In this document: positions 1 through 64,000 of the stretch, in pieces
Layout: each line of letters opens with the position of its first letter
Numbering within the stretch: the stretch's first letter is position 1
Source of the DNA: Amoebophrya sp. A120
Taxonomy: Eukaryota > Protista > Dinoflagellata
DNA length: 64,000 bases
Direction: 5' to 3'
Assembly: GCA_905178155.1 (NCBI GenBank)
Contig: CAJINV010000018.1
Location: 378,479 to 442,478, forward strand
Notes under the pieces: generated by a model
Database searches by the model: none
What the model was told of the DNA's origin: nothing
Seen by the model: the letters and a program-made list of their open reading frames with translations, nothing else
Made by a program: the position numbers and the translations under genes

Positions 1-3000
1 GTTCTGCTTGCTGGACTCCGGAAGTTTTTTCCACAAGTCCTCGTTCTCCCTACTCGGCAGGTCTTGCGTCAAATCGAGCCAGTGTTCCTCGTGTTTGCTG
101 GGTTCGTGTTGTGCAAACAACTGGTCGAATTGCGTCTTCGCTGCGATTATGCATTGCAAATATGTCTGGGTCTGGAAGATTGCGAGACTTCTCATGCTAG
201 TTTGACATGACTCAGAACTTTGTATTGCGTGGCCACGAAGACCTCCTCGTGTCTGTCATGCAAAAACGATGTTTCAGTTTCTCATGCGGAATACGCAACA
301 CAGAGCCACAAGAAAATCTGTCATGCTTGGCGGTGCATTACAGTGCGCTTTCTGTTCACTGACATGCATCACAAGTTTCCAGACCCAGACATATTTGCAC
401 TTGATAGCGATAATGGAGATGGAATCAGTCTCCTGCAGCAAATATCCTGTGCAAAAGTATCGTACTCGTATAAATGCAAGTCTTGCATTACAAATCTTTT
501 TCTTAAGGTAAATCAGCATGACTAATTTTATTTCTCATGCTAAGGAAATTTGTAATGCATTTATACGAGTACGATACTTTTGCAATGCATAGCAAATGCT
601 CCGTCAAAATCGTGACGAAATGCCGGCCGCCATTCAGGTCCATCTGCTGGAGCAGCGCGTAGGGGTCCTGTAACGCGGTCTGGAAGAGCAACCGCAAATG
701 GAACTTCGAGCTCCACCAGTGCGGGAAGCGATCGAAGGAAGAGAGCAACGTGTCAAACTGCAGCTGGTGCTTCACGCGCATGCTCCACGCCTGGTACTCA
801 TTCGTCTTCCAACATTATGCACTGCAAAAGCATCGCACTCGTAGTAATCGCAGTCACGCATTACAAATCTAATAATCAAGGGAAATCCGCATTACAAATT
901 ACATTCCTCATGCTGAGAAAATTAGTCATGCGATTCATACTAGTATGATGCTTCTGCAATGCATAAGCGTTTTTCCTCCGCCATGTGAGGTGCGGATTCC
1001 ATGATGTTCAAAACGGCCGACATCTCCTGACTCAAGGGCAGCCCGACATCGCTGCCGCGCAGATCGTCGCTGCTGTAGCGGGCAATTTCCGGCTGGCGCA
1101 ATCGTTTCAAGACAAAGTCCTTTTGGAGGTGCGTTTTGCCCAGATACCCTTTCACCTGAAACTTGCTGACATCCGCGAGAGATTCCCGCCAGACCCCCCG
1201 CCCGGAGGCCGAGATGGCGGACAGCTGCAAGAATTTCAGCAATTTATCCCTTAATCGGTCTTTCACCGCCACCGTTTTCTCTTCCTCCGTTGCCTTATTT
1301 CCCGAATTATTATCCGCAGTAGTTCTCGTGACATGCAAAAGCAAGTGCTTCTCTCGCAAGAATTGCTTTTGCGTCGCCAAACTGTCACCGAACGGAATGC
1401 TCAGCGGCTCCAACTGCAGGTAAAACGGGCCGTTGCTGGTCGGGAGGAGCGGTTTATTTGCGGTGAAACCGGTGCTGGCGCCGAGTAGTGAGCTGCCTTG
1501 CGTGAGTCCCGCGTACTTCGCCACGAGGCTAGGTCTCTTGTCCGGCGAAAAATCGTTCTGTATGCGCTCTGGCAAACCATCCGCATTCGCTGTAAACGAC
1601 TTCGGGCCCGCGAGCGGGTCATTTGCCTCGTTTTCCTTGCCGACGCGTTGCGGCAGCTCGGCATCGAAATCCTGGCCCAGTTCTACGTGCCGTTTCGTGA
1701 AGCCCACAATCTGCCCCTTCTCGTGCGACACGTAGGCGTTGAATTCCACATCCTGTATCGCAAGAAAAACGTGTTACAGTTACACATTGTGATGTTGCAG
1801 GCCAAGCAAGACAGACAAGCTCTGTCATGCCGGATATGCATAGGGGGCTCGTTATTTCATAGGTGTTTTCCCGTAGGATTTCGGCATTACAAGTTTTCTC
1901 ACTCATGCAGAGAAATTTGTGTTGCTGGATTCACTACAAATGTGTAACTGTAACAGTTTTTTCGTTGGATATCCTGGTACGCGATCTTATCCGCCCGTAG
2001 CAGCCTCTGTCGGCGGTCGGGCGTGTCGCTCTTGAACACGGTGGGCAGCCAGAATTTAGCCAAGGTGTTGTCATCTTTGCCCCCGTCATTCAATCCTCGG
2101 TACCCAAACTCGAACCAGTGCAGCCGGAGTTTCCACTTCATTAACACGAAAATGGATTGCGAAAACGACTCGCGGGTGCGCCACTGCGGCTCCTCGACTG
2201 CCTCTTTGACGATCTCCTCCTCCTCTGCAAACGTCTTTGGCGTGATCATCGTGTCGACTTCCTCGTCGGGCGCGGGCCACAGCTTCAGGGCTTTTTCCTT
2301 CCAGTCTCGGTACTCCTGGGAGTCTCTCCCGTAGTGCTATCCTGTGTAAAAACGTCCCCATAGTAAGTTGTCATGCTAATCCGCCATGACAGGAAGATTT
2401 GTAATGCCCATCTCCATGACAGGCATTTCTAATCATGTTTTGGCATTTGGAATGCTGTGAGCAGGAAGACAAAGTGGCTTTCTTATGCGGCGTCTCTTGA
2501 TAACCAGCACGACACTGGAGATTGAAACTTGTCATGCGCAATTCCTAAAACTTGGAGATTTGTGTTGCAAGTTTACCAACTTGACTATGGGGACGTTTTT
2601 GCTCAGGATACGTGCGCCACCGGGTTCTTGTTGTTCACTTGCCAGCGCTCCCACGCTTCCTTCAGCCCGTCAATAGTCCATTTGTGCGATATCAAAAGAA
2701 CAAGTCCCCCCCTCCCATATCGAAATGGAATTTCTGATGCTGGATTTGTGTACACAAATCAGCTTTGTATTGCAGGAAGGCACTGCGACCAGATCCCCAG
2801 GCTCGGCAGGGGCGTATGGGTCTAGTTGTTCAGCATTGCAAACGGCTCCCCTTTAGGCCCACCAGCATGACAAATCGCTTCCATAATGGGACGGAAGCGT
2901 CAGCCCTTGTCTTCTTGCAAGACAAATGTGATTTGTGACCTCAAATCAGCAACACAAATTTTCGGAAGCATACCGCTTCAATATGGGGAGGGGGGATTTT

Positions 3001-6000
3001 TCCTTTTAATATGCGAGGAAAGGGCTCGCTCATTCGGCGCCGCGGCCGCGCCCCGGGCCATGTAACTCAGGGGCTGCCAGTGTCTGAAAGTGTTTTTGAT
3101 ATTTGCCTTGTCAGTCAGATCGTCAAACGAAACCGTGAGCCCCCAAAACCTTGTGATCCATTTGGATATCAATTGCAAAAATGTCTGGGTCTGGAAGAAT
3201 GCGCGACTTGTCATGCAGCTTTTCCATGACCCATGAGGTCTGGAATGCAGGACCTAGCATGACAGAGTCTGTGCGATCTCTCTCATGCCTATCCTGCATG
3301 AGAAACTCCCTCCCGACTTGGTCAAAACTGGACGACTTGTGGTAATCATGCAACACAGATATTTGCATGCTTCAGATTTAGCATGACAAGTTGCATTCTT
3401 CCAGACCCAGACATTTTTACATTTGATATTGGATTCCCAGTTTCCCCCGGCAAACGCCGCCTTTTCGGACTTGAAGGGAGCCTCGTATTTTTGCAGTTTC
3501 CACTCGGACTTGGCTTCCTGTTTGTACCGGAGGTAGAGCGAAGAGACGTTAGTTTTAGGATGATGGGGATCAATACCATCCACCTTCTTCACAATCTTCA
3601 TTGCTTTCGCTTCATCCACTTCGAACCAGCGGAAAAAAGCGTCCTCCATTTTAGTGTCCAAATCCTGCGCTTTCATTCCGCTGCTCGCGTCCCGAATCTG
3701 TTTCAGCTTGCGGAGAAGGTCTCGATCCATCGCATCCTCATTTTGCTCCTCCGCAAAGCCTTCCAGCAGAGCCTCCTTGAAGAGACGACGACGTTCCGCC
3801 AGAGGCTCATACTCACAGTTGTTTTGGTCGTTTAGCTCGATCTTTCCGGTAATCCAGAGCTCCTCGCGTTCTACCGTTTCATCGAGTGCCTCGGCATATG
3901 CATTGCAAATATTTCTGGGTCCTCCGGAAACTTTCGAACTTGTGACGCTAATAAATTTCTTCACAACTACACGCATCAATTTCTCATGCATAGGCAGCAA
4001 AAGTTGCCCACTTCCTGTCATCGAAATAATGGATTTGTCTTCATGCGGATTAGGCATTGCGGAACCTTTTCTAGACCTGTGATGCTGGGGCTTCCACGCC
4101 AGACCTTCCGTGTCATACAAAAACAGCATGACAAAAATCTGCACTCTTCCAGACATATTTGCATCTCATACTGCATGCATCTGCCTCCCATTTGTGTACT
4201 TCAGCTGTTCGTTTTGATTATTGAGCTTCACTTTGAACAAGCCCTTTTCTGGGTCATCATTGTGATACACCTCGTTTTCCATGTAGCACTTTTTCAGTCG
4301 CTGAGTCTTGCAACTGCCGGTGAAGTCAAAGCTTGGCCTGGCGATGTAGACGTGGTCAGGATGTTTCCCAGTGAGCAGGTACGCTAAGAACGCAGCTTTC
4401 CGCCGCCTTATCCTGTGTAAAAACGTCCCCACCCCATAGTCAAGTTGGTAAATCTGCAACACAAATCCCCAAGTTTTGGGAGTTTTGCATGACAAGTTTC
4501 CATCTGTAGCGTCGTGCTGTTTAGCAAGGGCAGCCGCATGAGAAAGCCAGCCTCTCATCCTGTTTACAGCATTACAAAGTCCAAAACACGATTGGAAATG
4601 CCTGTCATGCAGATCCGCATTACAAATGTTCCTGTCATTGCACACTTGCATGACAACCCTGGAGTGGGGACGTTTTTACACAGGATACGCCTCTCGCGGT
4701 CCCCATCCGGCTCTTCGATGGCGTTCAGGTCTTCGGCATGATATCGAAAGGAAAAATCCCTCCTCCCCATATCAAAGTGGCAATCTGTGTTGCGGGATTT
4801 GTGTACACAAATCAGCTTTGTCAATGCAGGCAGATGGCGCAAAGCCTGGAAGGAGCTGGCTAGAGGTGGGCGCCCAGCATGGCAGAGGTCTACCCTGTTG
4901 GCGCAGCAGCATTACAAATCGCCTGCGTAAAGCGACGAACGCTCTGGCTTTGCTCTCTTGCAAGACAGACCTGATTTGTGACCACAAATCAGCAACACAA
5001 ATTTTCAAAAGGATGCCTTTTCGACATGGGGAGGGGGGATTTTTCCTTTTGATACGTGGATGTGTTTGAACATGTACCCCACTTGGTCTTATCCTGCGCA
5101 AAAGTATCGCACTCGTACTGCAGTCATGCATTGCAAATCTTTTCCCTAAGGTAAATCAGCATTACAAATTTTATTTCTCATGCTGAGAAAATTTGTAATG
5201 CATTTATTTATACGTGTACGATACTTTTGCACTGCATAGGTCTGCGTCTTCCACGAATTTCCTCCTGGACTCGTCCCCACTGTGTTGCCTATGCTCTGCA
5301 AAAGTATCGTACAACTCGTAGTAATTGCAGTCATGCATCACAAATTTTTTTCCTGAGGTAGATCCGCATGACAAATTTTTATTTCTCACGCTGAGGAAAT
5401 TTGTAATGCATTTTATACGAGTACGATACTTTTGCACAGCATATTGCCAGTAGAAATACGATTTTTTGTCCGGGATTTATGGATGTGTCAGGATTGAAAT
5501 CGACAGAGTTGAAATAACTTGTAATGCCGAAAATCGATACCAGTTGGGAGCCCAATTTCCAAGCGGCGCATGACAAAATTTTCCGAGCGCCGGAATCCAA
5601 TTTGTCATGCTGTTTGGGCACAGAAGACTGCTTTTGTCATGCTACTTTAGCAGCTCTATTTCAAACCCCAACCACGCTGACAGTTGGCCTCACTTGCCAT
5701 CCCGGCAAGACAGGCACTTCATGCCTTGCATTTTCTGCATGGCAAATCATTTCAACTTTGTCGATTTCAAACCTGACGCTTCCATAAAATTTCGGGCGAC
5801 TCGGACTCGAAAAGAAACTTCGGGTCCTGTTTATGACTTGCTCAAACGTTACAATCTCAAATCGTTTACCATAGAATCTGGAATTTGTCTTGCATGATGA
5901 GCATGACCGAATCGTAGAGCATTCTACTTTCTGCAATACAAATCTCGCCAAGCTCTAGTGCGGTTTGGGGCTCCGAAACTTGTCATGCGCAATCCTGTGG

Positions 6001-9000
6001 GAGTAGGCCAGAAGATGTTGCGCATTTTGCAACGCAAATTCCAGATTCTATTCTAACGTTTGAGATTGTAACGTTTGAGCAAGTCATACCGTTCCTGCTC
6101 GTGCGACCCGTCGATCTTGAAGTACTGCGTTAATTTTTGCGTCAGCAGCGCGGCCTCCGGGTCAAAACTCATTTCCTGGGCGCGCAGCACTTCGCATTGG
6201 TGCTTCACTTCCTCGGTCACGGCCGCGCTCGCAGGCTGGCCGGCCAGTGGCGCTAGGACCTGTTGTCGCGCGTCGTCATGGAGCAAGCCGCAGTCGGTGT
6301 CCGACGGGGGCAGAAAGTGAAGTCCCGCCTTCTTCGCCTGGCGGTCGCCGAGAACCACATCCTGAATGCCTTGAAAGTTGTCGGGATCCTCAGAAATCTT
6401 GCTGGACTTGGCCCCCTGGCGGATCAAGCTGTACCCGATGGCCGCCAGCTTCAAGAGCTCCGCGCGGACTTTCGTCCTCGAGAGCAGGGTATCAACGGTA
6501 AAAATGTCTGGGTCTGGAAGAATTCATGTTTGTCATGCTTGTCTGGCATGACTCTTAAATCTGTCATGCACGTTACCCAAGAGCTCCGCTTTTCTGTGAT
6601 GCAGAAGCGCAGTTTGTCATGCAGAATAGGCAACACCTAGGAGCTCAGAAACTTGTCATGCTCAGCCAGAATTTGTAGCCTCATCATGAGACGCTACCCA
6701 GCATCACAAGTTCCCAGACATCCAGACATTTTTACTTTTGATACAGGGTTTTCTTCTCCGAGTGCGCCAACGCGCGGATGAAAACGGACTGGTACGACAG
6801 CATAAGGCATCAACTGCAAATATGTCTGGGGCTACTGGAAGATTGCAAGGTTTGGCATGCACATTTTGCATGACCAATGATTGTCTGTAATGCATGACCT
6901 AGCATCACACACTTTTAGTAGAACCCTTCCTGATGCCTATTCCGCATGACAAATGCCCTCTCCACCGCGTAGCACAATCAGGGCAGATCCTCTTGCTGGT
7001 CATGAAATACAGATTTTTTTAGAATCCAAAGACAGGATGACAAGTTTGGATCCTTCCAGACCCAGGCATATTTGCAATCCATATGACCCCGTCCAGGAAT
7101 TTGAACGACTCGAGCATGATTCGCCCGAGGTTTCTTATCGCAAGAAAAAAGTGATACACTTACACATTGTGTTGCAGGAGCCGCAAGACAGACAAGCTTT
7201 ATCATGCAGGAAATGCTTGCGAGGATCGTTTCCTACGTGTTTTCCCTTTTAATGTTTGCACTACAAGTTTTCTCTGCCACACAGAGAAAATTTGTGATGC
7301 AGAAACTCAAACAAATGTGTACCTGTAAAAACACTTTTTTCTTGTGATATTTCTCGCGTCTAGCGCATCGTCGTTCTCGTTGTCACTGTAGGACTTGACA
7401 AAAGCCTCTAGGTCCCAAGCGTCCGCTATCCCAGAAAAAAAAGCTGGCAGGGCATATTTGTATTGCAAAAATAAATACACGCAAAAATTTGTCATGGGTG
7501 GCTCCATAGCATGCTGCTTCGGATATGCAACGCAGATTTTTTTGCGTATTTATTTTTGCATTACAAATTATATGCCCTGCCAGCTTTTTTCTGTGTGATA
7601 TCCGCAGCGTCTTGTCTCTCCTTCTTCGTCGGAGTTCCGCTATTGTTCGTTGGGCCGAGCTATCAAATGCAAAAATGTGTGGGTCTGGAAACTTGTGATA
7701 CTAAAATGTGCATGATGAAAACACTTCCGAATGCAGTCCGGCATGACAACGTCCCAAAACGCTTTCTCATAGGCAACCTGTTGGTGATGCAATACAGATT
7801 TTCTTTTCTAGGTATGGAAAGCTAGCATTACAAGTTCCAACCTTCCAGACCCAGACATTTTTACAATCCATACGAGCTGCAGGCTCTTCAGCGCCACAGA
7901 CTCGACCGTGGCTTCGAGTAGCCGGTGCTTTGGAACCGGCAGTTGCCCCACCAAATCCCGCCCGAAGGTTTCCAGCAGGGCCGGGAAATCGGTGCCGCGC
8001 CGCATCTTGGGCCCCTTCCGGACGATGGTCACGATGAGCGGCGGTCGGTTCTCCTCCGGCTGTTCCCACCAGGTTTTCCACTTCTGACAGCACGGCGCGC
8101 AGTTGCAGGTGGTGGATTTCCTGTCCAGCGTGTAGTCGCAGAAATTGTTTCCGCACCCGCGAGGACGGTCTTTCCCCTGCGGATTCCAAGACCCGGGCAT
8201 ATCGGTGCCCGGGGGTCTTTGGAATTCCTGGAAATACTCCCCATCCGTCAGCTGCGCAAATGTCTTTGCCTTAAACTCCGGCTTACGCGGTTGCGGTTTC
8301 GCGCCCGCTTTTCCCTTGTCGAACTTTTGTTCGAAGGGGCAGTTTGCGTCCTTCCCAGATTTCTTCCAGCCGCGGGTCAAAACTAAGCTGATTTCCGATT
8401 CCAAAAACGCGTCCTGGTGCTCCTTTTGGAAGTCAGACGGGATTATCACACAGAAAAAAGCAGGCTGGTCATATTTGTATTGCGAAATTGATAAATACAC
8501 AAAAAGATCTGTATTGCATATCCTAAACCGCGTGCTATGGGGCCGCCCATGACAAGTTTATCTGTGTATTTGTTTTTGCATTACAAATATGCCATCCTAG
8601 CTTTTCTCTCTGGGATAGGGATCTCAAAGCGAGTGGCTCGGTCAATCATGTCCTTCAAATCCTTCACGCTGCTGCCGCCGTCAATCCGGCCAAGCTTCAG
8701 CTCCCGGCCGTGGACCTTCACGCCAGCACGACTGGGAGTGCTCCGTCGGGACTCCAAGTCGTAGATTTGGAGAGCATTCCACATGCTGTTCTCCTGCGAA
8801 CAGCTCCGGTACTCCTCCTCGTCTTGCGGAATCAGGAGCAGCTCACCTGCGGTCTGTAACCTGTACTTCGTCCCCTCGTCAGCCTTATCAAATGCAAATA
8901 TGTCTGGGTCTGGAAGAGCGTAAACTTGTCGTGCAGGTTTTCCATGACCCATGAGGTCTGGAATGCGGGACCTAGCATGACAGAGTCTGTGAGGTCTCTG

Positions 9001-12000
9001 CCATGCCTATCCTGCATGAGAAACTCTCCCCAATCTTGGTCGAAAGTGGACAGCTTTATTTGCCACTCATGCAACACAGATTTCTGCATGTGATTCGGAT
9101 TTAGCATGGCAAGTTGCAATCTTCCAGACCCAGACATTCTTGCAACTCATACGCCTCTTTCTCTTCCATCTCGTACACAATGCGGATGTTCTCATCTATC
9201 CAAGAAAAAAACGCTGTTGGTGTAAATTTGTGATGCGCCACATGCAAGATGGTTGCGTCTGTCATGCTTGGCATGCATCGTGGGGTCCATTATAGGGCGT
9301 TTTCGCGTACTATCTGCGCATGACAGGTTTTTGCTGTCATGCCAGACAAATTTGTAATGCTGTTCCTCCAAAAAAGTTACACCTACAATGTTTTTTTCTT
9401 GGATATCATCGTGCGCGACTGTGCCGGTAGTCGGGTTTTTTTGCGGGATCCCCGCCTCTTCCCCGAAATCCTCAACGAGTTTCAGGAAATCACCGGAATC
9501 CTGCTTAAACCCCAACCGTTGCTGTCCGTTCAAATCGAGGAATTTCGCAAGTCGGTGCAAAACGGAGAAGCCCCATCCGGGCTTGGATTTGTCAATCCGC
9601 TCCATGTCCGCGCGGAGGTTGTCCAAGACGGACCGTTTCTCTTCGAACTGCACCGTCGCGTCCCCCGGCCGGGGGTACCCCTTGGTTTGGGACAAGTGCG
9701 AGGCCTTCAGGCCCTGCATGAACTCCCCGATTTTTTTCAGATCTGGATCCACGTGATTCGGGTCCTCGACATCCATAGCGCCTGCTCCCCTCGCTCTCGG
9801 TGTCGGCTTCGCGTTGGCGGGATCGTACCCAAAGGGCTTTTGCAGACCGCCGTCCGGTATCAAATGTAAAAATGTCTGGGTCTGGAAGAGTCATGTTGTT
9901 TTTGCATGACACAGAAGGGCTGGCATGGAAGCTCTAGCATCACAGGTTTCGAAAAGCTTCCGCAATGCCGAATCCGCATGACAAGTCACCCATTTTGGTG
10001 ACAGAAAGCAGGCAGCTTTTCCTACCTATGCATGAGAGATTTTTCTGTGTTCTAAAATGCGCATCACAAGTTTGGATTCTTCCAGACCCAGACATTTTTA
10101 CAGTTGATATCCGGCCGTCTGGCTCGCGTGAGCACGGCGAGCTCCGCAACGATGTCTTGCTTCATATGGCGCTCTCAACTGTTACATTCTCAAGTGTTAC
10201 TGTGATGCAAGAATGGAAAAAATGAAAGGAGGAAGATAGTGCCTTTTGCATTACAAATTTTGTGCAGATTTTGCCTTTGGTGCTGTTTAGCCCTTCGCAA
10301 ATTTGTCATGCGAAGCAGCTTGATCTTGTGGATGATCGTGGTATTTTTGCATGACAAATTCATGTAACAGTTGAGAATGTAACGTTTGAGAACGCCATAC
10401 TTCAGCGAGACGGACTTTCGCGTCCGGATTTCAGCGAGGTTTGCTTTCTATCCCAGAGAAAGGAGCAGGCAGGGCATATTTGTAATGCAAAAAGACATAC
10501 ACAAAAAAATCTGTCACGGGCGGCCCCGTAGCATGCTGTTTAGGATGCGCAATACAGATTTTTTTGTGTGTTTATTTTTGCATCACAGACATGACCTGCG
10601 TGCTTTTTTCTGTGTGATACTTTCGCGGATTTCGCCTCCGTTAAGAACATCACGGTCGCCATATCAAAAGGAAAGATCCCCCCTCCCCATATCGAAGTGG
10701 AAATCTGTGATGCGGGATTTGTGTGCACACATCGGCTGTGTTTTGCAGCAGAAGACTGCAGGCAGATACAAAGCCGGAGTAGGGGCGTTTTGTTGTGGGG
10801 GTCTAGCAAGGCAGGCACATCCTCCGTAGGCCCTACAGCATTACAAATTGCCTGCAGGACGCGGCAAGGTGTTTGGATTTGCCTTCTTGCAATACAGAGA
10901 CGATATGTGGTCTCAAATCAGCATCACAAATTTTCAGAACTATCCCGGTTCAGTATGGGGAGGGGGGATTTTTCCTCACAATACGCCAGAAGTCTCTTGA
11001 GCGTTTTCACCCTCAATTCCAGTGAGTGCGCCATAAGTTCCCCTCTGCACTGTCTCTGCAGCAGAACTAACTTCCCCTCGGCCTTCGCTTTGGGGTTAAT
11101 GATTCTACTATGGGCCCAGCCGGCCATGTCTTTCGCCCGCTCGTTTGCGAACAACCTAAGTTTGGCTGTCTTCTCGGAACTGAAAACTCTGTCTGCTCGG
11201 AACTTCGGATTCATATGCATTGCAAAAGTATCGTACTCGTATAAATGCATTATAAATTCCCTCAGCATGAGAAATAAAATTTGTCATGCGGATTTACCTT
11301 AGGAGAAAAAATTGGAATGCATGACTGCAATTACTACGAGTACGATATTACTTTTGCACAGGATAATTCAAGCGGACCAGCGGTTCCTCCTGGTCGTCTT
11401 GCTCCTCGTTTGCCCCCTGTAACGGTGCACAACTCCCCCTTCCCCTCATTTGTATAGCATGAACGGCAATAGTACAAGCATCAACACCTCCAATGGTGGT
11501 TTTGCATGACAAATTTGCACTGCAGTGTAGTGCTGCTCCTTGGGCTACCAGAACTTGTCATGCAAACAGTGCCTAGAGCAGGCAAGGGGTGGAATGGGTA
11601 AGTGTGGATATCCTAAACCCTGAAACCTAACCTAAACCCTTTCCGGATCGAACTTGTGCAGCAGGAGAAGGCGTAGATCGTAGGTGAGACGGTCGCGACG
11701 ACAGCCATCCCGTGCCGGCGGCGGTGGGGCCCTACCTAAACCTAGACCGGAAAAAAAGACCGGAAAAAAACTGCTTGGTGCCAGTTGGGCCCGGGGAACA
11801 AGAGGCAGAGCAAAAAAGGAGGATTTGCCGGCAAGGGGTGGAATGGGTAAGTATTTTGCATGACAAATGAGGGGGAGGGGAAGTTGTGCACTGTCATACG
11901 CCCGCGGCAGAGGCGCTGGCCGCATTACGACCCCCGCCTCGTTTGGCCACGTTTGCTTCGGGTTCGTTGAAGTGCCAGTCATTCTCGTGGCCCACGGCTC

Positions 12001-15000
12001 GTGCGATCCCGTGTGAGGCACTGCGTGCGGTATCGTGCACGGCAGAAGGGGCTTGGGCTTGCTTGTCCTGGTCGCAATTATCCTCTTCTCCGCCTAAAAT
12101 TGGCGCGTGCGACTGCGGAAACAGTTCCAGCTTAAACAGCTGTTTCTTCATATCCTATGTAAAAACTTCCCCACACCGTACCCATAGTTATTATGGGGAA
12201 TGATCTGCTAGACAAATCCACCAGCTTTGGTTGTTGCGCATGACAGGTTTTGTCTCGTAGTCGTGTAAAAATCCTGACCTGTTTCTCGTTCAGCAGCATC
12301 ACAGATCTAGTCTGTTCTGCTGATTGGAGCATTTACAAATTTTGAAAATACGACGTAGAAGATGCTTCTTATGGGGCTCCGCATGAGGAGCATTTTGATC
12401 ATGCAGTTTTGCATGACAAAGACAACTCTGGGGAGGTGGGGACGTTTTATTTACACAGGATACTTCATCTTCCGGGTCAGTTTCATCACCGCTTCCTCGA
12501 GCAAGTAGTACTGACTCGCCAGGTAGCTCGCAAACTTTTCCGCGTACAATCGCTTCATGTGCAACGGTTGTTGATGGGACTGCTCGAAGGTTTTCTTTGC
12601 GGCCAGGAGATTGGTGTGGTCCTTTTCCGTGTCGAGAGTCACAACCAGTTCCTTGTATTCCGTTTCCATGTCGGTAAATGCTTCTTCGATTTGCTCCACT
12701 TTTTCGTCAAATTTCTTCCGCTCTTCCCGCAAACCAGTTGTCATGTCGGAAACAGCAAGGTAGTGGAGATCTAAAGACCAGTCCTTGTACAAGCAATTAT
12801 CATTGGAAACTTTGAATTGGAACTTGACTTCTTCGTCAGAAGAAGACTTTTTACCACCTTTTTCCTTTTTCCCCGCTGCGGCTTTTCTCGACGCCTGCTC
12901 GGGACCACAACTGCTCACCGGGGGTTTGTCCGCAGCGGCCGGTACGTAGTCCTCCCCATTGAACATACCGTAGGAGAAGAACTCCCGGGCAAAGGCAAGA
13001 AAGGAATGCACCCCGGAGTGCCGGGCGTAGCTGGGCGTGGCCCAGGGGAAGGCGTCCATAATCAGAGCGAACTTTTTTTGTTTGAACAGCACCGATTTTT
13101 TGTGAGTCTTTGTATATGTCGGGTGGAATTGCGGAATATTGATGTTGTTGTTCTCCGCCGTTTGCTGTTCGTGCTTGGTGAAAGCCTTCATCAGATGTTG
13201 CCGTTTCAGCTTCTGTTTCAACCGGTTCAGAAATTTCAAGGCGTGGTCAGACAGGTTCCAGGCTTGTTTTGTGCCATCCCCCGCCCGTTCCTCGGGTAAG
13301 TGGCTAAAAGCGGAGTCAAATTGCTTCGCCGGGTCATTGTTGCTTGCCGCCTCCTCGGCGTTCTGCTCTGCCGCGTCCTCCGCTTCGAACTCCATCGCCA
13401 GGCCCGCGTGCAGCTTATTTTGCGCCACAATCGCTTGTCTCTTTCGAAACTCCTCCAGCTTTTCCTCGGTCGTCAGGTTTTTCTTGATGTGCTCGAGCCA
13501 GTGGAGTTCGTCTGGGCGTCCGAACTTTGCGTGGAGCCAGTTGTACAGCTTCGCCTCCTATCCTGTGCAAAAGTATCGTACTCGTACTAATCGCATTCAT
13601 GCATGACAAATTTCTTTCTCAAGTTAAATCCGCATCACAAATTTCATTTCTCATGCTGAGGAAATTTGTCATGCGATTACTATACATTATATTCATGCGA
13701 AAAAAGAGGTAGACAGAGGGTCCCAGAGAGGTGGCCGAGAGGTAAAAAAGAGGTCGACAGAGGTAGAAAAGAGGTCGACAGAGGTGGAGAGGTGGCGCGG
13801 GACCCCGTTCGAGAGGGTCCGCGAGAGGGTGCGCGAATAAGGCCCGCAGTAAGCGCCCACCCTTAGGCGCCGCCTAAGTGGCACAGAGGGTGCAGAGAGG
13901 TCAAAAAGAGGGGGCGCGAGAGGTCGACAGAGGTGGAGAGAGGTGTTGCGAATAAGGGGCGACCTCTCGCGGACCCTCTTGGCCACCTCTCGGCCACCTC
14001 TGTCGACCTCTACCCGCGAGTATAGCCGGACTATTAGCGGGGACCCCCAAAAGAGGTCAAAAAGAGGGTCTGCGAGAGGTCTGCGAGAGGGTAAAAGCAC
14101 AAAGAAGCGGGCGCGAATCCGCATGGTAGTGCCCATATTTGGCATTGCAGGCCATTCGCGGACTTGTTTTGTTCGGCGCCTTTCCCCGCCACCCTCTCGC
14201 GCACCCTCTCGCGCACCCTCTCGCGCCACCCTCTCGCGCCACCCTCTCGCGCACCCTCCCGCGCCACCCTCTCGCGCCACCCTCTCCCGCCATGCGGCTT
14301 CTGTTCGCCCCCGGTGTTCTTTGCAGCTGCTCCCTGCGCAGAGCGCCCACAGGCGCGGGAAGCGCGCAAGTGGTCCTGCGGCTTGGCTCGGCGCAAATCG
14401 GCGGCAGGAATCCAGTATGTTTCGTTGTGCCTACTAGGCCCGTGGGGTTGTGGTCCGAGCGGCAAACAGCCTTGCCCCGGCCCAACAGCCTTGCGCTCCG
14501 GCGGCAGCCGGAGCATGGCTGGTTTATACTAGTACGATGCTTTTGCATTGCATACCTCCGTGTTGCGTTGGTATTCGGACGCCAGAGTCAAGTGCGTCTC
14601 CACAATCGTGACCCACAAGTCGTTATGGATTGCAAAAGTGACTGGGTCTAAAAGATTCCGAGATTTGTCATGCGGTTTTTCCAAGCTCCGCCAAGGCTGG
14701 AATGCAGGGATGGCATCACAGGTTCTGCAGCCCCTTGTTGGCGATGTTTATTCCGCATGAGAAATGCCCTCTAAGAATGGCCAGAAGTGGGGACCTTTTG
14801 CAAGTCATGCAACACAGATTTTTGTATGATCCGCAACACGGATGACAAATTCGAATTCTTCCAGACCCAGACACTTTTGCATTTGATAGTCGTGACTCAT
14901 CACCTCGTCCAGCTTCAAGTGAAACTGGTTGTTATCGCAAGAAAAAAGTGTTACAGTTACACACTGTATTGCAGGCATAGCAAGACAGACAAGTTCTGTC

Positions 15001-18000
15001 ATGCCGGATATGCATAGGAGCGTTGTTTCATAGATGTTTTCCCGTGGGATTTCCGCAATGCAAGTTCTCTCTCTCATGCAGAGAAATTTGTGTTGCTGAA
15101 TTAACAACAAAGGTGTAACTGTAACACTTTTTTCGTGTGATAGTTGTGCATGTTGGTTTATCATATGTAAAAACGTCCCCATTGCAGAGTCAAGTTGTTG
15201 GGAAGTCTGCAAGACAAAGCTCCAAGCTTTGGGAGTTATGCATGACAAGTTTTGCCTTGTAATGTAATCCTGCTGTTTCGCTAGTTCAGCAGCATCACAG
15301 ATGGAGCGTATCGTGCTGATTGTAGCATAACAAACTGCGAAACACGACTAGAAAATGCGTGTCATGGGGCTCCGCATGAGAAACATTTTTACCATGCAGA
15401 GTTGCATGGGGACGTTTTCACATAGGATATGGTCACCTGCCGCATCCACTCGTCATTTTCCGTGGTCGGTGGAAGTTGCTCGTTAGCGTCTGGCACTCTT
15501 CTCACCATATCCCGTCCGCTCCAGGACAACCGCGGGAGAATTTTCCGGCCCCCAATCGTCTTCCTGTTACTTCGGCGGAAGGGGGGCTGTTCGCCTTCCT
15601 CTTTTCGCTGCAGGGTTTATCAAATGTAAAAATGTCTGGGTCTGGAAGAATGCGCGATTTGTCATGCAGCTTTTCCATGACCCATGAAGCCTGGAATGCA
15701 GGACCTAGCATGACAGATTCTGTGCAGTCACTCTCATGCCTTTCCTGCATGAGAAACTCCCTCCCGACTTGGTCAAAACTGGACGACTTTTGGTAATCAT
15801 GCAACACAGATTTTTGCATGCTTCAGATATAGCATGACAAGTTGCATTCTTCCAGACCCAGACATTTTTACATTTGATAGGGTTCCGAGGTACACCACGG
15901 GGTGGTGGTCGATACCCTCATAAATATGGATTGCAAAAATGTCTGGGTCTGGAAACTTGTAATGCTAAAAGTGAATGATAGACGCACTCCAATACGCAGC
16001 TCTGCATGAGGAATTTTTTAGCTGCCATGTCTTACGTATTCCGCATGGCAAGCTGCGTTTTTGCATGACAGGTAAGAGGGCCTTTTCGTGCCAATGCAAC
16101 ACAGATTCTCGAGTCATGCCAGACAAGCATGACAAACTTGCATCCTTCCAGACCCAGACATTTTTACATTTGATAATAAACGGTTTCAAACCACTTGTAT
16201 CCTGTGCAAAAGTATCGTACTCGTACAAATCAATGCTAATGCAAGTCTTGCATTTGCAAATCTTGTTTCCAAGGCAAATCTGCATTACAAATTTTATTTC
16301 TCAAGCTGAGGAAATTTGTAATGCATTTATACGAGTACGATACTTTTGCAGTTCATAACTTGTCCTCCCCCGATTCTGGAGGCAGGTCCGCCGCATTGTA
16401 GATGCGGAACGTGCAGCCAAGATGTTTGCTCGAGGCATAAAACCTCTTCGCGGAAGCGGTCGCTTTCTCCGGATTGTTCACCATCTTTTCACACTGGACC
16501 TCAATCAGCACGTGGCGGACATCACTCCGCTGCTCCTCGGTCGTGTCCTGCGTGGCTTGTTCAAAACCTTCGTCGTCGGGCGCGACGCGCACCTGGTACG
16601 ATAGCGGGTAGAGAAATCTCCGCCGGTTCATGTCGTGCGAGCGGTGGTAAAATTTTCCTTCCGGGTCGTGGTCTTCGGTGGGGTCCAGGAACAGGGTGCG
16701 CATCTTCTTCCTCAAATTTCGCACGAACTCGTGGATGCCGAAGTGGTCATCGGAGGCTACCCGCTCAAAACTGTCGTTGTTGGTGGGCATTTCCTGCCGC
16801 TGCAGCAACTTCACCTTCGGCAGTAACTTATTCAAAAACTCCTTCTCGGTCTCGGCTGCGCTCCGCAGGATATCAAATGTAAAAATGTCTGGGTCTGGAA
16901 GAATTCATGTTTGTCATGCTTGTCTGGCATGAGTCTCAAATCTGTCATGCACGTTACCCAAGAGCTCCGTTTTTCTGTGATGCAGACGCGCAGTTTGTCA
17001 TGCAGAATAGGCAACACCTAGGAGCTCAGAAACTTGTCATGCTGAGCCAGCATTTGTAGCCTCCTTCTGATATGCCACACAGCATCACAAGTTTCCAGAC
17101 CCAGACATTTTTACATTTGATACAGGATTTTCGCGAGCAATTTCCGCTGATCCTCGAAGTACTGGCATCCTGAGTAAAAACGTACCCACACCAGAGTTGT
17201 AATGCAGATTTGCAAAGACAGGAAGACTTGTAATGCGCATCCGCATGAGTGCCATTTCTTATCGTGTTTTGGAATTTGTGATGCTGTGAACAGGATGAGG
17301 AGGCGGATTTGTTATGCGGCTTCCCTTGCTAAACTGCACTACAAGAATACAGCCTGCAACTTGTCATGCGTGACTCACAAAACTCCTAGGTTTGTGTTGC
17401 AAAATCCTCATCCTGACTCTGGTGTGGGTACGTTTTTACTCAGGATAACTCGGGACGGGAATAGGGATTCGGGCCTTTCTGCTTGTCATGCTTGTCCGTT
17501 ATCGCTCCGGGGAGATTTGCCACACTCATCCTTTCCGTCGTTTCCAAATCCGACGCGGCGGCAATCCACTCCAGCAAATGCAACCTGGTCTCTGGCAACA
17601 GTGCCTGCTCCGCTTCCTCGACAATGGCCGCCTGGTGCTCCGAGTAAAAAGTGCCCTCCGTCGGCTCGTTCTTTTCCGCCTTCTCTTGCGGCTTCTCGTT
17701 CATCTTCTGCGTGTCGAAAATCGGTCGGTAGGTGTAGGCCCAGGGCCCGGTGGTTTCCAGCGCTTGCTCGGTATGGATCGACGCCGTGACGTCATTCGCG
17801 TTGAACTCACTCGAGGGGTAGTTAACATGCTCCATCGTGGTCAGGCCCGGGTAGTGCCACGGGAACCGCCGGTAGCTGTTATCAAAAGGAAAAATTCCCC
17901 CTCCCCATACCGAAGTGGAAATCTGTGATGCGGAATTTGTGTACACAAATCGGCTTTGTCTTGCAGTAGAGGACTGCAGGCAGATCCAAAACCGGAGTAG

Positions 18001-21000
18001 GGGCATTTTGGTGTAGGCGCCTAGCAAAGCAGGCATATCCTCCGTGGGCCATATAGCATTACAAATTGCCTGCAGGACGCGGCGAGGTTTTTGCATTTGC
18101 CTTCTTGCAAAACAGAGACGATTTGTGGTCTCAAATCAGCATCACAAATTTTCAAAAGTATCCCGGTTTGGTATGGGGAGGGGGGATTTTTCCTCACAAT
18201 AGCTGTCCGGATGGGGCTGCACCGAGATGTCCCGCGCGTACCGTGTATGCATTGCAAATATGTCTGGGTCTGGAAGAGTGCGCGATTTGTCATGCAGTTT
18301 TTCCATGATGTATGAGGCCTGGAATGCAGGACCTAGCATGACAGATGCTGTGCGATCCCTATCATGCCTATCCTGCATGAGAAACTCCCTCCCAACTTGT
18401 TCAAAAGTGGACGACTTTTGGTAATCATGCAACACAGATTTGTGCATGATTCAGATTTACTAGCATGACAAGTTGCATCCTTGCAGACCCAGACATATTT
18501 GCAATGCATACCGTGCGCGAAGCAGGTGGGCGGCGATCCGCGGGTTCAGCAAGATCGTGGTCTCGTTGTCCGGGTCGGGCGTCAACTTCGCCCTTTTCGC
18601 CGCTTCAGCAGCCTCCTCCGCTTCCGCTTCCGGGGTTGAAGAACTAGAAGCTCCTGCGGCACCAACTGGTGCAGATCCACCTCCGCCAGATGATGGCGTC
18701 GCAACAATCGGCTTCGGAGTCAGCTGCGCCTCGTAGTACCCCCGGATGCACTTAGGCTTCCAGCAACCGGTAGGCAGGTCGTAGCCGCCGTCTTTGCGCA
18801 GCCTCCCTCCCAACACCGGCAGTCTCTTCGCCTTCATCGTGCTCAACCGCTGCGCGGGGATGCCAGAAGGATTCTGTGTGGGGGCTCCAGGGGGTACCTC
18901 CCCGCGGTCCGGGGGGTTGACCGCCTTACAGTTCGTCGCGTACATAATGCCGGGGTATCCTGAGTAAAAACGTACCCAGACGACCAGAGTTGTAATGCAG
19001 ATTTGCAAAGACAGGAAGACTTGTAATGCGCATCCCCATGAGAGCCATTTTCAATCGTGTTTTGGAATTTGTGACGCTGTGAACAGGATGAGCAGGTGAA
19101 TCTGTGATGCGGCTGCACTTGCTAACCTGCACTACACAGCATAGCGCAACTTGTCATGCGTGACTCACAAAACTCCTAGGTTTGTGTTGCAAAATCCTCA
19201 TCCTGACTCTGGTGTGGGTACGTTTTTACTCAGGATATGGGGGTCAAGTGATTCACTCTGTTCGCTCCCCCCATCGTGGCGTACTCGTACGTTTCAAAAG
19301 AGCACGGCCTTTCGTACAGACAGAACGAATTCGTGTCGTTCTCCGGATTGATACTATCACCTCCGCTAGAGCTCGTGGTCGAGCTAGTATCCGTATCAAA
19401 TGTAAAAATGTCTGGGTCTGGAACTTTGCGCGACTTGTCATGCAGGTTTTCCATGACCCATATGATCTGTAACGGAGGACCTAGCATGACAGATTCCGTG
19501 AGATCACTATCATGCCTATCCCGCATGAGAAACTGCCTCTCAACTTGATCAAAAGTGGGCAGCATTCGGTAATCATGCAACACAGGTTTTTGATTTTGCG
19601 TGATTCAGATTTAGCATGACAAGTTCCAACCTTCCAGACCAAGACATTTTTGCATTTGATAATCCGCGCGGCAAAACCGGTCCCAAATCAGAGACTGCAA
19701 CTCTTTATCCTGTGCAAAAGCATGGCACTCGTAGTAATTGCAGTCATGCATAATTACAAGTTTTTTTCTCAAGTTAAATCCGCATTACAAATTTTATTTC
19801 TCATGCTGAGAAAATTTGTAATGCATTTATACGAGTACGATACTTTTGCACTCCATACTCTTCCAGCTCCTGCGTCGCGACGGTGAGTTCGTCGGACACG
19901 ATCCCGGCCCGGGGAAGCACTTCGTTCGACAGGGCTTTGCTGTCCTCGAAATCTTGTCGCAAATTTGCCCGGATCTCCCTCACCCGCGCGATCTTTTCCG
20001 CCTGCTTCTGGCTTTCGGTCTTCGCCGGGTCTGCGGGCAAATCCTCTTCCGGGATCCAGAGATCGAAGTCCGGCGTTGTAGAACTCTCCTGCATCTGCAC
20101 CTCGACGTATTTGTTGCCAAACAGCGGGTATCAACTGTAAAAATGTCTGGGTCTGAAAGATTGCCAGGTTTGTCATGCATATTTCTCATGATCCACGATG
20201 CCTGTAATGCATGGCCTAGCATCACAGACTTCTAGAGGGCTTCCTGATGCACCTTTCGCATGAGAAATGCCCTGTCCGTGTAGCACAAACCGGACCCCTC
20301 TTTCTGGTCATGCAATACAAATTTTTTTAGAGTCCAAAATCAGCATGACAAGTTGCATTCTTCCAGACCCAGACATTTTTACATTTGATAGCGGATTGAG
20401 ATCTTTCACGACGGGCGGCGACGCAGCACCCGGCTTGGGCGTCGGGGGGTCGTCCAGAAACTCCGTCTCGCGAATATGACCTGCTCAGGTGTTACAATCT
20501 CAAACGTTACAATAGAATATCGAAATCTGTGATGCAAGAGGTGCATTTATTATGTAGCCAACTCTCATGGCATTGCGCATGACAAGTTCCGGAGTTGTTC
20601 CAAACCGCACTACAATCTGGCGAAATTTGTATTGCGGAAAGTGGAATGCTGTCCGAGTCTGTCATGCTCGTCATGCAACACAAAATCCAAACTCTATTGT
20701 AACGTTTGAGATTGTAACATTTGAGCAGGTCATAGCGAATTCCGCGCTGCACGGGACACTGTTCGCGATCGGACAAGTCCTGCTTCTTCGCCACCGCCGG
20801 CATCTCGGTCAAGTGTTCCGGTACGCGAAACACTTCGCTCATCAACTTCCTGTGGATCGCGTTGGGGTAGCCACGTAACACCTCCTTCCGCAACTCGCTG
20901 TGCGTTTTGAAGTTTGGATCTAGTTTTTCTTTTTGCGCGCTCTCTTCCTCATTTTCGGAGTCAGAATACCCTTCGGAATACTCATCCTGATCCTTTTCCG

Positions 21001-24000
21001 TCGGTTCAGTAAACTGATCCTCGGGAGCGGCACCGCTTATTTCATCGCTCCCGTCGGCGCCTGGCAGCTGATGATCCGTTTGCATTTTCGTGACCCGTAG
21101 ATTTTCATCGCTGTATTCCTTCGCTTGGGAGAATAAATCTCCTTCCAGAAATATCAAATGCAAAAGTGTCTGGGTCTGGAAGAGTCCAAGATTTGTGATG
21201 CAGGTTTTCCATGACCCATGCGGTCTGGAATGCGAGACCTAGCAAGACAGATTCTTTGAGGTCCCTATCATACCTTTCCTGCATGAGAAACTCCATCTCA
21301 ACTTGGTCAAAAGCGGACAGCTTTAGGGACTCACGCAACACAGATTTTTGCATCATTCAGATTTAGCATGACAGGTTCTAATCTTCCAGACCCAGACATT
21401 TTTCCATAGGATAAGAAACAGGCCTCGTTGCCGGATCTCAAAGTACCGCTTGTCGTGCGAGTCTAGAGACTCGTACGGTGTGGACCGCTGGACGGTTGCG
21501 AACAAAGGTGCCACCGGGCTCCACATGCGGTCAGTAAACTGCTTGCGCCATTCGAACCGCTTGAAGGGAGAGAGTATCAACTGCAAAAATGTCTAGGTCT
21601 GGAAACTTGTGATGCAAGTCCGTGAACAATAAGTGCTCTGTACAGCGCCGCCAAGCATGACAAGTTTTCTCGTGCTTCTGTGATGCGTATTTCGCATGAG
21701 AAAGTGCGCTTTTATTGCATGACAGGCAAGAGGACCTCTTGGTGGCCGCGCAATACAGAGTGCAGAGTCATGCCAGACTAGCATGACAATCTTCCAGACC
21801 CAGACATTTTTGCATTTGATAGAGAGAAAGATGCCCGGCCGCAGACCGATGGAACGGATTAGGGAGACCGGCGGGTTCGGACCCAAGACCCGGTCGTTCT
21901 CGCCCAGCAAGACCGGCGCGTGGAGCTCGAAGGGGATTTCCCCGAGTTCCATCTCGTCATCCACGGTGACCTCCGCTTCTTTCCGTCCATTTTTCTTCTT
22001 AAATTGCACCTTCCCGGGCACGCAATAGGTCGGCCTCTGTCCATTGATCTGCTTTCGCATCTTTTCCGCGAACTGCTCAACCGTTTCCCGACCGCACGCG
22101 GCATTCCTGTCATTGCACCCGTCATCACCAAACTGGTCCTGGTCGAGGGATATCAAATGCAAAAGCATCTTACTTCTAGTAGAAATCGCATGACAAATCC
22201 CCTCAGCATGAAAAATGGGATTTGTAATGCGGATTTAGGTTAAGAAGGAGATTTGTAATGCATGACTGCGATTACTACGAGTACGATACTTTTGCTGAGC
22301 ATAATGGACCTTGCGCGGGAAAAAAACGCTCCCGTTACAGCGCGGAAACCGGAGCGCATGCCTATCCTATGTAAAAACGTCGCCACCTCCCCATAGTTGT
22401 AATGCAAATCTGCATGCTGAGAATGTTTCTCATGCGGAGCGCCATGAGAAGTATTTTCGAAGCGTGTTTCGGATTTTGTAATGCTCCAATCAGCATGACA
22501 TACTAGATCTGTGATGCTGCTTGACTAACTCAAACATGACTACACTACGGGTCCAAACTTGTCATGCAAAACAGCCAAAGCTTGTGGATTTGTCTAGCCG
22601 ATTCCCCATCTTGACTACGCTGTGGGGACGTTTTTACACAGGATAATACCCCGGGAGATAGAGTTGGCCGCAGAGGAGAGAAGACCACCGGAGCCTGCTC
22701 CAGAACCACTTTGCTCGTGCGTGTCGAACCGGTCCAGTCCGTAAGTCTCCGAGCTGGTTACCTCACACAGACCCGTGTTCCGAAGCGCTTTTTCCAGCGC
22801 GAGGGACAACACAGAAACGTCCTTGCCAATGATCGACTCGTACACCAAATTCTTCAAAATTTCCTCCTGGCTCACACCGTGCGACAGCACGACCGGTTTA
22901 TTTGGAGAACCCTGTCCGGCCTGGGCCTTTCTCCTGTCGTCTGCAGTAGAACCATTATCGACGCTATCCAGGGAAAAACACCATCACAATCACGCTTAGC
23001 TGGTTTTGCATCACAAATTTGTCTCGCATGTTGACAAACTTTTCTTGTATTGCAAAAACATAAAAGGAAATCCCGTATAAATCTTGAATGTGATGCATTT
23101 TTGCGCATGACAAAATTTTTTGTATTGCAAAAACGTGCAATAGTGAAGATTGTGATGGTGTTTTTTTCTTGAATATACGCTGATCAAGTCTTTCAACTGC
23201 TTCACCAAGTCGACACTCTCGTATGCACTGCAGATATGTCTGAGTCTGGAAGGTTGCAAGGTTCTTCTTCTTTGTCATGCAGGTTTCGCATGACCCAGAA
23301 GAATTGGAGTGCGAGGTCTAGCATCACAAGCTTTGCGCAGGCTCCTCGATGCCTATTCTGCATGAGAAATATGCTCTACTTCGGGCAAGAACTTAAAGTG
23401 GGCAGTTGTTTTGCTGGTCCTGCAAGACAGATTTTTGCGTCGATCAGACACAGCATGACAAACTCGGTTTCTTCCAAACCACGACATATTTGCATTTGAT
23501 ATCTCACTATACGTGTCAATCACCGCGTCTAGCCACTGCCGTTTCCGGATCCGATTCAAAACCGCTTCTTTCGGCAACAGCAAGTTCTGGACGTTTCGCT
23601 GGTAACTCACCTCGAGCGAGTTGCCGCTCTCACTGTACTATGGATTGCAAAAGTATCGCATTCGTACTAATCGCATTTATGCATTACAAATTTCTCTCTC
23701 AAGTCAAATCCGCATTACAAATATTATTTCTCATGCTGAGGAAATTATTTGTCATGCGTTTTATGCTAGTGCGATGCTTTTGCACTGCATATGTACCCCA
23801 TCTGCCCCGTGTTCGCCGCGATGTTTCTTTTCACGAACGCTTGCGGCTGCGCAAAGTGGAAAAACTCCACCATCTGTTCGTTCAATTCCTGGTTCCCCGT
23901 GGTCAGTAAGTCATACGTTTTCTTCAACTTCAGCTTCGCAAAATTCATCACACGCTCGCCGTACACATACTCGCGGAAAACTTGGTCGACGTAGGGGTAC

Positions 24001-27000
24001 GCGGTGGCCGCATCGACCTCGGTGGAAAATTCCTTCAGCTTCCCCGCTTCCCTGTACACATCCGGCCGGTCATTGAAGACTTTGAAGGAGTTATGCAAGA
24101 AAAAAACTGTGTAAGTGTAAGTCTGTCAGGCAAAGCATGCAACACTGTTACACTTGTCATGCTAGCCAGCCATGAAGTCCTATTGCGCAGATCTTTATTT
24201 CCAGTAGTAATTCTGCATGACAGGATCATTTCTGTGTCATGCAGAACAAATTTGTCATGTGGTCACCCGAAGACACCTACTTACACTAACACAGTTTTTT
24301 TCGTTCCATAGGAGTGCACTTTTTCCGACGAAGCAGTTTTAGCTTGCTTGCTCATCATGTGTGCCTGCAGAAAGTTCGGATCCTCAACCAGATTGAAAGT
24401 TCCCAACTTCCCCAACCCCGCTACCGGCTGGTCATCCAAACCCAGCTGCACGATCGGCCACCCCTTGGCCAAATCGTACGGCCGTTTTTCCGGTCGGGAT
24501 CCCTGCACTCGCCGGACACACAACGGCCAGTCGCGTTTGTACGTCATGCGGCCCGTGAGCAACACCCGGATGAAGTCGCGATCCCAGAAGAACTGCAGGT
24601 GGTTTTCCAAGTATTTCAGCTGCGTCTTGGAGGCTTTCTCGTTTTTCGGCCAGATAAATTCGGAGTGTTTCGTCTTCGCCTTTCTATTCGGGTCGCGCAG
24701 CACCTTGTTCCAGTAGTGCCGCATCGGATCGGGGTGCATGTAGTGGAGTAAAAACTGGTCTTCCAAGGCCTTGTAGTGTTCGCGCTGCTTCTCCGACTCG
24801 TTTTCAAAGTCCTTGACACCCTCGGCGGCTTCCTCGTCAGGATCTTCCATGTCGATTATCCTATGTAAAAACGTCCCCACGACCCCATAGCTGTAATGCA
24901 AATCTGCATGCTCAAAATATTTCCCATGCGGAGCCCCATGAGAGCCGTTTTCTAGTCGCGTTTCGTAACTCATCATGCTCCAATCCGCATGATATGCCCG
25001 ACCTGTGATGCTGCTGAACTACCCAAACAGCATCACACTACGAGGCCAAACTTGTCATGCGCGACAGGCAAAACTTGTTGATTTGTCTAGCAGATTTCCC
25101 ATTTTGGCGATGCGGGTGGGGACGTTTTTCGAAGCGATATCGATGTCTTCTTCCTCTACAACTTTATTCGGATCCTGCTGCTGCTCTGGCTCCTCTATCG
25201 TGTGCAAAAGTATCGTACTCGTACTGATTGCAATCTTGCATGACAAACTTACCTCTTTACCTGAATCAGCATTACAAATTCCATTTTTCTTTCTGATGAG
25301 ATTTGTATTGCAATTTGTACTAATACGATACTTTTGCAATGCATATCCTCGGAGTCATGGTCCTGTTCCTCCAACGCCTGGCTTTCCTTATGAAATGTAA
25401 AAGTGTCTGGGTCTGGAAGAATGCAGGAGTTTGGTTGGTTGGTTGGATAGCGCCTGTCGCCGGTGCAGGTCCCGCCCTCCATCGATTGCGATCCGGAGTA
25501 GCCGGAACACAAGGCCCTAGTTTGTCATGCAGATTTTGCATGACCCATGAGGTCTGTGATGCATGCCCTAGCATCAGAGATTTCGCGAGGGCTTTCTGAT
25601 GCTCATACCGCATGAGAAATGCCCTCTCCGCGTAGCACAAATTACACCTCTTTATGCTGTTCATGCAATACAGATTTTATGTAGATTCCAAAAGTAGCAT
25701 CACAAGTTGTATCCTTCCAGATCCAGACATTTTTGCAATCCATATTCCTCCGTGACCGTCAATTGGTGCCCCACCCCTTGCAACGCCCCGTCGGCCACTT
25801 CTACCTGAACCGCTCGCGGTTTTGACTTTGCCGCTCCACTTGTAGCGGACGCTAGTAATTTCTGGCTTGCCTGCTGTGCTGTGCCCATGCTCATCTTCGT
25901 CGCCGCCTTAGCCGCCTTCGACAATCGCCCGAGCCGGCTCTTCTGGTAGTAATCGGCGAGCGTCAAGCGCAAATCCTTGCTCTCGGTTACTTCTCGCCCG
26001 TTCGCGTCGGTAAAGGTGATGTCGTCCTTGACATCTTCCGGCGTCATCAAAGTCTGAACGGGGTCAACGATCAAGAAGCGGCTATCAAATGCAAAAATGT
26101 CTGGGTCTGGAACCTTGTGATGCTGTGTGGCGTATCATGAGGAGGCGACAATTGCTGAGGAGGCGACAATTGCTGGCTCAGCATGACAAGTTTCTGAGCT
26201 TCTAGGTGTTGCCGATTCTGCATGACAAACTACGTTTGTGCATGACAGAAAAGTGGGGCTCTTTGGTAATATGCATGACAGATTTAAGAGTCATGCCAGA
26301 CAAGCATGACAAACTTGCATTCTTCCAGACCCAGACATTTTTACATTTGATAGCTCCGGCCCTGCGATAATCCGGCTTTCGTGGCCCACTCCCCGTATTT
26401 GCCCGGGGCGGTTTCTAAAACCTCGATGAGGAACATATTCTTCACGGATTTCTTGCTCCCGAATTTCACCATGTATCCTCTGTAAAAACGTCCCCACCCC
26501 AGAGTTGTCATGCAGAATTACAATCACAGGAAAACTTGTAATGCGCATTTCCATGAGACGCATTTTCAATCGTCTTATGCAATTTGTGATGCTGTAAACA
26601 GGATACCAGGATGGATTTGTGATGCTGTTGTCCTTGCTAACCCGCCTCATTACAGTACCGAGAAAAACTTGTCATGCGTGACTCCCAAAACTTGACTCTG
26701 GGGTGGGGACGTCTTTACACAGGATACCATGCCCTCGATGTTCGGTTCGTCCCTGAGGTCTACGGCACCGGAGGCTATCAAAAGGAAAAATCCTCCCTCC
26801 CCATATCGCAACGAAATTTCTGCTGCTGGATTTGGATACACAAATCAGATTTGTGTTGCAGAAAGGCATTGCGACCAGATCCCCAGGCTAGGTGGGGGCT
26901 TATGGGTCTAGTTGCACAGCATGGCAAACGGCCCCCCTTTAGGCGCAACAGCATGCTAAATCGCTTCCATAATGGCGCGCGAGCCTCTGCACTTGTCTGC

Positions 27001-30000
27001 TTGCAAGACAGACGGGATTTGTGACCTCAAATCAGCAACACAAATTTTCGGAAACATACCTTTTCGATATCGGGAGGGGGGATTTTTCCTTACGATAGAG
27101 GCGTCGTTGTTACCACCATGAAGATCTGCTGTGGGCGCAGAACCTGCAGCACCACCGGCTACTTGCGCAGGTGGTAGTTCTTCTTCCATGTTCCCTTTTG
27201 CTTCCACGGTGACGAACCGCCACCGCTTGATTCCCAGCTATCAAATGCAAAAATGTCTGGGTCTGGCAGAATGCAACTTGTCATGCTAAATCTGTTGAAG
27301 CAGGCAAAAAACTGTGTTGCATGATTGCCAAAAGTTGTAAACTGTTGACCTAATCGAGAGGCAGTTTCTCATGCAGGAGAAGCATGAGAGAGATCGCACA
27401 GAATCTGTCATGCTAGGTCCTGCATTCCAGGCTGCATGGGTCATAAAAAAACTGCATGACAAATCTGGCAATCTTCCAGACCCAGACACTTTTGCATTTG
27501 ATACCAGCGGGTATTTGTCGATCACGTGGTCCGGTGGCGGCACCTGACAAAGCAGTTTCGAGTCAAATTCGTGGTTTGTTTTGTCTTTCCCCAGAAAACC
27601 GGACTTCGTGGCAAACGCACTGGTGCCCGGCAAATCGAACATGCCGTCACTGGTGCTCATCATTTCCAGCCCCGACGTGGTGTGTGTTTGCTTCCCCCAA
27701 ATGCTGCTTTTCCGCTGCGGGCTACCGTTGATCCTTTCCGCAGACACGTAGACCCCACGGGCGGCCAGCCCGATACCGAATATGGCGTTCTCAAACGTTA
27801 CACTCTCAACTTTTACATGGCTTCGTAATGCAAGAATGGCAAAAGTCAAAGGGGTGACCTTTCTCGTCTTACATGACAGATTTGGCGCAGATTCCCAGCC
27901 TGTTTGGCTCTTCGAGAACCTGTCATGCGAAGCAGCTTGATCGTGTCGATTCTGATATGTGATTTTGCATGACAAATCATGTAACAGTTGAGAATGTAAC
28001 ACTTGAGAGCGCCATACCGAACTCCGGCGGGTTTTCAGACAGGAATTTTTCGGAAGCCAGTTTCTGCGACAAATATTGAGGCGTTGTACTAGCATGAGCG
28101 GTCTTGTCTTGCAGGTTTAGCATGAAGTCCTCGTCGTCTCTTACATTTTGCTTGTACAACGGCTGCCAGTCTCGTTTGTTCAAACCGTGGACCTTATCAC
28201 ACAGAAAAGCAGGCAGGTCATATTGTCATATTTGTAGTGCAAAAACAAATACAGATAGACAGAAAAATCTGTCATGGGCGGCCCCACTGCGTTCTCTTTA
28301 GGATATGCAATTTAGAGTTTTTGTTTTTTGGGTGCTTATTTTTGCATATACGATTTATCACCTACCTCTTTTTTTGTGTGTGATAGACCTTGGGCAAGTA
28401 CTTCGTCGCCGTACTATCGGATCCGACTGGAAGTTGATTTTCTTTTAGTTTTGATGACACAGGCGGGGAGTCGGTAATTCGTTCGTATTCCTTCATTTTC
28501 TTCTCCGCGTTCTCGACCTGTTCGCCTTTTTTCCTCGTCATAAACTGCAAGACGCTCATCAGCAAATCTCGCTCCTTCTTCAACCTGCCTAGTTCGATCT
28601 CGTCCACATTCACATCTTCATACCGCTCCAAGTAGTCGTCCAGCCGCTCCACGCGTTTCTTGAAAACGTGCCGGAGGTACTGTCAAATGCAAAAGTGTCT
28701 GGGTCTGGAAGAATGCAGACTTGTCATGCATATTTTGTATGATGACTGATGCCTCCAATGCATGATCTAGCAACACAGATTTTTAGAGGGCTTCCTAATG
28801 CCTATTTCGCATGAGAAATGCCCTCTCAGCGTAACACAAACTGGAGTCCTGTTGCTGGTCATGCAATACAGATTTTTTTGGAATCCAAAGAAAGCATTAC
28901 AAGTTGCAATCTTCCAGTAGACCCAGACATTTTTGCAATCCATAGGTATACCTGGTTCTGCATTCGGAGCTGATACTCCTTCAATCTCGCCCCCCTCTAT
29001 CAAAGTGAAAAATCCCCCCTCCCCATATTGAAACGGAGATTTCAGTTGCTGGATTTGTGTACACAGATCAGCTCTGTCTTGCTGTGAGGCACTGCAGACA
29101 AAGCCTAAGCCTGTGTAGGTTTGTTTTGATGTAGGTGCTTAGCATAGCAGAGGCATGCCATGTAGCCGCAACAGCAAGACAAATCGCCCGCATAGGCCGT
29201 CGGATTCTTTGGATTTGCCCTCTTGCAAGAGCGACAGGATTTGTGGTCACAAATCAGCATCACAAATTTTTAGGAACATATTGTTCAATATGGGGAGGGG
29301 GGATCTTTCCTCACAATAGCCTCGGCTCCTGCACGATGGTCCGGACGAGATTGTGCTGCGGCTTGAACTATGCACTGCAAATATGTCTGAGTCTGGAAAC
29401 TTGTGATGCAAGTCAGTCAATAACAAATGCACTGTAATTATGCGCCGCCAAGCATGACAAGTTTTCTCGTGCTTCTGTGTTCTTGCGTATTCCACATGAC
29501 AGGCGAGAGAAACTGTTTGTGGTCAACACGCAACACAGATTTAAGGGCCATGCCAGATCAGCATGTGAAATTTCGCAACCCACCTCCAGACCCAGATCGA
29601 TGTTTGCATTTCATATGAACAAGTTGTGGTCAGTCAAACCACTCAGGTCGAAGCTTGTGTATCCTGAGCAAAAATGTCTCCACCCAGAGTTGTCATGCAA
29701 TTTTGCAGCTACAGGAAGATTTGTAATGCGCATCCCCATGAGAGACATTTCCAGTCACGTTTTGCACTTTGTAATGCTGTCGACAGGATGAGTAGATGGA
29801 TTGGTGTTGCGGCTGTACTTGCTCGCCCGCACTACGATACAGAGACGAACTTGTCATGCTTGACCCCCAAAACTTCTGGATTTGTGTTGCGAGATATCGC
29901 CCATCTTGACTCTGGTGTGGGGACGTTTTTACATAGGATATTGTGGTCGCCAAATTTACGTGTGCTGCCGCCGTGAAACGCGGAAAAATGGTGCTCGGAA

Positions 30001-33000
30001 CAGCTACAGGCGACTGCTTTTGCTGCCCACCTGCAGCAGATGAAACAGGAGCACTCCGCTGCGCGAGCGGGACGCTGAGTAACCGCCAGAAGTCGTTTTT
30101 CACACCAGGAAGTAAACCACTACCGCCGGGCTTTGCTTGTTCGGCTGAAGCTGCTGCGCCGGCTCCTTGCGGCAGCGCTGCCGGCTGGCCAGCTCCTGCC
30201 AACCGCGCTTCTTCCTCTGCGATCAATGGTTTCATCTGCCGCTCTAGGTAATATGCATTGCAAATATGTCTGGGTCTGGAAGATTCTGAGACTTGGTTGG
30301 TTGGTTGGTTGGGTAGCGCCTGTCGCCGGTGCAGGTCCCGCCCTCCATCGATTGCGATCCGGAGTAGCCGGAACACAAGGCCCTAGTGGCGCAATCGATC
30401 GACGAAGCCCTATGCACGTTTTGCATGAGCCATGATGCACGTTTTGCATGAGCCATGATGTCTGTGATGCATGCCCTAGCATCACAGATGTTTTGAGGGC
30501 ATCTTGATGCCTATGTATTCCGCATGGCAAATGCCCTCTCCGCGTAGCAAAAATCGCATTCCCTTTGCTGCTCATACAATACAGATTTTTTTGGAATCCA
30601 AATGCAGCATCACAAGTTGCATTCTTCCAGAGCCAGACATTTTTGCATTTGATAAATAAAGCGGGTCGACCAACTGAACTGTGCTGTAAGCCTTGTCAAA
30701 CAAACCACCGAAGGAATTCACGCAGGCTGGCGCCGCTTTGGACCCGTTTTCGATCGGGCGGCTGGTGATGTATGCAGTGGAAACAAATATGTCTGGGTCT
30801 GGAAGAGTCACGCTGTTTTTGCATGACACAGAAGGTCTGGCATGGAGGATCTAGCATCACAGGTCTCGAGAAGCTTCCGCAATGCCGAATTCGCATGACA
30901 AATCCCCCATTTTGCTGGTAGAAAGTGGGCAGCTTTTGCTATCAATCTATGCATGAGAGATTTTTCTGTGTTCTGAAATGCGCATCACAAGTTTGTGTTC
31001 TTCCAGACCCAGACATTTTTGCACTCCATATAATGTGCTTTGCGATCAGCGGCTCCTGCTCCATGATATGAATTGCAAAAGCATCTTCGCACTAGTGGTA
31101 ATTGCATTACAAATTACCTCAGTATGAAAAACGGAACTTGTGATGCTGTTTTATCTTGGGATGGAGATTTGTGATGCACAATTGCAATTACTACGAGTGC
31201 CATACGTTTGCAATGCATACATGATCGCCCTCGCGAACTGTTGCAGCACCTCCTTCACATCGGTCAAATACGCGATGGGGGCGTAGTTCGTCGTCTCCTC
31301 AGTGACGGTCGAAACCGCAGCGTCACCTCCAGTGCCCCCAGGTTGTAGTTGCTCCCCAGAAGCTCCACCTCCTGCTGTTGCGCCACTGCCACCCGGACTA
31401 GAACCGGACAGTAGCGACGCGGCGCTTCGGGTCTGCTCCACGGATTGCTTTTGCGGAAAGAACTTGTGCCAGGTTTTGTCCTTGTCCAAAACTTTCTGCC
31501 AGCAGGGCAACTCTCCTATGAACGCCTCAGGTTGGAAATCCTCAGAGTGGAAATAGTTTGTGATGCAGAAAAGCATTCCAGTTGAAGCGCCACTTCTAGG
31601 CGGCGCATGACAAATTTCCCGGGCAGCACGCAAAGCATGCCTGTCATGCTCGTCAACGCAAAGGGGTGCCCAATCCTCGTGCTAATCAGCACTCCTATTC
31701 TCAAACCCGTAGCAGGACAGTTGTCGGCTTCCATTGCGGCCTCTGCAATACAGTCTTTTTTGCGTCGCATTTCATGCATCACAAATTATTTCCACGTTGA
31801 GGATTTCCATTCTGAGGCGTTCATATCTCCCTCCACAGCGTCGGCCGCGGCGGCCCCCAGTTTTACTTCGTGCATACCGAAAAATAACAGCCGGAGGTTA
31901 TTGAGATGAAAAATCCCCCCTCCCCATACTGGAAAGGTATGTTTCTAAAAATTTGCGCTGCTGATTTGTGGCCACAGATCCTGTCTCTCTTGCAAGAAGA
32001 CAACTCCACAGGCACAGGCTCTGCCGCATTATGCAAGCGGTTTGTGATGCTGTTGCGCCTACAGCGTAGACGTTTCTCATGCTAAGTGCCTAGGCCAAAA
32101 CCTCTCCACTCAGGCTTGGCAGGAGCCTGCAGTCCTCTACTGCAAGACAAACCTGATTTGTATACGCAAATCCAGCATCAGAAACTTCCGTTTGATATGG
32201 GGAGGGGGGATTTTTCCTTTTGATAGAGGTAGTTGTTCAGAGAAGCAGCGGTTTCGATCGCTTTGCTGCCCATCGGATTGTTATGCCCAGAAGTCCCCCT
32301 CGGATTCCTATTCGGTTCCTTCGCGCAGGCCTGGCCGATTTGCTCCAGTTTCACTTTGGATGCGATGACGTATTGGTGGAACCATTTCAGAAGAAACTCG
32401 TCCGTGATCAATTTCGTCAAGTCTTCATTTCTCGTATTTTCGAAAGATCCCCGTCGCTCGTCCAGCACATACCGGATGAAATGCGATCCGATGGTACTGT
32501 CTTCGAAGCTTGCGCGGAAGCTGTTTCGCCGCACTTCGTCCATCCAACTGAAGCCGAAGATGCTCGCAACCAAGACATATCAAATGCAAAAATGTCTGGG
32601 TCTGGAAGGTTGCAACTTGTCATGCTGGATTTGGATTCCACAATAAATCTGTACTGCATGAACAGCAAAAGAGGCCCAGTTTCTACTGCCGCGGTGAGAG
32701 GGCATTTCTCATGCAGTATAGGCATCAGGAAGCCCTCGCAAAATCTGTGATGCTGGAGCATGCATCACAGACATCAGGAGTCATGCAAAATGTGCATGAC
32801 AAACCTTGCACTATTCCAGACCCAGACATTTTTGCATTTGGTAAGACCTTCGCAGCGGAGCTCTGCTCGATTTGCTTCGCCGCGTCGCTCTGAAAGTCGG
32901 ACAAAAGCTCCTCGTAGGCTACGTGGCTCTGGATCCTCTCGTGCACGGAGACGGACTGGTCCTCACAGACAAACAGCCCATCGATGTGATCATTCCTGTA

Positions 33001-36000
33001 TTGGGGTGAATCCGGCCTCAAGGTCGTGCGTATCCTGAGTAAGAGCGTCCCCATACCAGAGTCAAGATGGAAAATCTGCTAGACAAATCAGGCAACTTTG
33101 GTTGGTTCGCATGACAAGTTTGTCCTCGTAGTGTAATCCTATTTAGGTAGTTCAGCAGCATCACAGATCTAGCATATCATGCAATTTAAATTTATAGCAT
33201 CACAAATTCCAAAACACCACTAGAAAATGCTTCTCATGTGGCTTCGCATGAGAGACTTTTTTGGCATGCAGATTTGCATGACAACGCTGGGGTGGGGATG
33301 TTTTTACTCAGAATAGTGCTTCCTGGTTGATCATCTCCCGCATACGGGTTCTGCAGGGGCTTGCACCGTATCCTGTGCAAAAGTATCGTATTCGGATAAA
33401 TGCAAGCCTTGCATTACAAATATTTTTCTTAAGGTAAATCAGCATGACAAATTTCATTTCTCATGCTGAGGAAATTTGTAATGCATTTATACGAGTACGA
33501 TGCTTTTGCAGTTCATACACCGGCCGTTGGTCGCGACATCGAGAATGTTGGTGAAGGTCCGCTGCACATTAACTACGCCGTCTTGCAGGTAAAGCGACCC
33601 TCTGGTCGGGCAAACCGCCAAAGCGGAGGCGTATCACATAGAAAAAAGCCGGCGGGGCATATTTGTAATGCAAAAATAAATACACAAAAAAATCTGTATT
33701 GCATATCCGAAACAGCATGCTATGAGGCCGCCCATGACAGATTTGTCTGTGTATCTATTTTTGCATTACAAATATGCCCTGCCAGCTTTTTTCTGTGGGA
33801 TAAGGCGATGGCGATACCGGGACTGGCTTCGGGGCGGCGTTTCGGGCCGCCAGTTGTGGTATCAAATGTAAAAATGTCTGGGTCTGGAAGGCGGCAGCTT
33901 GTCATGGTAAATCTGAAGCATGCAAAAATCTGTGTTGCATGAGTGCCAAAAGCTGTCCACTTTTGACCAAGCTGGAAGGGAGTTTCTCATGCAGGTGAGG
34001 CATGGCAGAGACCTCGCAGAGCCTGTCATGCTAAGTCCCGCATTCCAGACCTCATGGGTCATGGAAAATCTGCAAGTTTGAACTTTTCCAGACCCAGACA
34101 TTTTTACAATCCATATGTGGTTTCCTGGAGCATCTCATCGAACAACCGGTCGGCACGCTGCACAAAGGTTTCATCCGAGTTCGTTAGATTCGGTTTGTAA
34201 TAGGAATACCACATCCGCGAAAGCAAATACCGGTCCGAGATTCGACGCATTGGAATCACGAGCGACGGGTTTGTCGCATAAAGAGCTGCGGACTTGCTCC
34301 TCGATCCAAGCAGGACCAAAGTCTCCGGGTCGGTCACTGGATTTTTGTTCACCATTTCCGCATTGACGAGTAGCCTCGCCGCAGTCGTGTCGCGCGTCGC
34401 GAGCAACCGGAAGTGCCAGTCGCGGAGCATTTCCTCTAGCTGCTCGAAAGAGTCCTCCGTAGACATGGGTGGTGGCGGAAAGCGTTTTCCGATGATCTGT
34501 CTTTTCGGAATTTCATGCTCGTTTTCCCTTTTCTCCCTCGCTTGCTGCAGGACTATTTTCGCCTGTACTTCCTTTCTGTTGATCCTTTGCAAGTTCTCGT
34601 TTTCCTTCGTGACAAAGTTCAAAATATCGAAAGGAAAAATCCCCCCTCCCCATATCGAAAACGAAACTTGTGATGCTGTATTTGAGGTCACAAATCAGAT
34701 TTGTCTTGCTGGCGAGGACTGCAGGCCCATATCCGGCCTGAGTAGACAAGTTTTGGCCTGGGCGCTTAGCATGGCAGACGTCTACACTGTAGGAGCAACA
34801 GCATGACAAACCGCCTGTAGAATGTGGCGGAGCCTGTAGACTTGCCTTCATGCAATACAGCGACGATTTGTGGTCTCAAATCTGCATCACAAATTTTCAG
34901 AAGTGTTCCGGTTTGGTATGGGGAGGGGGGATTTTTCCTCACAATACAAAAGCTCATCCAGATAGTCGATCAACTTGAAAATCTTCTGCAGAGTGCCACT
35001 AGGCGTTCCGTCAGCCGCAAACTCGTGACTTACTACCCGGTCCATAAACTGGTAGTGCGGGGCTGTTTGCGACACCAGGTCGAAATGCCTTTTCAGAAAC
35101 CCGGTCGGACCAAGCGCAGCCTTCATTTCAGCGAGGATATTGAGGTAAACGTTTTCCAGCTCCGGGTAGTGTGCTTCCAGCACTCCTGCGCCGTGCTCTC
35201 CAGCAGCAGCACTAGTGTCAACATCTCTTTGATCGCAAGAAAAAAGTGTTACAGTTACACATTGTGTTGCAGGAGCCGCAAGACAGACAACCTTTGTCAT
35301 GCAGGAAATGCTTGCGAGGTTCGTTTTCTACATATTTTCCCTTATGATCTTTGCATTACAAGTTTTCTCTGCCACACAGAGAAAATCTGTGATGCAGAAA
35401 CTCCAACAAATGTGTAACTGTAACACTTTTTTCTTGTGATATCTTTGATCGAATGGCAACCTCGTGAATGGGTTTAGAATCTCTACCGCATCGTCTTTGC
35501 TGAACTGATATCAAATGTGAAAATGTCTGGGTCTGGAAGAATGCGTGATTTGTCATGCAGCTTTTCCATGACCCATGAAGCCTGGAATGCAGGACCTAGC
35601 ATGACAGATTCTGCGCAATCTCTCTCATGCCTTTCCTGCATGAGAAACTCCCTCCCGACTTGGTCAAAACTGGACGACTTTTGGTAATCATGCAACACAG
35701 ATTTTTGCATGCTTCAGATATAGCATGACAAGTTGCATTCTTCCAGACCCAGACACTTTTACATTTGATAACTGAAAAACTCCCTGGCTCCTCGCCAAAG
35801 CCGTCAGCTCCGGGTTGGTTTGGAACTCCATCTCCGCTCGATTTTTCACCCGGACCGCCGTCTTCAACATCAGGTGCTCTGCGCCCTTGTAGATCTGTTT
35901 ATCAAGCTGGTTTGAGCTAATAGGCATTGCGTCCTGCAGTCCGCGAGTGCCAATCCAGGGGGAAGCGGGGCCTCCTGTTTCGCCACCAGCACTTGATGCT

Positions 36001-39000
36001 TTCTCTTCGGCGGCCGCAGCATCCTGCAACCTCCGCGGCACCATCCCCAGCGGGTTTGGCTTCGCAATGTCAAGTATCAAATGTAAAAATGTCTGGGTCT
36101 GGAAGATTGCAACTTGTCATGCTAAATCTGCAGCATGCAAAAATCTGTGTTGCATGATTACCAAAAGTCGTCCAGTTTTGACTAAGTCGGGAGGTAGTTT
36201 CTCATGCAGGATAGGCATTAGAAAGGTCTCGCAGAATCTGTCATGCGAGGTCCTGCATTCCAGACCTCATGGGTCATGGAAAAGCAGCATCACAAATCGC
36301 GCACTCTTCCAGACCCAGACATTTTTACATTTGATATCAAGAGCATCCTCTGTAGCCGCGTAGCCCGCCGGATCGTTTTTGTACAAGAGGATCTTAAAGG
36401 TCTGCAAGTCCGTGCCCCGCCGTTCCTCCGCCCTGTTGTTCCACAAAAGCTCTCGAACCAGATTCTCCGGCTGCACCAGAATCTCTGCGGCAGGTTTGTC
36501 CGCGGACGTTTTGGCCGTCGGCGACTGGACCAGGACGTGGAAGAGCGACTTGTGGAACTCAGGAGACTGGAGAAGTTCTTGTTGCTCTCTAGTACTTCTA
36601 GAAGCAGGTTGCTGTCCTCTCGCTGGCGATGTTGCAACCAATTTCTCCGGATGCAGAATTTCTTTCACCAGTTTCTCGTACTTTTCATTCTGGTATTCGT
36701 TTTGATCTTGACGAAAAACCATCCTGTGCAAAACTATCGTACTCGTATTGCAATCATGCATAATACAAATCTTTTGATTACGGTAAATCCGCATTACAAA
36801 TTTTATTTCATCTCATGCTGCGGAAGTTTGTAATGCATGTATACGAGTACGATACTTTTGCAGTTCATAAAAACCCCAACTAAACCGTATAACCCGCTCA
36901 GGTGTTACAATCTCAAACGTTACAATAGAATTTGGAAACCTGTGATGCAAGAGCGCATGATCTAGCCAACTCTCATAGGATTGCGCATGACAAGTTCTAG
37001 AGTCCTAATCCGCACTACAATCTGGCGAAATTTGTATTGCAGAAAGTGGAATGCTGTCTGAGTCTGTCATACTCATCATGCAACACAAATGCCAGATTCT
37101 ATTGTAACGTTTGAGATTGTAACATCTGAGCAGGTTATAAACCGCAGAACGACGGCTTGGTAGTAGCTGTACCTCGTGGGGAAGTGGTTGTAGTAGCAGG
37201 GGCATCAAATGTAAAAATGTCTGGGTCTGGAAGAATGCAAGATTTGTGATGCAGGTTTTCCATGACCCACGAGGTCTGGAATGCGAGACCCAGCATGACA
37301 GATTCTTTGAGGTCTCTATCATGNNNNNNNNNNNNNNNNNNNNNNNNNNNNNNNNNNNNNNNNNNNNNNNNNNNNNNNNNNNNNNNNNNNNNNNNNNNNN
37401 NNNNNNNNNNNNNNNNNNNNNNNNNNNNNNNNNNNNNNNNNNNNNNNNNNNNNNNNNNNNNNNNNNNNNNNNNNNNNNNNNNNNNNNNNNNNNNNNNNNN
37501 NNNNNNNNNNNNNNNNNNNNNNNNNNNNNNNNNNNNNNNNNNNNNNNNNNNNNNNNNNNNNNNNNNNNNNNNNNNNNNNNNNNNNNNNNNNNNNNNNNNN
37601 NNNNNNNNNNNNNNNNNNNNNNNNNNNNNNNNNNNNNNNNNNNNNNNNNNNNNNNNNNNNNNNNNNNNNNNNNNNNNNNNNNNNNNNNNNNNNNNNNNNN
37701 NNNNNNNNNNNNNNNNNNNNNNNNNNNNNNNNNNNNNNNNNNNNNNNNNNNNNNNNNNNNNNNNNNNNNNNNNNNNNNNNNNNNNNNNNNNNNNNNNNNN
37801 NNNNNNNNNNNNNNNNNNNNNNNNNNNNNNNNNNNNNNNNNNNNNNNNNNNNNNNNNNNNNNNNNNNNNNNNNNNNNNNNNNNNNNNNNNNNNNNNNNNN
37901 NNNNNNNNNNNNNNNNNNNNNNNNNNNNNNNNNNNNNNNNNNNNNNNNNNNNNNNNNNNNNNNNNNNNNNNNNNNNNNNNNNNNNNNNNNNNNNNNNNNN
38001 NNNNNNNNNNNNNNNNNNNNNNNNNNNNNNNNNNNNNNNNNNNNNNNNNNNNNNNNNNNNNNNNATTTGTGATGCTGTGAACAGGATGAGCAGATGAATC
38101 TGTGATGCGGCTGCACTTGCTAACCTGCACTACACTGCAGAGTGCAACTTGTCATGCGTGACTCACAAAATCTCCTAGGTTTGTGTTGCAAAATCCCCAT
38201 CCTGACTCTGGTGTGGGTACGTTTTTACTCAGGATACAGCAACGTGTTTCTTCAAAGTTTTCGGTAAGTAATCCTTCCGACGGAGAATTTGGATCGGGAA
38301 CAGTGGCATCTCCGGAATCGCGTTGTCATAGGAAGTGAACCGGAGGAATTTTTCCAAAACCTGTCTGTTCGTGATGACTTGGAGCTTTTTCGGTTGTTCC
38401 CTGTGTTCCACCTTCTCCCACTGCGGCCCCGTCGGAGCAGAGGTAGAACCTCCGACCGACAAAGAGCCTGCAATTCCTCTTTCCCGCAGCTGTGACACGG
38501 ACTTGTTGCTTTCTTTCAGAAAACTATTACTCGGCTCGAGCAAGCAGCCCATGTTATGGATTGCAAATATGTCTGGGTGTGGAAGGTGGCAACTTGTCAT
38601 GGTAAATCTGAAGCATGCAAACATCTGTGTTGCATGAGTGCCAAAAGCTGTCCACGACTTTTGACCAAGTTGGGAGGTGGGAGTTTCTCATGCAAGATAG
38701 GCATGGCAGAGACATTATCGCAGAGTCTGTCATGCTAGGTCCCGCATTCCAGACCTCAGGGGTTATGGAAAATAAGCATGACAAGTTTACACTCTTTCAG
38801 ACCCAGACATTTTTGCACTTGATACATGTTGATCGTGTGCAAAATGTGGATCGTGTCGCCCTCTTTCAAACCTGCCTTTTTCGCCCAGCCATCGAAGTCG
38901 GACACTTTTGTGGTTTGTTGCTCTTTCAACTTCTTGATCAGAATCCGCCCGTGGTGCTGCGAGAAAAAGTCCTCCAACTCGGGCTTCTGACCCGCGATGT

Positions 39001-42000
39001 TCGCGATCTTTGGGCTGATACTGATATCGCCGTAGAGCTTCTGCAAATTCTCCTTGGTCGGCTCTTGAATTCCGTGAATTTGCTGGTCTAGGGAAAAGCT
39101 CGTGCCGAAATCGGATACAAACTCAAAGTATCAAGTGCAAAAATGTCTGGGTCTGGTGGAAGAGTGCCAGACTTGTCACACAGGTTTTCCATGACCCATG
39201 AGGTCTGGTATGTAGGACATAGCATGACAGATTCTGTGAGAGTTCTTTCAGGCCTATCCTGCATGAGAAACTGCCTCTCGATTAGGTCAAAAGTGGACAG
39301 CTTTTGGTAGTCATGCAACACAGATCTTTACATGATTCAGATTTAACATGACAAGTTGCTATTCTTCCAAACCCAGACATTTTTGCATTTGATACGAAGT
39401 CCTCAATTCCGAGGCCAGACAGAAGCTCCGGACCGCTGATAGAAGTACTTCCCGGGTTGGTATGAAATGCAAATATGTCTGGGTCTGGAACAATGCAAGA
39501 CTTGTCATGCAGATTTTTCATGACCCATGATGCCTGTAATGCATCACCTAGCATCACAGATTTTTAGAGGACTTCCTAATGCCTAGTCCGCATCAGAAAT
39601 GCCCTCTCCATGTAGCACAAACTGGACCACTCTTGCTGATCATGCAACACAGATTTTCTTTGAATGCAGAGACAGCATTACAAGTTGCAACCTTCCAGAC
39701 CTGGACACATTAGCAATGCATAGTTGGTCATCTGTCTTGTGAAATCATAGGTCAACACGTCGAACTGTTTCTTGAATTCCTCTATCGCAAGAAAAAAGTG
39801 TTACAGTCACACATTGTGTTGCAGGCCAAGCAAGACAGACCAGCTCTGTAATGCCGGATACGCATAGAGGCCTCGTTTCATAGGTGTTTTCCCGTAGGAT
39901 TTCTGCATTACAAGTTTTCTCTCTCATGCTGAGAAATTTGTGTTGCTGAATTGACTACAAATGTGTAACTGTAACACTTTTTTCCTGGGATATCCTCGTC
40001 GTAATTCTTACTGTTCTTCATCAAATCTGTCAAAAGACACCGGTTCCCGAACCGGTTTATTTCGGAATTTATCAAATGTAAAAATGTCTGGGTCTGGAAG
40101 ATTGCATGGTGGTCATGCTTGTCTGGCATGACTCTTAAATCTGTCATGCACGTTGCCCAAGAGCAGCGTTTTTCTGTCATGCGGAGACGCAATTTGTCAT
40201 GCAGAATAGGCAACACCCACAAGCTCAGAAATTTGTCATGCTGAGCCAGCACTTGAGGCCTCCTCATGCTACGCCACTCAGCATCACAAGTTTCCAGACC
40301 CAGACACTTTTACATTTGATAGAATTTTTATCCTTGTATTCCTCCAACCCAATCTCGAACTTCTCGAGCTTCTTGTATGGAAGTGTCAGAATCGAAATTG
40401 ACAAAATCGAAAAATTTGTGATGCAGAAAATCGATACCAGTTGGCTCCTCAGTTTGTAAGTGGCGCATGACAAATTTCGGGAGCACTCAAATCCAGTCTG
40501 TCAAGCTGTTTGGGCAAAGAAGACTGCTCCTGTCATGCTACTGTGGCAGCACATTGCATACCCCTAAATAGGCTCACAATCGGTCTCGTTTGCCTGCTCC
40601 CCAATACAGGCCTCCAGTGCCCTACATTTTACGCATCACAAATTTTTCGACTTTGTCGATTTCGATCCTGACAGTTCCATATCTTGTTGACTTCAACTTC
40701 GTTGTTCTTATTCTCCAACAAAAGGCTTTCGCGCGCGCTTTTGCTCATGAGGGCCAAGGGGAGCTTCTTGTAATTCGTACTGTGGTTCCAAATGGAGGAA
40801 TAGGAAATTTGCTCCCCGGGAACGCCAGCTTTGCCGGGGCCGGTCTGCTTCAGCGTTACGGTCTATGAGGGTGCACAACTCCCCCTCCCCCTCAGTTGTA
40901 TGGCGTGAACAGCAATACAAACACCAATACAGGTGGATGCTGTGCATGACAAGTTCATGCACTCAGTATAGTATTGTTTGGGCTTCCTAAATTTGTAATG
41001 CAAACAGTGCCAGCACAAGGCAGCAAATGGGTTTGAGAATTTGCATGACAAATGAGCAGCCAGGGGGAGGGGCGTTGTGCAGTGTCATACGGTCTGTTTG
41101 CTAGTCCAGACCGCACTGTCCGGGTGGCGCCACCCGAGCTCGGCTATAACCTGCTCAGGTGTTACAATCCCAAGCGTTACAATAGAGTCTGGAATTTGTG
41201 TTGCAAGAAGTGCATTATCTAGCCAACTCTCATAGGATTGCGCATGACAATCTGCGGAGTCCCAATCCGCACTACAATCTGGCGAAATTTGTATTGCAGA
41301 AAACGGAATGCTGTCCGAGTCTGTCATGCTCATCATGCAATACAAAACCCAGATTCGATTGTAACACTTGAGATTGGAACGTTAGACGAGGTCATATCGG
41401 CGAGAACCAGTTTCTCTTGCCAGGCGTCAGTCTTTTGCGGCTTTTCCGCGTCGTTGCGCTGCTCTTCGGTAAGATACTATCAACTGCAAAAATGTCTGGG
41501 GCTGGAAGAGTCGGGGCTTGTCATGCACATTTTGCATGATTGATCTTCCGTGAGGTCTGTGATGCTGGTTCTAGCATCACTGATTTTTTGAAATAAGCTT
41601 CTTGATGCTGATTACGCATGAGAAATGCCCTGCTCTCTGCGTGCCATGAGCTGACTCCTCTTGCTGCTCGTCATGCAACACAGACATTTTTGGAATCCGC
41701 AAACAGCATTACAAGTTCCACTCTTCCAGACCCAGACATTTTTGCAATGCATACATACCCCCGCAACGCGATCTTCGTCGCCGTGGCCAGCTCCCACTGC
41801 CTATCCCACAGAAAAAAGCGGGCAGGGCATATTTGTAATGCAAAAACAAATACACAGAAAGATCTGTCATGGGTGGCCTCATAGCATGCTATTTAGGATA
41901 TGCAATACAAGTTTTTTTGTCTATTTATTTTTGCATTACAAATATGACCTGCCAGCTTTTTTCTGTGTGATACTGCCCCGGATAGCCTTTCGACTGTGCT

Positions 42001-45000
42001 GGAGCGGCGAGAAACTGCCGGTTTCCTTGCTGGGGCTGTTGCGGCGTCTGCGGCTGCGGCTGCAACTTCCCCATGAGGTGTTGCTTCGGAAAAAGCGGCA
42101 ACAGCTGCATGCTCTCTGCCGCAACAGCTGCATGCTCTCTTGGTTTCGAGAAAAATAGACCGAACCGCTCGCCAATGTTGGTAGGCGGTAGGTCCCCTTT
42201 GGTTTTCTTGACCAAGCCAGTGTCCGGGCAAAAATCAAATGCGCCGGGCGTAATAACCTCGTCATGAGTCACCACCCGTCCCTCCAAGGCCACTGCCAGC
42301 TTCAGCTCCTTGGAACCGTCCGGTTTCGTCCTGTACACATGTGCCTTTTCTGGCAGCTGCCCCTCGTGAGCAACAGCTGCATACGTAGTCGTATGGATTG
42401 CAAATATCGATCTGGCTGGTCTCAAAGCTTGTGCTGCTGAACTGTTGATGATTCAATCACTTCCGAATTTTTATGCAACCAAGAACCATGACTAGAATTT
42501 TTGCACAGCGCTTTCTACTCTTCACACGCAGTCCGCATGAGTAGAAACAAACTGCGTTTTTGGATGACAAAGGGAGCTTCATCCACCGCTGCGACTTCTG
42601 GTTTTGTTGGTCATGCAACACAGATTGCACATCAGGACTTCATCTGTATGACCAGTAATATTCTAAAAAGTTTTATCAACTTTCCACACCCAGACCAGAA
42701 GATAGTATTTGCATTTGATAAGTCCGCAGCAGTTGCAGGGGGCCAGGTCCGGCAAAGTCCAGTTCCGGGCTGACGTGGTAGTACATCGCGACGCGGTAAA
42801 ACGCGTCTGTCGCTACCCCGCCCTGGTGGTGCTGCTTCCGAAACAATGGCTCCCAAAATTGCTTGATCTTGTTGCTCGTCCCCACGGGACCTCTCTTTGC
42901 GGTATCAGCAGGGTCCTCCTGCCACCCCACGGTGGGCATCCGGGCGTCCAGACGCTCCAGCGTGCTCATGTCGGTGATGAAACTGTTCCGTGCGGCATCG
43001 AACACCTGCAGGTAGATGTAGGACCCGGTTTGTTGCGAAATGGTGCTCTCGAGCCCGGTCTCGCTGAAAAACCGTCCCAGACAGGAGTCTTTCATCCTCG
43101 CCTTCCCTTTAGGCGAGATAATTTGCGACACTGCAATCGGAAGGGTTTGGTGGCTTTTCAGGTAATTTTCGTGCCCTGCTGTGTTACTATGTCCGGCGTT
43201 CAGCACCGGAAGTTCCGTCTCCAGAAGCCAGGCCTGCCCCAGCATCTCGGAGACCGTGACGGGCAGACCGAGCGGCTCGCCGCTGTCCTCGCACAGAAAC
43301 TCGTGCTTTTTCCAGTTCACCGGCAGGAAGTTCGTGTTCTTATCGCCTATGTACGGTTTTGTCGCCTGCTGGTCCGCGGTTCTCAGCTCGGGGAGCACCA
43401 CGTGGGCAATCGGGGCGAGCTTTTGCGGACTGAACCCTAGCCAGTTGCGCTGCAGGTCCCATCGCGGTTCGCGCAGGAGCAGCAGGCGGCCTGGTTGCAG
43501 CTTGTTTGTCTTCAACTGGGAAATTGGCGGCTCCGGTCCATAATTTTGATCCACAAATTCCTTCCAGCCTGCAAAAAGCAAGTACTTGAAGAAGTCGCTC
43601 GTCAGCTGAGCCCATTTAGGATCGGTCATTTTACACGTCAATTGCAGAATCGTGGGCAACGCAGGTCGTGACCCTTGCTGGTCGTGGTGCACATCAGGAT
43701 CCTCACCAAACTGCTGTCCATGTAATTGCGAAGCTGCCCCCGTTGTCGTGCCTTGTGGCAGCAATGTTTTCCAATCCGCTTCATGTTGCACCGACTCAAA
43801 GAACGTGCCGTCAAGCGGCACCGCTGCTTCAAGTCGGCCACTCGTCCCAGAGATTCCCGTGAAAACCATGCGAAACACGTCCCCGTTGCGCAAAAACTCT
43901 TGTCCAATCATCTCTTCGTCCGGCGACATTTTTTGAACGTTGCTCACCCGCGCACGCACGATCGAATGGCTTCTGCCGTCGTCAATTTCAACTGGTAAGA
44001 ACTCGACGTCGAGATCAAAGTGGTGGTCCTCTTCTAGAGCAGATTTCACCTTGAGCCCGTAGTCTCTCCAATCGGTCACCCACCCATTGAGGAAGGACTT
44101 GCGCGTTGCCGCGTACCCGGGCATTTGCTGAAAGGGGGGGTGAAAGGGATAGTGCAGGTAGTCTTTCTCGTCCGCACTCACGGCCCGCGAGAGGCTGTGC
44201 TGTGAAAAGGAGCCCATCGCGCGCAGGGCCGACCAGATCGGCGCGTCCCAGTTGTTCCAGAGTGGCCGCTATCAAATGTAAAAGTGTCTGGATCTGGAAG
44301 AATGCAACTTGTCATGCCAAATCTAAAGCATGCGTCAAAAATCTGTGTTGCATGATTACCGAAAGTCGTCCAGTTTTGACCAAGTCGGGAGGGAGTTTCT
44401 CATGCAGGATATGCATGTGAGGGATCGCACAGAATCTGTCATGCTAGGTCCTGCATTCCAGACCTCGTGGGTCATGGAAAAGCTGCATGACAAATCGCGC
44501 ACTCTTCCAGACCCAGACATTTTTGCATTTGATAGCCGCCAAATGTAGAACTTCAGCCTCGTCTTTATCAAAGTGAAAAATCCCCCCACCCCATATCAAA
44601 ACCAAGTTTGTGATGCCTGATTTGCGTACTCGTACACAGATCAGATTTGTCTTGCTGGAGGGGACTGCAGGCCCATACTAAGCCTGAGCAGAGAGGTTTT
44701 GGGCTGGGCTTTTAGCATGAGATACGTCTGCGCTGTAGGCCCAGCAGCATGATCACAAATCGCCTGCATAAAGCGGCGAAGCCTGTGGAGTTGCCTTCTT
44801 GCAGGACAGAGATGATTTGTGGTCGCAAATCAGCATTGCAAATTTTCTGCTACGTACCTTTTCGATATGGGGAGGGGGGATTTTTCCTCACAATAGTCTT
44901 CCGCATCCGCGCCTTGACGGCGACCGTGTCCCAGTTTCTGATGATGTAATTCAAACCATGCTCCATCACCGGTTTCGAAACGATACCGACGGACCCCGCA

Positions 45001-48000
45001 ATTCTTTTCGTGGTGCCCACCTGCCTTTCGTGTTCCTTCTTCATCGCTTCCGCTTCGTCGTCAAATTCCCAGCGCAGCAGCTTGTTCTCGTATGCCTTGT
45101 ATCGCTCCTCCTTGGTTCCTACGCGACTTCTAGTCTGCGGGTTCCAATCGACGTTAGGGATTAGTTCCTCGTAGGTTTCGTATTGGTTTGCATATAAATA
45201 CCTGACCTGTACAATGTCCCCCTGTCGGAAGCCGTGATTCCATGCCCACGAGTACATTTCCGGCTCAAAGGCCACTTCCGCCCGCGATTCCACCGGGGCG
45301 TTGCGTCCTCCCGGAGCCCGTTGCGGCATCCCGAGCCTGGCCAGAGTCGTTGCGTCGGGCCGTTTGAAAATGATTTCTCTGGTGGTTTATCCACATGAAT
45401 CAAAAAGCCCCCACGCCAGAGCAGGGAGGAGGAAAGCTTGTTCCACATGGTAAGCAACATTTACGGATTCATTTGACGGCGCGGCTTTGGATTTGGCCGC
45501 ATCGAGGATTTTCGACTCTGATTAGCGCAGCTTGATATTTTATATAGTGTTGCCGGGTGCTTCTGGTTCTGCTTCAAACTCGCGTGAGTAGAGAGACTAT
45601 CAAATAAAATGCATCGCATTCGGCTTGTGCAAACCAAAAAAGGTGGCACTTACCATGTGGACGAGTCAACTTGTTTGTACTACACGAGCTACATCATTCC
45701 CGTTATTTCTGGGCATGAGGAAATTCACCCAATTTGATATGGTTTGCCGTTCTGGCACATCAAAATGACGGCCCGAATTTCCGTCCCAGCGGCGTACCGT
45801 GACGATTCGCGTCTCGTCCCTGAAAAAGCCGGTGTCTACGTGCAGGAGAGGCCACCCCGGAATTTCGAGACTGAAGTTGGTTTTCGATGTGGCAACGACC
45901 GTCTTGCGCTCCTGTGGGTTCCATACATGAACTTCAGAAAAGCTGGACGGGTTGTGCTGCGCTGCAGCATGCCCGTCTTGTTCGATAAATGCGAGATCGG
46001 TTCCCCGCATTTCGTCGGCAGTTTTCTGGGCTTTAATTTGCTGCATGTGGGGGTCTATCACGAACCTTCTTTCACCTTCGATGAACGTCCCACGTGTTGC
46101 CTTCCACATGCGGCGATATACGGTGCGAGCCCCCATTCCGGCAACACTGGACCGCCTCTGCCGACACCCCCGGATGGATTTTTCCCCAATCGCCGTTTCT
46201 GTTTGCTCCACGGCAAAGTTGTGCGCCGACGGCGAGCCTTTGTACGCATAGTGGAACACAACATGCGGAATCTTGTATTTCGCCTCTGCGGCGGCCAGGC
46301 CTGGGTCACCGAAGATGCCGCCCGGCGGGCCCCCTTGGCTACTTCCAGGCATGAAGGTTTTCAAAACCGAGCCGTTGTGCAGGGGGATCTGGCTCTCCAC
46401 TGCGGTGCTGTCGATCCGGCCAGGTCCGACCACGGTGGTAGTGGAGGACGCATCGGGTGCAAGAACCGCAGCTGGCACATGCGCGGCGGCATCCTCCGGC
46501 TCGGTAATTTCGACTTCGCCCGGAATTTCCACTTCCTCCCCGGCCACGCAGGAATCGTCTGCGGGTCCCGAGAGCGCATCATAAAACACCATTTCGGGTT
46601 CCTCCGCCTCTTCATCTTCCTCGGGAACACCGCTCATAGTACCACCTTGGCCGGCGTTTGCATTGCCAGCCGTAGTAGTAGTGGTTCCAGACGGGGAGCC
46701 ACCGGGCTGTTGCTGCTGCTGCTCAGAAGTACCGCCAGCTATGGTCTCGACGACGCTCTGTACGCTTTCCGCCACGTACTGATAAGCCTCCGAGGCGGCT
46801 TCTACTGTTCCCGGCATCATCTGACCCAAAAGACCCGGCTCTGCGCTGCTGGGCGGCTGCTCCGGGCGGGGTCCGTCGTGCGCGTCGGCCGATGAGCGCA
46901 CAGACCCCGGCAATGTTCTACTTCCAGAAGGCGTGTTGTACGCACCCCGTCGCTGGTCTCCGGAAGAGCCACGGCCCTGGTGTTATGGAACGAAAAGACG
47001 GACTGCCCATATCGTGCAGCATGACAGCGACTGCGACAACAGCCAGTACTATCTATCATGTGTAGAGGCCCGTCACTTTTTGATGCACCTTGGAAACGTG
47101 GACGAGCTACATCTTCACGCGATCATGCGTGGATGGTACTACTCATGTATGCGTTGCGAGGTGGAGCTGCAAGCACACGCACCTGTGTAAGTAAACACGT
47201 CATGACAACATCAGATCTCAGCTCATTTCATACCGCAGTTGCGAACTCTCAATTTGAATGTTCACGATGATCGACGCAGCACTGTGGGAGGTCCTCATCT
47301 TTTTCTACTTTCGATAAGGGCATCGTTGCGGCGCCTCCTGCAGCGATTCCACCTGAGGCCGGTAGAGTCAAGGGCGGGCTCGAGGGCGGTCGTTCTTCTG
47401 GGATTGTAAAGTCCGCCGCGGCATCATCGTCGAGGCTCTGCACGTTGCGGCCTTGCACAGCTGTAGCTTTCGCTTTGGGCGGTGGAGAAGGTTGCTGTTC
47501 TTCTTGCCGCGGTTGCTGCTGCTGATGCTGCGCCGCAGCAGCGGTGATGTTCTGCTCTCCGGGTAGAGCACGACTGGTAGTTCTAGGTGGGGGCGGAACA
47601 GCTGCACCACTTCCAGATGAAGAGGGTGCGCCAGCAGCTGCACCACTTCCAGCTGAGGAAGATGCGCCAGCAGGTCCTCCTGCGTATCATTGGACAAAAT
47701 GCAAAAACGCAGTAGTGGCAACCCCAATAGATATGGCTGTTTTGGCCCTCCACCCAAACTGTTTGGGCTGATGCAGATCCGGAGAACCACAATGCGCGAG
47801 CAATTGTTGGAGCGCGGTACGCCGCGCCCCTTCGCTTGTCCGGGCGACATGACGGCGCACCAAATTGAACTGCAGTGCGGCCGCCCAGCTGGTATATGCA
47901 TCCTCCGGGCCGTAGATTGCCCGGTAAATTAGCGGCATGGCCAACAAGATATTCACAACCCCCTGGCCGCCACAACTCCAACAACTGTGGGCCCGCGCAC

Positions 48001-51000
48001 GAAAATAGCCCCCGGGCCTATCAAACGGCAGCGGGCAACACAGCCATCCCATTGGCCGGACGCTGCCCATGCAAATTGCCGGCTCGAGCCCGCTGCCTTT
48101 CACATCCAACCACAAAGAGGCAAAACGACAAAGACACAGGAGCCACAATACCCCGGGGCGCCGCTGCGTTGGCACTGGGCCCCTCGTCGGCGGGCAGCCA
48201 GCGGGGCTGTGCGGCGGCACAATGAACCCGGTGCGGGCCCATCGGGAGGGGGCGCCACGTGCGCCATCCAAAATGGCCAGCCGGCCAAATAGAATATGGC
48301 CCCGGTCCGAATTCTATTGGCCCCAGGCCCCGAACCCAAGCCGCTGGCAACGCACCAATGTCGGCAACCCGGATCCCCGCAACCACAAATCCCAGCAAAA
48401 GTGCCAGGGGTTGCATGGCCGTGCGGTCCGAGCCAAGCAACGGACAAGGCCACTTGGCGCGGAGGGAGACTGCGCGGAAACCTACCCCCCCGCCCTCTTC
48501 TCGCCCGGGCGCATCTGGCGCCGCTGGCCATTTCTTGGCCCTGGCCCGTCTCACACACAGCTGCCGCCAGCCGGCGCATGTATTTGCCGGCGTTCCAGCT
48601 GAATCCATGTAGTGCGCCCCCCGAATTGGCCCACCTCCACCCGGGGCGCCGCGCGGTGGGTATTCCGAAGAGCCCAGGCCTCCCCCCGGCTGTTTGGCCA
48701 CTGAGACGCTGGCTGCCTCCGCAATCTGCCCAGGGCCAGGCGCCTAAGCGCATGGCGGCCAACATTCGTCCCCCTGCGCGCACATTTAACAGCGGCCCCC
48801 AGAGGGATAAAGCGCAGGCACGCGCGCTACACCCATAACAACCTGCGGGCCACACCCGGAAGACTGCGATCAACTAGAAGGCGACCCGAATGGCATGGAC
48901 ATCAGGCGAACCGCGCGGCCTAACGCAGAAAAACAGCATATCTATTGGGATTTGCACTACTGCGTTTTATGTATGTCGTCCATCCCTATGGATGCGCCAG
49001 CAGGTCCTCCTGCGGCACTCGACGAGGCGGCAGCAGATGCTGCGCTCCCGTATCAAATGCAAATATGTCTGGGTCTCTGGAAACTTGCGATGCTAAAGTG
49101 TGCATGATGAAAGCACTTCCTTTTTATCCGGCAAGGCATTTTGCAGAACGCTTGCTCATACGCACTCCGCATGAGAGGCCACGTCTACGACTTTTGTTGG
49201 TCATGCAATACAGATTTCGCAGGAATGTGAGGCCAGCATAATAAATGAACAGGCTCCAATTTTCCAGACTCAGACATATTTGCGATGCATATCGCAGTTG
49301 GCGGAGGAATTCCCGTGAGTTCTGCGTACTTGGCCCTCGCGTCCGCGAGAACATCAGGATCGAGTCCGTTTTTTTTCGCCGTCCGAGGGTCGTCATCGAG
49401 GTCATCTTCAGGAATGTTGTATTTCCCACTCGCGGCCAAGTTCCGCAGCTTCTGGTACTGGACGTCAAGCTTTGCCAGTTCCATCAGCTTCAGTTTCAAC
49501 GCCGTCTCGGCCTTCGCGAGCTTTGCGATATACTTCGCGTCACCACCTTTTTTGCTCACTTTCTTCCGTTTCTCTTCCACATCCTTAAGAAGTGGTACGA
49601 TCTCCGTGTCAACAAGCCGCATTTGTTTCCCCAGTTGATTAATCTTCTTTTTCAAATCCGCTGCGGTGAGTTCTTCAGTCTCCTCCTCCGACCCATCGTC
49701 ACTGCTTGAGGAGCTGCTCGAGGAAGAGGACTCTACTACGACCTCCTTTTTCTTACTTTTCTTCGTCCCACTCGTCCGGGCGGCAGACGATCCGCCAACA
49801 GATGCGCCTTCAAAGCCGGTCAGGTCTTGCGAGTCCACGGACTGTCCCAGGTGCAACGCACGACCACGCGGAGGGGAAGTTGTAGCCGGGTCGCCGCGGC
49901 CGTTTGCGGGATCAGAATTCTCCTGAACAGGCACTGGACCGGCTGCCGGTGCAAGAGTTGGCCGCTCCTGATTTGCGTCTTGAGATGTAGTACTCCCCTG
50001 GCCCGGCTCTCCTGCCCCAGCAAAGGCTCCAGCTCCACCAGTACCTCCTGACCCCGAGCTGCGGCCACCGCGGCTGGAAGGCGTTTTCGCCAACGCTTGC
50101 GCCAACCGGGCTTTAGCGCCCGGCGAATTGGGCCGCTCCTGCTGCGCGCGCACCGCGTCGGCAAGTTCCGCGGCGATATCGGCAGCGTTCTCACTTGCTG
50201 ATCCTCCTGCTTCCACGGATGCTGGTTGTTCAACTGCTGCTGCGGGCGGCTTATACCACTCATCAGTGTCATCCTGCGTTTTGAAGACCGGGGGCTGCTG
50301 AAGATCACCATGCCCCGCGCCCGCGGCCGCCGCAGGAGAGGGTCGCGGAGAGGGTTGGCGTGACTGATTTCCAATGTCGTAGTATTGGGTCTCCTCCATC
50401 AGTGAGTGATGACTTGTGCTGGGACTCACACCCGCCTTATCATCATGATGATCTTGAGGCTGGTTAGTGGTACCTTCTGTAGTTGTAGCTCCTGCTCCTT
50501 CTGGTGATGTGGTAGTGATATCAACTACCCCAACACCGACTTCCTGATTCCCCGAAACATCTCCTGCACTGTTGACCATGGTCCAACTGTCCTGTGGGGC
50601 TGTAGCGTGGTCGCCAGAGGATTCTTTCGTCGGTGACCCTTGTTCCACAGGCACACTTTCCCCTGCTTCAAACCTCCGAGCCATGCGCTGTGTCCTGGTC
50701 TGCTGGTCGGTCGAGGAAGAAGCTGCGCTTGGCGCTTGTTCTTGTCCAGCACTAGTGGAGAGGCTACCTTCTGCGGGCTGCTCCACTTGAGCAGGCACAG
50801 GAGGAGCTCCAGAAGACGATGCTGGTGGGACGGCGCTGCTCGCACTACCACCTGAAGATCTTTCCGGAGGAGAAAACGCTGCAGGATCACCACCAGCGGC
50901 GGGGGCTGCACCTCCCGCAGGTTGCTGCGCCGAGGCGGACGGTCCTTTGTCCTCATCCGAGGAGTCATCATCGTCGCTACTTTTGTTGCTTGCCGCGCCT

Positions 51001-53393
51001 CCCGTCCTTTTTGCCGCGCCTACCGAACTTTGTTGATTAATACGAGGAGCCCCCACGGAGCCGCCTCGCTGTCCGGCGCCGGCCTTGGGCTTGGGCTTGG
51101 ATTTCGACTTCGCTTTGGGCTTCCCCAGCGACTTGCCTCGACTTTTGGCAGAGCCGGCGCTTTGCTTCGGGGCAGCTGTTCTCGAAGGCTCGTCGTCACT
51201 GTCGATGTCCGAGGAACTGTTGTATGCATCGAAAAAATATGACTATTACTTGTATGAGTTGTTGCAATCTGGCATGACATCTCCAGTACTAGACCTGGTC
51301 TCTCAAGAATAGCTGGATACGCATGACAGACTCCGTTTGTCTTTTTCAAAAAGTTCGTTTTCATGCGAAATATACTTGTACATGCACGTACGCGTAGGCG
51401 ATACTACTTTTGCAATGCATATGTCGTCGGCGGGAGACCGTTTTGGAGCAGCCGGCGGTTTTGGCGCCGCCGGAGTGGAAGTTCGACTTTCAACGCCCGG
51501 CAAGACCGTTTGCGATGTTGCAGCTGCTTCTGCCCGCAGACGCTCTTCGTTTTCCGCCTGTTCCTTGGCCTCTTGGTCCGCGCGTTCTTTGTCCGCGCGC
51601 TCTTTTGCCTCTCTGTCCGCTCGTTCCCTGGCCTCTCTTTCTGCGCGATCTTGTGCTTCCTGCGCGGCTGCGCGGTCCTTTGCCTCTTGTTCCGCGCGAG
51701 CCTTTATTTTCTCTTGCTCCGCACGGTCTCTTGCCTCTTGTTCCGCGCGGGCTTTTTGTTTTTGCTCCAAACGCCGCTGCCGTTCAACTCGCTCCTTTTC
51801 CAGTTGTTTCTCCCTCTCCTCCTGCTGCAAACGAGCTTGCCTCTCCTGCTCCTCGCGCTCTGCCAGTGCAGCGGCGTCAGCCTGTGCACTAGTAGTACCC
51901 GACGAGGACCCCGCAGCACCTGCCACTTCCGCATCACTGCTGTCATCGTCGCTGGCACTGGAGTTACCTCGCGCGCCGCGCTTCGGAACGACTTTTGCCT
52001 TCGGTTTCGCATTACCGGCGGGGGACTTCGGGCCACCAGCGGCTTTCGCCCGTACAACCGGACCCGCCTTTCGCGGAGGCTCGTCATCGGAATCGACGTC
52101 AGACGAACTCTCATCGTGATCTCGACGAGCAGCAGCAGGTGGGGGTTTAGGAGTTTGGGCACCAGCCGTTCGTGATTCTTCTTGCGGCAGAGTAGCAGGG
52201 CCACCAGCAGCAGCAACCGCCGCGGCTGACGTCGGGGATGTTGGGTCAGCATCAACACCACCTGCACTTGTAGTTCCTGAATGTTCCTGCGGTTCATGAT
52301 CTGCACTTTGTTCCTGATTTCGTTCTGGTCCTGCATCCGCTGCTGCAGAGGAACTGCTTGCAGCACCAGCCTGTCCGCTGGACGAAATAGAAGTACGAGC
52401 TGCCGCGGCCGTGGAGACCACTGCGCCACCGGTTGAGGCCGCCGCACCCCCGGCTCCCCGAGCTAGGTTGAGTCCGAAGCGTCCCAGACTGCTTGCGGTG
52501 CCCAACACAGCGCCCCCGAGGCCCCGGGCGCCCTGGACGCCAGCGGCGCCGAAACTCGCCAGGGGATTCGACGAGGATCTTGCCGGGACATTCCCCTCTT
52601 CTTCGTCGAGCTCCGCGTGCCGCGCTTCTGTCGCCTCTAAGTCGTCTTTCCATTTCGGAGGCAAATTCGCTTCGCCCCGCTCGACCTTCTCGGCACAGAG
52701 TCTCAGCATTTTGTCCAAACTTTCCCCCTTGCCCCTGTTTATCGCCATGTTGATGGCCATTTCCATGTTTGGGGGCGTCAAGCTCGGATTAGCCGAGTAA
52801 AACGACCGGATTAGAGCCGCCTTCTCCTCTACCGCGCGAGCGTTACTCATCTGTTCTAGCCGTTCCCGGGAAATACCTGTGTTCTGCGTGGCCGCCCGCT
52901 GTTCAGCCGCCGCAAGTGCGGCGCGGCGCCGGGACTCCTGGCTGTCATTGTCTCCGCTATCGGAGTATCAAATGTAAAAATGTCTGGGTCTGATGGAATC
53001 CAACTTGTCATGCTGATTTTGGATTCTAAAAAAATCTGTATTGCATGAGCAGCAAAGAGAGTCCAAATTTTGCAGCACGGAAAGGGCATTTGTCATGCGG
53101 AATAGGCATCAGAAAGCCCTCGCAAAATCTGTGATGCTAGGGCATGCATCACAGACTTGAGGAGTCATGCAAAATATGCATGACAAACCCGGCAATCTTC
53201 CAGCCCCCGACATTTTTACATTTGATACGGAGGACGAGCCGCCGGGGGAGAGGGAGGCTGCGACGAGGGTGAGCTGGCCCGTCGTAGAGTAGAGTGCAAA
53301 AAGTCCGAATCCGAAGTGTAAAATGCACTGGCTAAGCATCAGCAATACAAGTGGTCCCGCCGCGCGGCAGGGCTTCTTGTTTTTGGAAAACAT
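1..53393 (-). CDS. Giant multi-exon gene (about 100 introns), hypothetical protein with N-terminal hydrophobic leader; 3' end lies beyond the window
   Basis: ATG at 53393 (MFSKNKKPCRAAGPLVLLMLSQCILHFGFGLFALYS). Frame stays open across hand-checked junctions after removing element plus one 5-bp repeat (GSSS|DSGDND, ADD|SSSDID, RMRKT|RLKFYIWR|PLWNNW, QLLRT|TYAAV, GNWES|KWITRF). No intergenic-looking DNA between 1 and 45 kb. Not every junction was checked, the 37.3-38.1 kb gap and two presumed GT-AG introns near 45.4-45.7 and 47.0-47.3 kb are unresolved, and no domain was recognised. Confidence 0.6.
148..406. mobile_element. Introner family A (TIR core AAAATGTCTGGGTCTGGAA)
   Basis: TAT..ATA; flanks gcgat/gcgat. 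Confidence 0.9.
443..591. mobile_element. Introner family B (TIR core GCAAAAGTATCGTACTCGTA)
   Basis: flanks gcaaa/gcaaa. Confidence 0.9.
816..965. mobile_element. Introner family B, diverged
   Basis: flanks aacat/agcgt. Confidence 0.85.
966..1755 (-). CDS. Exon of giant gene
   Basis: ORF 940..1749 between two introners. Confidence 0.75.
1756..1971. mobile_element. Introner family C (TIR core AAAAAAGTGTTACAGTTACAC)
   Basis: flanks tcctg/tcctg. Confidence 0.9.
2338..2610. mobile_element. Introner family D (TIR core GTAAAAACGTCCCCA)
   Basis: flanks agtgc/cgtgc. Confidence 0.9.
2690..3011. mobile_element. Introner family E (TIR core GAAAAATCCCCCTCCCCATA)
   Basis: flanks tgcga/tgcga. Confidence 0.9.
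3167..3428. mobile_element. Introner family A
   Basis: flanks ttgga/ttgga; removal restores WES|KWI. Confidence 0.92.
3897..4170. mobile_element. Introner family A
   Basis: flanks cggca/ctgca. Confidence 0.85.
4409..4687. mobile_element. Introner family D
   Basis: flanks cgcct/cgcct. Confidence 0.9.
4742..5054. mobile_element. Introner family E
   Basis: flanks catga/cgtgg. Confidence 0.87.
5090..5238. mobile_element. Introner family B
   Basis: flanks ggtct/ggtct. Confidence 0.9.
5290..5443. mobile_element. Introner family B
   Basis: flanks ttgcc/ttgcc. Confidence 0.9.
5478..5786. mobile_element. Introner family I (TIR TATGGAnGTGTCAGGnTTGAAATCGACA)
   Basis: flanks ggatt/aaatt; related copy at 40376. 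Confidence 0.85.
5832..6088. mobile_element. Introner family G (TIR TATGACTTGCTCAAACGTTACAATCTCAAA)
   Basis: flanks ctgtt/ccgtt. Confidence 0.9.
6490..6743. mobile_element. Introner family A
   Basis: flanks caggg/caggg. Confidence 0.9.
6808..7083. mobile_element. Introner family A, diverged (left end CAT)
   Basis: TIR cores present; direct repeat decayed. Confidence 0.82.
7136..7349. mobile_element. Introner family C
   Basis: flanks tttct/tttct. Confidence 0.9.
7427..7600. mobile_element. Introner family F (TIR core AGAAAAAAGCTGGCAGGGCATATTTGTA)
   Basis: flanks tccgc/tccgc. Confidence 0.9.
7661..7872. mobile_element. Introner family A (short subfamily)
   Basis: flanks cgagc/cgagc. Confidence 0.9.
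8444..8617. mobile_element. Introner family F
   Basis: flanks gggat/gggat. Confidence 0.9.
8886..9151. mobile_element. Introner family A
   Basis: flanks agcct/cgcct. Confidence 0.9.
9197..9405. mobile_element. Introner family K (TIR TATCCAAGAAAAAAAC..GTGTAA)
   Basis: flanks tcatc/tcatc. Confidence 0.85.
9858..10109. mobile_element. Introner family A
   Basis: flanks tccgg/tccgg. Confidence 0.9.
10165..10399. mobile_element. Introner family H (TIR TATGGCGYTCTCAA..GTTACATTCTCAA)
   Basis: flanks cttca/cttca; related copy at 27781. Confidence 0.9.
10449..10619. mobile_element. Introner family F
   Basis: flanks ctttc/ctttc. Confidence 0.9.
10662..10983. mobile_element. Introner family E
   Basis: flanks cgcca/cgcca. 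Confidence 0.9.
11214..11365. mobile_element. Introner family B, reverse orientation
   Basis: flanks attca/attca. Confidence 0.9.
11418..11898. mobile_element. Introner family J (TIR core GTGCACAACTCCCCC) with nested insert
   Basis: flanks ccccc/cgccc; uninterrupted relative at 40864. Confidence 0.85.
11604..11829. repeat. Nested insert with telomere-like CCCTAAA repeats, flanked by a 23-bp duplication
   Basis: ggcaaggggtggaatgggtaagt at 11581-11603 and 11830-11852. Confidence 0.75.
12151..12462. mobile_element. Introner family D
   Basis: flanks cttca/cttca. Confidence 0.9.
12463..13558 (-). CDS. Exon of giant gene, coiled-coil rich
   Basis: ORF 12451..13428 between two introners. Confidence 0.75.
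13559..14554. mobile_element. Introner family B with nested element
   Basis: flanks cctcc/cctcc. Confidence 0.9.
13677..14522 (+). mobile_element. Nested non-autonomous Helitron-like element
   Basis: Inserted at A^T without duplication; 3' CTGG; hairpin GCTCCGGC-GGCA-GCCGGAGC at 14495-14514; internal AGAGG and GCCACCCTCTCGC tandem repeats; identical partial copy at 57960-58195. Confidence 0.7.
14624..14888. mobile_element. Introner family A
   Basis: flanks gtcgt/gtcgt. Confidence 0.9.
14933..15142. mobile_element. Introner family C
   Basis: flanks gttgt/gttgt. Confidence 0.9.
15159..15429. mobile_element. Introner family D
   Basis: flanks tggtt/tggtc. Confidence 0.88.
15618..15879. mobile_element. 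Introner family A
   Basis: flanks gggtt/gggtt; near identical to 35509. Confidence 0.92.
15925..16175. mobile_element. Introner family A
   Basis: flanks ataaa/ataaa. Confidence 0.9.
16198..16357. mobile_element. Introner family B
   Basis: flanks acttg/acttg. Confidence 0.9.
16871..17122. mobile_element. Introner family A
   Basis: flanks cagga/cagga. Confidence 0.9.
17166..17447. mobile_element. Introner family D (left end CAT)
   Basis: flanks actgg/actcg. Confidence 0.88.
17880..18201. mobile_element. Introner family E
   Basis: flanks gctgt/gctgt. Confidence 0.9.
18246..18510. mobile_element. Introner family A
   Basis: flanks ccgtg/ccgtg. Confidence 0.9.
18956..19237. mobile_element. 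Introner family D
   Basis: flanks cgggg/tgggg. Confidence 0.9.
19394..19661. mobile_element. Introner family A
   Basis: flanks atccg/atccg. Confidence 0.9.
19706..19857. mobile_element. Introner family B
   Basis: flanks ctctt/ctctt. Confidence 0.9.
20129..20390. mobile_element. Introner family A
   Basis: flanks gcggg/gcgga. Confidence 0.9.
20475..20734. mobile_element. Introner family G
   Basis: flanks gcgaa/gcgaa. Confidence 0.9.
21152..21413. mobile_element. Introner family A
   Basis: flanks agaaa/agaaa. Confidence 0.9.
21575..21821. mobile_element. Introner family A
   Basis: flanks gagag/gagag. Confidence 0.9.
22151..22303. mobile_element. Introner family B, diverged, reverse orientation
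   Basis: flanks aggga/atgga. Confidence 0.85.
22363..22645. mobile_element. Introner family D
   Basis: flanks atgcc/atacc. Confidence 0.88.
22965..23175. mobile_element. Introner family L (TIR core AAAAACACCATCACAATC)
   Basis: flanks gacgc/tacgc; single copy in window. Confidence 0.85.
23222..23501. mobile_element. Introner family A, diverged
   Basis: flanks tctcg/tctca. Confidence 0.85.
23639..23791. mobile_element. Introner family B
   Basis: flanks tgtac/tgtac. Confidence 0.9.
24092..24310. mobile_element. Introner family K
   Basis: flanks ggagt/ggagt. Confidence 0.87.
24857..25139. mobile_element. Introner family D
   Basis: flanks tcgat/tcgat. Confidence 0.9.
25196..25345. mobile_element. 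Introner family B
   Basis: flanks tcctc/tcctc. Confidence 0.9.
25389..25744. mobile_element. Introner family A with nested retroposon fragment
   Basis: flanks ttcct/ttcct. Confidence 0.9.
25434..25518 (-). mobile_element. Nested 5'-truncated retroposon-like fragment with (CCAA)n tail
   Basis: flanked by agtttg/agtttg; near-identical longer copy at 30296-30411. Confidence 0.65.
26083..26352. mobile_element. Introner family A
   Basis: flanks gcggc/gctcc; internal tandem duplication of tgaggaggcgacaattgct. Confidence 0.87.
26474..26726. mobile_element. Introner family D
   Basis: flanks ccatg/ccatg. Confidence 0.9.
26776..27097. mobile_element. Introner family E
   Basis: flanks gaggc/gaggc. 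Confidence 0.9.
27239..27503. mobile_element. Introner family A, reverse orientation
   Basis: flanks ccagc/ccagc. Confidence 0.9.
27781..28016. mobile_element. Introner family H
   Basis: flanks ccgaa/ccgaa. Confidence 0.9.
28195..28385. mobile_element. Introner family F, diverged
   Basis: flanks gacct/gacct. Confidence 0.85.
28681..28944. mobile_element. Introner family A (left end TGT)
   Basis: flanks ggtac/ggtat. Confidence 0.87.
28998..29318. mobile_element. Introner family E
   Basis: flanks ccctc/gcctc. Confidence 0.88.
29369..29615. mobile_element. Introner family A
   Basis: flanks tgaac/tgaac. Confidence 0.88.
29660..29940. mobile_element. Introner family D
   Basis: flanks ttgtg/ttgtg. 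Confidence 0.9.
30252..30654. mobile_element. Introner family A with nested retroposon fragment
   Basis: flanks ggtaa/aataa. Confidence 0.88.
30296..30411 (-). mobile_element. Nested retroposon-like fragment with (CCAA)n tail, longer copy
   Basis: shares sequence with 25434-25518 and extends about 25 nt further. Confidence 0.65.
30771..31030. mobile_element. Introner family A
   Basis: flanks tgatg/taatg. Confidence 0.87.
31067..31219. mobile_element. Introner family B, diverged
   Basis: flanks catga/catga. Confidence 0.82.
31517..31825. mobile_element. Introner family M (TIR TATGAACGCCTCAG..TGGAAATCCTCA)
   Basis: flanks tctcc/tctcc; same length and motif layout as family I. Confidence 0.87.
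31899..32225. mobile_element. Introner family E, reverse orientation
   Basis: flanks gaggt/gaggt. Confidence 0.9.
32578..32843. mobile_element. Introner family A (right end GTA)
   Basis: flanks agaca/agacc. Confidence 0.87.
33031..33315. mobile_element. Introner family D
   Basis: flanks gtgcg/gtgct. Confidence 0.88.
33369..33517. mobile_element. Introner family B
   Basis: flanks caccg/caccg. Confidence 0.9.
33632..33802. mobile_element. Introner family F
   Basis: flanks aggcg/aggcg. Confidence 0.9.
33860..34115. mobile_element. Introner family A
   Basis: flanks tgtgg/tgtgg. Confidence 0.9.
34625..34946. mobile_element. Introner family E
   Basis: flanks caaaa/caaaa. Confidence 0.9.
35231..35441. 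mobile_element. Introner family C (left end GAT)
   Basis: flanks tcttt/tcttt. Confidence 0.88.
35509..35770. mobile_element. Introner family A
   Basis: flanks actga/actga. Confidence 0.92.
36075..36336. mobile_element. Introner family A, reverse orientation
   Basis: flanks tcaag/tcaag. Confidence 0.9.
36720..36869. mobile_element. Introner family B (left end CAT)
   Basis: flanks aaaac/aaaac. Confidence 0.88.
36888..37139. mobile_element. Introner family G
   Basis: flanks aaccg/aaccg. Confidence 0.9.
37203..37323. mobile_element. Introner family A, cut by assembly gap (left end CAT)
   Basis: left TIR only. Confidence 0.8.
37324..38064. other. Assembly gap
   Basis: run of N. Confidence 1.
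38065..38236. mobile_element. Introner family D, cut by assembly gap
   Basis: right TIR only; near identical to 63565-63843. Confidence 0.82.
38555..38824. mobile_element. Introner family A
   Basis: flanks catgt/catgt. Confidence 0.9.
39129..39394. mobile_element. Introner family A
   Basis: flanks caaag/cgaag. Confidence 0.88.
39461..39722. mobile_element. Introner family A
   Basis: flanks gttgg/gttgg. Confidence 0.9.
39783..39992. mobile_element. Introner family C
   Basis: flanks tcctc/tcctc. Confidence 0.9.
40070..40321. mobile_element. Introner family A
   Basis: flanks gaatt/gaatt. Confidence 0.9.
40376..40681. mobile_element. Introner family I
   Basis: flanks tcttg/tcttg. Confidence 0.88.
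40864..41089. mobile_element. Introner family J
   Basis: flanks cggtc/cggtc. Confidence 0.88.
41145..41396. mobile_element. Introner family G
   Basis: flanks tcggc/tcggc. Confidence 0.9.
41478..41753. mobile_element. Introner family A
   Basis: flanks gatac/catac. Confidence 0.88.
41802..41972. mobile_element. Introner family F
   Basis: flanks ctgcc/ctgcc. Confidence 0.9.
42392..42720. mobile_element. Introner family A, strongly decayed
   Basis: flanks agtcg/agtcc; removal restores LLRT|TYAA. Confidence 0.82.
42721..44269 (-). CDS. Large globular-looking exon of giant gene
   Basis: ORF 42676..44217 (513 aa) bounded by introners, in frame on both sides. Confidence 0.8.
44270..44534. mobile_element. 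Introner family A, reverse orientation
   Basis: flanks gccgc/gccgc. Confidence 0.9.
44566..44895. mobile_element. Introner family E
   Basis: flanks gtctt/gtctt. Confidence 0.9.
45700..46976 (-). CDS. Exon of giant gene (boundaries approximate; probable canonical AG acceptor at 46978-46977)
   Basis: ORF 45666..46913 extends upstream to CAG|GGC. Confidence 0.65.
47685..48990. mobile_element. Atypical 1.3-kb TIR element/intron with GC-rich interior, flanked by a 24-bp duplication
   Basis: imperfect TIR of about 55 bp (AAAACGCAGTAGTG..CCCAATAGATATG..CTGTTTT); gatgcgccagcaggtcctcctgcg at 47661-47684 and 48991-49014. Confidence 0.75.
49051..49291. mobile_element. Introner family A
   Basis: flanks tcccg/tcgca. 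Confidence 0.85.
49292..51222 (-). CDS. Exon of giant gene: long disordered S/A/G/P-rich region then coiled coil
   Basis: ORF 49185..51056 extends in frame to the introner at 51223. Confidence 0.8.
51223..51421. mobile_element. Introner, B-like decayed or separate family
   Basis: TATGCAT..ATGCATA; flanks tgttg/tgtcg; removal restores ADD|SSS. Confidence 0.82.
51422..52965 (-). CDS. Exon of giant gene: Ala/Ser-rich low complexity plus E/R/K/A coiled-coil repeats
   Basis: ORF 51303..52850; AEQEA(R/K)DR repeats. Confidence 0.8.
52966..53227. mobile_element. Introner family A
   Basis: flanks cggag/cggag. Confidence 0.9.
53228..53393 (-). CDS. First coding exon of giant gene (signal-peptide-like)
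   Basis: Basic N-terminus followed by a hydrophobic stretch; AT-rich non-coding DNA upstream. Confidence 0.7.
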
Positions 53394-56349
53394 CTTGTTC
53401 ACCTCGTACAAATTGTCTAGTTGTCGAGGAATAATATTTTTAGCGTAATTATACTATTTTCTTGGAATTTCAGCTAAAATCAAAGATAGGAACCCTAAAC
53501 GTAAAAACTATGGTAACTATGAAGTGGGATTTTGTTCGTATAATATGATGTTTGTTAGTTTGTTTCTTTGTTTTCTGCGGATTACTGTACGTGGCAAACC
53601 GAGGATATGATAGCGAATATCAAATATAGTAGAGTATTCGTCTAAATTCTTGCTGCTTCAACCGCGAAGAGACAAGAATATCGTGCTAAGTATCAAGCGC
53701 ATTACGTCTCACAGCGCGGCTGTACTCATTCGTATTCTGTATCGACAGGTTGTTGTACCTGTACTTAGTAGAGAAAGTCCTAGTCCAAGTCGCTTTGTAT
53801 TCACAAGTTCTAAGAATAAAGAAAGAGTATTTTCAGTCGTGTCTATGTTGATTTTCTACTCCTGCGCAGTGGCGGTGCGTCAGGGAATGAAACGACAATA
53901 AAGTGAAGTTTTGATGATTTTCTATGTTGGAGCTCCGCTTCGTTCTAATTCCGGATTCTGCTTACACTTGTATGCCAGTATCCGAATAGAATCTAAGTAG
54001 TATAATTTTTTTCCACCGACAGCACAGCTGTTGTACAAGCGAAGTTTATAACTTATGCGTATCGACAGTGAAGAAGTGTCAAACCCAAATAAACAATTTT
54101 GTTTCCACCTTTGTAGCAGCGACAGGTAAAAATAGCGAAAATCTTATACGGTGTCGTCTTCTAGTTTCACTAGAGAGGAGCAGTCACAAATCAACAGGCG
54201 ACTGCGACAAAAATGTTGACAGGCTCGACGTCGAAATAAGTGAGTGTAGCCGAAGTCCTCGTGTGGTCCGGTCTTTTCAGGGTTCACACGACAACGCTGG
54301 TTGACGAGAAACCACCACACACCACAATAAAGAATAGACACCAGCAGAACTAGTAGCAACTACTTCCTGTCTTCCTGTCAACGGGCGGTAATGGGATTTT
54401 CTGAAGGAAGTCGAAATTTGGATTATATTTCAGGCGGTTGATGGTACAAAAGTATTATATAAGTTCTTGTGGGGTGTTCTTCGCTGTTAATTGTGTACAA
54501 CTTGTACTCAAAAAATACGTCGAAACTCGTCTATGCCGCCGAAGATTCGTAGGAGTGGTGAAAAATGTAGCTAGAAAATGTGGCGGTTTTCTTGTAGCTT
54601 TTCTGTCCGGCTACAACAACCTTGCGGCCACCAGTCGATATTGCTAGTATACTTCTACCTAGTACCGGTAAAAGAAAAGTTTATTTTTCATCAAGCTACA
54701 AACGGTACTAGAGGTCGAATAGCTAGAATGAATGTAGTACTGAAATTATGTCGTGCTCTATTTCATCTGCCTCCACTTTTTTTATTTTCGTGGCTTCACC
54801 ACGTACAAGCTCCTCTTAGTTGGAAAAAAAAATAGAAACGTAAAATAATCCCGTCGCGAAAGACAAATCGAAATTCACAGAATCAATGAATTACGACCCG
54901 GTCGCACAACAAAGATGAACCTGTAGTGAGGTAAGCAACGGCATTGTTTGGTATTGAAAATGTGTCATCTCGGATGAAGATCTAGCATCTCTTCACACAT
55001 CAACTTAGACCCCTACTACTTAGATGGGCCCGGTTAAAAAAGATCTCCTTCACACGTGGTCATAAGAGTGCATTCCCACGACCGCCTTCCTTTGTCCTCG
55101 GAAACATCTCCGAACAAAGCAAGCGGCGTGGCGGTGAGACATAGTAGATCGACTTGATGTTACTGAGCCAGTCCTAGTGCGGACGTAGTAAAATAAGGAA
55201 GATCATTATCTTCATCCAGATGGAGTTGGAGATGTGTCGTTGTGTTCTTACTTCTAGATCCAATCATGATCATACATGATCTCATCTTCCGTGAACTCTT
55301 AGTACTATCCAGTCCAACAATAGTAGCACTGCAGGTGAGGATATCACCGTTGACACGTACGATCGTAATGCTGTTGGATCCTCACAAACGAAGATCTTGA
55401 ACTTTATGACTATCTGGCTGCGTCTGCGACTGCAGTACTTACGGAAAAGATCCTCCTCTAGGTGTCTTATTGATCTTCGCTTTGCAAAGTTGAGTGTAGG
55501 ACGAGCACAACTTCTTCGAAACATAAATAAATGGCTTGCACCGAGGGCACGCTGCATCGAGTCTTCTTAGTTAACGTGGAGGATTTTTGCCTTTTTAAAG
55601 CTAAAATGGGCGGCACTGCCGCGATTCTGATGAATAAAAAGAAGCAAAAAGTAACATATTGCGTGCGCTTGTACCAGCCGCAATTTTTCATGTTCTGGAC
55701 GAGACTACCGTCGTGTTTCGCGCAAAAATGCGCATAATTGAGCAAAGCTGATAATTTACAAGCAGAGAAACCGATACTGTTTCGCGAAAAACGAAGAAAA
55801 AATGCACAATTCATCAAAATTACTGAAATACAAACCGAGAGACCGACGGCGTTTCGCGAAAAAAAGTTGACGAACGGGCAAACCGCCGCTACCGAGGTAG
55901 AATTTGACACACGTGCACACAGTAAACCGCAAATAGAGAAGGAACAGTACTTACAACCTTGGTCGCTGTGCCGACGTTTATTTTCACGACGCAAGCAGTG
56001 CTGGACAAGAACAACTTGCCTCTCAGCTTCTATTTTTCTTTTAGTTTTTCATTTCAACAAAGCTCAAACACAACTTGATGTTGTCCCAAAATTTACCTTC
56101 GACAAAATCGTTCAAGAAACATATCAAGTGTTCATTGAAACGCGAAGTCAAAATCCAAACTCTGGTAATACTCATCAAAATAATTTTCACGACGGCCATG
56201 AAATCCTCGGGGCTATCCCTGCAGGCACATGGCTAGTTTGCCGTACATTACATGCATGGCAAATATTTTCTTCAAGTCTGTGAAATTATACAGATTTTCA
56301 TCTTCATTTCTGTTATCCTTATCCCCACCTCATCCTCAAACAAGAAATC
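53394..56349. other. AT-richer intergenic/UTR region without introners
   Basis: no convincing ORF, no TIR elements. Confidence 0.7.
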
Positions 56350-59300
56350 TTACAAAATCATTGGCGTCGGCAGGAAGGGTCCGTGCCGCCACAAGGCCAT
56401 CGGCGACGCCGCGTGAGATGCTAGCTCGTTGTGGTTGGTTATCAAGTGCAAAAATGTCTGGGTCTGAAAACCTGTGATGCTGAATTGAGCATGATTGAAG
56501 CGCTTGCAATGGCAGCCAAGCATGACAAGTTTTGGGACGCCTGCTTATGCCTAGAACGCATCACAAATTGCGTTTTTGCATGACAAAGGAAGTGGAACAA
56601 GCCCCTCTCTTGCTGCTCATGCAACAAAAATTTTCCAGGAATGCAAGACACGCATCACAAGTTCCACTGTTCCAGACCGAGACATATTTGCATTTGATAT
56701 TGGTCACGTGCGTGGAGGTCCCGAAATTTTCCACAGAGTCCTGGTAGAGGAGACTGGTGTCATCGTCGTCGAACCCGGGGAAGGTCAGGTCCGATTGTTG
56801 CCCTCCCGCAGCAGCGCCGTAGTTCTTCTTCGCCACCGCGGCGGAGAGCGAAATGCTCTTCACGACGTTAATGCTGTTTTTGGCCGGCACAGAAGATTTT
56901 TGAACCAGGGTGGATGAAACAGACGACTTCTTGGAAGAAGCAGTATGGACCTTCTTGTGGCGCGAAGATGTAGCTGTGTGTTTCATCTTCATCTCCTTCG
57001 CCCGCAGCTTCTCGTGCATTTTATCAAAGTGAAAAAAGCCCCCACCCCATATCAAAACGAAACTTCTGATGCTGGATTTGCGTACACAAATCAGATTTGT
57101 CTTGCAGTAGGGGACTGCAGGCCGATATCATGCCAGTGCGCAGAGGTTTTGGCCTAGGCGCTTAGCATGGGGAACGCCTATGCTGTAGGACCAACAGCAT
57201 TACAAACCGCCAGCATAATGGGGCGGAGCGGATGCCGTTGCTTTCTTGCAAGACAGACACGATTTGTGNNNNNNNNNNNNNNNNNNNNNNNNNNNNNNNN
57301 NNNNNNNNNNNNNNNNNNNNNNNNNNNNNNNNNNNNNNNNNNNNNNNNNNNNNNNNNNNNNNNNNNNNNNNNNNNNNNNNNNNNNNNNNNNNNNNNNNNN
57401 NNNNNNNNNNNNNNNNNNNNNNNNNNNNNNNNNNNNNNNNNNNNNNNNNNNNNNNNNNNNNNNNNNNNNNNNNNNNNNNNNNNNNNNNNNNNNNNNNNNN
57501 NNNNNNNNNNNNNNNNNNNNNNNNNNNNNNNNNNNNNNNNNNNNNNNNNNNNNNNNNNNNNNNNNNNNNNNNNNNNNNNNNNNNNNNNNNNNNNNNNNNN
57601 NNNNNNNNNNNNNNNNNNNNNNNNNNNNNNNNNNNNNNNNNNNNNNNNNNNNNNNNNNNNNNNNNNNNNNNNNNNNNNNNNNNNNNNNNNNNNNNNNNNN
57701 NNNNNNNNNNNNNNNNNNNNNNNNNNNNNNNNNNNNNNNNNNNNNNNNNNNNNNNNNNNNNNNNNNNNNNNNNNNNNNNNNNNNNNNNNNNNNNNNNNNN
57801 NNNNNNNNNNNNNNNNNNNNNNNNNNNNNNNNNNNNNNNNNNNNNNNNNNNNNNNNNNNNNNNNNNNNNNNNNNNNNNNNNNNNNNNNNNNNNNNNNNNN
57901 NNNNNNNNNNNNNNNNNNNNNNNNNNNNNNNNNNNNNNNNNNNNNNNNNNNNNNNNNNNCCCTCTTTTTGACCTCTCTGCACCCTCTGTGCCACTTAGGC
58001 GGCGCCTAAGGGTGGGCGCTTACTGCGGGCCTTATTCGCGCACCCTCTCGCGGACCCTCTCGAACGGGGTCCCGCGCCACCTCTCCACCTCTGTCGACCT
58101 CTTTTCTACCTCTGTCGACCTCTTTTTTACCTCTCGGCCACCTCTCTGGGACCCTCTGTCTACCTCTTTTTTCGCATGAATATAATGTATAGTAATCGCA
58201 ATACAAATTTCCGTAGCATTAGAAATGGAATCTGTAATGCGGATTTGCCTCAAGAAAAAGATTTGTAATGCATGACTGCGAAGATTACTACGTACGAGTA
58301 CGATACTTTTGCACAGGATACTCTTCGTCCTTTGCCAAAATGTCGTAGATGCTCGCCGCCAGTTTCTCCTCTTCCTTTTTCGACACGAACTGGTTCTCGC
58401 TTTGCAAAAACTCCTTTGACTTCACGGATTGGAGAAGATTGTCGGCGTATTTTTCTTGCTCCTTCTCCATGAAGGCATGTTGTTGTCCTTGTTCTTGATG
58501 ACCAGGTGCAGCAGCCGCGTTTGTGAAGGAGATGCGATTTTTCTTCTTGGCCAAAAACCCCTGCTGATCAACATGAGTGTGCGAAACCACGGACTTCACA
58601 ACATCCCGGACCGTCATCGAATCAGAAGCGGCACTCTTCTGCTGGGCAGAAGAAGTACTGGTGTGCGCGGCGGTCGGTTGCGTCTTGGAAGTAGTAGCTC
58701 CCGTAGTAGAAGACTTCTGCGCAGGGTCGTTCTTCATCTCGCGCACCTCCGTCACATAGTTGACGACCGGCGGGAGACCAGCAGTGTTCATTCTCGACGC
58801 ACCAGAGGCGTTCGCCAGGAAGTTGCGGCCTTTGGAAGAAGCACCAGAGTGGTCGCTCCCGCCGACCTTCTTCTCCACGACTTTCTTCTTTGCAAAATCG
58901 GTTTCATGGTTCGCTTTGGCAAAGCCGACCTGCAGACCGTCGCGATCGAAGACGGTGAAAAAGGCGCGAATGAAGACGTCGCCCAAGATCCAGGCCGGCT
59001 TTCCCATCTGCGTCTTGGGCTCTTCGTACCTTATGTATAGTGTGGTTTAGGGTTTAGGCTTCGGAGAGTTCTGAAGTAGATGACACCGTGATAGTATGTG
59101 GATAGGATTTCTTCAAGATACGAATATAGAAGATTTGCTTGAAAACAGGCTTGAAATAATGACATCATGACAAAAAACTACACTCCTCATAGTACTACCC
59201 GAATTCCATGTCCGCGGGCATAATCCCGAGGGCGCAGTTGGTCCGCTTCCCTTTGTGATCGAACTTATCCAAGAAAAAAACTGCGTTAGTGTAACTATCT

Positions 59301-62300
59301 TCGGCTGGTGACAGCATCACAAATTTGCTCTGTCTACATGATGTCATGCGTGGTTTGTAAGGGAAAACACACATGAGCAGAGGACTGCGCGGCTGTCTGG
59401 CATGACAGGTGTAACTTTGTTGCATGTTCTGCATCACAGATTTACACTTACACAGTTTTTTTCTTGCATAAAACTCTTCCATCATGTATTCTTTCGGGGT
59501 CAGGTCCAGCTCGTAGTTCTCTCCCTTGTCATCCCGGAAAATGTATCCTGTGCAAAAGTATCGTACTCGTGATCTTGCAATCACGCATTACAAATCTTTT
59601 TGCTAAGGTAAATCAGCATTACAAATCTTATTTTTCATGCTGAGGAAATTTGTAATGCATTTATACGAGCACGATACTTTTGCAATTCATAAAATGAAGG
59701 TCAGAGGTTTCAAGTTGTTGAATCCGTTACAGTCGTCTTCCACGCCGAGCACACTGATCATGTCCTTCACATTCGATTTATGAAATGCAAATATGTCTGG
59801 GTCTGGAAGAATGCAAGTCTGTCATGCTTGGCCGACAAGACAGAAAAGTCTGTCATGCTTGGCGCGCTATGGTGCCACTTGTTTGTCATGCACAAGGGCC
59901 ATTTGTCATGCGGCTCACGCTAGACATAGCCGCTCAGAAACTTGTCATGCGCGGCCCCCGAATACAGGCTGCGCATCATTCGGACATTAGCATCACAACT
60001 TTCCAGACCCAGACATATTTGCATGTGATACGATTCCGGAGCGGTGATCAAGCTGGTACCCGTGTCAATCAGCGCGGTGCACCCCTTCTTCGGGCAGAAC
60101 CCTATCAAATGCAAATATGTCTTGGTCCTCTGGAAGATCCCGAGATTTGTCATGCAGTTTATCCAAGCTCCACCAAGCGGCCTGGAATGCAGGTTGTAGC
60201 ATCACAGGATCTGCAGCCCCTTGGTGATCGATGCCTGCTCTGCATGAGAAATGCCCTCTAGCATGGGCACCTCTTGCAAGTCACGCAACACAAATTTTTG
60301 TACGATCCGCAACATGCATCACAAGTTCCCATCCTTCGAGACCCACACATATTTGCAATGCATAAACCCGAAGGGACTGTCATGTGCCTTCACGTCGACG
60401 AGATCGATGGTCCAACGAGATTTCATGGTCACCGGCGACCACTGCATCTTAGTGGCGCCCTTGTCACCGCCGAGGATCTTGTCGGGATCGACCTGATAAT
60501 AAACGGGAAGTGGAGATTGTGATGGCTTGGTGCGTTATTTCCGATGCCGAACCATCAAGATGACGAAGACCAACATGCAAGGGCACAGCAACAATCAATG
60601 ATGCATGTCTGGCTCAGTGATAAATGTAAGAACATGCACACTTCTGCATCTTCCCCCGCGATCGAAGGATCAGGATGGGAATGGGTGTTGATGTACAACC
60701 TGTGAGAAATAAAACAAAACCTGTTTATTTACCTTCCCAATCGTCATGTAGCCGGGCTTGGTCGGGTCCCCGCTGAAATAAAAGCCGTACTGGTTGTGCT
60801 CGATCAACTTTTTATCCAGCATGTTGTCCAGCACCGGGCGGTGGAAATTCCGTTTGTTCTGGTAGTATCCTGTACAAAAGCATCGTATTCGTATTTTGCA
60901 GTCATGCATTACAAATCTTTTTGTCAAGTCAAATCCGCATTACAAATTTATCTGTTTCTCAGGCTGAGAAAATTTGTAATGCATTTATACGAGTACGATA
61001 CTTATTTGCAATGCATAGGTAGTGATTCATATCCAATCCCAGCCCGAGAATCCCGTCCATTATCCCATGCAAAAACGTCCCCACCTCCCCATAGTTGTAA
61101 TGCAAGTCTGCATGCAGCTGCAAATATTTCTCATGCGGAGCCCCATAAGAAGCATTCTCGAGCCGTGTTTCGGAATTTGTGATGCTCCAAGCAGCATAAC
61201 AGGCTAGATCTGTGATGCTGTTGAACTAGCCAAATAGGACTACACTACACGGCCAAGTCTGTCATGCGCAACAAACAAAGCTGGGAGATTTGTCTAGCAG
61301 ATTTCCCAGCCTGAGTATGGGGCGGGGACATTTTTACTCAGGATACCCATCGGAGATTCCTTGAAGGGAAAATCCGTTTCCCGCAGCGTCACGCCCACGC
61401 CCTGCCAGGGCACCTCGATGTCGCCCAGCTTCACGTGGTCGGTTCCCCACTGCTATCAAGTGTAAAAATGTCTGGGTCTGGAAGAGTGCAACTTGTCATG
61501 CTAAGTAAATCTGAAGCATGCAAAAATCTGCGTTGCAGGATTACCAAAAGTCGTCCAGTTTTGACCAAGTCGGGAGGCAGTTTCTCATGCAGGATAGGCA
61601 TGAGAAGGATCGCACAGAATCTGTCATGCTAGGTCCTGCATTCCAGACCTCATGGGTCATGGAAAAGCTGCATGACAAATCGCGCATTCTTCCAGACCCA
61701 GACATTTTTACATTTGATAACTGCGCGCGGACGGCGCCCGTGCCGTAGAACAGATCGTGGCGGGTGCCGGTCGTGCGAAAAGTCTTCGATTATCAACTGC
61801 AAAAGTGTCTGGGTCTGGAAGATTGCCAGGCTTGTCATGCATATTTTGAATGACCCATGATGTCTGTGATGCATGCCCTAGCATCACAGATTTCTAGCGG
61901 ACTTTGTGATGGTGCCTCTACCGCATGAGAAATGCCCTCTCCACGTAGCACAAACTGGAGTCCTTTTGCTGGTCATGCAATACAGACTTTTTTAGAATCC
62001 AGAGACAGCATTACCAAATATAGCCGCTGGGGCGGGGGTAGTGAGGTCGTGGGCGTTTTTTTGCCGACCGCAGCCTTGGCCGCGGCTTTGCTTTTTATGG
62101 GTTCGTCATACCTCCGTGAGTAACGTTATGCCGCACGGTATGATGGCCACTTGGGAAACGTTGCAAATTTTGGCACATTTCCAAAATTACTTTCCGAAAG
62201 CCAGCCCCGATGCTATGGGGCCGATCCGGGTGCCACGGGGGCCGCCCAGAAAGCGAAGAAAAACCGGGCCCATAGCATGCGGATTGGCTTTGCGCGTCTG

Positions 62301-63396
62301 GCGCGCTTTTTATTTTTCGCGTTTTTATTTTTCACGCCGGCGCTTTTTGCAAAGCTTCCCAGGCTCTAAAACCGGCGAAAAGGCGGCCGCTTTCGCGGCC
62401 GCCCAAAATGCTCCGAAATCGCGGCCGTGCCAAGCTGTTTCGCTGTTCTGATTTTGGGCGCGTTTTTTGCGCGCCCTTTTTTGGGCGCCCCAAATCGCCA
62501 GAAACTAAGGCGGCGGGCGCCTCAGAAGGGCGCCCCTTTTGCCGGCTCCCCTGCGTCGTTTTATCAAGTGCGAATCGATAGTTTTCGACCGGGCTTGTTT
62601 GCCGCAAACGCCCCGGCCGCTCGATAAGTGAAAACTTTTTATGCTCAAAAACACTTCCGGCCGCTTGAAGACTGCCGGTCGTTTTTCACGGGAGGTGTCA
62701 AAAAAACTCCCTGGTTAGAACCGTTCGGTGACCTCACTACATACAAGTTTAGAATCTTCCAGACCCAGACACTTTTACATTTGATATCGATTTCCAGGGC
62801 GCAAAAGCCTTGTGGTTCTTGCAGCACGCATCCGGACAGAGCTTGCCGGGAACCTTTAAATCATTTTTTTTTCGCTATGTATACATCAACATGCCCACCA
62901 AGAGTAGTCGAGTACAATTGGTTGTTCCTCCTTCATCCTGATACGTTATTCTCAGGTAAAGACATTGTTCTCAAACTCAAAGATGTAAACGGTACTGTAC
63001 GACACGCATGAGAAATCTATTTTTCTGTACCCACAAATCGTTGCTGCCCGTGTCGAAGACGACAGTGAAGTTTTGCGGCGGAGTCCCAATCTCGATGTCG
63101 CCGTAGAACATCATGTTGTCTTGGTTCATCATCTCAATCTCCTGCGGCGTTGCGCGTCCCTTCTGCGCCCGCTGCACAACGGAAACGGTTGCCTGCGAGC
63201 GCTCGCGGTTCGTCGGCCGCAACTCAATTTGCGTGGACAACGCATGCGCTCCTTGGAAGAGGGTCGTTTGATGTTGCGCTGTCAAGAGATAAACAGCGCC
63301 AAAAATAGCTCGAGTGGAAAGTTTACTCAACATTTTGTTTATGATTTTTGCAAAATCTTTATGTTTAAAAATCAGGTTCTTCAGGGTAGAAGTCAA
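56350..63396 (-). CDS. Pepsin-family (A1) aspartic protease, cathepsin D/plasmepsin-like, with long low-complexity C-terminal extension; spliced
   Basis: Reconstructed motifs [34 protein letters not shown] (flap), [37 protein letters not shown]. Exons approx 63396-63031, 62853-62787, 61790-61720, 61453-61346, 61060-61018, 60865-60733, 60492-60365, 60102-60031, 59778-59692, 59543-59471, 59265-59199, 59029-58321. Exons 57021-56700 and 56439-56350 (stop TAA) lie across the gap and are less certain. Confidence 0.92.
56440..56699. mobile_element. Introner family A
   Basis: flanks ttggt/ttggt. Confidence 0.88.
57022..57268. mobile_element. Introner family E, cut by assembly gap
   Basis: left TIR only. 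Confidence 0.82.
57269..57959. other. Assembly gap
   Basis: run of N. Confidence 1.
57960..58195 (-). mobile_element. Second copy (5' part) of the nested Helitron-like element
   Basis: reverse complement of 13677-13912. Confidence 0.8.
58196..58320. mobile_element. Introner family B, reverse orientation, host of the nested element
   Basis: right TIR TACGAGTACGATACTTTTGCACAGGATA. Confidence 0.85.
59030..59198 (-). other. GT-AG intron enclosing a decayed introner (59032-59191)
   Basis: GG|GTAGTA...CATAAG|G joins MEFG|YEEP; residual TIR TATGnnnAGTGTrGTTT at both ends. Confidence 0.75.
59266..59470. mobile_element. Introner family K
   Basis: flanks gaact/aaact; joins MEEF|DHKG. Confidence 0.9.
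59544..59691. mobile_element. Introner family B
   Basis: flanks aaatg/aaatg; joins LTFI|FRDD. Confidence 0.92.
59779..60030. mobile_element. Introner family A
   Basis: flanks cgatt/cgatt; joins APES|NVKD. Confidence 0.92.
60103..60364. mobile_element. Introner family A
   Basis: flanks aaccc/aaccc; joins PFG|FCPK. Confidence 0.92.
60493..60732 (-). other. Canonical GT-AG intron
   Basis: AAG|GTAAAT...TATCAG|GTC joins MTIGK|VDPD. Confidence 0.9.
60866..61017. mobile_element. Introner family B
   Basis: flanks ggtag/ggtag; joins NHY|QNK. Confidence 0.92.
61061..61345. mobile_element. Introner family D
   Basis: flanks tccat/cccat; joins ESPM|DGILGLG. Confidence 0.92.
61454..61719. mobile_element. 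Introner family A, reverse orientation
   Basis: flanks actgc/actgc; joins VRAQ|WGTD. Confidence 0.92.
61791..62786. mobile_element. Introner family A with nested element
   Basis: flanks tcgat/tcgat; joins PWKS|KTF. Confidence 0.9.
62014..62741 (-). mobile_element. Nested GC-rich element with asymmetric subterminal inverted repeats (Helentron/Helitron2-like)
   Basis: GTAGTGAGGTC at 62038-62048 and GACCTCACTAC at 62730-62740; TA on both flanks. Confidence 0.6.
62854..63030 (-). other. Canonical GT-AG intron
   Basis: TGG|GTACAG...TTAAAG|GTT joins NDLW|VPGK. Confidence 0.9.
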
Positions 63397-63564
63397 TTTC
63401 AGTAATCAAGTGAGGAAACAGAAGCAGCAATAGCTGGTATCAAACAGAAACTTTCGGAAAAGGAAAGAAGAGAAAAGAATCGCCTCGTCGAGCAGGAAGA
63501 GAAAACTCAGAAAGCAATCCCCTTCAAGCAAGACGAAGGCGTCGTCTTCTGTAGGTGGTAAAAT

Positions 63565-63843
63565 TATCCTGAGTAAAAACGTACCCACACCAGAGTTGTA
63601 ATGCAGATTTGCAAAGACAGGAAGACTTGTAACGCGCATCCCCATGAGAGCCATTCCCAATTGTGTTTTGGAATTTGTGATGCTGTGAACAGGATGAGCA
63701 GATGAATCTGTGATGCGGCTGCACTTGCTAACCTGCACCACACTGCATAGTGAAACTTGTCATGCGTGACTCACAAAACTCCTAGGTTTGTGTTGCAAAA
63801 TCCTCATCCTGACTCTGGTGTGGGTACGTTTTTACTCAGGATA
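63565..63843. mobile_element. Introner family D upstream of the protease ATG
   Basis: perfect TIR TATCCTGAGTAAAAACGTACCCACACCAGAGT; flanks aaaat/aaaat. Confidence 0.92.
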
Positions 63844-64000
63844 AAAATTGTATGATAGTCACAAAGTAGAGCACGAGCACAAGTTCGTTCGTAGACAAAA
63901 CAATCAAAATTAGGAGAATAAGCTCAAGGATAATTCTGAAGAACAGCTCGAGTTGTTGTAAGTAGATAGTTCTCCTCCTCGTCTGTGCAAGGAGTTGAAA

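What the first reader, a model, noticed from the sequence alone, without database searches (positions are those of the whole stretch)
148..63843. About 114 MITE-like elements from about 14 families act as non-canonical introns removed with one 5-bp target duplication
Seen: almost every interruption of the minus-strand genes is TAT-[TIR]...[TIR]-ATA flanked by a 5-bp direct repeat of variable sequence. Removing the element plus one repeat restores the frame and rebuilds conserved pepsin motifs. For repeats such as ttgga (3167-3428), no register inside the repeat gives GT-AG, GC-AG or AT-AC. Established: inverted-repeat introner elements with direct repeats and non-canonical borders are described in Amoebophrya spp., and their splicing mechanism is unresolved. 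Inference: this is that system or a close relative, with precise excision defined by the RNA stem or by bound factors. No transposase is encoded in the window.
Basis: partly seen in the sequence, partly recalled or inferred. Interest (0 to 1): 0.88.

Follow-up and report, generated by a model that had tools for sequence, protein, structure and literature searches.

The report
Amoebophrya A120 transposon introns, already published
This stretch matches the genome of the algal parasite Amoebophrya A120, where over a hundred small transposon copies interrupt genes and must each be removed exactly, with one 5-base flanking repeat and mostly without normal intron signals; these introns were described in 2021, and they are likely cut from the RNA by a still unidentified machinery that measures from their paired ends.

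Summary
Observation confirmed; the system is published for this genome. I find 108 complete and 4 half TAT…ATA inverted-repeat elements in 12 end-types. The flanking repeat is exactly 5 bp (77 of 108 perfect). Removing element plus 5 nt opens a 5,542-codon frame over 82 elements. The pepsin gene's exons give the deposited Amoebophrya sp. A120 protein CAD7970772.1, whose model drops element+5 at 8 of 8 sites; orthologs confirm the length. Only 3 of 108 offer GT-AG at any register. The ends fit the A120 introner motif of Farhat 2021. No RNA reads covered these exons, so splicing here rests on that paper and on proteins. Not seen in the papers I read: one internal motif (RAAYYTGTVWTGC) shared by all end-types; the outermost base is fixed at the transcript's 5' end but not its 3' end (1 vs 13 changes in 325); exons pile up at 37-55 nt. 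I found no strand bias for RNA pairing, so the stem model is unproven. No transposase found. The scan noted similar introns before in other dinoflagellate genomes (unchecked).

The parts
1..45386 (-). Giant protein gene of unknown function, runs off the window at 1; two open frames (45386-38232, 1,225 codons; 38151-1, 5,542 codons incl. 247 X), likely one gene across the N gap; 95 complete elements and 2 halves, no ordinary intron needed
   Evidence: unnamed homologs P0006 and P0007 align in order across runs of up to 9 elements; no Pfam hit
148..62786 (.). End-type A (TAT..GTCTGGGTCTGG), 43 copies, mostly 247-280 bp: 148-406, 3167-3428, 3897-4170, 6490-6743, 6808-7083, 7661-7872, 8886-9151, 9858-10109, 14624-14888, 15618-15879, 15925-16175, 16871-17122, 18246-18510, 19394-19661, 20129-20390, 21152-21413, 21575-21821, 23222-23501, 25389-25744, 26083-26352, 27239-27503, 28681-28944, 29369-29615, 30252-30654, 30771-31030, 32578-32843, 33860-34115, 35509-35770, 36075-36336, 38555-38824, 39129-39394, 39461-39722, 40070-40321, 41478-41753, 42392-42720, 44270-44534, 49051-49291, 52966-53227, 56440-56699, 59779-60030, 60103-60364, 61454-61719, 61791-62786; half copy from 37203
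   Evidence: clusters 0, 10, 11, 16, 17, 19 grouped by shared end
443..61017 (.). End-type B (TAT..AAAAGTATCGTACTCG), 17 copies, about 150 bp: 443-591, 816-965, 5090-5238, 5290-5443, 11214-11365, 13559-14554, 16198-16357, 19706-19857, 22151-22303, 23639-23791, 25196-25345, 31067-31219, 33369-33517, 36720-36869, 51223-51421, 59544-59691, 60866-61017; half copy ending 58320
   Evidence: clusters 1, 13, 18
2338..63843 (.). End-type C (TATCCT..AAAAACGTCCCCAC), 13 copies, about 280 bp: 2338-2610, 4409-4687, 12151-12462, 15159-15429, 17166-17447, 18956-19237, 22363-22645, 24857-25139, 26474-26726, 29660-29940, 33031-33315, 61061-61345, 63565-63843; half copy ending 38236
   Evidence: cluster 2
2690..44895 (.). 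End-type D (TAT..AAAATCCCCCCTCCCC), 9 copies, about 322 bp: 2690-3011, 4742-5054, 10662-10983, 17880-18201, 26776-27097, 28998-29318, 31899-32225, 34625-34946, 44566-44895; half copy from 57022
   Evidence: cluster 3
1756..59470 (.). Eight smaller end-types, 26 copies: E 7427-7600, 8444-8617, 10449-10619, 28195-28385, 33632-33802, 41802-41972; F 1756-1971, 7136-7349, 14933-15142, 35231-35441, 39783-39992; G 5832-6088, 20475-20734, 36888-37139, 41145-41396; H 5478-5786, 31517-31825, 40376-40681; I 9197-9405, 24092-24310, 59266-59470; J 10165-10399, 27781-28016; K 22965-23175; L 11418-11898, 40864-41089
   Evidence: clusters 4-9, 12, 14, 15
3162..3433 (-). Example unit: 5-bp repeat + element 3167-3428 + 5-bp repeat; predicted long terminal stem with TAT paired to ATA
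   Evidence: fold z = -12.6 for 3150-3445
48960..53453 (-). Low-complexity protein gene, 1,259 codons after removal of 3 elements (49051, 51223, 52966); likely continues below 47685
47685..48990 (.). 1.3-kb insert with 54-bp inverted ends (85% alike) and a 24-bp direct repeat; does not follow the 5-bp rule; not counted among the 112
58321..63333 (-). Pepsin-family aspartic protease gene; 8 elements in the coding region (61791, 61454, 61061, 60866, 60103, 59779, 59544, 59266) and 3 ordinary GT-AG introns (about 63027-62851, 60729-60490, 59197-59029, within a few bases)
   Evidence: exons give residues 1-607 of P0001 = CAD7970772.1
56353..57021 (-). Open frame with one element (56440-56699); likely the 3' end of the pepsin gene beyond the N gap
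   Evidence: inference from position

Best explanation
These are the published introner elements of Amoebophrya sp. A120: short gene-less copies with TAT…ATA inverted ends and an exact 5-bp flanking repeat, likely spread as non-autonomous DNA transposons and likely removed from pre-mRNA by a dedicated cut-and-join machinery that measures from the two paired ends instead of reading GT-AG. SHOWN: geometry, frame restoration, both orientations, no base preference in the repeat, no canonical ends at most sites, tolerance of large internal insertions. PUBLISHED: removal in RNA-seq, genome-wide (Farhat 2021). INFERRED: (1) one transposase, not yet found, inserts all end-types with a 5-bp stagger and binds the shared internal motif; (2) after transcription the ends pair; (3) a factor reads the first U of the element and cuts within the repeats so that one copy is left; (4) because any cut within the repeat gives the same mRNA, new insertions are nearly harmless and accumulate at about five per kb of exon in the giant gene.
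For: Identity: P0001 named A120, 100% over the query exon, residues 1-607 map to the pepsin exons; TAT-N7-AAA at 179 of 216 ends matches the published motif. Exactness: 82 elements in one stop-free frame only with +5; deposited model drops element+5 at 8 of 8 pepsin sites, and a transcriptome-derived ortholog has no gap within 2 residues of any of the 8. No canonical signal: GT-AG 3, GC-AG 5, AT-AC 7, GA-AG 7 of 108, against 4, 2, 5, 2 on the other strand; repeat bases resemble exon background; branch-like motif 150 sense vs 161 antisense of 325; both orientations in all five types tested. Signal at the ends: terminal triplets change at 25 of 1,950 sites vs 93 of 1,625 repeat mismatches; the outermost base changes 1 time at the transcript's 5' end and 13 times at the 3' end of 325 elements, p=0.002 uncorrected, same direction in both data sets (0 vs 4; 1 vs 9); the 996-bp copy 61791-62786 is still dropped exactly. 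Ends are predicted to pair in 101 of 105 elements. DNA transposon signs: shared motif 423 times vs 12 in shuffles, facing inward, 404 or so of 408 elements with at least 2 sites (98.5%), first site mostly at 33-34 or 41-44 bp from the end. Same anatomy in a second assembly: 246 of 309 with a perfect 5-bp repeat.
Against: No junction read was seen: RNA runs X6, X8 and X9 did not cover the exons of 1-20000. No strand bias for RNA pairing: G-U 245 vs A-C 228 in the inverted ends, equal folding energy on both strands, and further in A-C exceeds G-U (546 vs 459), so the stem may be only a by-product of DNA symmetry. Positions 4-7 of the ends pair poorly. No transposase in 59 window pieces or in 79 of 194 long ORFs of the second assembly, and Farhat found none in A120. 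Nearly all spliceosome proteins are present in A120, so a retooled spliceosome is as open as a new enzyme. The first-base asymmetry is one of several positions examined. The internal motif is no better kept between close pairs (3.8% differences) than the repeats are (3.7%), so its role after insertion is not shown.
Confidence: 0.55

Rival explanations
1. Same elements, but removed by a retooled major spliceosome without U1: the paired ends or a bound protein stand in for donor and acceptor recognition, and U2/U5/U6 do the chemistry.
For: 83 of 89 spliceosome proteins and all snRNAs but U1 were found in A120. An Amoebophrya strain with U1 has mostly GT-AG introns. Fritillaria's MITE-derived introns are described as spliceosomal. 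The 5'-only constraint on the first base resembles a donor rule. Ordinary introns share a gene with the elements.
Against: No branch-point or pyrimidine bias towards the 3' end, both orientations used; 87 of 108 have no canonical-like pair at any register; exons as short as 11-17 nt lie between elements. Fritillaria keeps fixed end dinucleotides, these do not.
Confidence: 0.32
2. The elements are cut out of DNA, like ciliate internal eliminated sequences, in a transcribed copy of the genome; the mRNA only looks spliced.
For: Full strand symmetry, a likely DNA-binding motif, no RNA-pairing bias, and precise loss of one target repeat all suit a DNA reaction.
Against: The first-base constraint follows the direction of transcription. 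In run X1, 5 exon-element junctions are bridged by contigs with 31 or more letters on both sides and no difference, and none of the 15 joints shown (of 3,239) is an exact excision; X1's kind is not on record and it may be the assembly's source. No germline-soma split is known in Amoebophrya (my knowledge).
Confidence: 0.07
3. The ordinary spliceosome uses GT-AG sites near the element ends, and the protein absorbs small indels.
For: A frame-keeping GT-AG pair exists within 12 nt for 53 of 108 elements; mismatched repeats offer GT/GC-AG a little more often (10 of 74) than perfect ones (15 of 251).
Against: 55 of 108 have none within 12 nt; pepsin orthologs leave no room for indels at 8 of 8 junctions; published RNA-seq junctions are mostly non-canonical.
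Confidence: 0.03

Closest known systems
Introner elements among the non-canonical introns of Amoebophrya sp. A120 (Farhat et al. 2021, PMC7789003; 58 families in Gozashti et al. 2025, PMC12130899)
   Same: Same organism by a named protein record; ends start TAT + 7 nt + AAA; inverted and direct repeats; about 240-260 nt; tens per gene; mixed with ordinary introns; no transposase inside.
   Different: The paper gives repeats of 3-5 nt of varying position and says no family-specific inverted repeats were detected; here the repeat is always 5 bp directly outside TAT…ATA and 12 end-types are clear. The shared internal motif, the first-base asymmetry and the 37-55 nt exon peak are not in the sections I read; supplementary figures S19-S25 were visible only as legends and S19 shows a 5-bp repeat.
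Nonconventional introns of Euglena (PMC12501133; review PMC11282704)
   Same: MITE-like, paired ends, short direct repeats that make the junction slide, no GT-AG, machinery unknown.
   Different: Euglena needs a CAG/CTG pair at fixed distances and its introns leave as circles; here the ends are TAT/ATA, families are still recognisable as copies, and the excised form is untested.
Spliceosomal introners of Micromonas, Aureococcus, Symbiodinium and Polarella (PMC9860276; bioRxiv 2020.10.14.339549)
   Same: MITE-like DNA transposons that become introns on insertion, some in both orientations; linker-biased insertion is reported for some.
   Different: They carry or co-opt GT/GC/GA and AG, so their target repeats are constrained; here the repeat has no base preference.
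IS3EU/GingerRoot DNA transposons (PMC10045372)
   Same: TA…TA termini; integrase-related transposase, in line with the integrase-like ORF of A120 family 38.
   Different: Their target duplication is usually 6 bp, here 5; no transposase was found to test kinship.

Membership tests
Amoebophrya A120 introner elements (Farhat 2021) | Occurs in the A120 genome | tested here: met
   Pepsin exons give residues 1-607 of CAD7970772.1, named A120
Amoebophrya A120 introner elements (Farhat 2021) | Inverted ends starting TAT, 7 looser bases, then at least 3 A | tested here: met
   179 of 216 ends; five small end-types read TCA or CAC at that place
Amoebophrya A120 introner elements (Farhat 2021) | Direct repeat of 3-5 nt at the exon/intron border | tested here: met
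   Exactly 5 bp; 77 of 108 perfect, 24 with one mismatch
Amoebophrya A120 introner elements (Farhat 2021) | Repeated in families | tested here: met
   20 clusters at 70% identity; element depth in run X1 far above exon depth
Amoebophrya A120 introner elements (Farhat 2021) | Non-canonical borders | tested here: met
   GT-AG possible at 3 of 108
Amoebophrya A120 introner elements (Farhat 2021) | Absent from mRNA in RNA-seq | tested here: inconclusive
   RNA runs laid did not cover the exons; indirect support from the deposited model and orthologs
MITE (non-autonomous TIR DNA transposon) | Short, non-coding, inverted ends, fixed-length target duplication, many copies | tested here: met
MITE (non-autonomous TIR DNA transposon) | Autonomous partner with the same ends and a transposase | tested here: inconclusive
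   None in the window or in the 166 fetched loci; long copies owe their length to nested inserts; the whole genome was not available
IS3EU/GingerRoot | TA…TA termini | tested here: met
IS3EU/GingerRoot | 6-bp target duplication | tested here: not met
   0 of 108 and 0 of 309 at k=6
Euglenid nonconventional introns | CAG after +3 pairing with CTG near the 3' end | tested here: not met
   Positions 4-6 are C/G, A/C/G, A with no conserved CAG
Euglenid nonconventional introns | Excised as circles, not lariats | not testable with these tools
   No RNA coverage
Spliceosomal introners (Micromonas/Aureococcus type) | Carried or co-opted GT/GC/GA and AG | tested here: not met
   87 of 108 have no such pair at any register

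The most novel reading that the evidence does not exclude
All A120 introners are one undescribed transposon superfamily (TAT…ATA, strict 5-bp target duplication, shared RAAYYTGTVWTGC sites set in roughly helical steps from the ends) that comes with its own orientation-blind, spliceosome-independent RNA excision system. The system reads the first U, cuts at a loose register inside the repeat, and so lets the transposon insert anywhere in coding sequence at no cost.
Probability: 0.3. Interest if true: 0.85.

Novelty: already known. Interest (0 to 1): 0.4.

Why it matters
The phenomenon is in print for this genome, so the finding is a rediscovery. The open question behind it is real: how a eukaryote removes tens of thousands of introns that have no fixed border sequence. 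The strict geometry found here turns the 'variable splice sites' of the literature into one rule (element + 5), which would fix gene models and defines test substrates. Junctions whose two repeats differ show where the cut falls. The first-base asymmetry names a base to mutate. The shared motif is a bait for the missing transposase or splicing factor.

Tried and rejected
RNA evidence: no listed holder of 1-10000 is on record as RNA; X6, X8 and X9 matched only element copies from other loci, which says nothing on expression. No reads were obtained for 44001-64000, so the pepsin junctions lack read support. Deposited A120 proteins for the giant gene and the gene at 48960-53453 were not found; length limits make this weak. 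Idea that both repeat copies are under coding constraint (sliding cut): in the window 22 of 39 mismatches are synonymous and 4 of 39 sit at codon position 2 (p about 0.01-0.08 against one free copy), but the second assembly gives 23 of 46 and 11 of 46, not significant on its own under strict constraint; pooled p 0.007-0.07; left as a lead. RNA-stem selection by G-U bias or strand energy: not found. U-G wobble as the cause of the first-base asymmetry: rejected, positions 2 and 3 go the other way. Branch point or pyrimidine tract: none. Viral contigs: no match to the end-type A pattern. Rfam: 0 matches in the window. Transposase: none. IS3EU membership rejected on repeat length. Paper searches listed no study that resolves the A120 splicing mechanism or reports the internal motif; subscription papers are not covered, and Huff 2016 was not held.


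Full report
1. Observation. A search for TAT…ATA pairs with a 5-bp flanking repeat and complementary ends gave 98 candidates, against 0-1 in 20 Markov controls. I dropped 3 cross-pairings. An end library added 13 decayed copies and 4 halves at the N gaps: 108 complete, 112 in all, 45% of the called bases. They form 20 clusters at 70% identity, or 12 end-types by my grouping. The repeat is exactly 5 bp: 77 of 108 perfect, 24 with one mismatch, none at 4 or 6-9 bp.

2. Removal is exact. Taking out element plus 5 nt yields a stop-free minus-strand frame of 5,542 codons (247 are X at a gap) over 82 elements, plus frames of 1,225 and 1,259 codons over 13 and 3 elements. Other lengths in the same frame class (+2, +8) give shorter frames. 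Two unnamed homologs align in order across runs of up to 9 elements, so the giant frame is a real gene. In the pepsin gene the deposited protein drops element+5 at 8 of 8 sites, including a 996-bp copy, and has three ordinary GT-AG introns. A transcriptome-derived ortholog from another Amoebophrya has no gap within 2 residues of any of the 8 junctions; one gap of 1 residue lies 3 residues after the 59266 junction, and the A25 ortholog has small insertions near two others. This fixes the length removed but is not A120 mRNA.

3. Identity. The last pepsin exon matches P0001 at 100%, named Amoebophrya sp. A120, CAD7970772.1. Farhat et al. 2021 (PMC7789003; I read the abstract, sections 10, 11, 12 and 16, passages, and supplement legends only) report 66,565 RNA-supported introns in A120, over 60% non-canonical, and 29,850 introner elements whose inverted ends start with TAT, seven looser bases and at least three A. 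That fits 179 of 216 ends here. Gozashti et al. 2025 (PMC12130899; passages, and 22 of 58 A120 rows of one supplement; two supplement files not searched) list these as TIR DNA introners with target duplications called 2-5 bp or not called. The finding is therefore a rediscovery.

4. No ordinary splice signal. At any register inside the repeat GT-AG fits 3 of 108, GC-AG 5, AT-AC 7, GA-AG 7; the other strand gives 4, 2, 5, 2; 87 have none. Repeat bases resemble exon background. Both orientations occur in all five end-types tested, though many copies could not be oriented, and there is no branch-point or pyrimidine bias.

5. Second data set. The 166 loci held 309 distinct elements, 246 with a perfect 5-bp repeat, 271 similar to window copies. 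This may be the same or a close species, so it enlarges the sample but is not an independent origin. A codon model called strand and frame correctly for 103 of 103 window elements it accepted and framed 169 of 309, later 217 of 373.

6. What marks the elements. (a) All end-types share an internal motif, about RAAYYTGTVWTGC: 423 exact TGT-NN-TGC cores against 12 in shuffles and 36 in the rest of the window. 98.5% of 408 elements carry two or more sites; they face inward, first mostly at 33-34 or 41-44 bp from the end, and repeat at 31-33 bp. I read this as DNA-binding sites for one transposase; subterminal transposase sites in a MITE are known (PMC1636448, search listing only). End-type B does not show the near-end site. 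(b) Terminal triplets change at 1.3% of sites against 5.7% mismatch between repeats. The outermost base changes once at the transcript's 5' end and 13 times at its 3' end in 325 elements (p=0.002 uncorrected), which points to recognition in the direction of transcription. (c) Ends are predicted to pair in 101 of 105 elements, z from -2.5 to -14.8 in 22 sampled, but neither G-U use nor folding energy favours the transcribed strand. (d) Nested inserts of 0.1-1 kb are tolerated, so the signal lies at the ends. (e) Exons between neighbouring elements pile up at 37-55 nt: 29 of 93 against 7 expected, and 28 of 212 in the second set, where the peak is broader. This recalls linker-biased insertion reported for algal introners (PMC9860276, passages); the range was chosen after seeing the data. 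(f) The first repeat base falls at codon position 3 in 118 of 267 cases (p=0.0007), unexplained.

7. Mechanism. Shown: points 1, 2, 4 and the counts in 6. Published: RNA-level removal, U1 not detected, no transposase found in A120. Inferred: spread by one transposase with a 5-bp stagger, and removal from pre-mRNA by a machinery that measures from the paired ends. I put 0.55 on a dedicated cut-and-join system that works like the one for Euglena's nonconventional introns (PMC12501133 and PMC11282704, passages), 0.32 on a retooled spliceosome, 0.07 on DNA excision and 0.03 on nearby GT-AG. Whether the cut slides within the repeat is open: a synonymous excess among repeat mismatches in the window did not replicate clearly.

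8. Limits. No junction reads; no whole genome; no transposase. Figures S19-S25 of Farhat 2021 may already show parts of what I call unreported. Other papers seen as passages: PMC11453091, PMC10045372, PMC12005148, bioRxiv 2020.10.14.339549. Earlier notes of this scan describe similar introns in other dinoflagellate genomes (unchecked); none covers this genome or this element.

9. Verdict. Real, correctly read by the first stage, already known. Interest 0.4, for the open mechanism and the testable details.

Noticed in passing
window 1-45386 (-): Giant gene of at least about 6,400 codons with 95 complete introners, no Pfam family; unnamed homologs P0006 and P0007 exist.
   Followed up: partly
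window 47685-48990: 1.3-kb GC-rich insert with 54-bp inverted ends and a 24-bp direct repeat in a low-complexity exon; removal with the repeat keeps the frame; no Pfam hit in its ORFs. IS481EU is reported to make about 25-bp duplications; kinship untested.
   Followed up: partly
window 13691-14520 and 57960-58181; L023:779-1557: An 830-bp insert sits inside two type-B elements at the same spot (100% identical over 222 bp) and, 77% alike, inside a type-H element of the second assembly: a mobile element that nests in introners.
   Followed up: partly
window 25426-25520 and 30297-30386: Same 90-bp insert with a TTGG repeat tail in two type-A elements, 99% identical; no Rfam match.
   Followed up: partly
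L009:9473-10727, L032:632-1465, L036:6314-6770, L066:571-1051, L067:3862-4492: Retroelement-like inserts with short repeat tails and, in some, target duplications lie inside introners, often at the shared motif.
   Followed up: no
window 11418-11898: Type-L element with an internal insert flanked by a repeat of about 23 bp and holding telomere-like TAAACCC runs.
   Followed up: no
window 57022-58320: The deposited pepsin model joins two different half elements across the N gap and ends in a short frame; a hidden exon in the gap is likely and the true C-terminus may be the frame at 57021-56353.
   Followed up: partly
window 45669-46982 (-): Element-free open frame of 438 codons between the giant gene and the next gene; no Pfam hit.
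   Followed up: partly
element ends, positions 4-7: Four bases inside TAT differ between close copies twice as often as the interior (17.7% vs 9.5%), which suggests exchange between left and right ends.
   Followed up: no
window 7427-7600 (run X9): 48 RNA reads of a 2026 run match part of a type-E element and then diverge: a related copy is transcribed in that sample.
   Followed up: no

Follow-up and report, generated by a model that had tools for sequence, protein, structure and literature searches.

A conserved internal motif is shared by introner families of Amoebophrya sp. A120 and recurs in same-orientation pairs spaced 31-33 bp apart

Host genes and introner elements

The window, by which we mean the whole 64,000-nucleotide stretch of Amoebophrya sp. 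A120 DNA analysed here, contains two host gene parts, a further gene and 106 complete inverted-repeat introner elements belonging to 13 terminal inverted repeat (TIR) families (Table 1). The second host gene part is probably continuous with the first across a gap of Ns. The further gene is named aspartic-protease-like from its two DTG motifs. Family letters were assigned in the present analysis and may differ from those of an earlier note on this DNA, in which the internal motif described below was first pointed out.

Table 1. Features of the window
Feature	Position	Strand	Remarks
Host gene part	1..37200	-	5,225-codon open frame once 82 elements and 5 bp each are removed
Host gene part	38244..53453	-	3,009-codon open frame after four old introns and a 1.3-kb insert are also removed
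Aspartic-protease-like gene	58321..63400	-	Two DTG motifs; spliced form in RNA contigs
Introner elements	148..63843		Copies per family: A 42, B 16, C 13, D 9, F 6, E 5, G 4, K 3, H 2, I 2, L 2, J 1, M 1
Family B copy	443..591		Contains sites 485-493 (+) and 550-558 (-)
Family A copy, 262 bp	15618..15879		26/26 end bases complementary
Family D copy, 322 bp	34625..34946		Sites at element positions 48, 81 (-) and 149, 181, 264 (+)
Family C copy	63565..63843		Six sites in a single orientation; gaps 31, 48, 33, 49, 31
31-bp same-orientation pair	5335..5374	+	Sites 5335-5343 and 5366-5374 in family B copy 5290-5443
31-bp pair	18990..19029	-	Sites 18990-18998 and 19021-19029 in family C copy 18956-19237
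Old TAT...ATA intron	45388..45739		With a perfect 5-bp duplication; stop codons in every frame; no motif site
1.3-kb inverted-repeat insert (control)	47685..48990		24-bp direct repeat; one weak motif site
Decayed introner turned GT-AG intron	59030..59198	-	TAT...ATA relic 59032-59191; 8/9 motif remnant 59165-59173

Nine elements are absent from the RNA contigs of one sample, one as determined by a direct joint and eight by exact length match, and the family C copy listed in Table 1 is missing, together with 5 bases, from RNA contig X1 record 1. The 169-nt length of the decayed intron also agrees with the RNA contigs. In raw RNA runs X7-X9, only short pieces of elements were matched (90-95%), and no splice joint was found over positions 1-20000. 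Judging from the reading frame, removal of the old TAT...ATA intron is needed to keep the frame open, and taking out the 1.3-kb insert with 24 bp extends it.

TAT...ATA-type ends and a target duplication of 5 bp are common to all of the elements. The three TAT positions are conserved in 208, 210 and 211 of 212 ends, and A is found at end positions 11-13 in 187, 190 and 205 ends, with families G-J having TCA instead of the A run. The duplication is an exact 5 bp in 77 of the 106 elements and an exact 4 or 6 bp in none, and the inner inverted repeats differ from family to family. [quoted passage not shown] They also contain a short motif that is both repeated inside the element and conserved among mobile copies.

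Abundance and distribution of the motif

The sequence GCATNACAA occurs exactly 221 times on the two strands of the window, compared with a mean of 3.18 and a maximum of 7 in shuffled sequences. Expressed as a weight matrix (GCAWBACARATT), the motif has 556 sites in the 25,793 bp of the 106 inverted-repeat introns (21.6 sites/kb) and four sites in 16,087 bp of exon (0.25 sites/kb), an approximately 85-fold enrichment that bears out the earlier claim that the motif is common in introners and scarce in exons. Elsewhere, the nested and other inserts (3,543 bp) hold two sites, two GT-AG introns (415 bp) hold three and the intergenic DNA of the window (2,701 bp) holds none. The 1.3-kb insert with its 24-bp duplication lacks a motif array. 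All 13 families carry the motif at about 4-7 sites per element, although the exact 9-mer is missing from 7 of the 106 copies. The elements have an observed/expected CpG ratio of 0.57; CpG decay was rejected as the source of the motif because it cannot yield a specific word with fixed spacing. The possibility that the element end is itself a copy of the motif fits some families only.

The family B sites cited in the earlier note are exact matches, while the site that it placed at 4486-4494 lies at 4487-4495, within the element at 4409-4687. A spacing of 20-35 bp had been proposed: 41% of 449 gaps fall within this range and neighbouring sites are a median of 32 bp apart (quartiles 23-48), but the overall density is one site per about 46 bp. 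Both orientations are not present in every family, family C being essentially one-directional. A remnant reported near position 59165 does exist as a single 8/9 match (score 5.2), but it is weak, as about 0.1 such matches would be expected by chance in 169 nt.

Paired-site spacing

Eight of the 10 groups into which the families fall (see below) contain pairs of same-orientation sites separated by 31-33 bp. When one random copy was drawn per group, a mean of 6.5 groups contained a 31-33 bp pair, compared with 1.0 for the same window in randomised maps and 3.4 for the best window anywhere in those maps; none of 200 randomised maps reached the observed value. In family H, a 30-33 bp pair was present in neither of the two copies. 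We consider this pair spacing across families to be a new finding.

No other regularity passed the same comparison. First sites cluster near 36, 44-48 and 56-59 bp from the element end without beating the best-window null, and neither end distances nor spacings of 46-50, 33-36 and 80-84 bp beat their null. A 10.4-bp periodicity (p 0.007) is matched by one of 16.2 bp, and general helical phasing is therefore not supported. Beyond the 31-33 bp pair, an 80-84 bp wrap period, fixed end distances, general helical phasing and a 16-bp alternating lattice were thus all set aside as unsupported.

Relatedness of the families and conservation of the motif

The families had been described as unrelated. 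Motif-masked alignments reduce the 13 families to 10 groups, between which no shared sequence is detectable (z <= 3.0); these groups remain distinct, but I and J (z 26.5), G and H (z 5.7) and, weakly, E and K (z 2.9) are related. The families do not, then, align end to end as descendants of one ancestor.

Within elements, the motif changes more slowly than its surroundings. In 85 of the 106 copies, private changes number 42/1,924 in the motif core and 368/4,791 in the remaining interior (p 2e-20), such that the core varies about 3.5-fold less; decay at the rate of the interior is not what is observed. The ratio of core to interior change increases with the closeness of the copies compared, being 0.27 for distant pairs and 0.59 for the closest ones (trend z -2.2), as expected for selection acting mainly on transposing lineages. 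Even in the closest pairs the core lies below the interior rate (11/432 versus 86/1,978, p 0.10), and so the motif may also be constrained after insertion.

Replication in a second assembly

In a second assembly, 239 elements carry 21.5 motif sites/kb. Among 113 elements that the search pattern had not selected, 112 have at least two sites and 89 have a 31-33 bp pair. Families with no relative in the window (109-112 bp and 312-347 bp) carry the pair as well, the smallest family consisting of two inverted repeats and one 32-bp pair. Two further families found outside the window are related to B and to E/K. Ten loci derive from JACKZZ01 contigs. Of five called candidates longer than 480 bp, four are elements with nested inserts and one, on a non-JACKZZ01 contig, is a chance call. 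Eight large loci outside JACKZZ01 are without a convincing element and were taken as chance pattern matches, and the family A end pattern has no matches in the viral contigs.

Possible functions of the motif

The motif looks like a double-stranded signal: it has no mRNA strand bias (234 sense versus 245 antisense sites), there is no compensatory change, and introns without it would still have to be removed. We regard it as improbable that it acts in RNA, either as a signal for a splicing factor of non-GT-AG introns or by forming stems that join splice sites. The elements are removed from RNA, and Farhat et al. did not detect U1 snRNA in either A25 or A120 (PMC7789003). Eight copies, however, lack a strong sense site and 11 lack an antisense site, and the intron at 45388-45739 and the 1.3-kb insert, both essentially motif-free, would also have to be removed, judging from the frame. 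Families are biased in their orientation relative to the gene (72/98 the same way, 59 expected, p 0.00025), which points to some strand-specific effect. Family C is inserted both ways (9 and 4 copies) in intact frames. The interiors give better folds than shuffled sequences do (z -0.6 to -6.5). Motif-with-motif pairing is predicted at 0.50-0.69 for B, E, F, G, H, I, J and L, and at no more than 0.04-0.25 for K, C and A. In D (7/8) and F (4/5), where there is little variation, outer sites share the variable base; it does not covary in family A (17/34 agreeing versus 18.2 expected) or in the pooled copies (38/124, with a C-C or G-G clash in 66 copies). The earlier proposal that mixed orientation serves RNA stems is not supported as the reason for the motif, given this lack of covariation and the one-way copies of family C. 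Rfam gave no match in the window. More improbable still is that the motif and its spacing descend, through recombination and duplication, from a single ancestral element or 31-bp repeat and now have no function. All elements have a common end structure, several families are related as described above, and similarity between groups is slightly higher for the 19-nt spacers of the 31-bp pairs than for shuffled ones (0.36 versus 0.30). Against this, masked alignments find no similarity between the groups, and neutral inheritance would not keep a 9-12 bp word while its flanks randomise; given the slower change of the core, this reading is largely refuted. Even under common ancestry, which is possible, the motif would have to be under selection.

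The earlier note had proposed a shared cis code bound by one protein, and this draws support from the presence of the motif in all groups, its conservation against diverging spacers and its pair spacing. Among the three proteins then suggested, an intron-definition factor fits worst, because of the absence of strand bias, the copies without a strong sense site and the need to remove motif-less introns as well; a chromatin protein or other host DNA-binding protein is possible, and a common transposase fits best. We think it rather unlikely, if somewhat more credible than the RNA and relic explanations, that the motif binds a host protein (a sequence-specific factor, histone-like or DVNP-associated) co-opted to bend DNA, to stay accessible or to escape silencing. 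All of the DNA-level evidence would suit such a factor equally well, it would explain sharing among families with different inverted repeats, and DVNPs are encoded by Amoebophrya. Moreover, no transposase has been reported from A120 (PMC7789003). The intergenic DNA, where host regulatory sites might occur, has no sites; a spacing of 80-84 bp, as wrapping would predict, is not above the null; and the motif is nearly missing from other insert classes, tracking only one end-and-duplication class. With confidence a little above even, and judging from sequence, we therefore prefer to regard the motif as a likely double-stranded DNA binding site of one transposase, or its DNA-binding partner, that would mobilise all of the families and would probably be integrase-like. 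Variation of the inner inverted repeats by family counts against this transposase, as ordinary MITEs that share one do not vary in this way. In Pfam searches, 8 window ORFs and 53 ORFs of other loci gave no transposase or integrase hits, and no autonomous element sharing the ends was found in the window or in 162 loci.

Under the transposase proposal, an integrase-like (Ginger/IS3EU-like) DDE enzyme would cut the TAT/ATA ends with a 5-bp stagger and would load cooperatively on the paired internal sites; as 31-33 bp corresponds to three helical turns, both sites would face the same side. Inner inverted repeats and spacers could drift or be replaced, producing many 'families', since identity would rest on the ends and internal sites. 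After fixation the motif could decay, with the terminal hairpin or a later GT-AG switch keeping the copy spliceable. More tentatively, and with less than even confidence, we suggest that one mobilising protein reads TAT ends and helically spaced word pairs and not the inverted-repeat sequence, such that a new self-copying intron would arise wherever a stretch acquired the ends, a hairpin of complementary arms and such a pair. If true, the elements would make up a class of transposons that divides its tasks between a motif grammar, serving mobility, and a hairpin of no set sequence, serving splicing; the roughly 2,000 introner families known from A120 would thereby be accounted for.

For the movement and splicing of the tens of thousands of non-canonical introns in Amoebophrya, the genome paper, in the parts covered, gives no family-wide signal (PMC7789003). 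The presence in unrelated families of a single conserved word, paired at a fixed distance, points to one mobilisation system, which would help to explain the spread of so many different introns. The finding separates the needs of spreading from those of splicing, and the motif pair could serve as bait in pull-downs and as a signature by which to locate the autonomous element.

Comparison with known systems

The window elements are very likely the published introner elements of Amoebophrya A120, which have TAT, seven variable bases and a run of three or more A in their inverted repeats, short direct repeats (3-5 nt; 5 bp in the Fig. S19 legend) and very many families, and which form introns, about 240 nt long, that are not of the GT-AG type (Farhat et al. 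2021, PMC7789003). The inverted repeat pattern, the direct repeat and the non-GT-AG removal from mRNA all match. A search by Farhat et al. for a transposase in A120 gave none, and they argued against general mobilisation by such an enzyme; the text of their description covers terminal repeats and a hairpin only, with no shared internal motif or pair spacing (PMC7789003). The lengths of the window families resemble those of A120 families of Gozashti et al. (2025), which include, among the families listed, 149, 208-227, 252-262, 278, 305 and 319-322 bp and are assigned to TIR DNA of unknown superfamily; the passages covered describe no internal motif (PMC12130899). We found no description of the motif in the openly accessible text searched, which included A120 supplement text (no matches for the word). 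Introners are thus already known and, within that literature, their internal motif appears to be undescribed.

Several integrase-like groups share part of the end structure. IS3EU/GingerRoot elements have TA..TA termini, as do the window elements, but a 6-bp duplication, which was not observed here; Ginger2/TDD elements have a matching 4-5 bp duplication (5 bp in TDD-4/5) but Ginger TGT ends, whereas position 2 is nearly always A in the window; and IS481EU has TNT..AYA termini with duplications of about 4, 15 or 25 bp (PMC2836005, PMC10045372). As described in the parts of these sources covered, none pairs TAT ends with 5 bp as a rule, unlike the window elements. One A120 family, fam38 (808 bp), ends in TA/TA, shows a duplication of 5 bp and has ORF homology of the integrase-like kind; it is labelled Ginger, although the main text states that it is without the homology, termini and duplication expected of Gingers (PMC12130899). 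It is a lead for the cognate autonomous element.

Short internal repeats in either orientation that are bound cooperatively by the mobilising protein are known from the Emigrant MITE/Lemi1 (PMC1636448) and from the THAP sites of Galileo (PMC3688188), and Sleeping Beauty, CACTA and hAT are cited there as further systems with subterminal binding repeats. Emigrant repeats copy part of the inverted repeat (PMC1636448), whereas the window motif is not part of the family-specific inner repeat. Galileo sites sit in the element's own long repeats (PMC3688188), while the window motif, whose binding is putative, is common to unrelated families and fills the whole interior. Coral CMITEs have an alignable internal region in common (PMC2872659), in contrast to the window families, which share only a short word and its spacing.

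Identity of the elements

By their ends, 106 complete elements in 13 families (A to M, our letters) were catalogued in the window, and TAT...ATA-type ends are common to all 13. The flanking duplication is exact at 5 bp in 77 of the 106 elements and exact at 4 or 6 bp in none. Removal of element plus 5 bp over positions 1-37202 (82 elements) gives a stop-free frame of 5,225 codons on the minus strand; other removal offsets give fewer than 400 codons, with the exception of +8, which keeps the frame (3,831 codons). Contigs of sequencing runs X1 and X2 (one sample, presumed to be RNA) contain exon pieces of a protease-like gene with zero mismatches: a direct joint skips one C element and, for a further eight elements together with three GT-AG introns, the predicted exon lengths are equal to the gaps observed (282, 39 and 131 nt).

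The minus strand of 1-53453 reads as one very large gene, probably of more than 8,000 codons with about 100 introns, composed of 5,225 and 3,009 codons separated by an N gap. CpG is depleted in the elements (observed/expected 0.57, versus 1.11 in exons), a possible trace of methylation.

Motif enrichment and relatedness of the families

Exact matches to GCATNACAA number 221 in the window, compared with a mean of 3.18 and a maximum of 7 in dinucleotide shuffles. A family-weighted matrix trained on the window elements (consensus GCAWBACARATT) finds 21.6 sites/kb in these elements, 0.25 in exons, 0.56 in nested and other inserts and zero sites in the intergenic block. Because the matrix was trained on the elements themselves, it was tested out of sample on 162 loci drawn from metagenome contigs by a grammar pattern (the named ones nearly all from assembly JACKZZ01). 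The 239 elements called there carry 21.5 sites/kb, and, of the 113 not matching the search pattern, 112 have two sites or more. The shared-motif observation is real. The spacing proposed in the earlier note, roughly every 20-35 bp, is slightly too dense (neighbouring sites lie a median 32 bp apart, with one site in approximately 46 bp), and one of its coordinates is off by one (4486-4494 should read 4487-4495).

That note also described the families as unrelated. In alignments that mask the motif sites and the outer 13 bases, this fits most pairs (z of at most 3.0), but I and J (z 26.5), G and H (z 5.7) and, weakly, E and K (z 2.9) are related, reducing the 13 families to 10 groups. Ten JACKZZ01 elements that BLAST did not match to the window still contain the motif: the 151-153 bp elements are related to B and the 209-214 bp elements to E/K, and for the 109-112 and 312-347 bp elements no clear relative was found. 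The 109-bp element is made up of its two inverted repeats and, between them, one pair of motif sites 32 bp apart. RNA reads of runs X7-X9 seem to come from another strain; within 1-20000 they show approximately 90-95% identity to short A, B, C, F and K pieces, indicating that related elements exist in that strain.

Element families absent from the window, and inserts (L, metagenome locus)
Feature	Position	Remarks
Families absent from the window	L050:2473-2581, L053:1008-1119, L062:2774-3086, L069:2861-3207, L069:5003-5314	includes the 109-112 bp minimal element
1.3-kb insert	47685-48990	32-nt inverted arms; exact 24-bp direct repeat; one weak motif site
249-bp insert	11581-11829	within an L-family element; telomere-like repeats; 26-nt direct repeat
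GC-rich GAGAGG-repeat insert	13686-14525, 57960-58180; L020:505-1608	nested in two B copies; also in one J copy, from the other assembly
Other nested inserts	62016-62741; 25431-25519; 30296-30407	in A copies

Pair spacing

Same-orientation motif pairs 31-33 bp apart are present in 8 of the 10 groups. When each group is represented by one randomly drawn copy, the mean is 6.5 groups, compared with 1.0 in the same interval of randomised maps and 3.4 in their best interval anywhere (0/200 reached the observed value). A pair at 30-33 bp is found in 86 of 106 window copies (family H, 0/2) and in 89 of 113 outside copies not selected by the search pattern. Spacers within pairs differ between groups (identity 0.36, versus 0.30 shuffled). 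Three turns of B-DNA span approximately 31.5 bp, so the two sites of a pair would lie on one face of the helix. Against randomised maps, neither other spacings and distances from element ends nor a general helical phasing of sites was supported.

Old introns and other inserts

The motif array is lost in old introns. The segment 45388-45739 has zero motif sites, yet its removal is needed for the host frame. The introns 59030-59198 and 46977-47275 each enclose a TAT...ATA relic, and their GT-AG splice sites lie a few bases beyond it; they are apparently old introners that were converted to this intron type. The predicted 46977-47275 boundary was the only GT/GC-AG solution among 3,500 combinations scanned.

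The host frame becomes longer when the 1.3-kb insert is taken out together with 24 bp; for IS481EU/IS1202, duplications of approximately 25 bp are known (PMC10045372). The GAGAGG-repeat insert may be a second mobile element, with a possible preference for introners. The 726-bp insert at 62016-62741 splits a motif site, and its host A element is still missing from the RNA contigs.

Possible roles of the motif

Counted over 85 copies (11 groups, each with four or more members), private changes affect 42 of 1,924 core (motif) positions versus 368 of 4,791 in the interior. Across 109 disjoint nearest-neighbour pairs, the core/interior ratio is 0.59 for the closest pairs and drops to 0.27 for the most distant (trend z -2.2). 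Core change is doubled in copies with a mismatched duplication (18/498 versus 24/1,426, p 0.02), and interior change is not raised (7.9% versus 7.6%). The evidence leans towards selection in transposing lineages, relaxed after insertion, neutrality after insertion being unproven; that the motif is a functionless relic seems to us highly improbable. The most economical reading, and a somewhat probable one, is that the array provides binding sites for a shared mobilising protein; we infer both the binding and the identity of that protein. Binding by a co-opted host DNA-binding protein is an unlikely alternative reading of the same sites. Pfam detected no transposase in 8 window ORFs and 53 locus ORFs, and Farhat et al. 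(PMC7789003) report none in A120.

A role in RNA, which we judge quite improbable, is favoured by predicted motif-motif pairing (0.50-0.69 in eight families) and by the preference of families for one orientation to the gene (72/98, p 0.00025). On the mRNA, strong sites are 234 sense versus 245 antisense, and sense sites are missing from 8 copies and antisense sites from 11; sites of family C are one-directional, and its copies are inserted both ways (9 and 4). In family A, the variable bases of the outer two sites show no covariation (17/34, 18.2 expected), and agreement pooled over families is 38/124, where the expected value is influenced by mixed orientation; left-to-right covariation is seen at two inverted-repeat positions (z 4.7 and 6.6, lineage effects included). 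The motif is probably dispensable for splicing in young copies. In family B, the 5' end on the mRNA starts with TATG in 15 of 16 copies.

Comparison with known systems

The introners, and transposase-binding repeats as a kind, are already known. No family-independent motif of this kind, unlinked to the inner inverted repeat and recurring in pairs at a similar spacing, turned up in the portions consulted of the introner literature and supplements, or in passages of a preprint (10.1101/2020.10.14.339549). Internal transposase-binding repeats are documented for Emigrant/Lemi1 (PMC1636448) and Galileo (PMC3688188). The A120 introners of Farhat et al. have TAT-7-AAA ends, direct repeats and sizes like those of the window elements, whose lengths also agree with those given for A120 families by Gozashti et al. 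(PMC12130899). These agreements point to Amoebophrya A120 or a close strain as the organism. Integrase-like DDE transposons resemble the window elements in ends and duplication, yet no one group matches; A120 family 38 (PMC12130899) has the same ends and duplication together with integrase-like homology.
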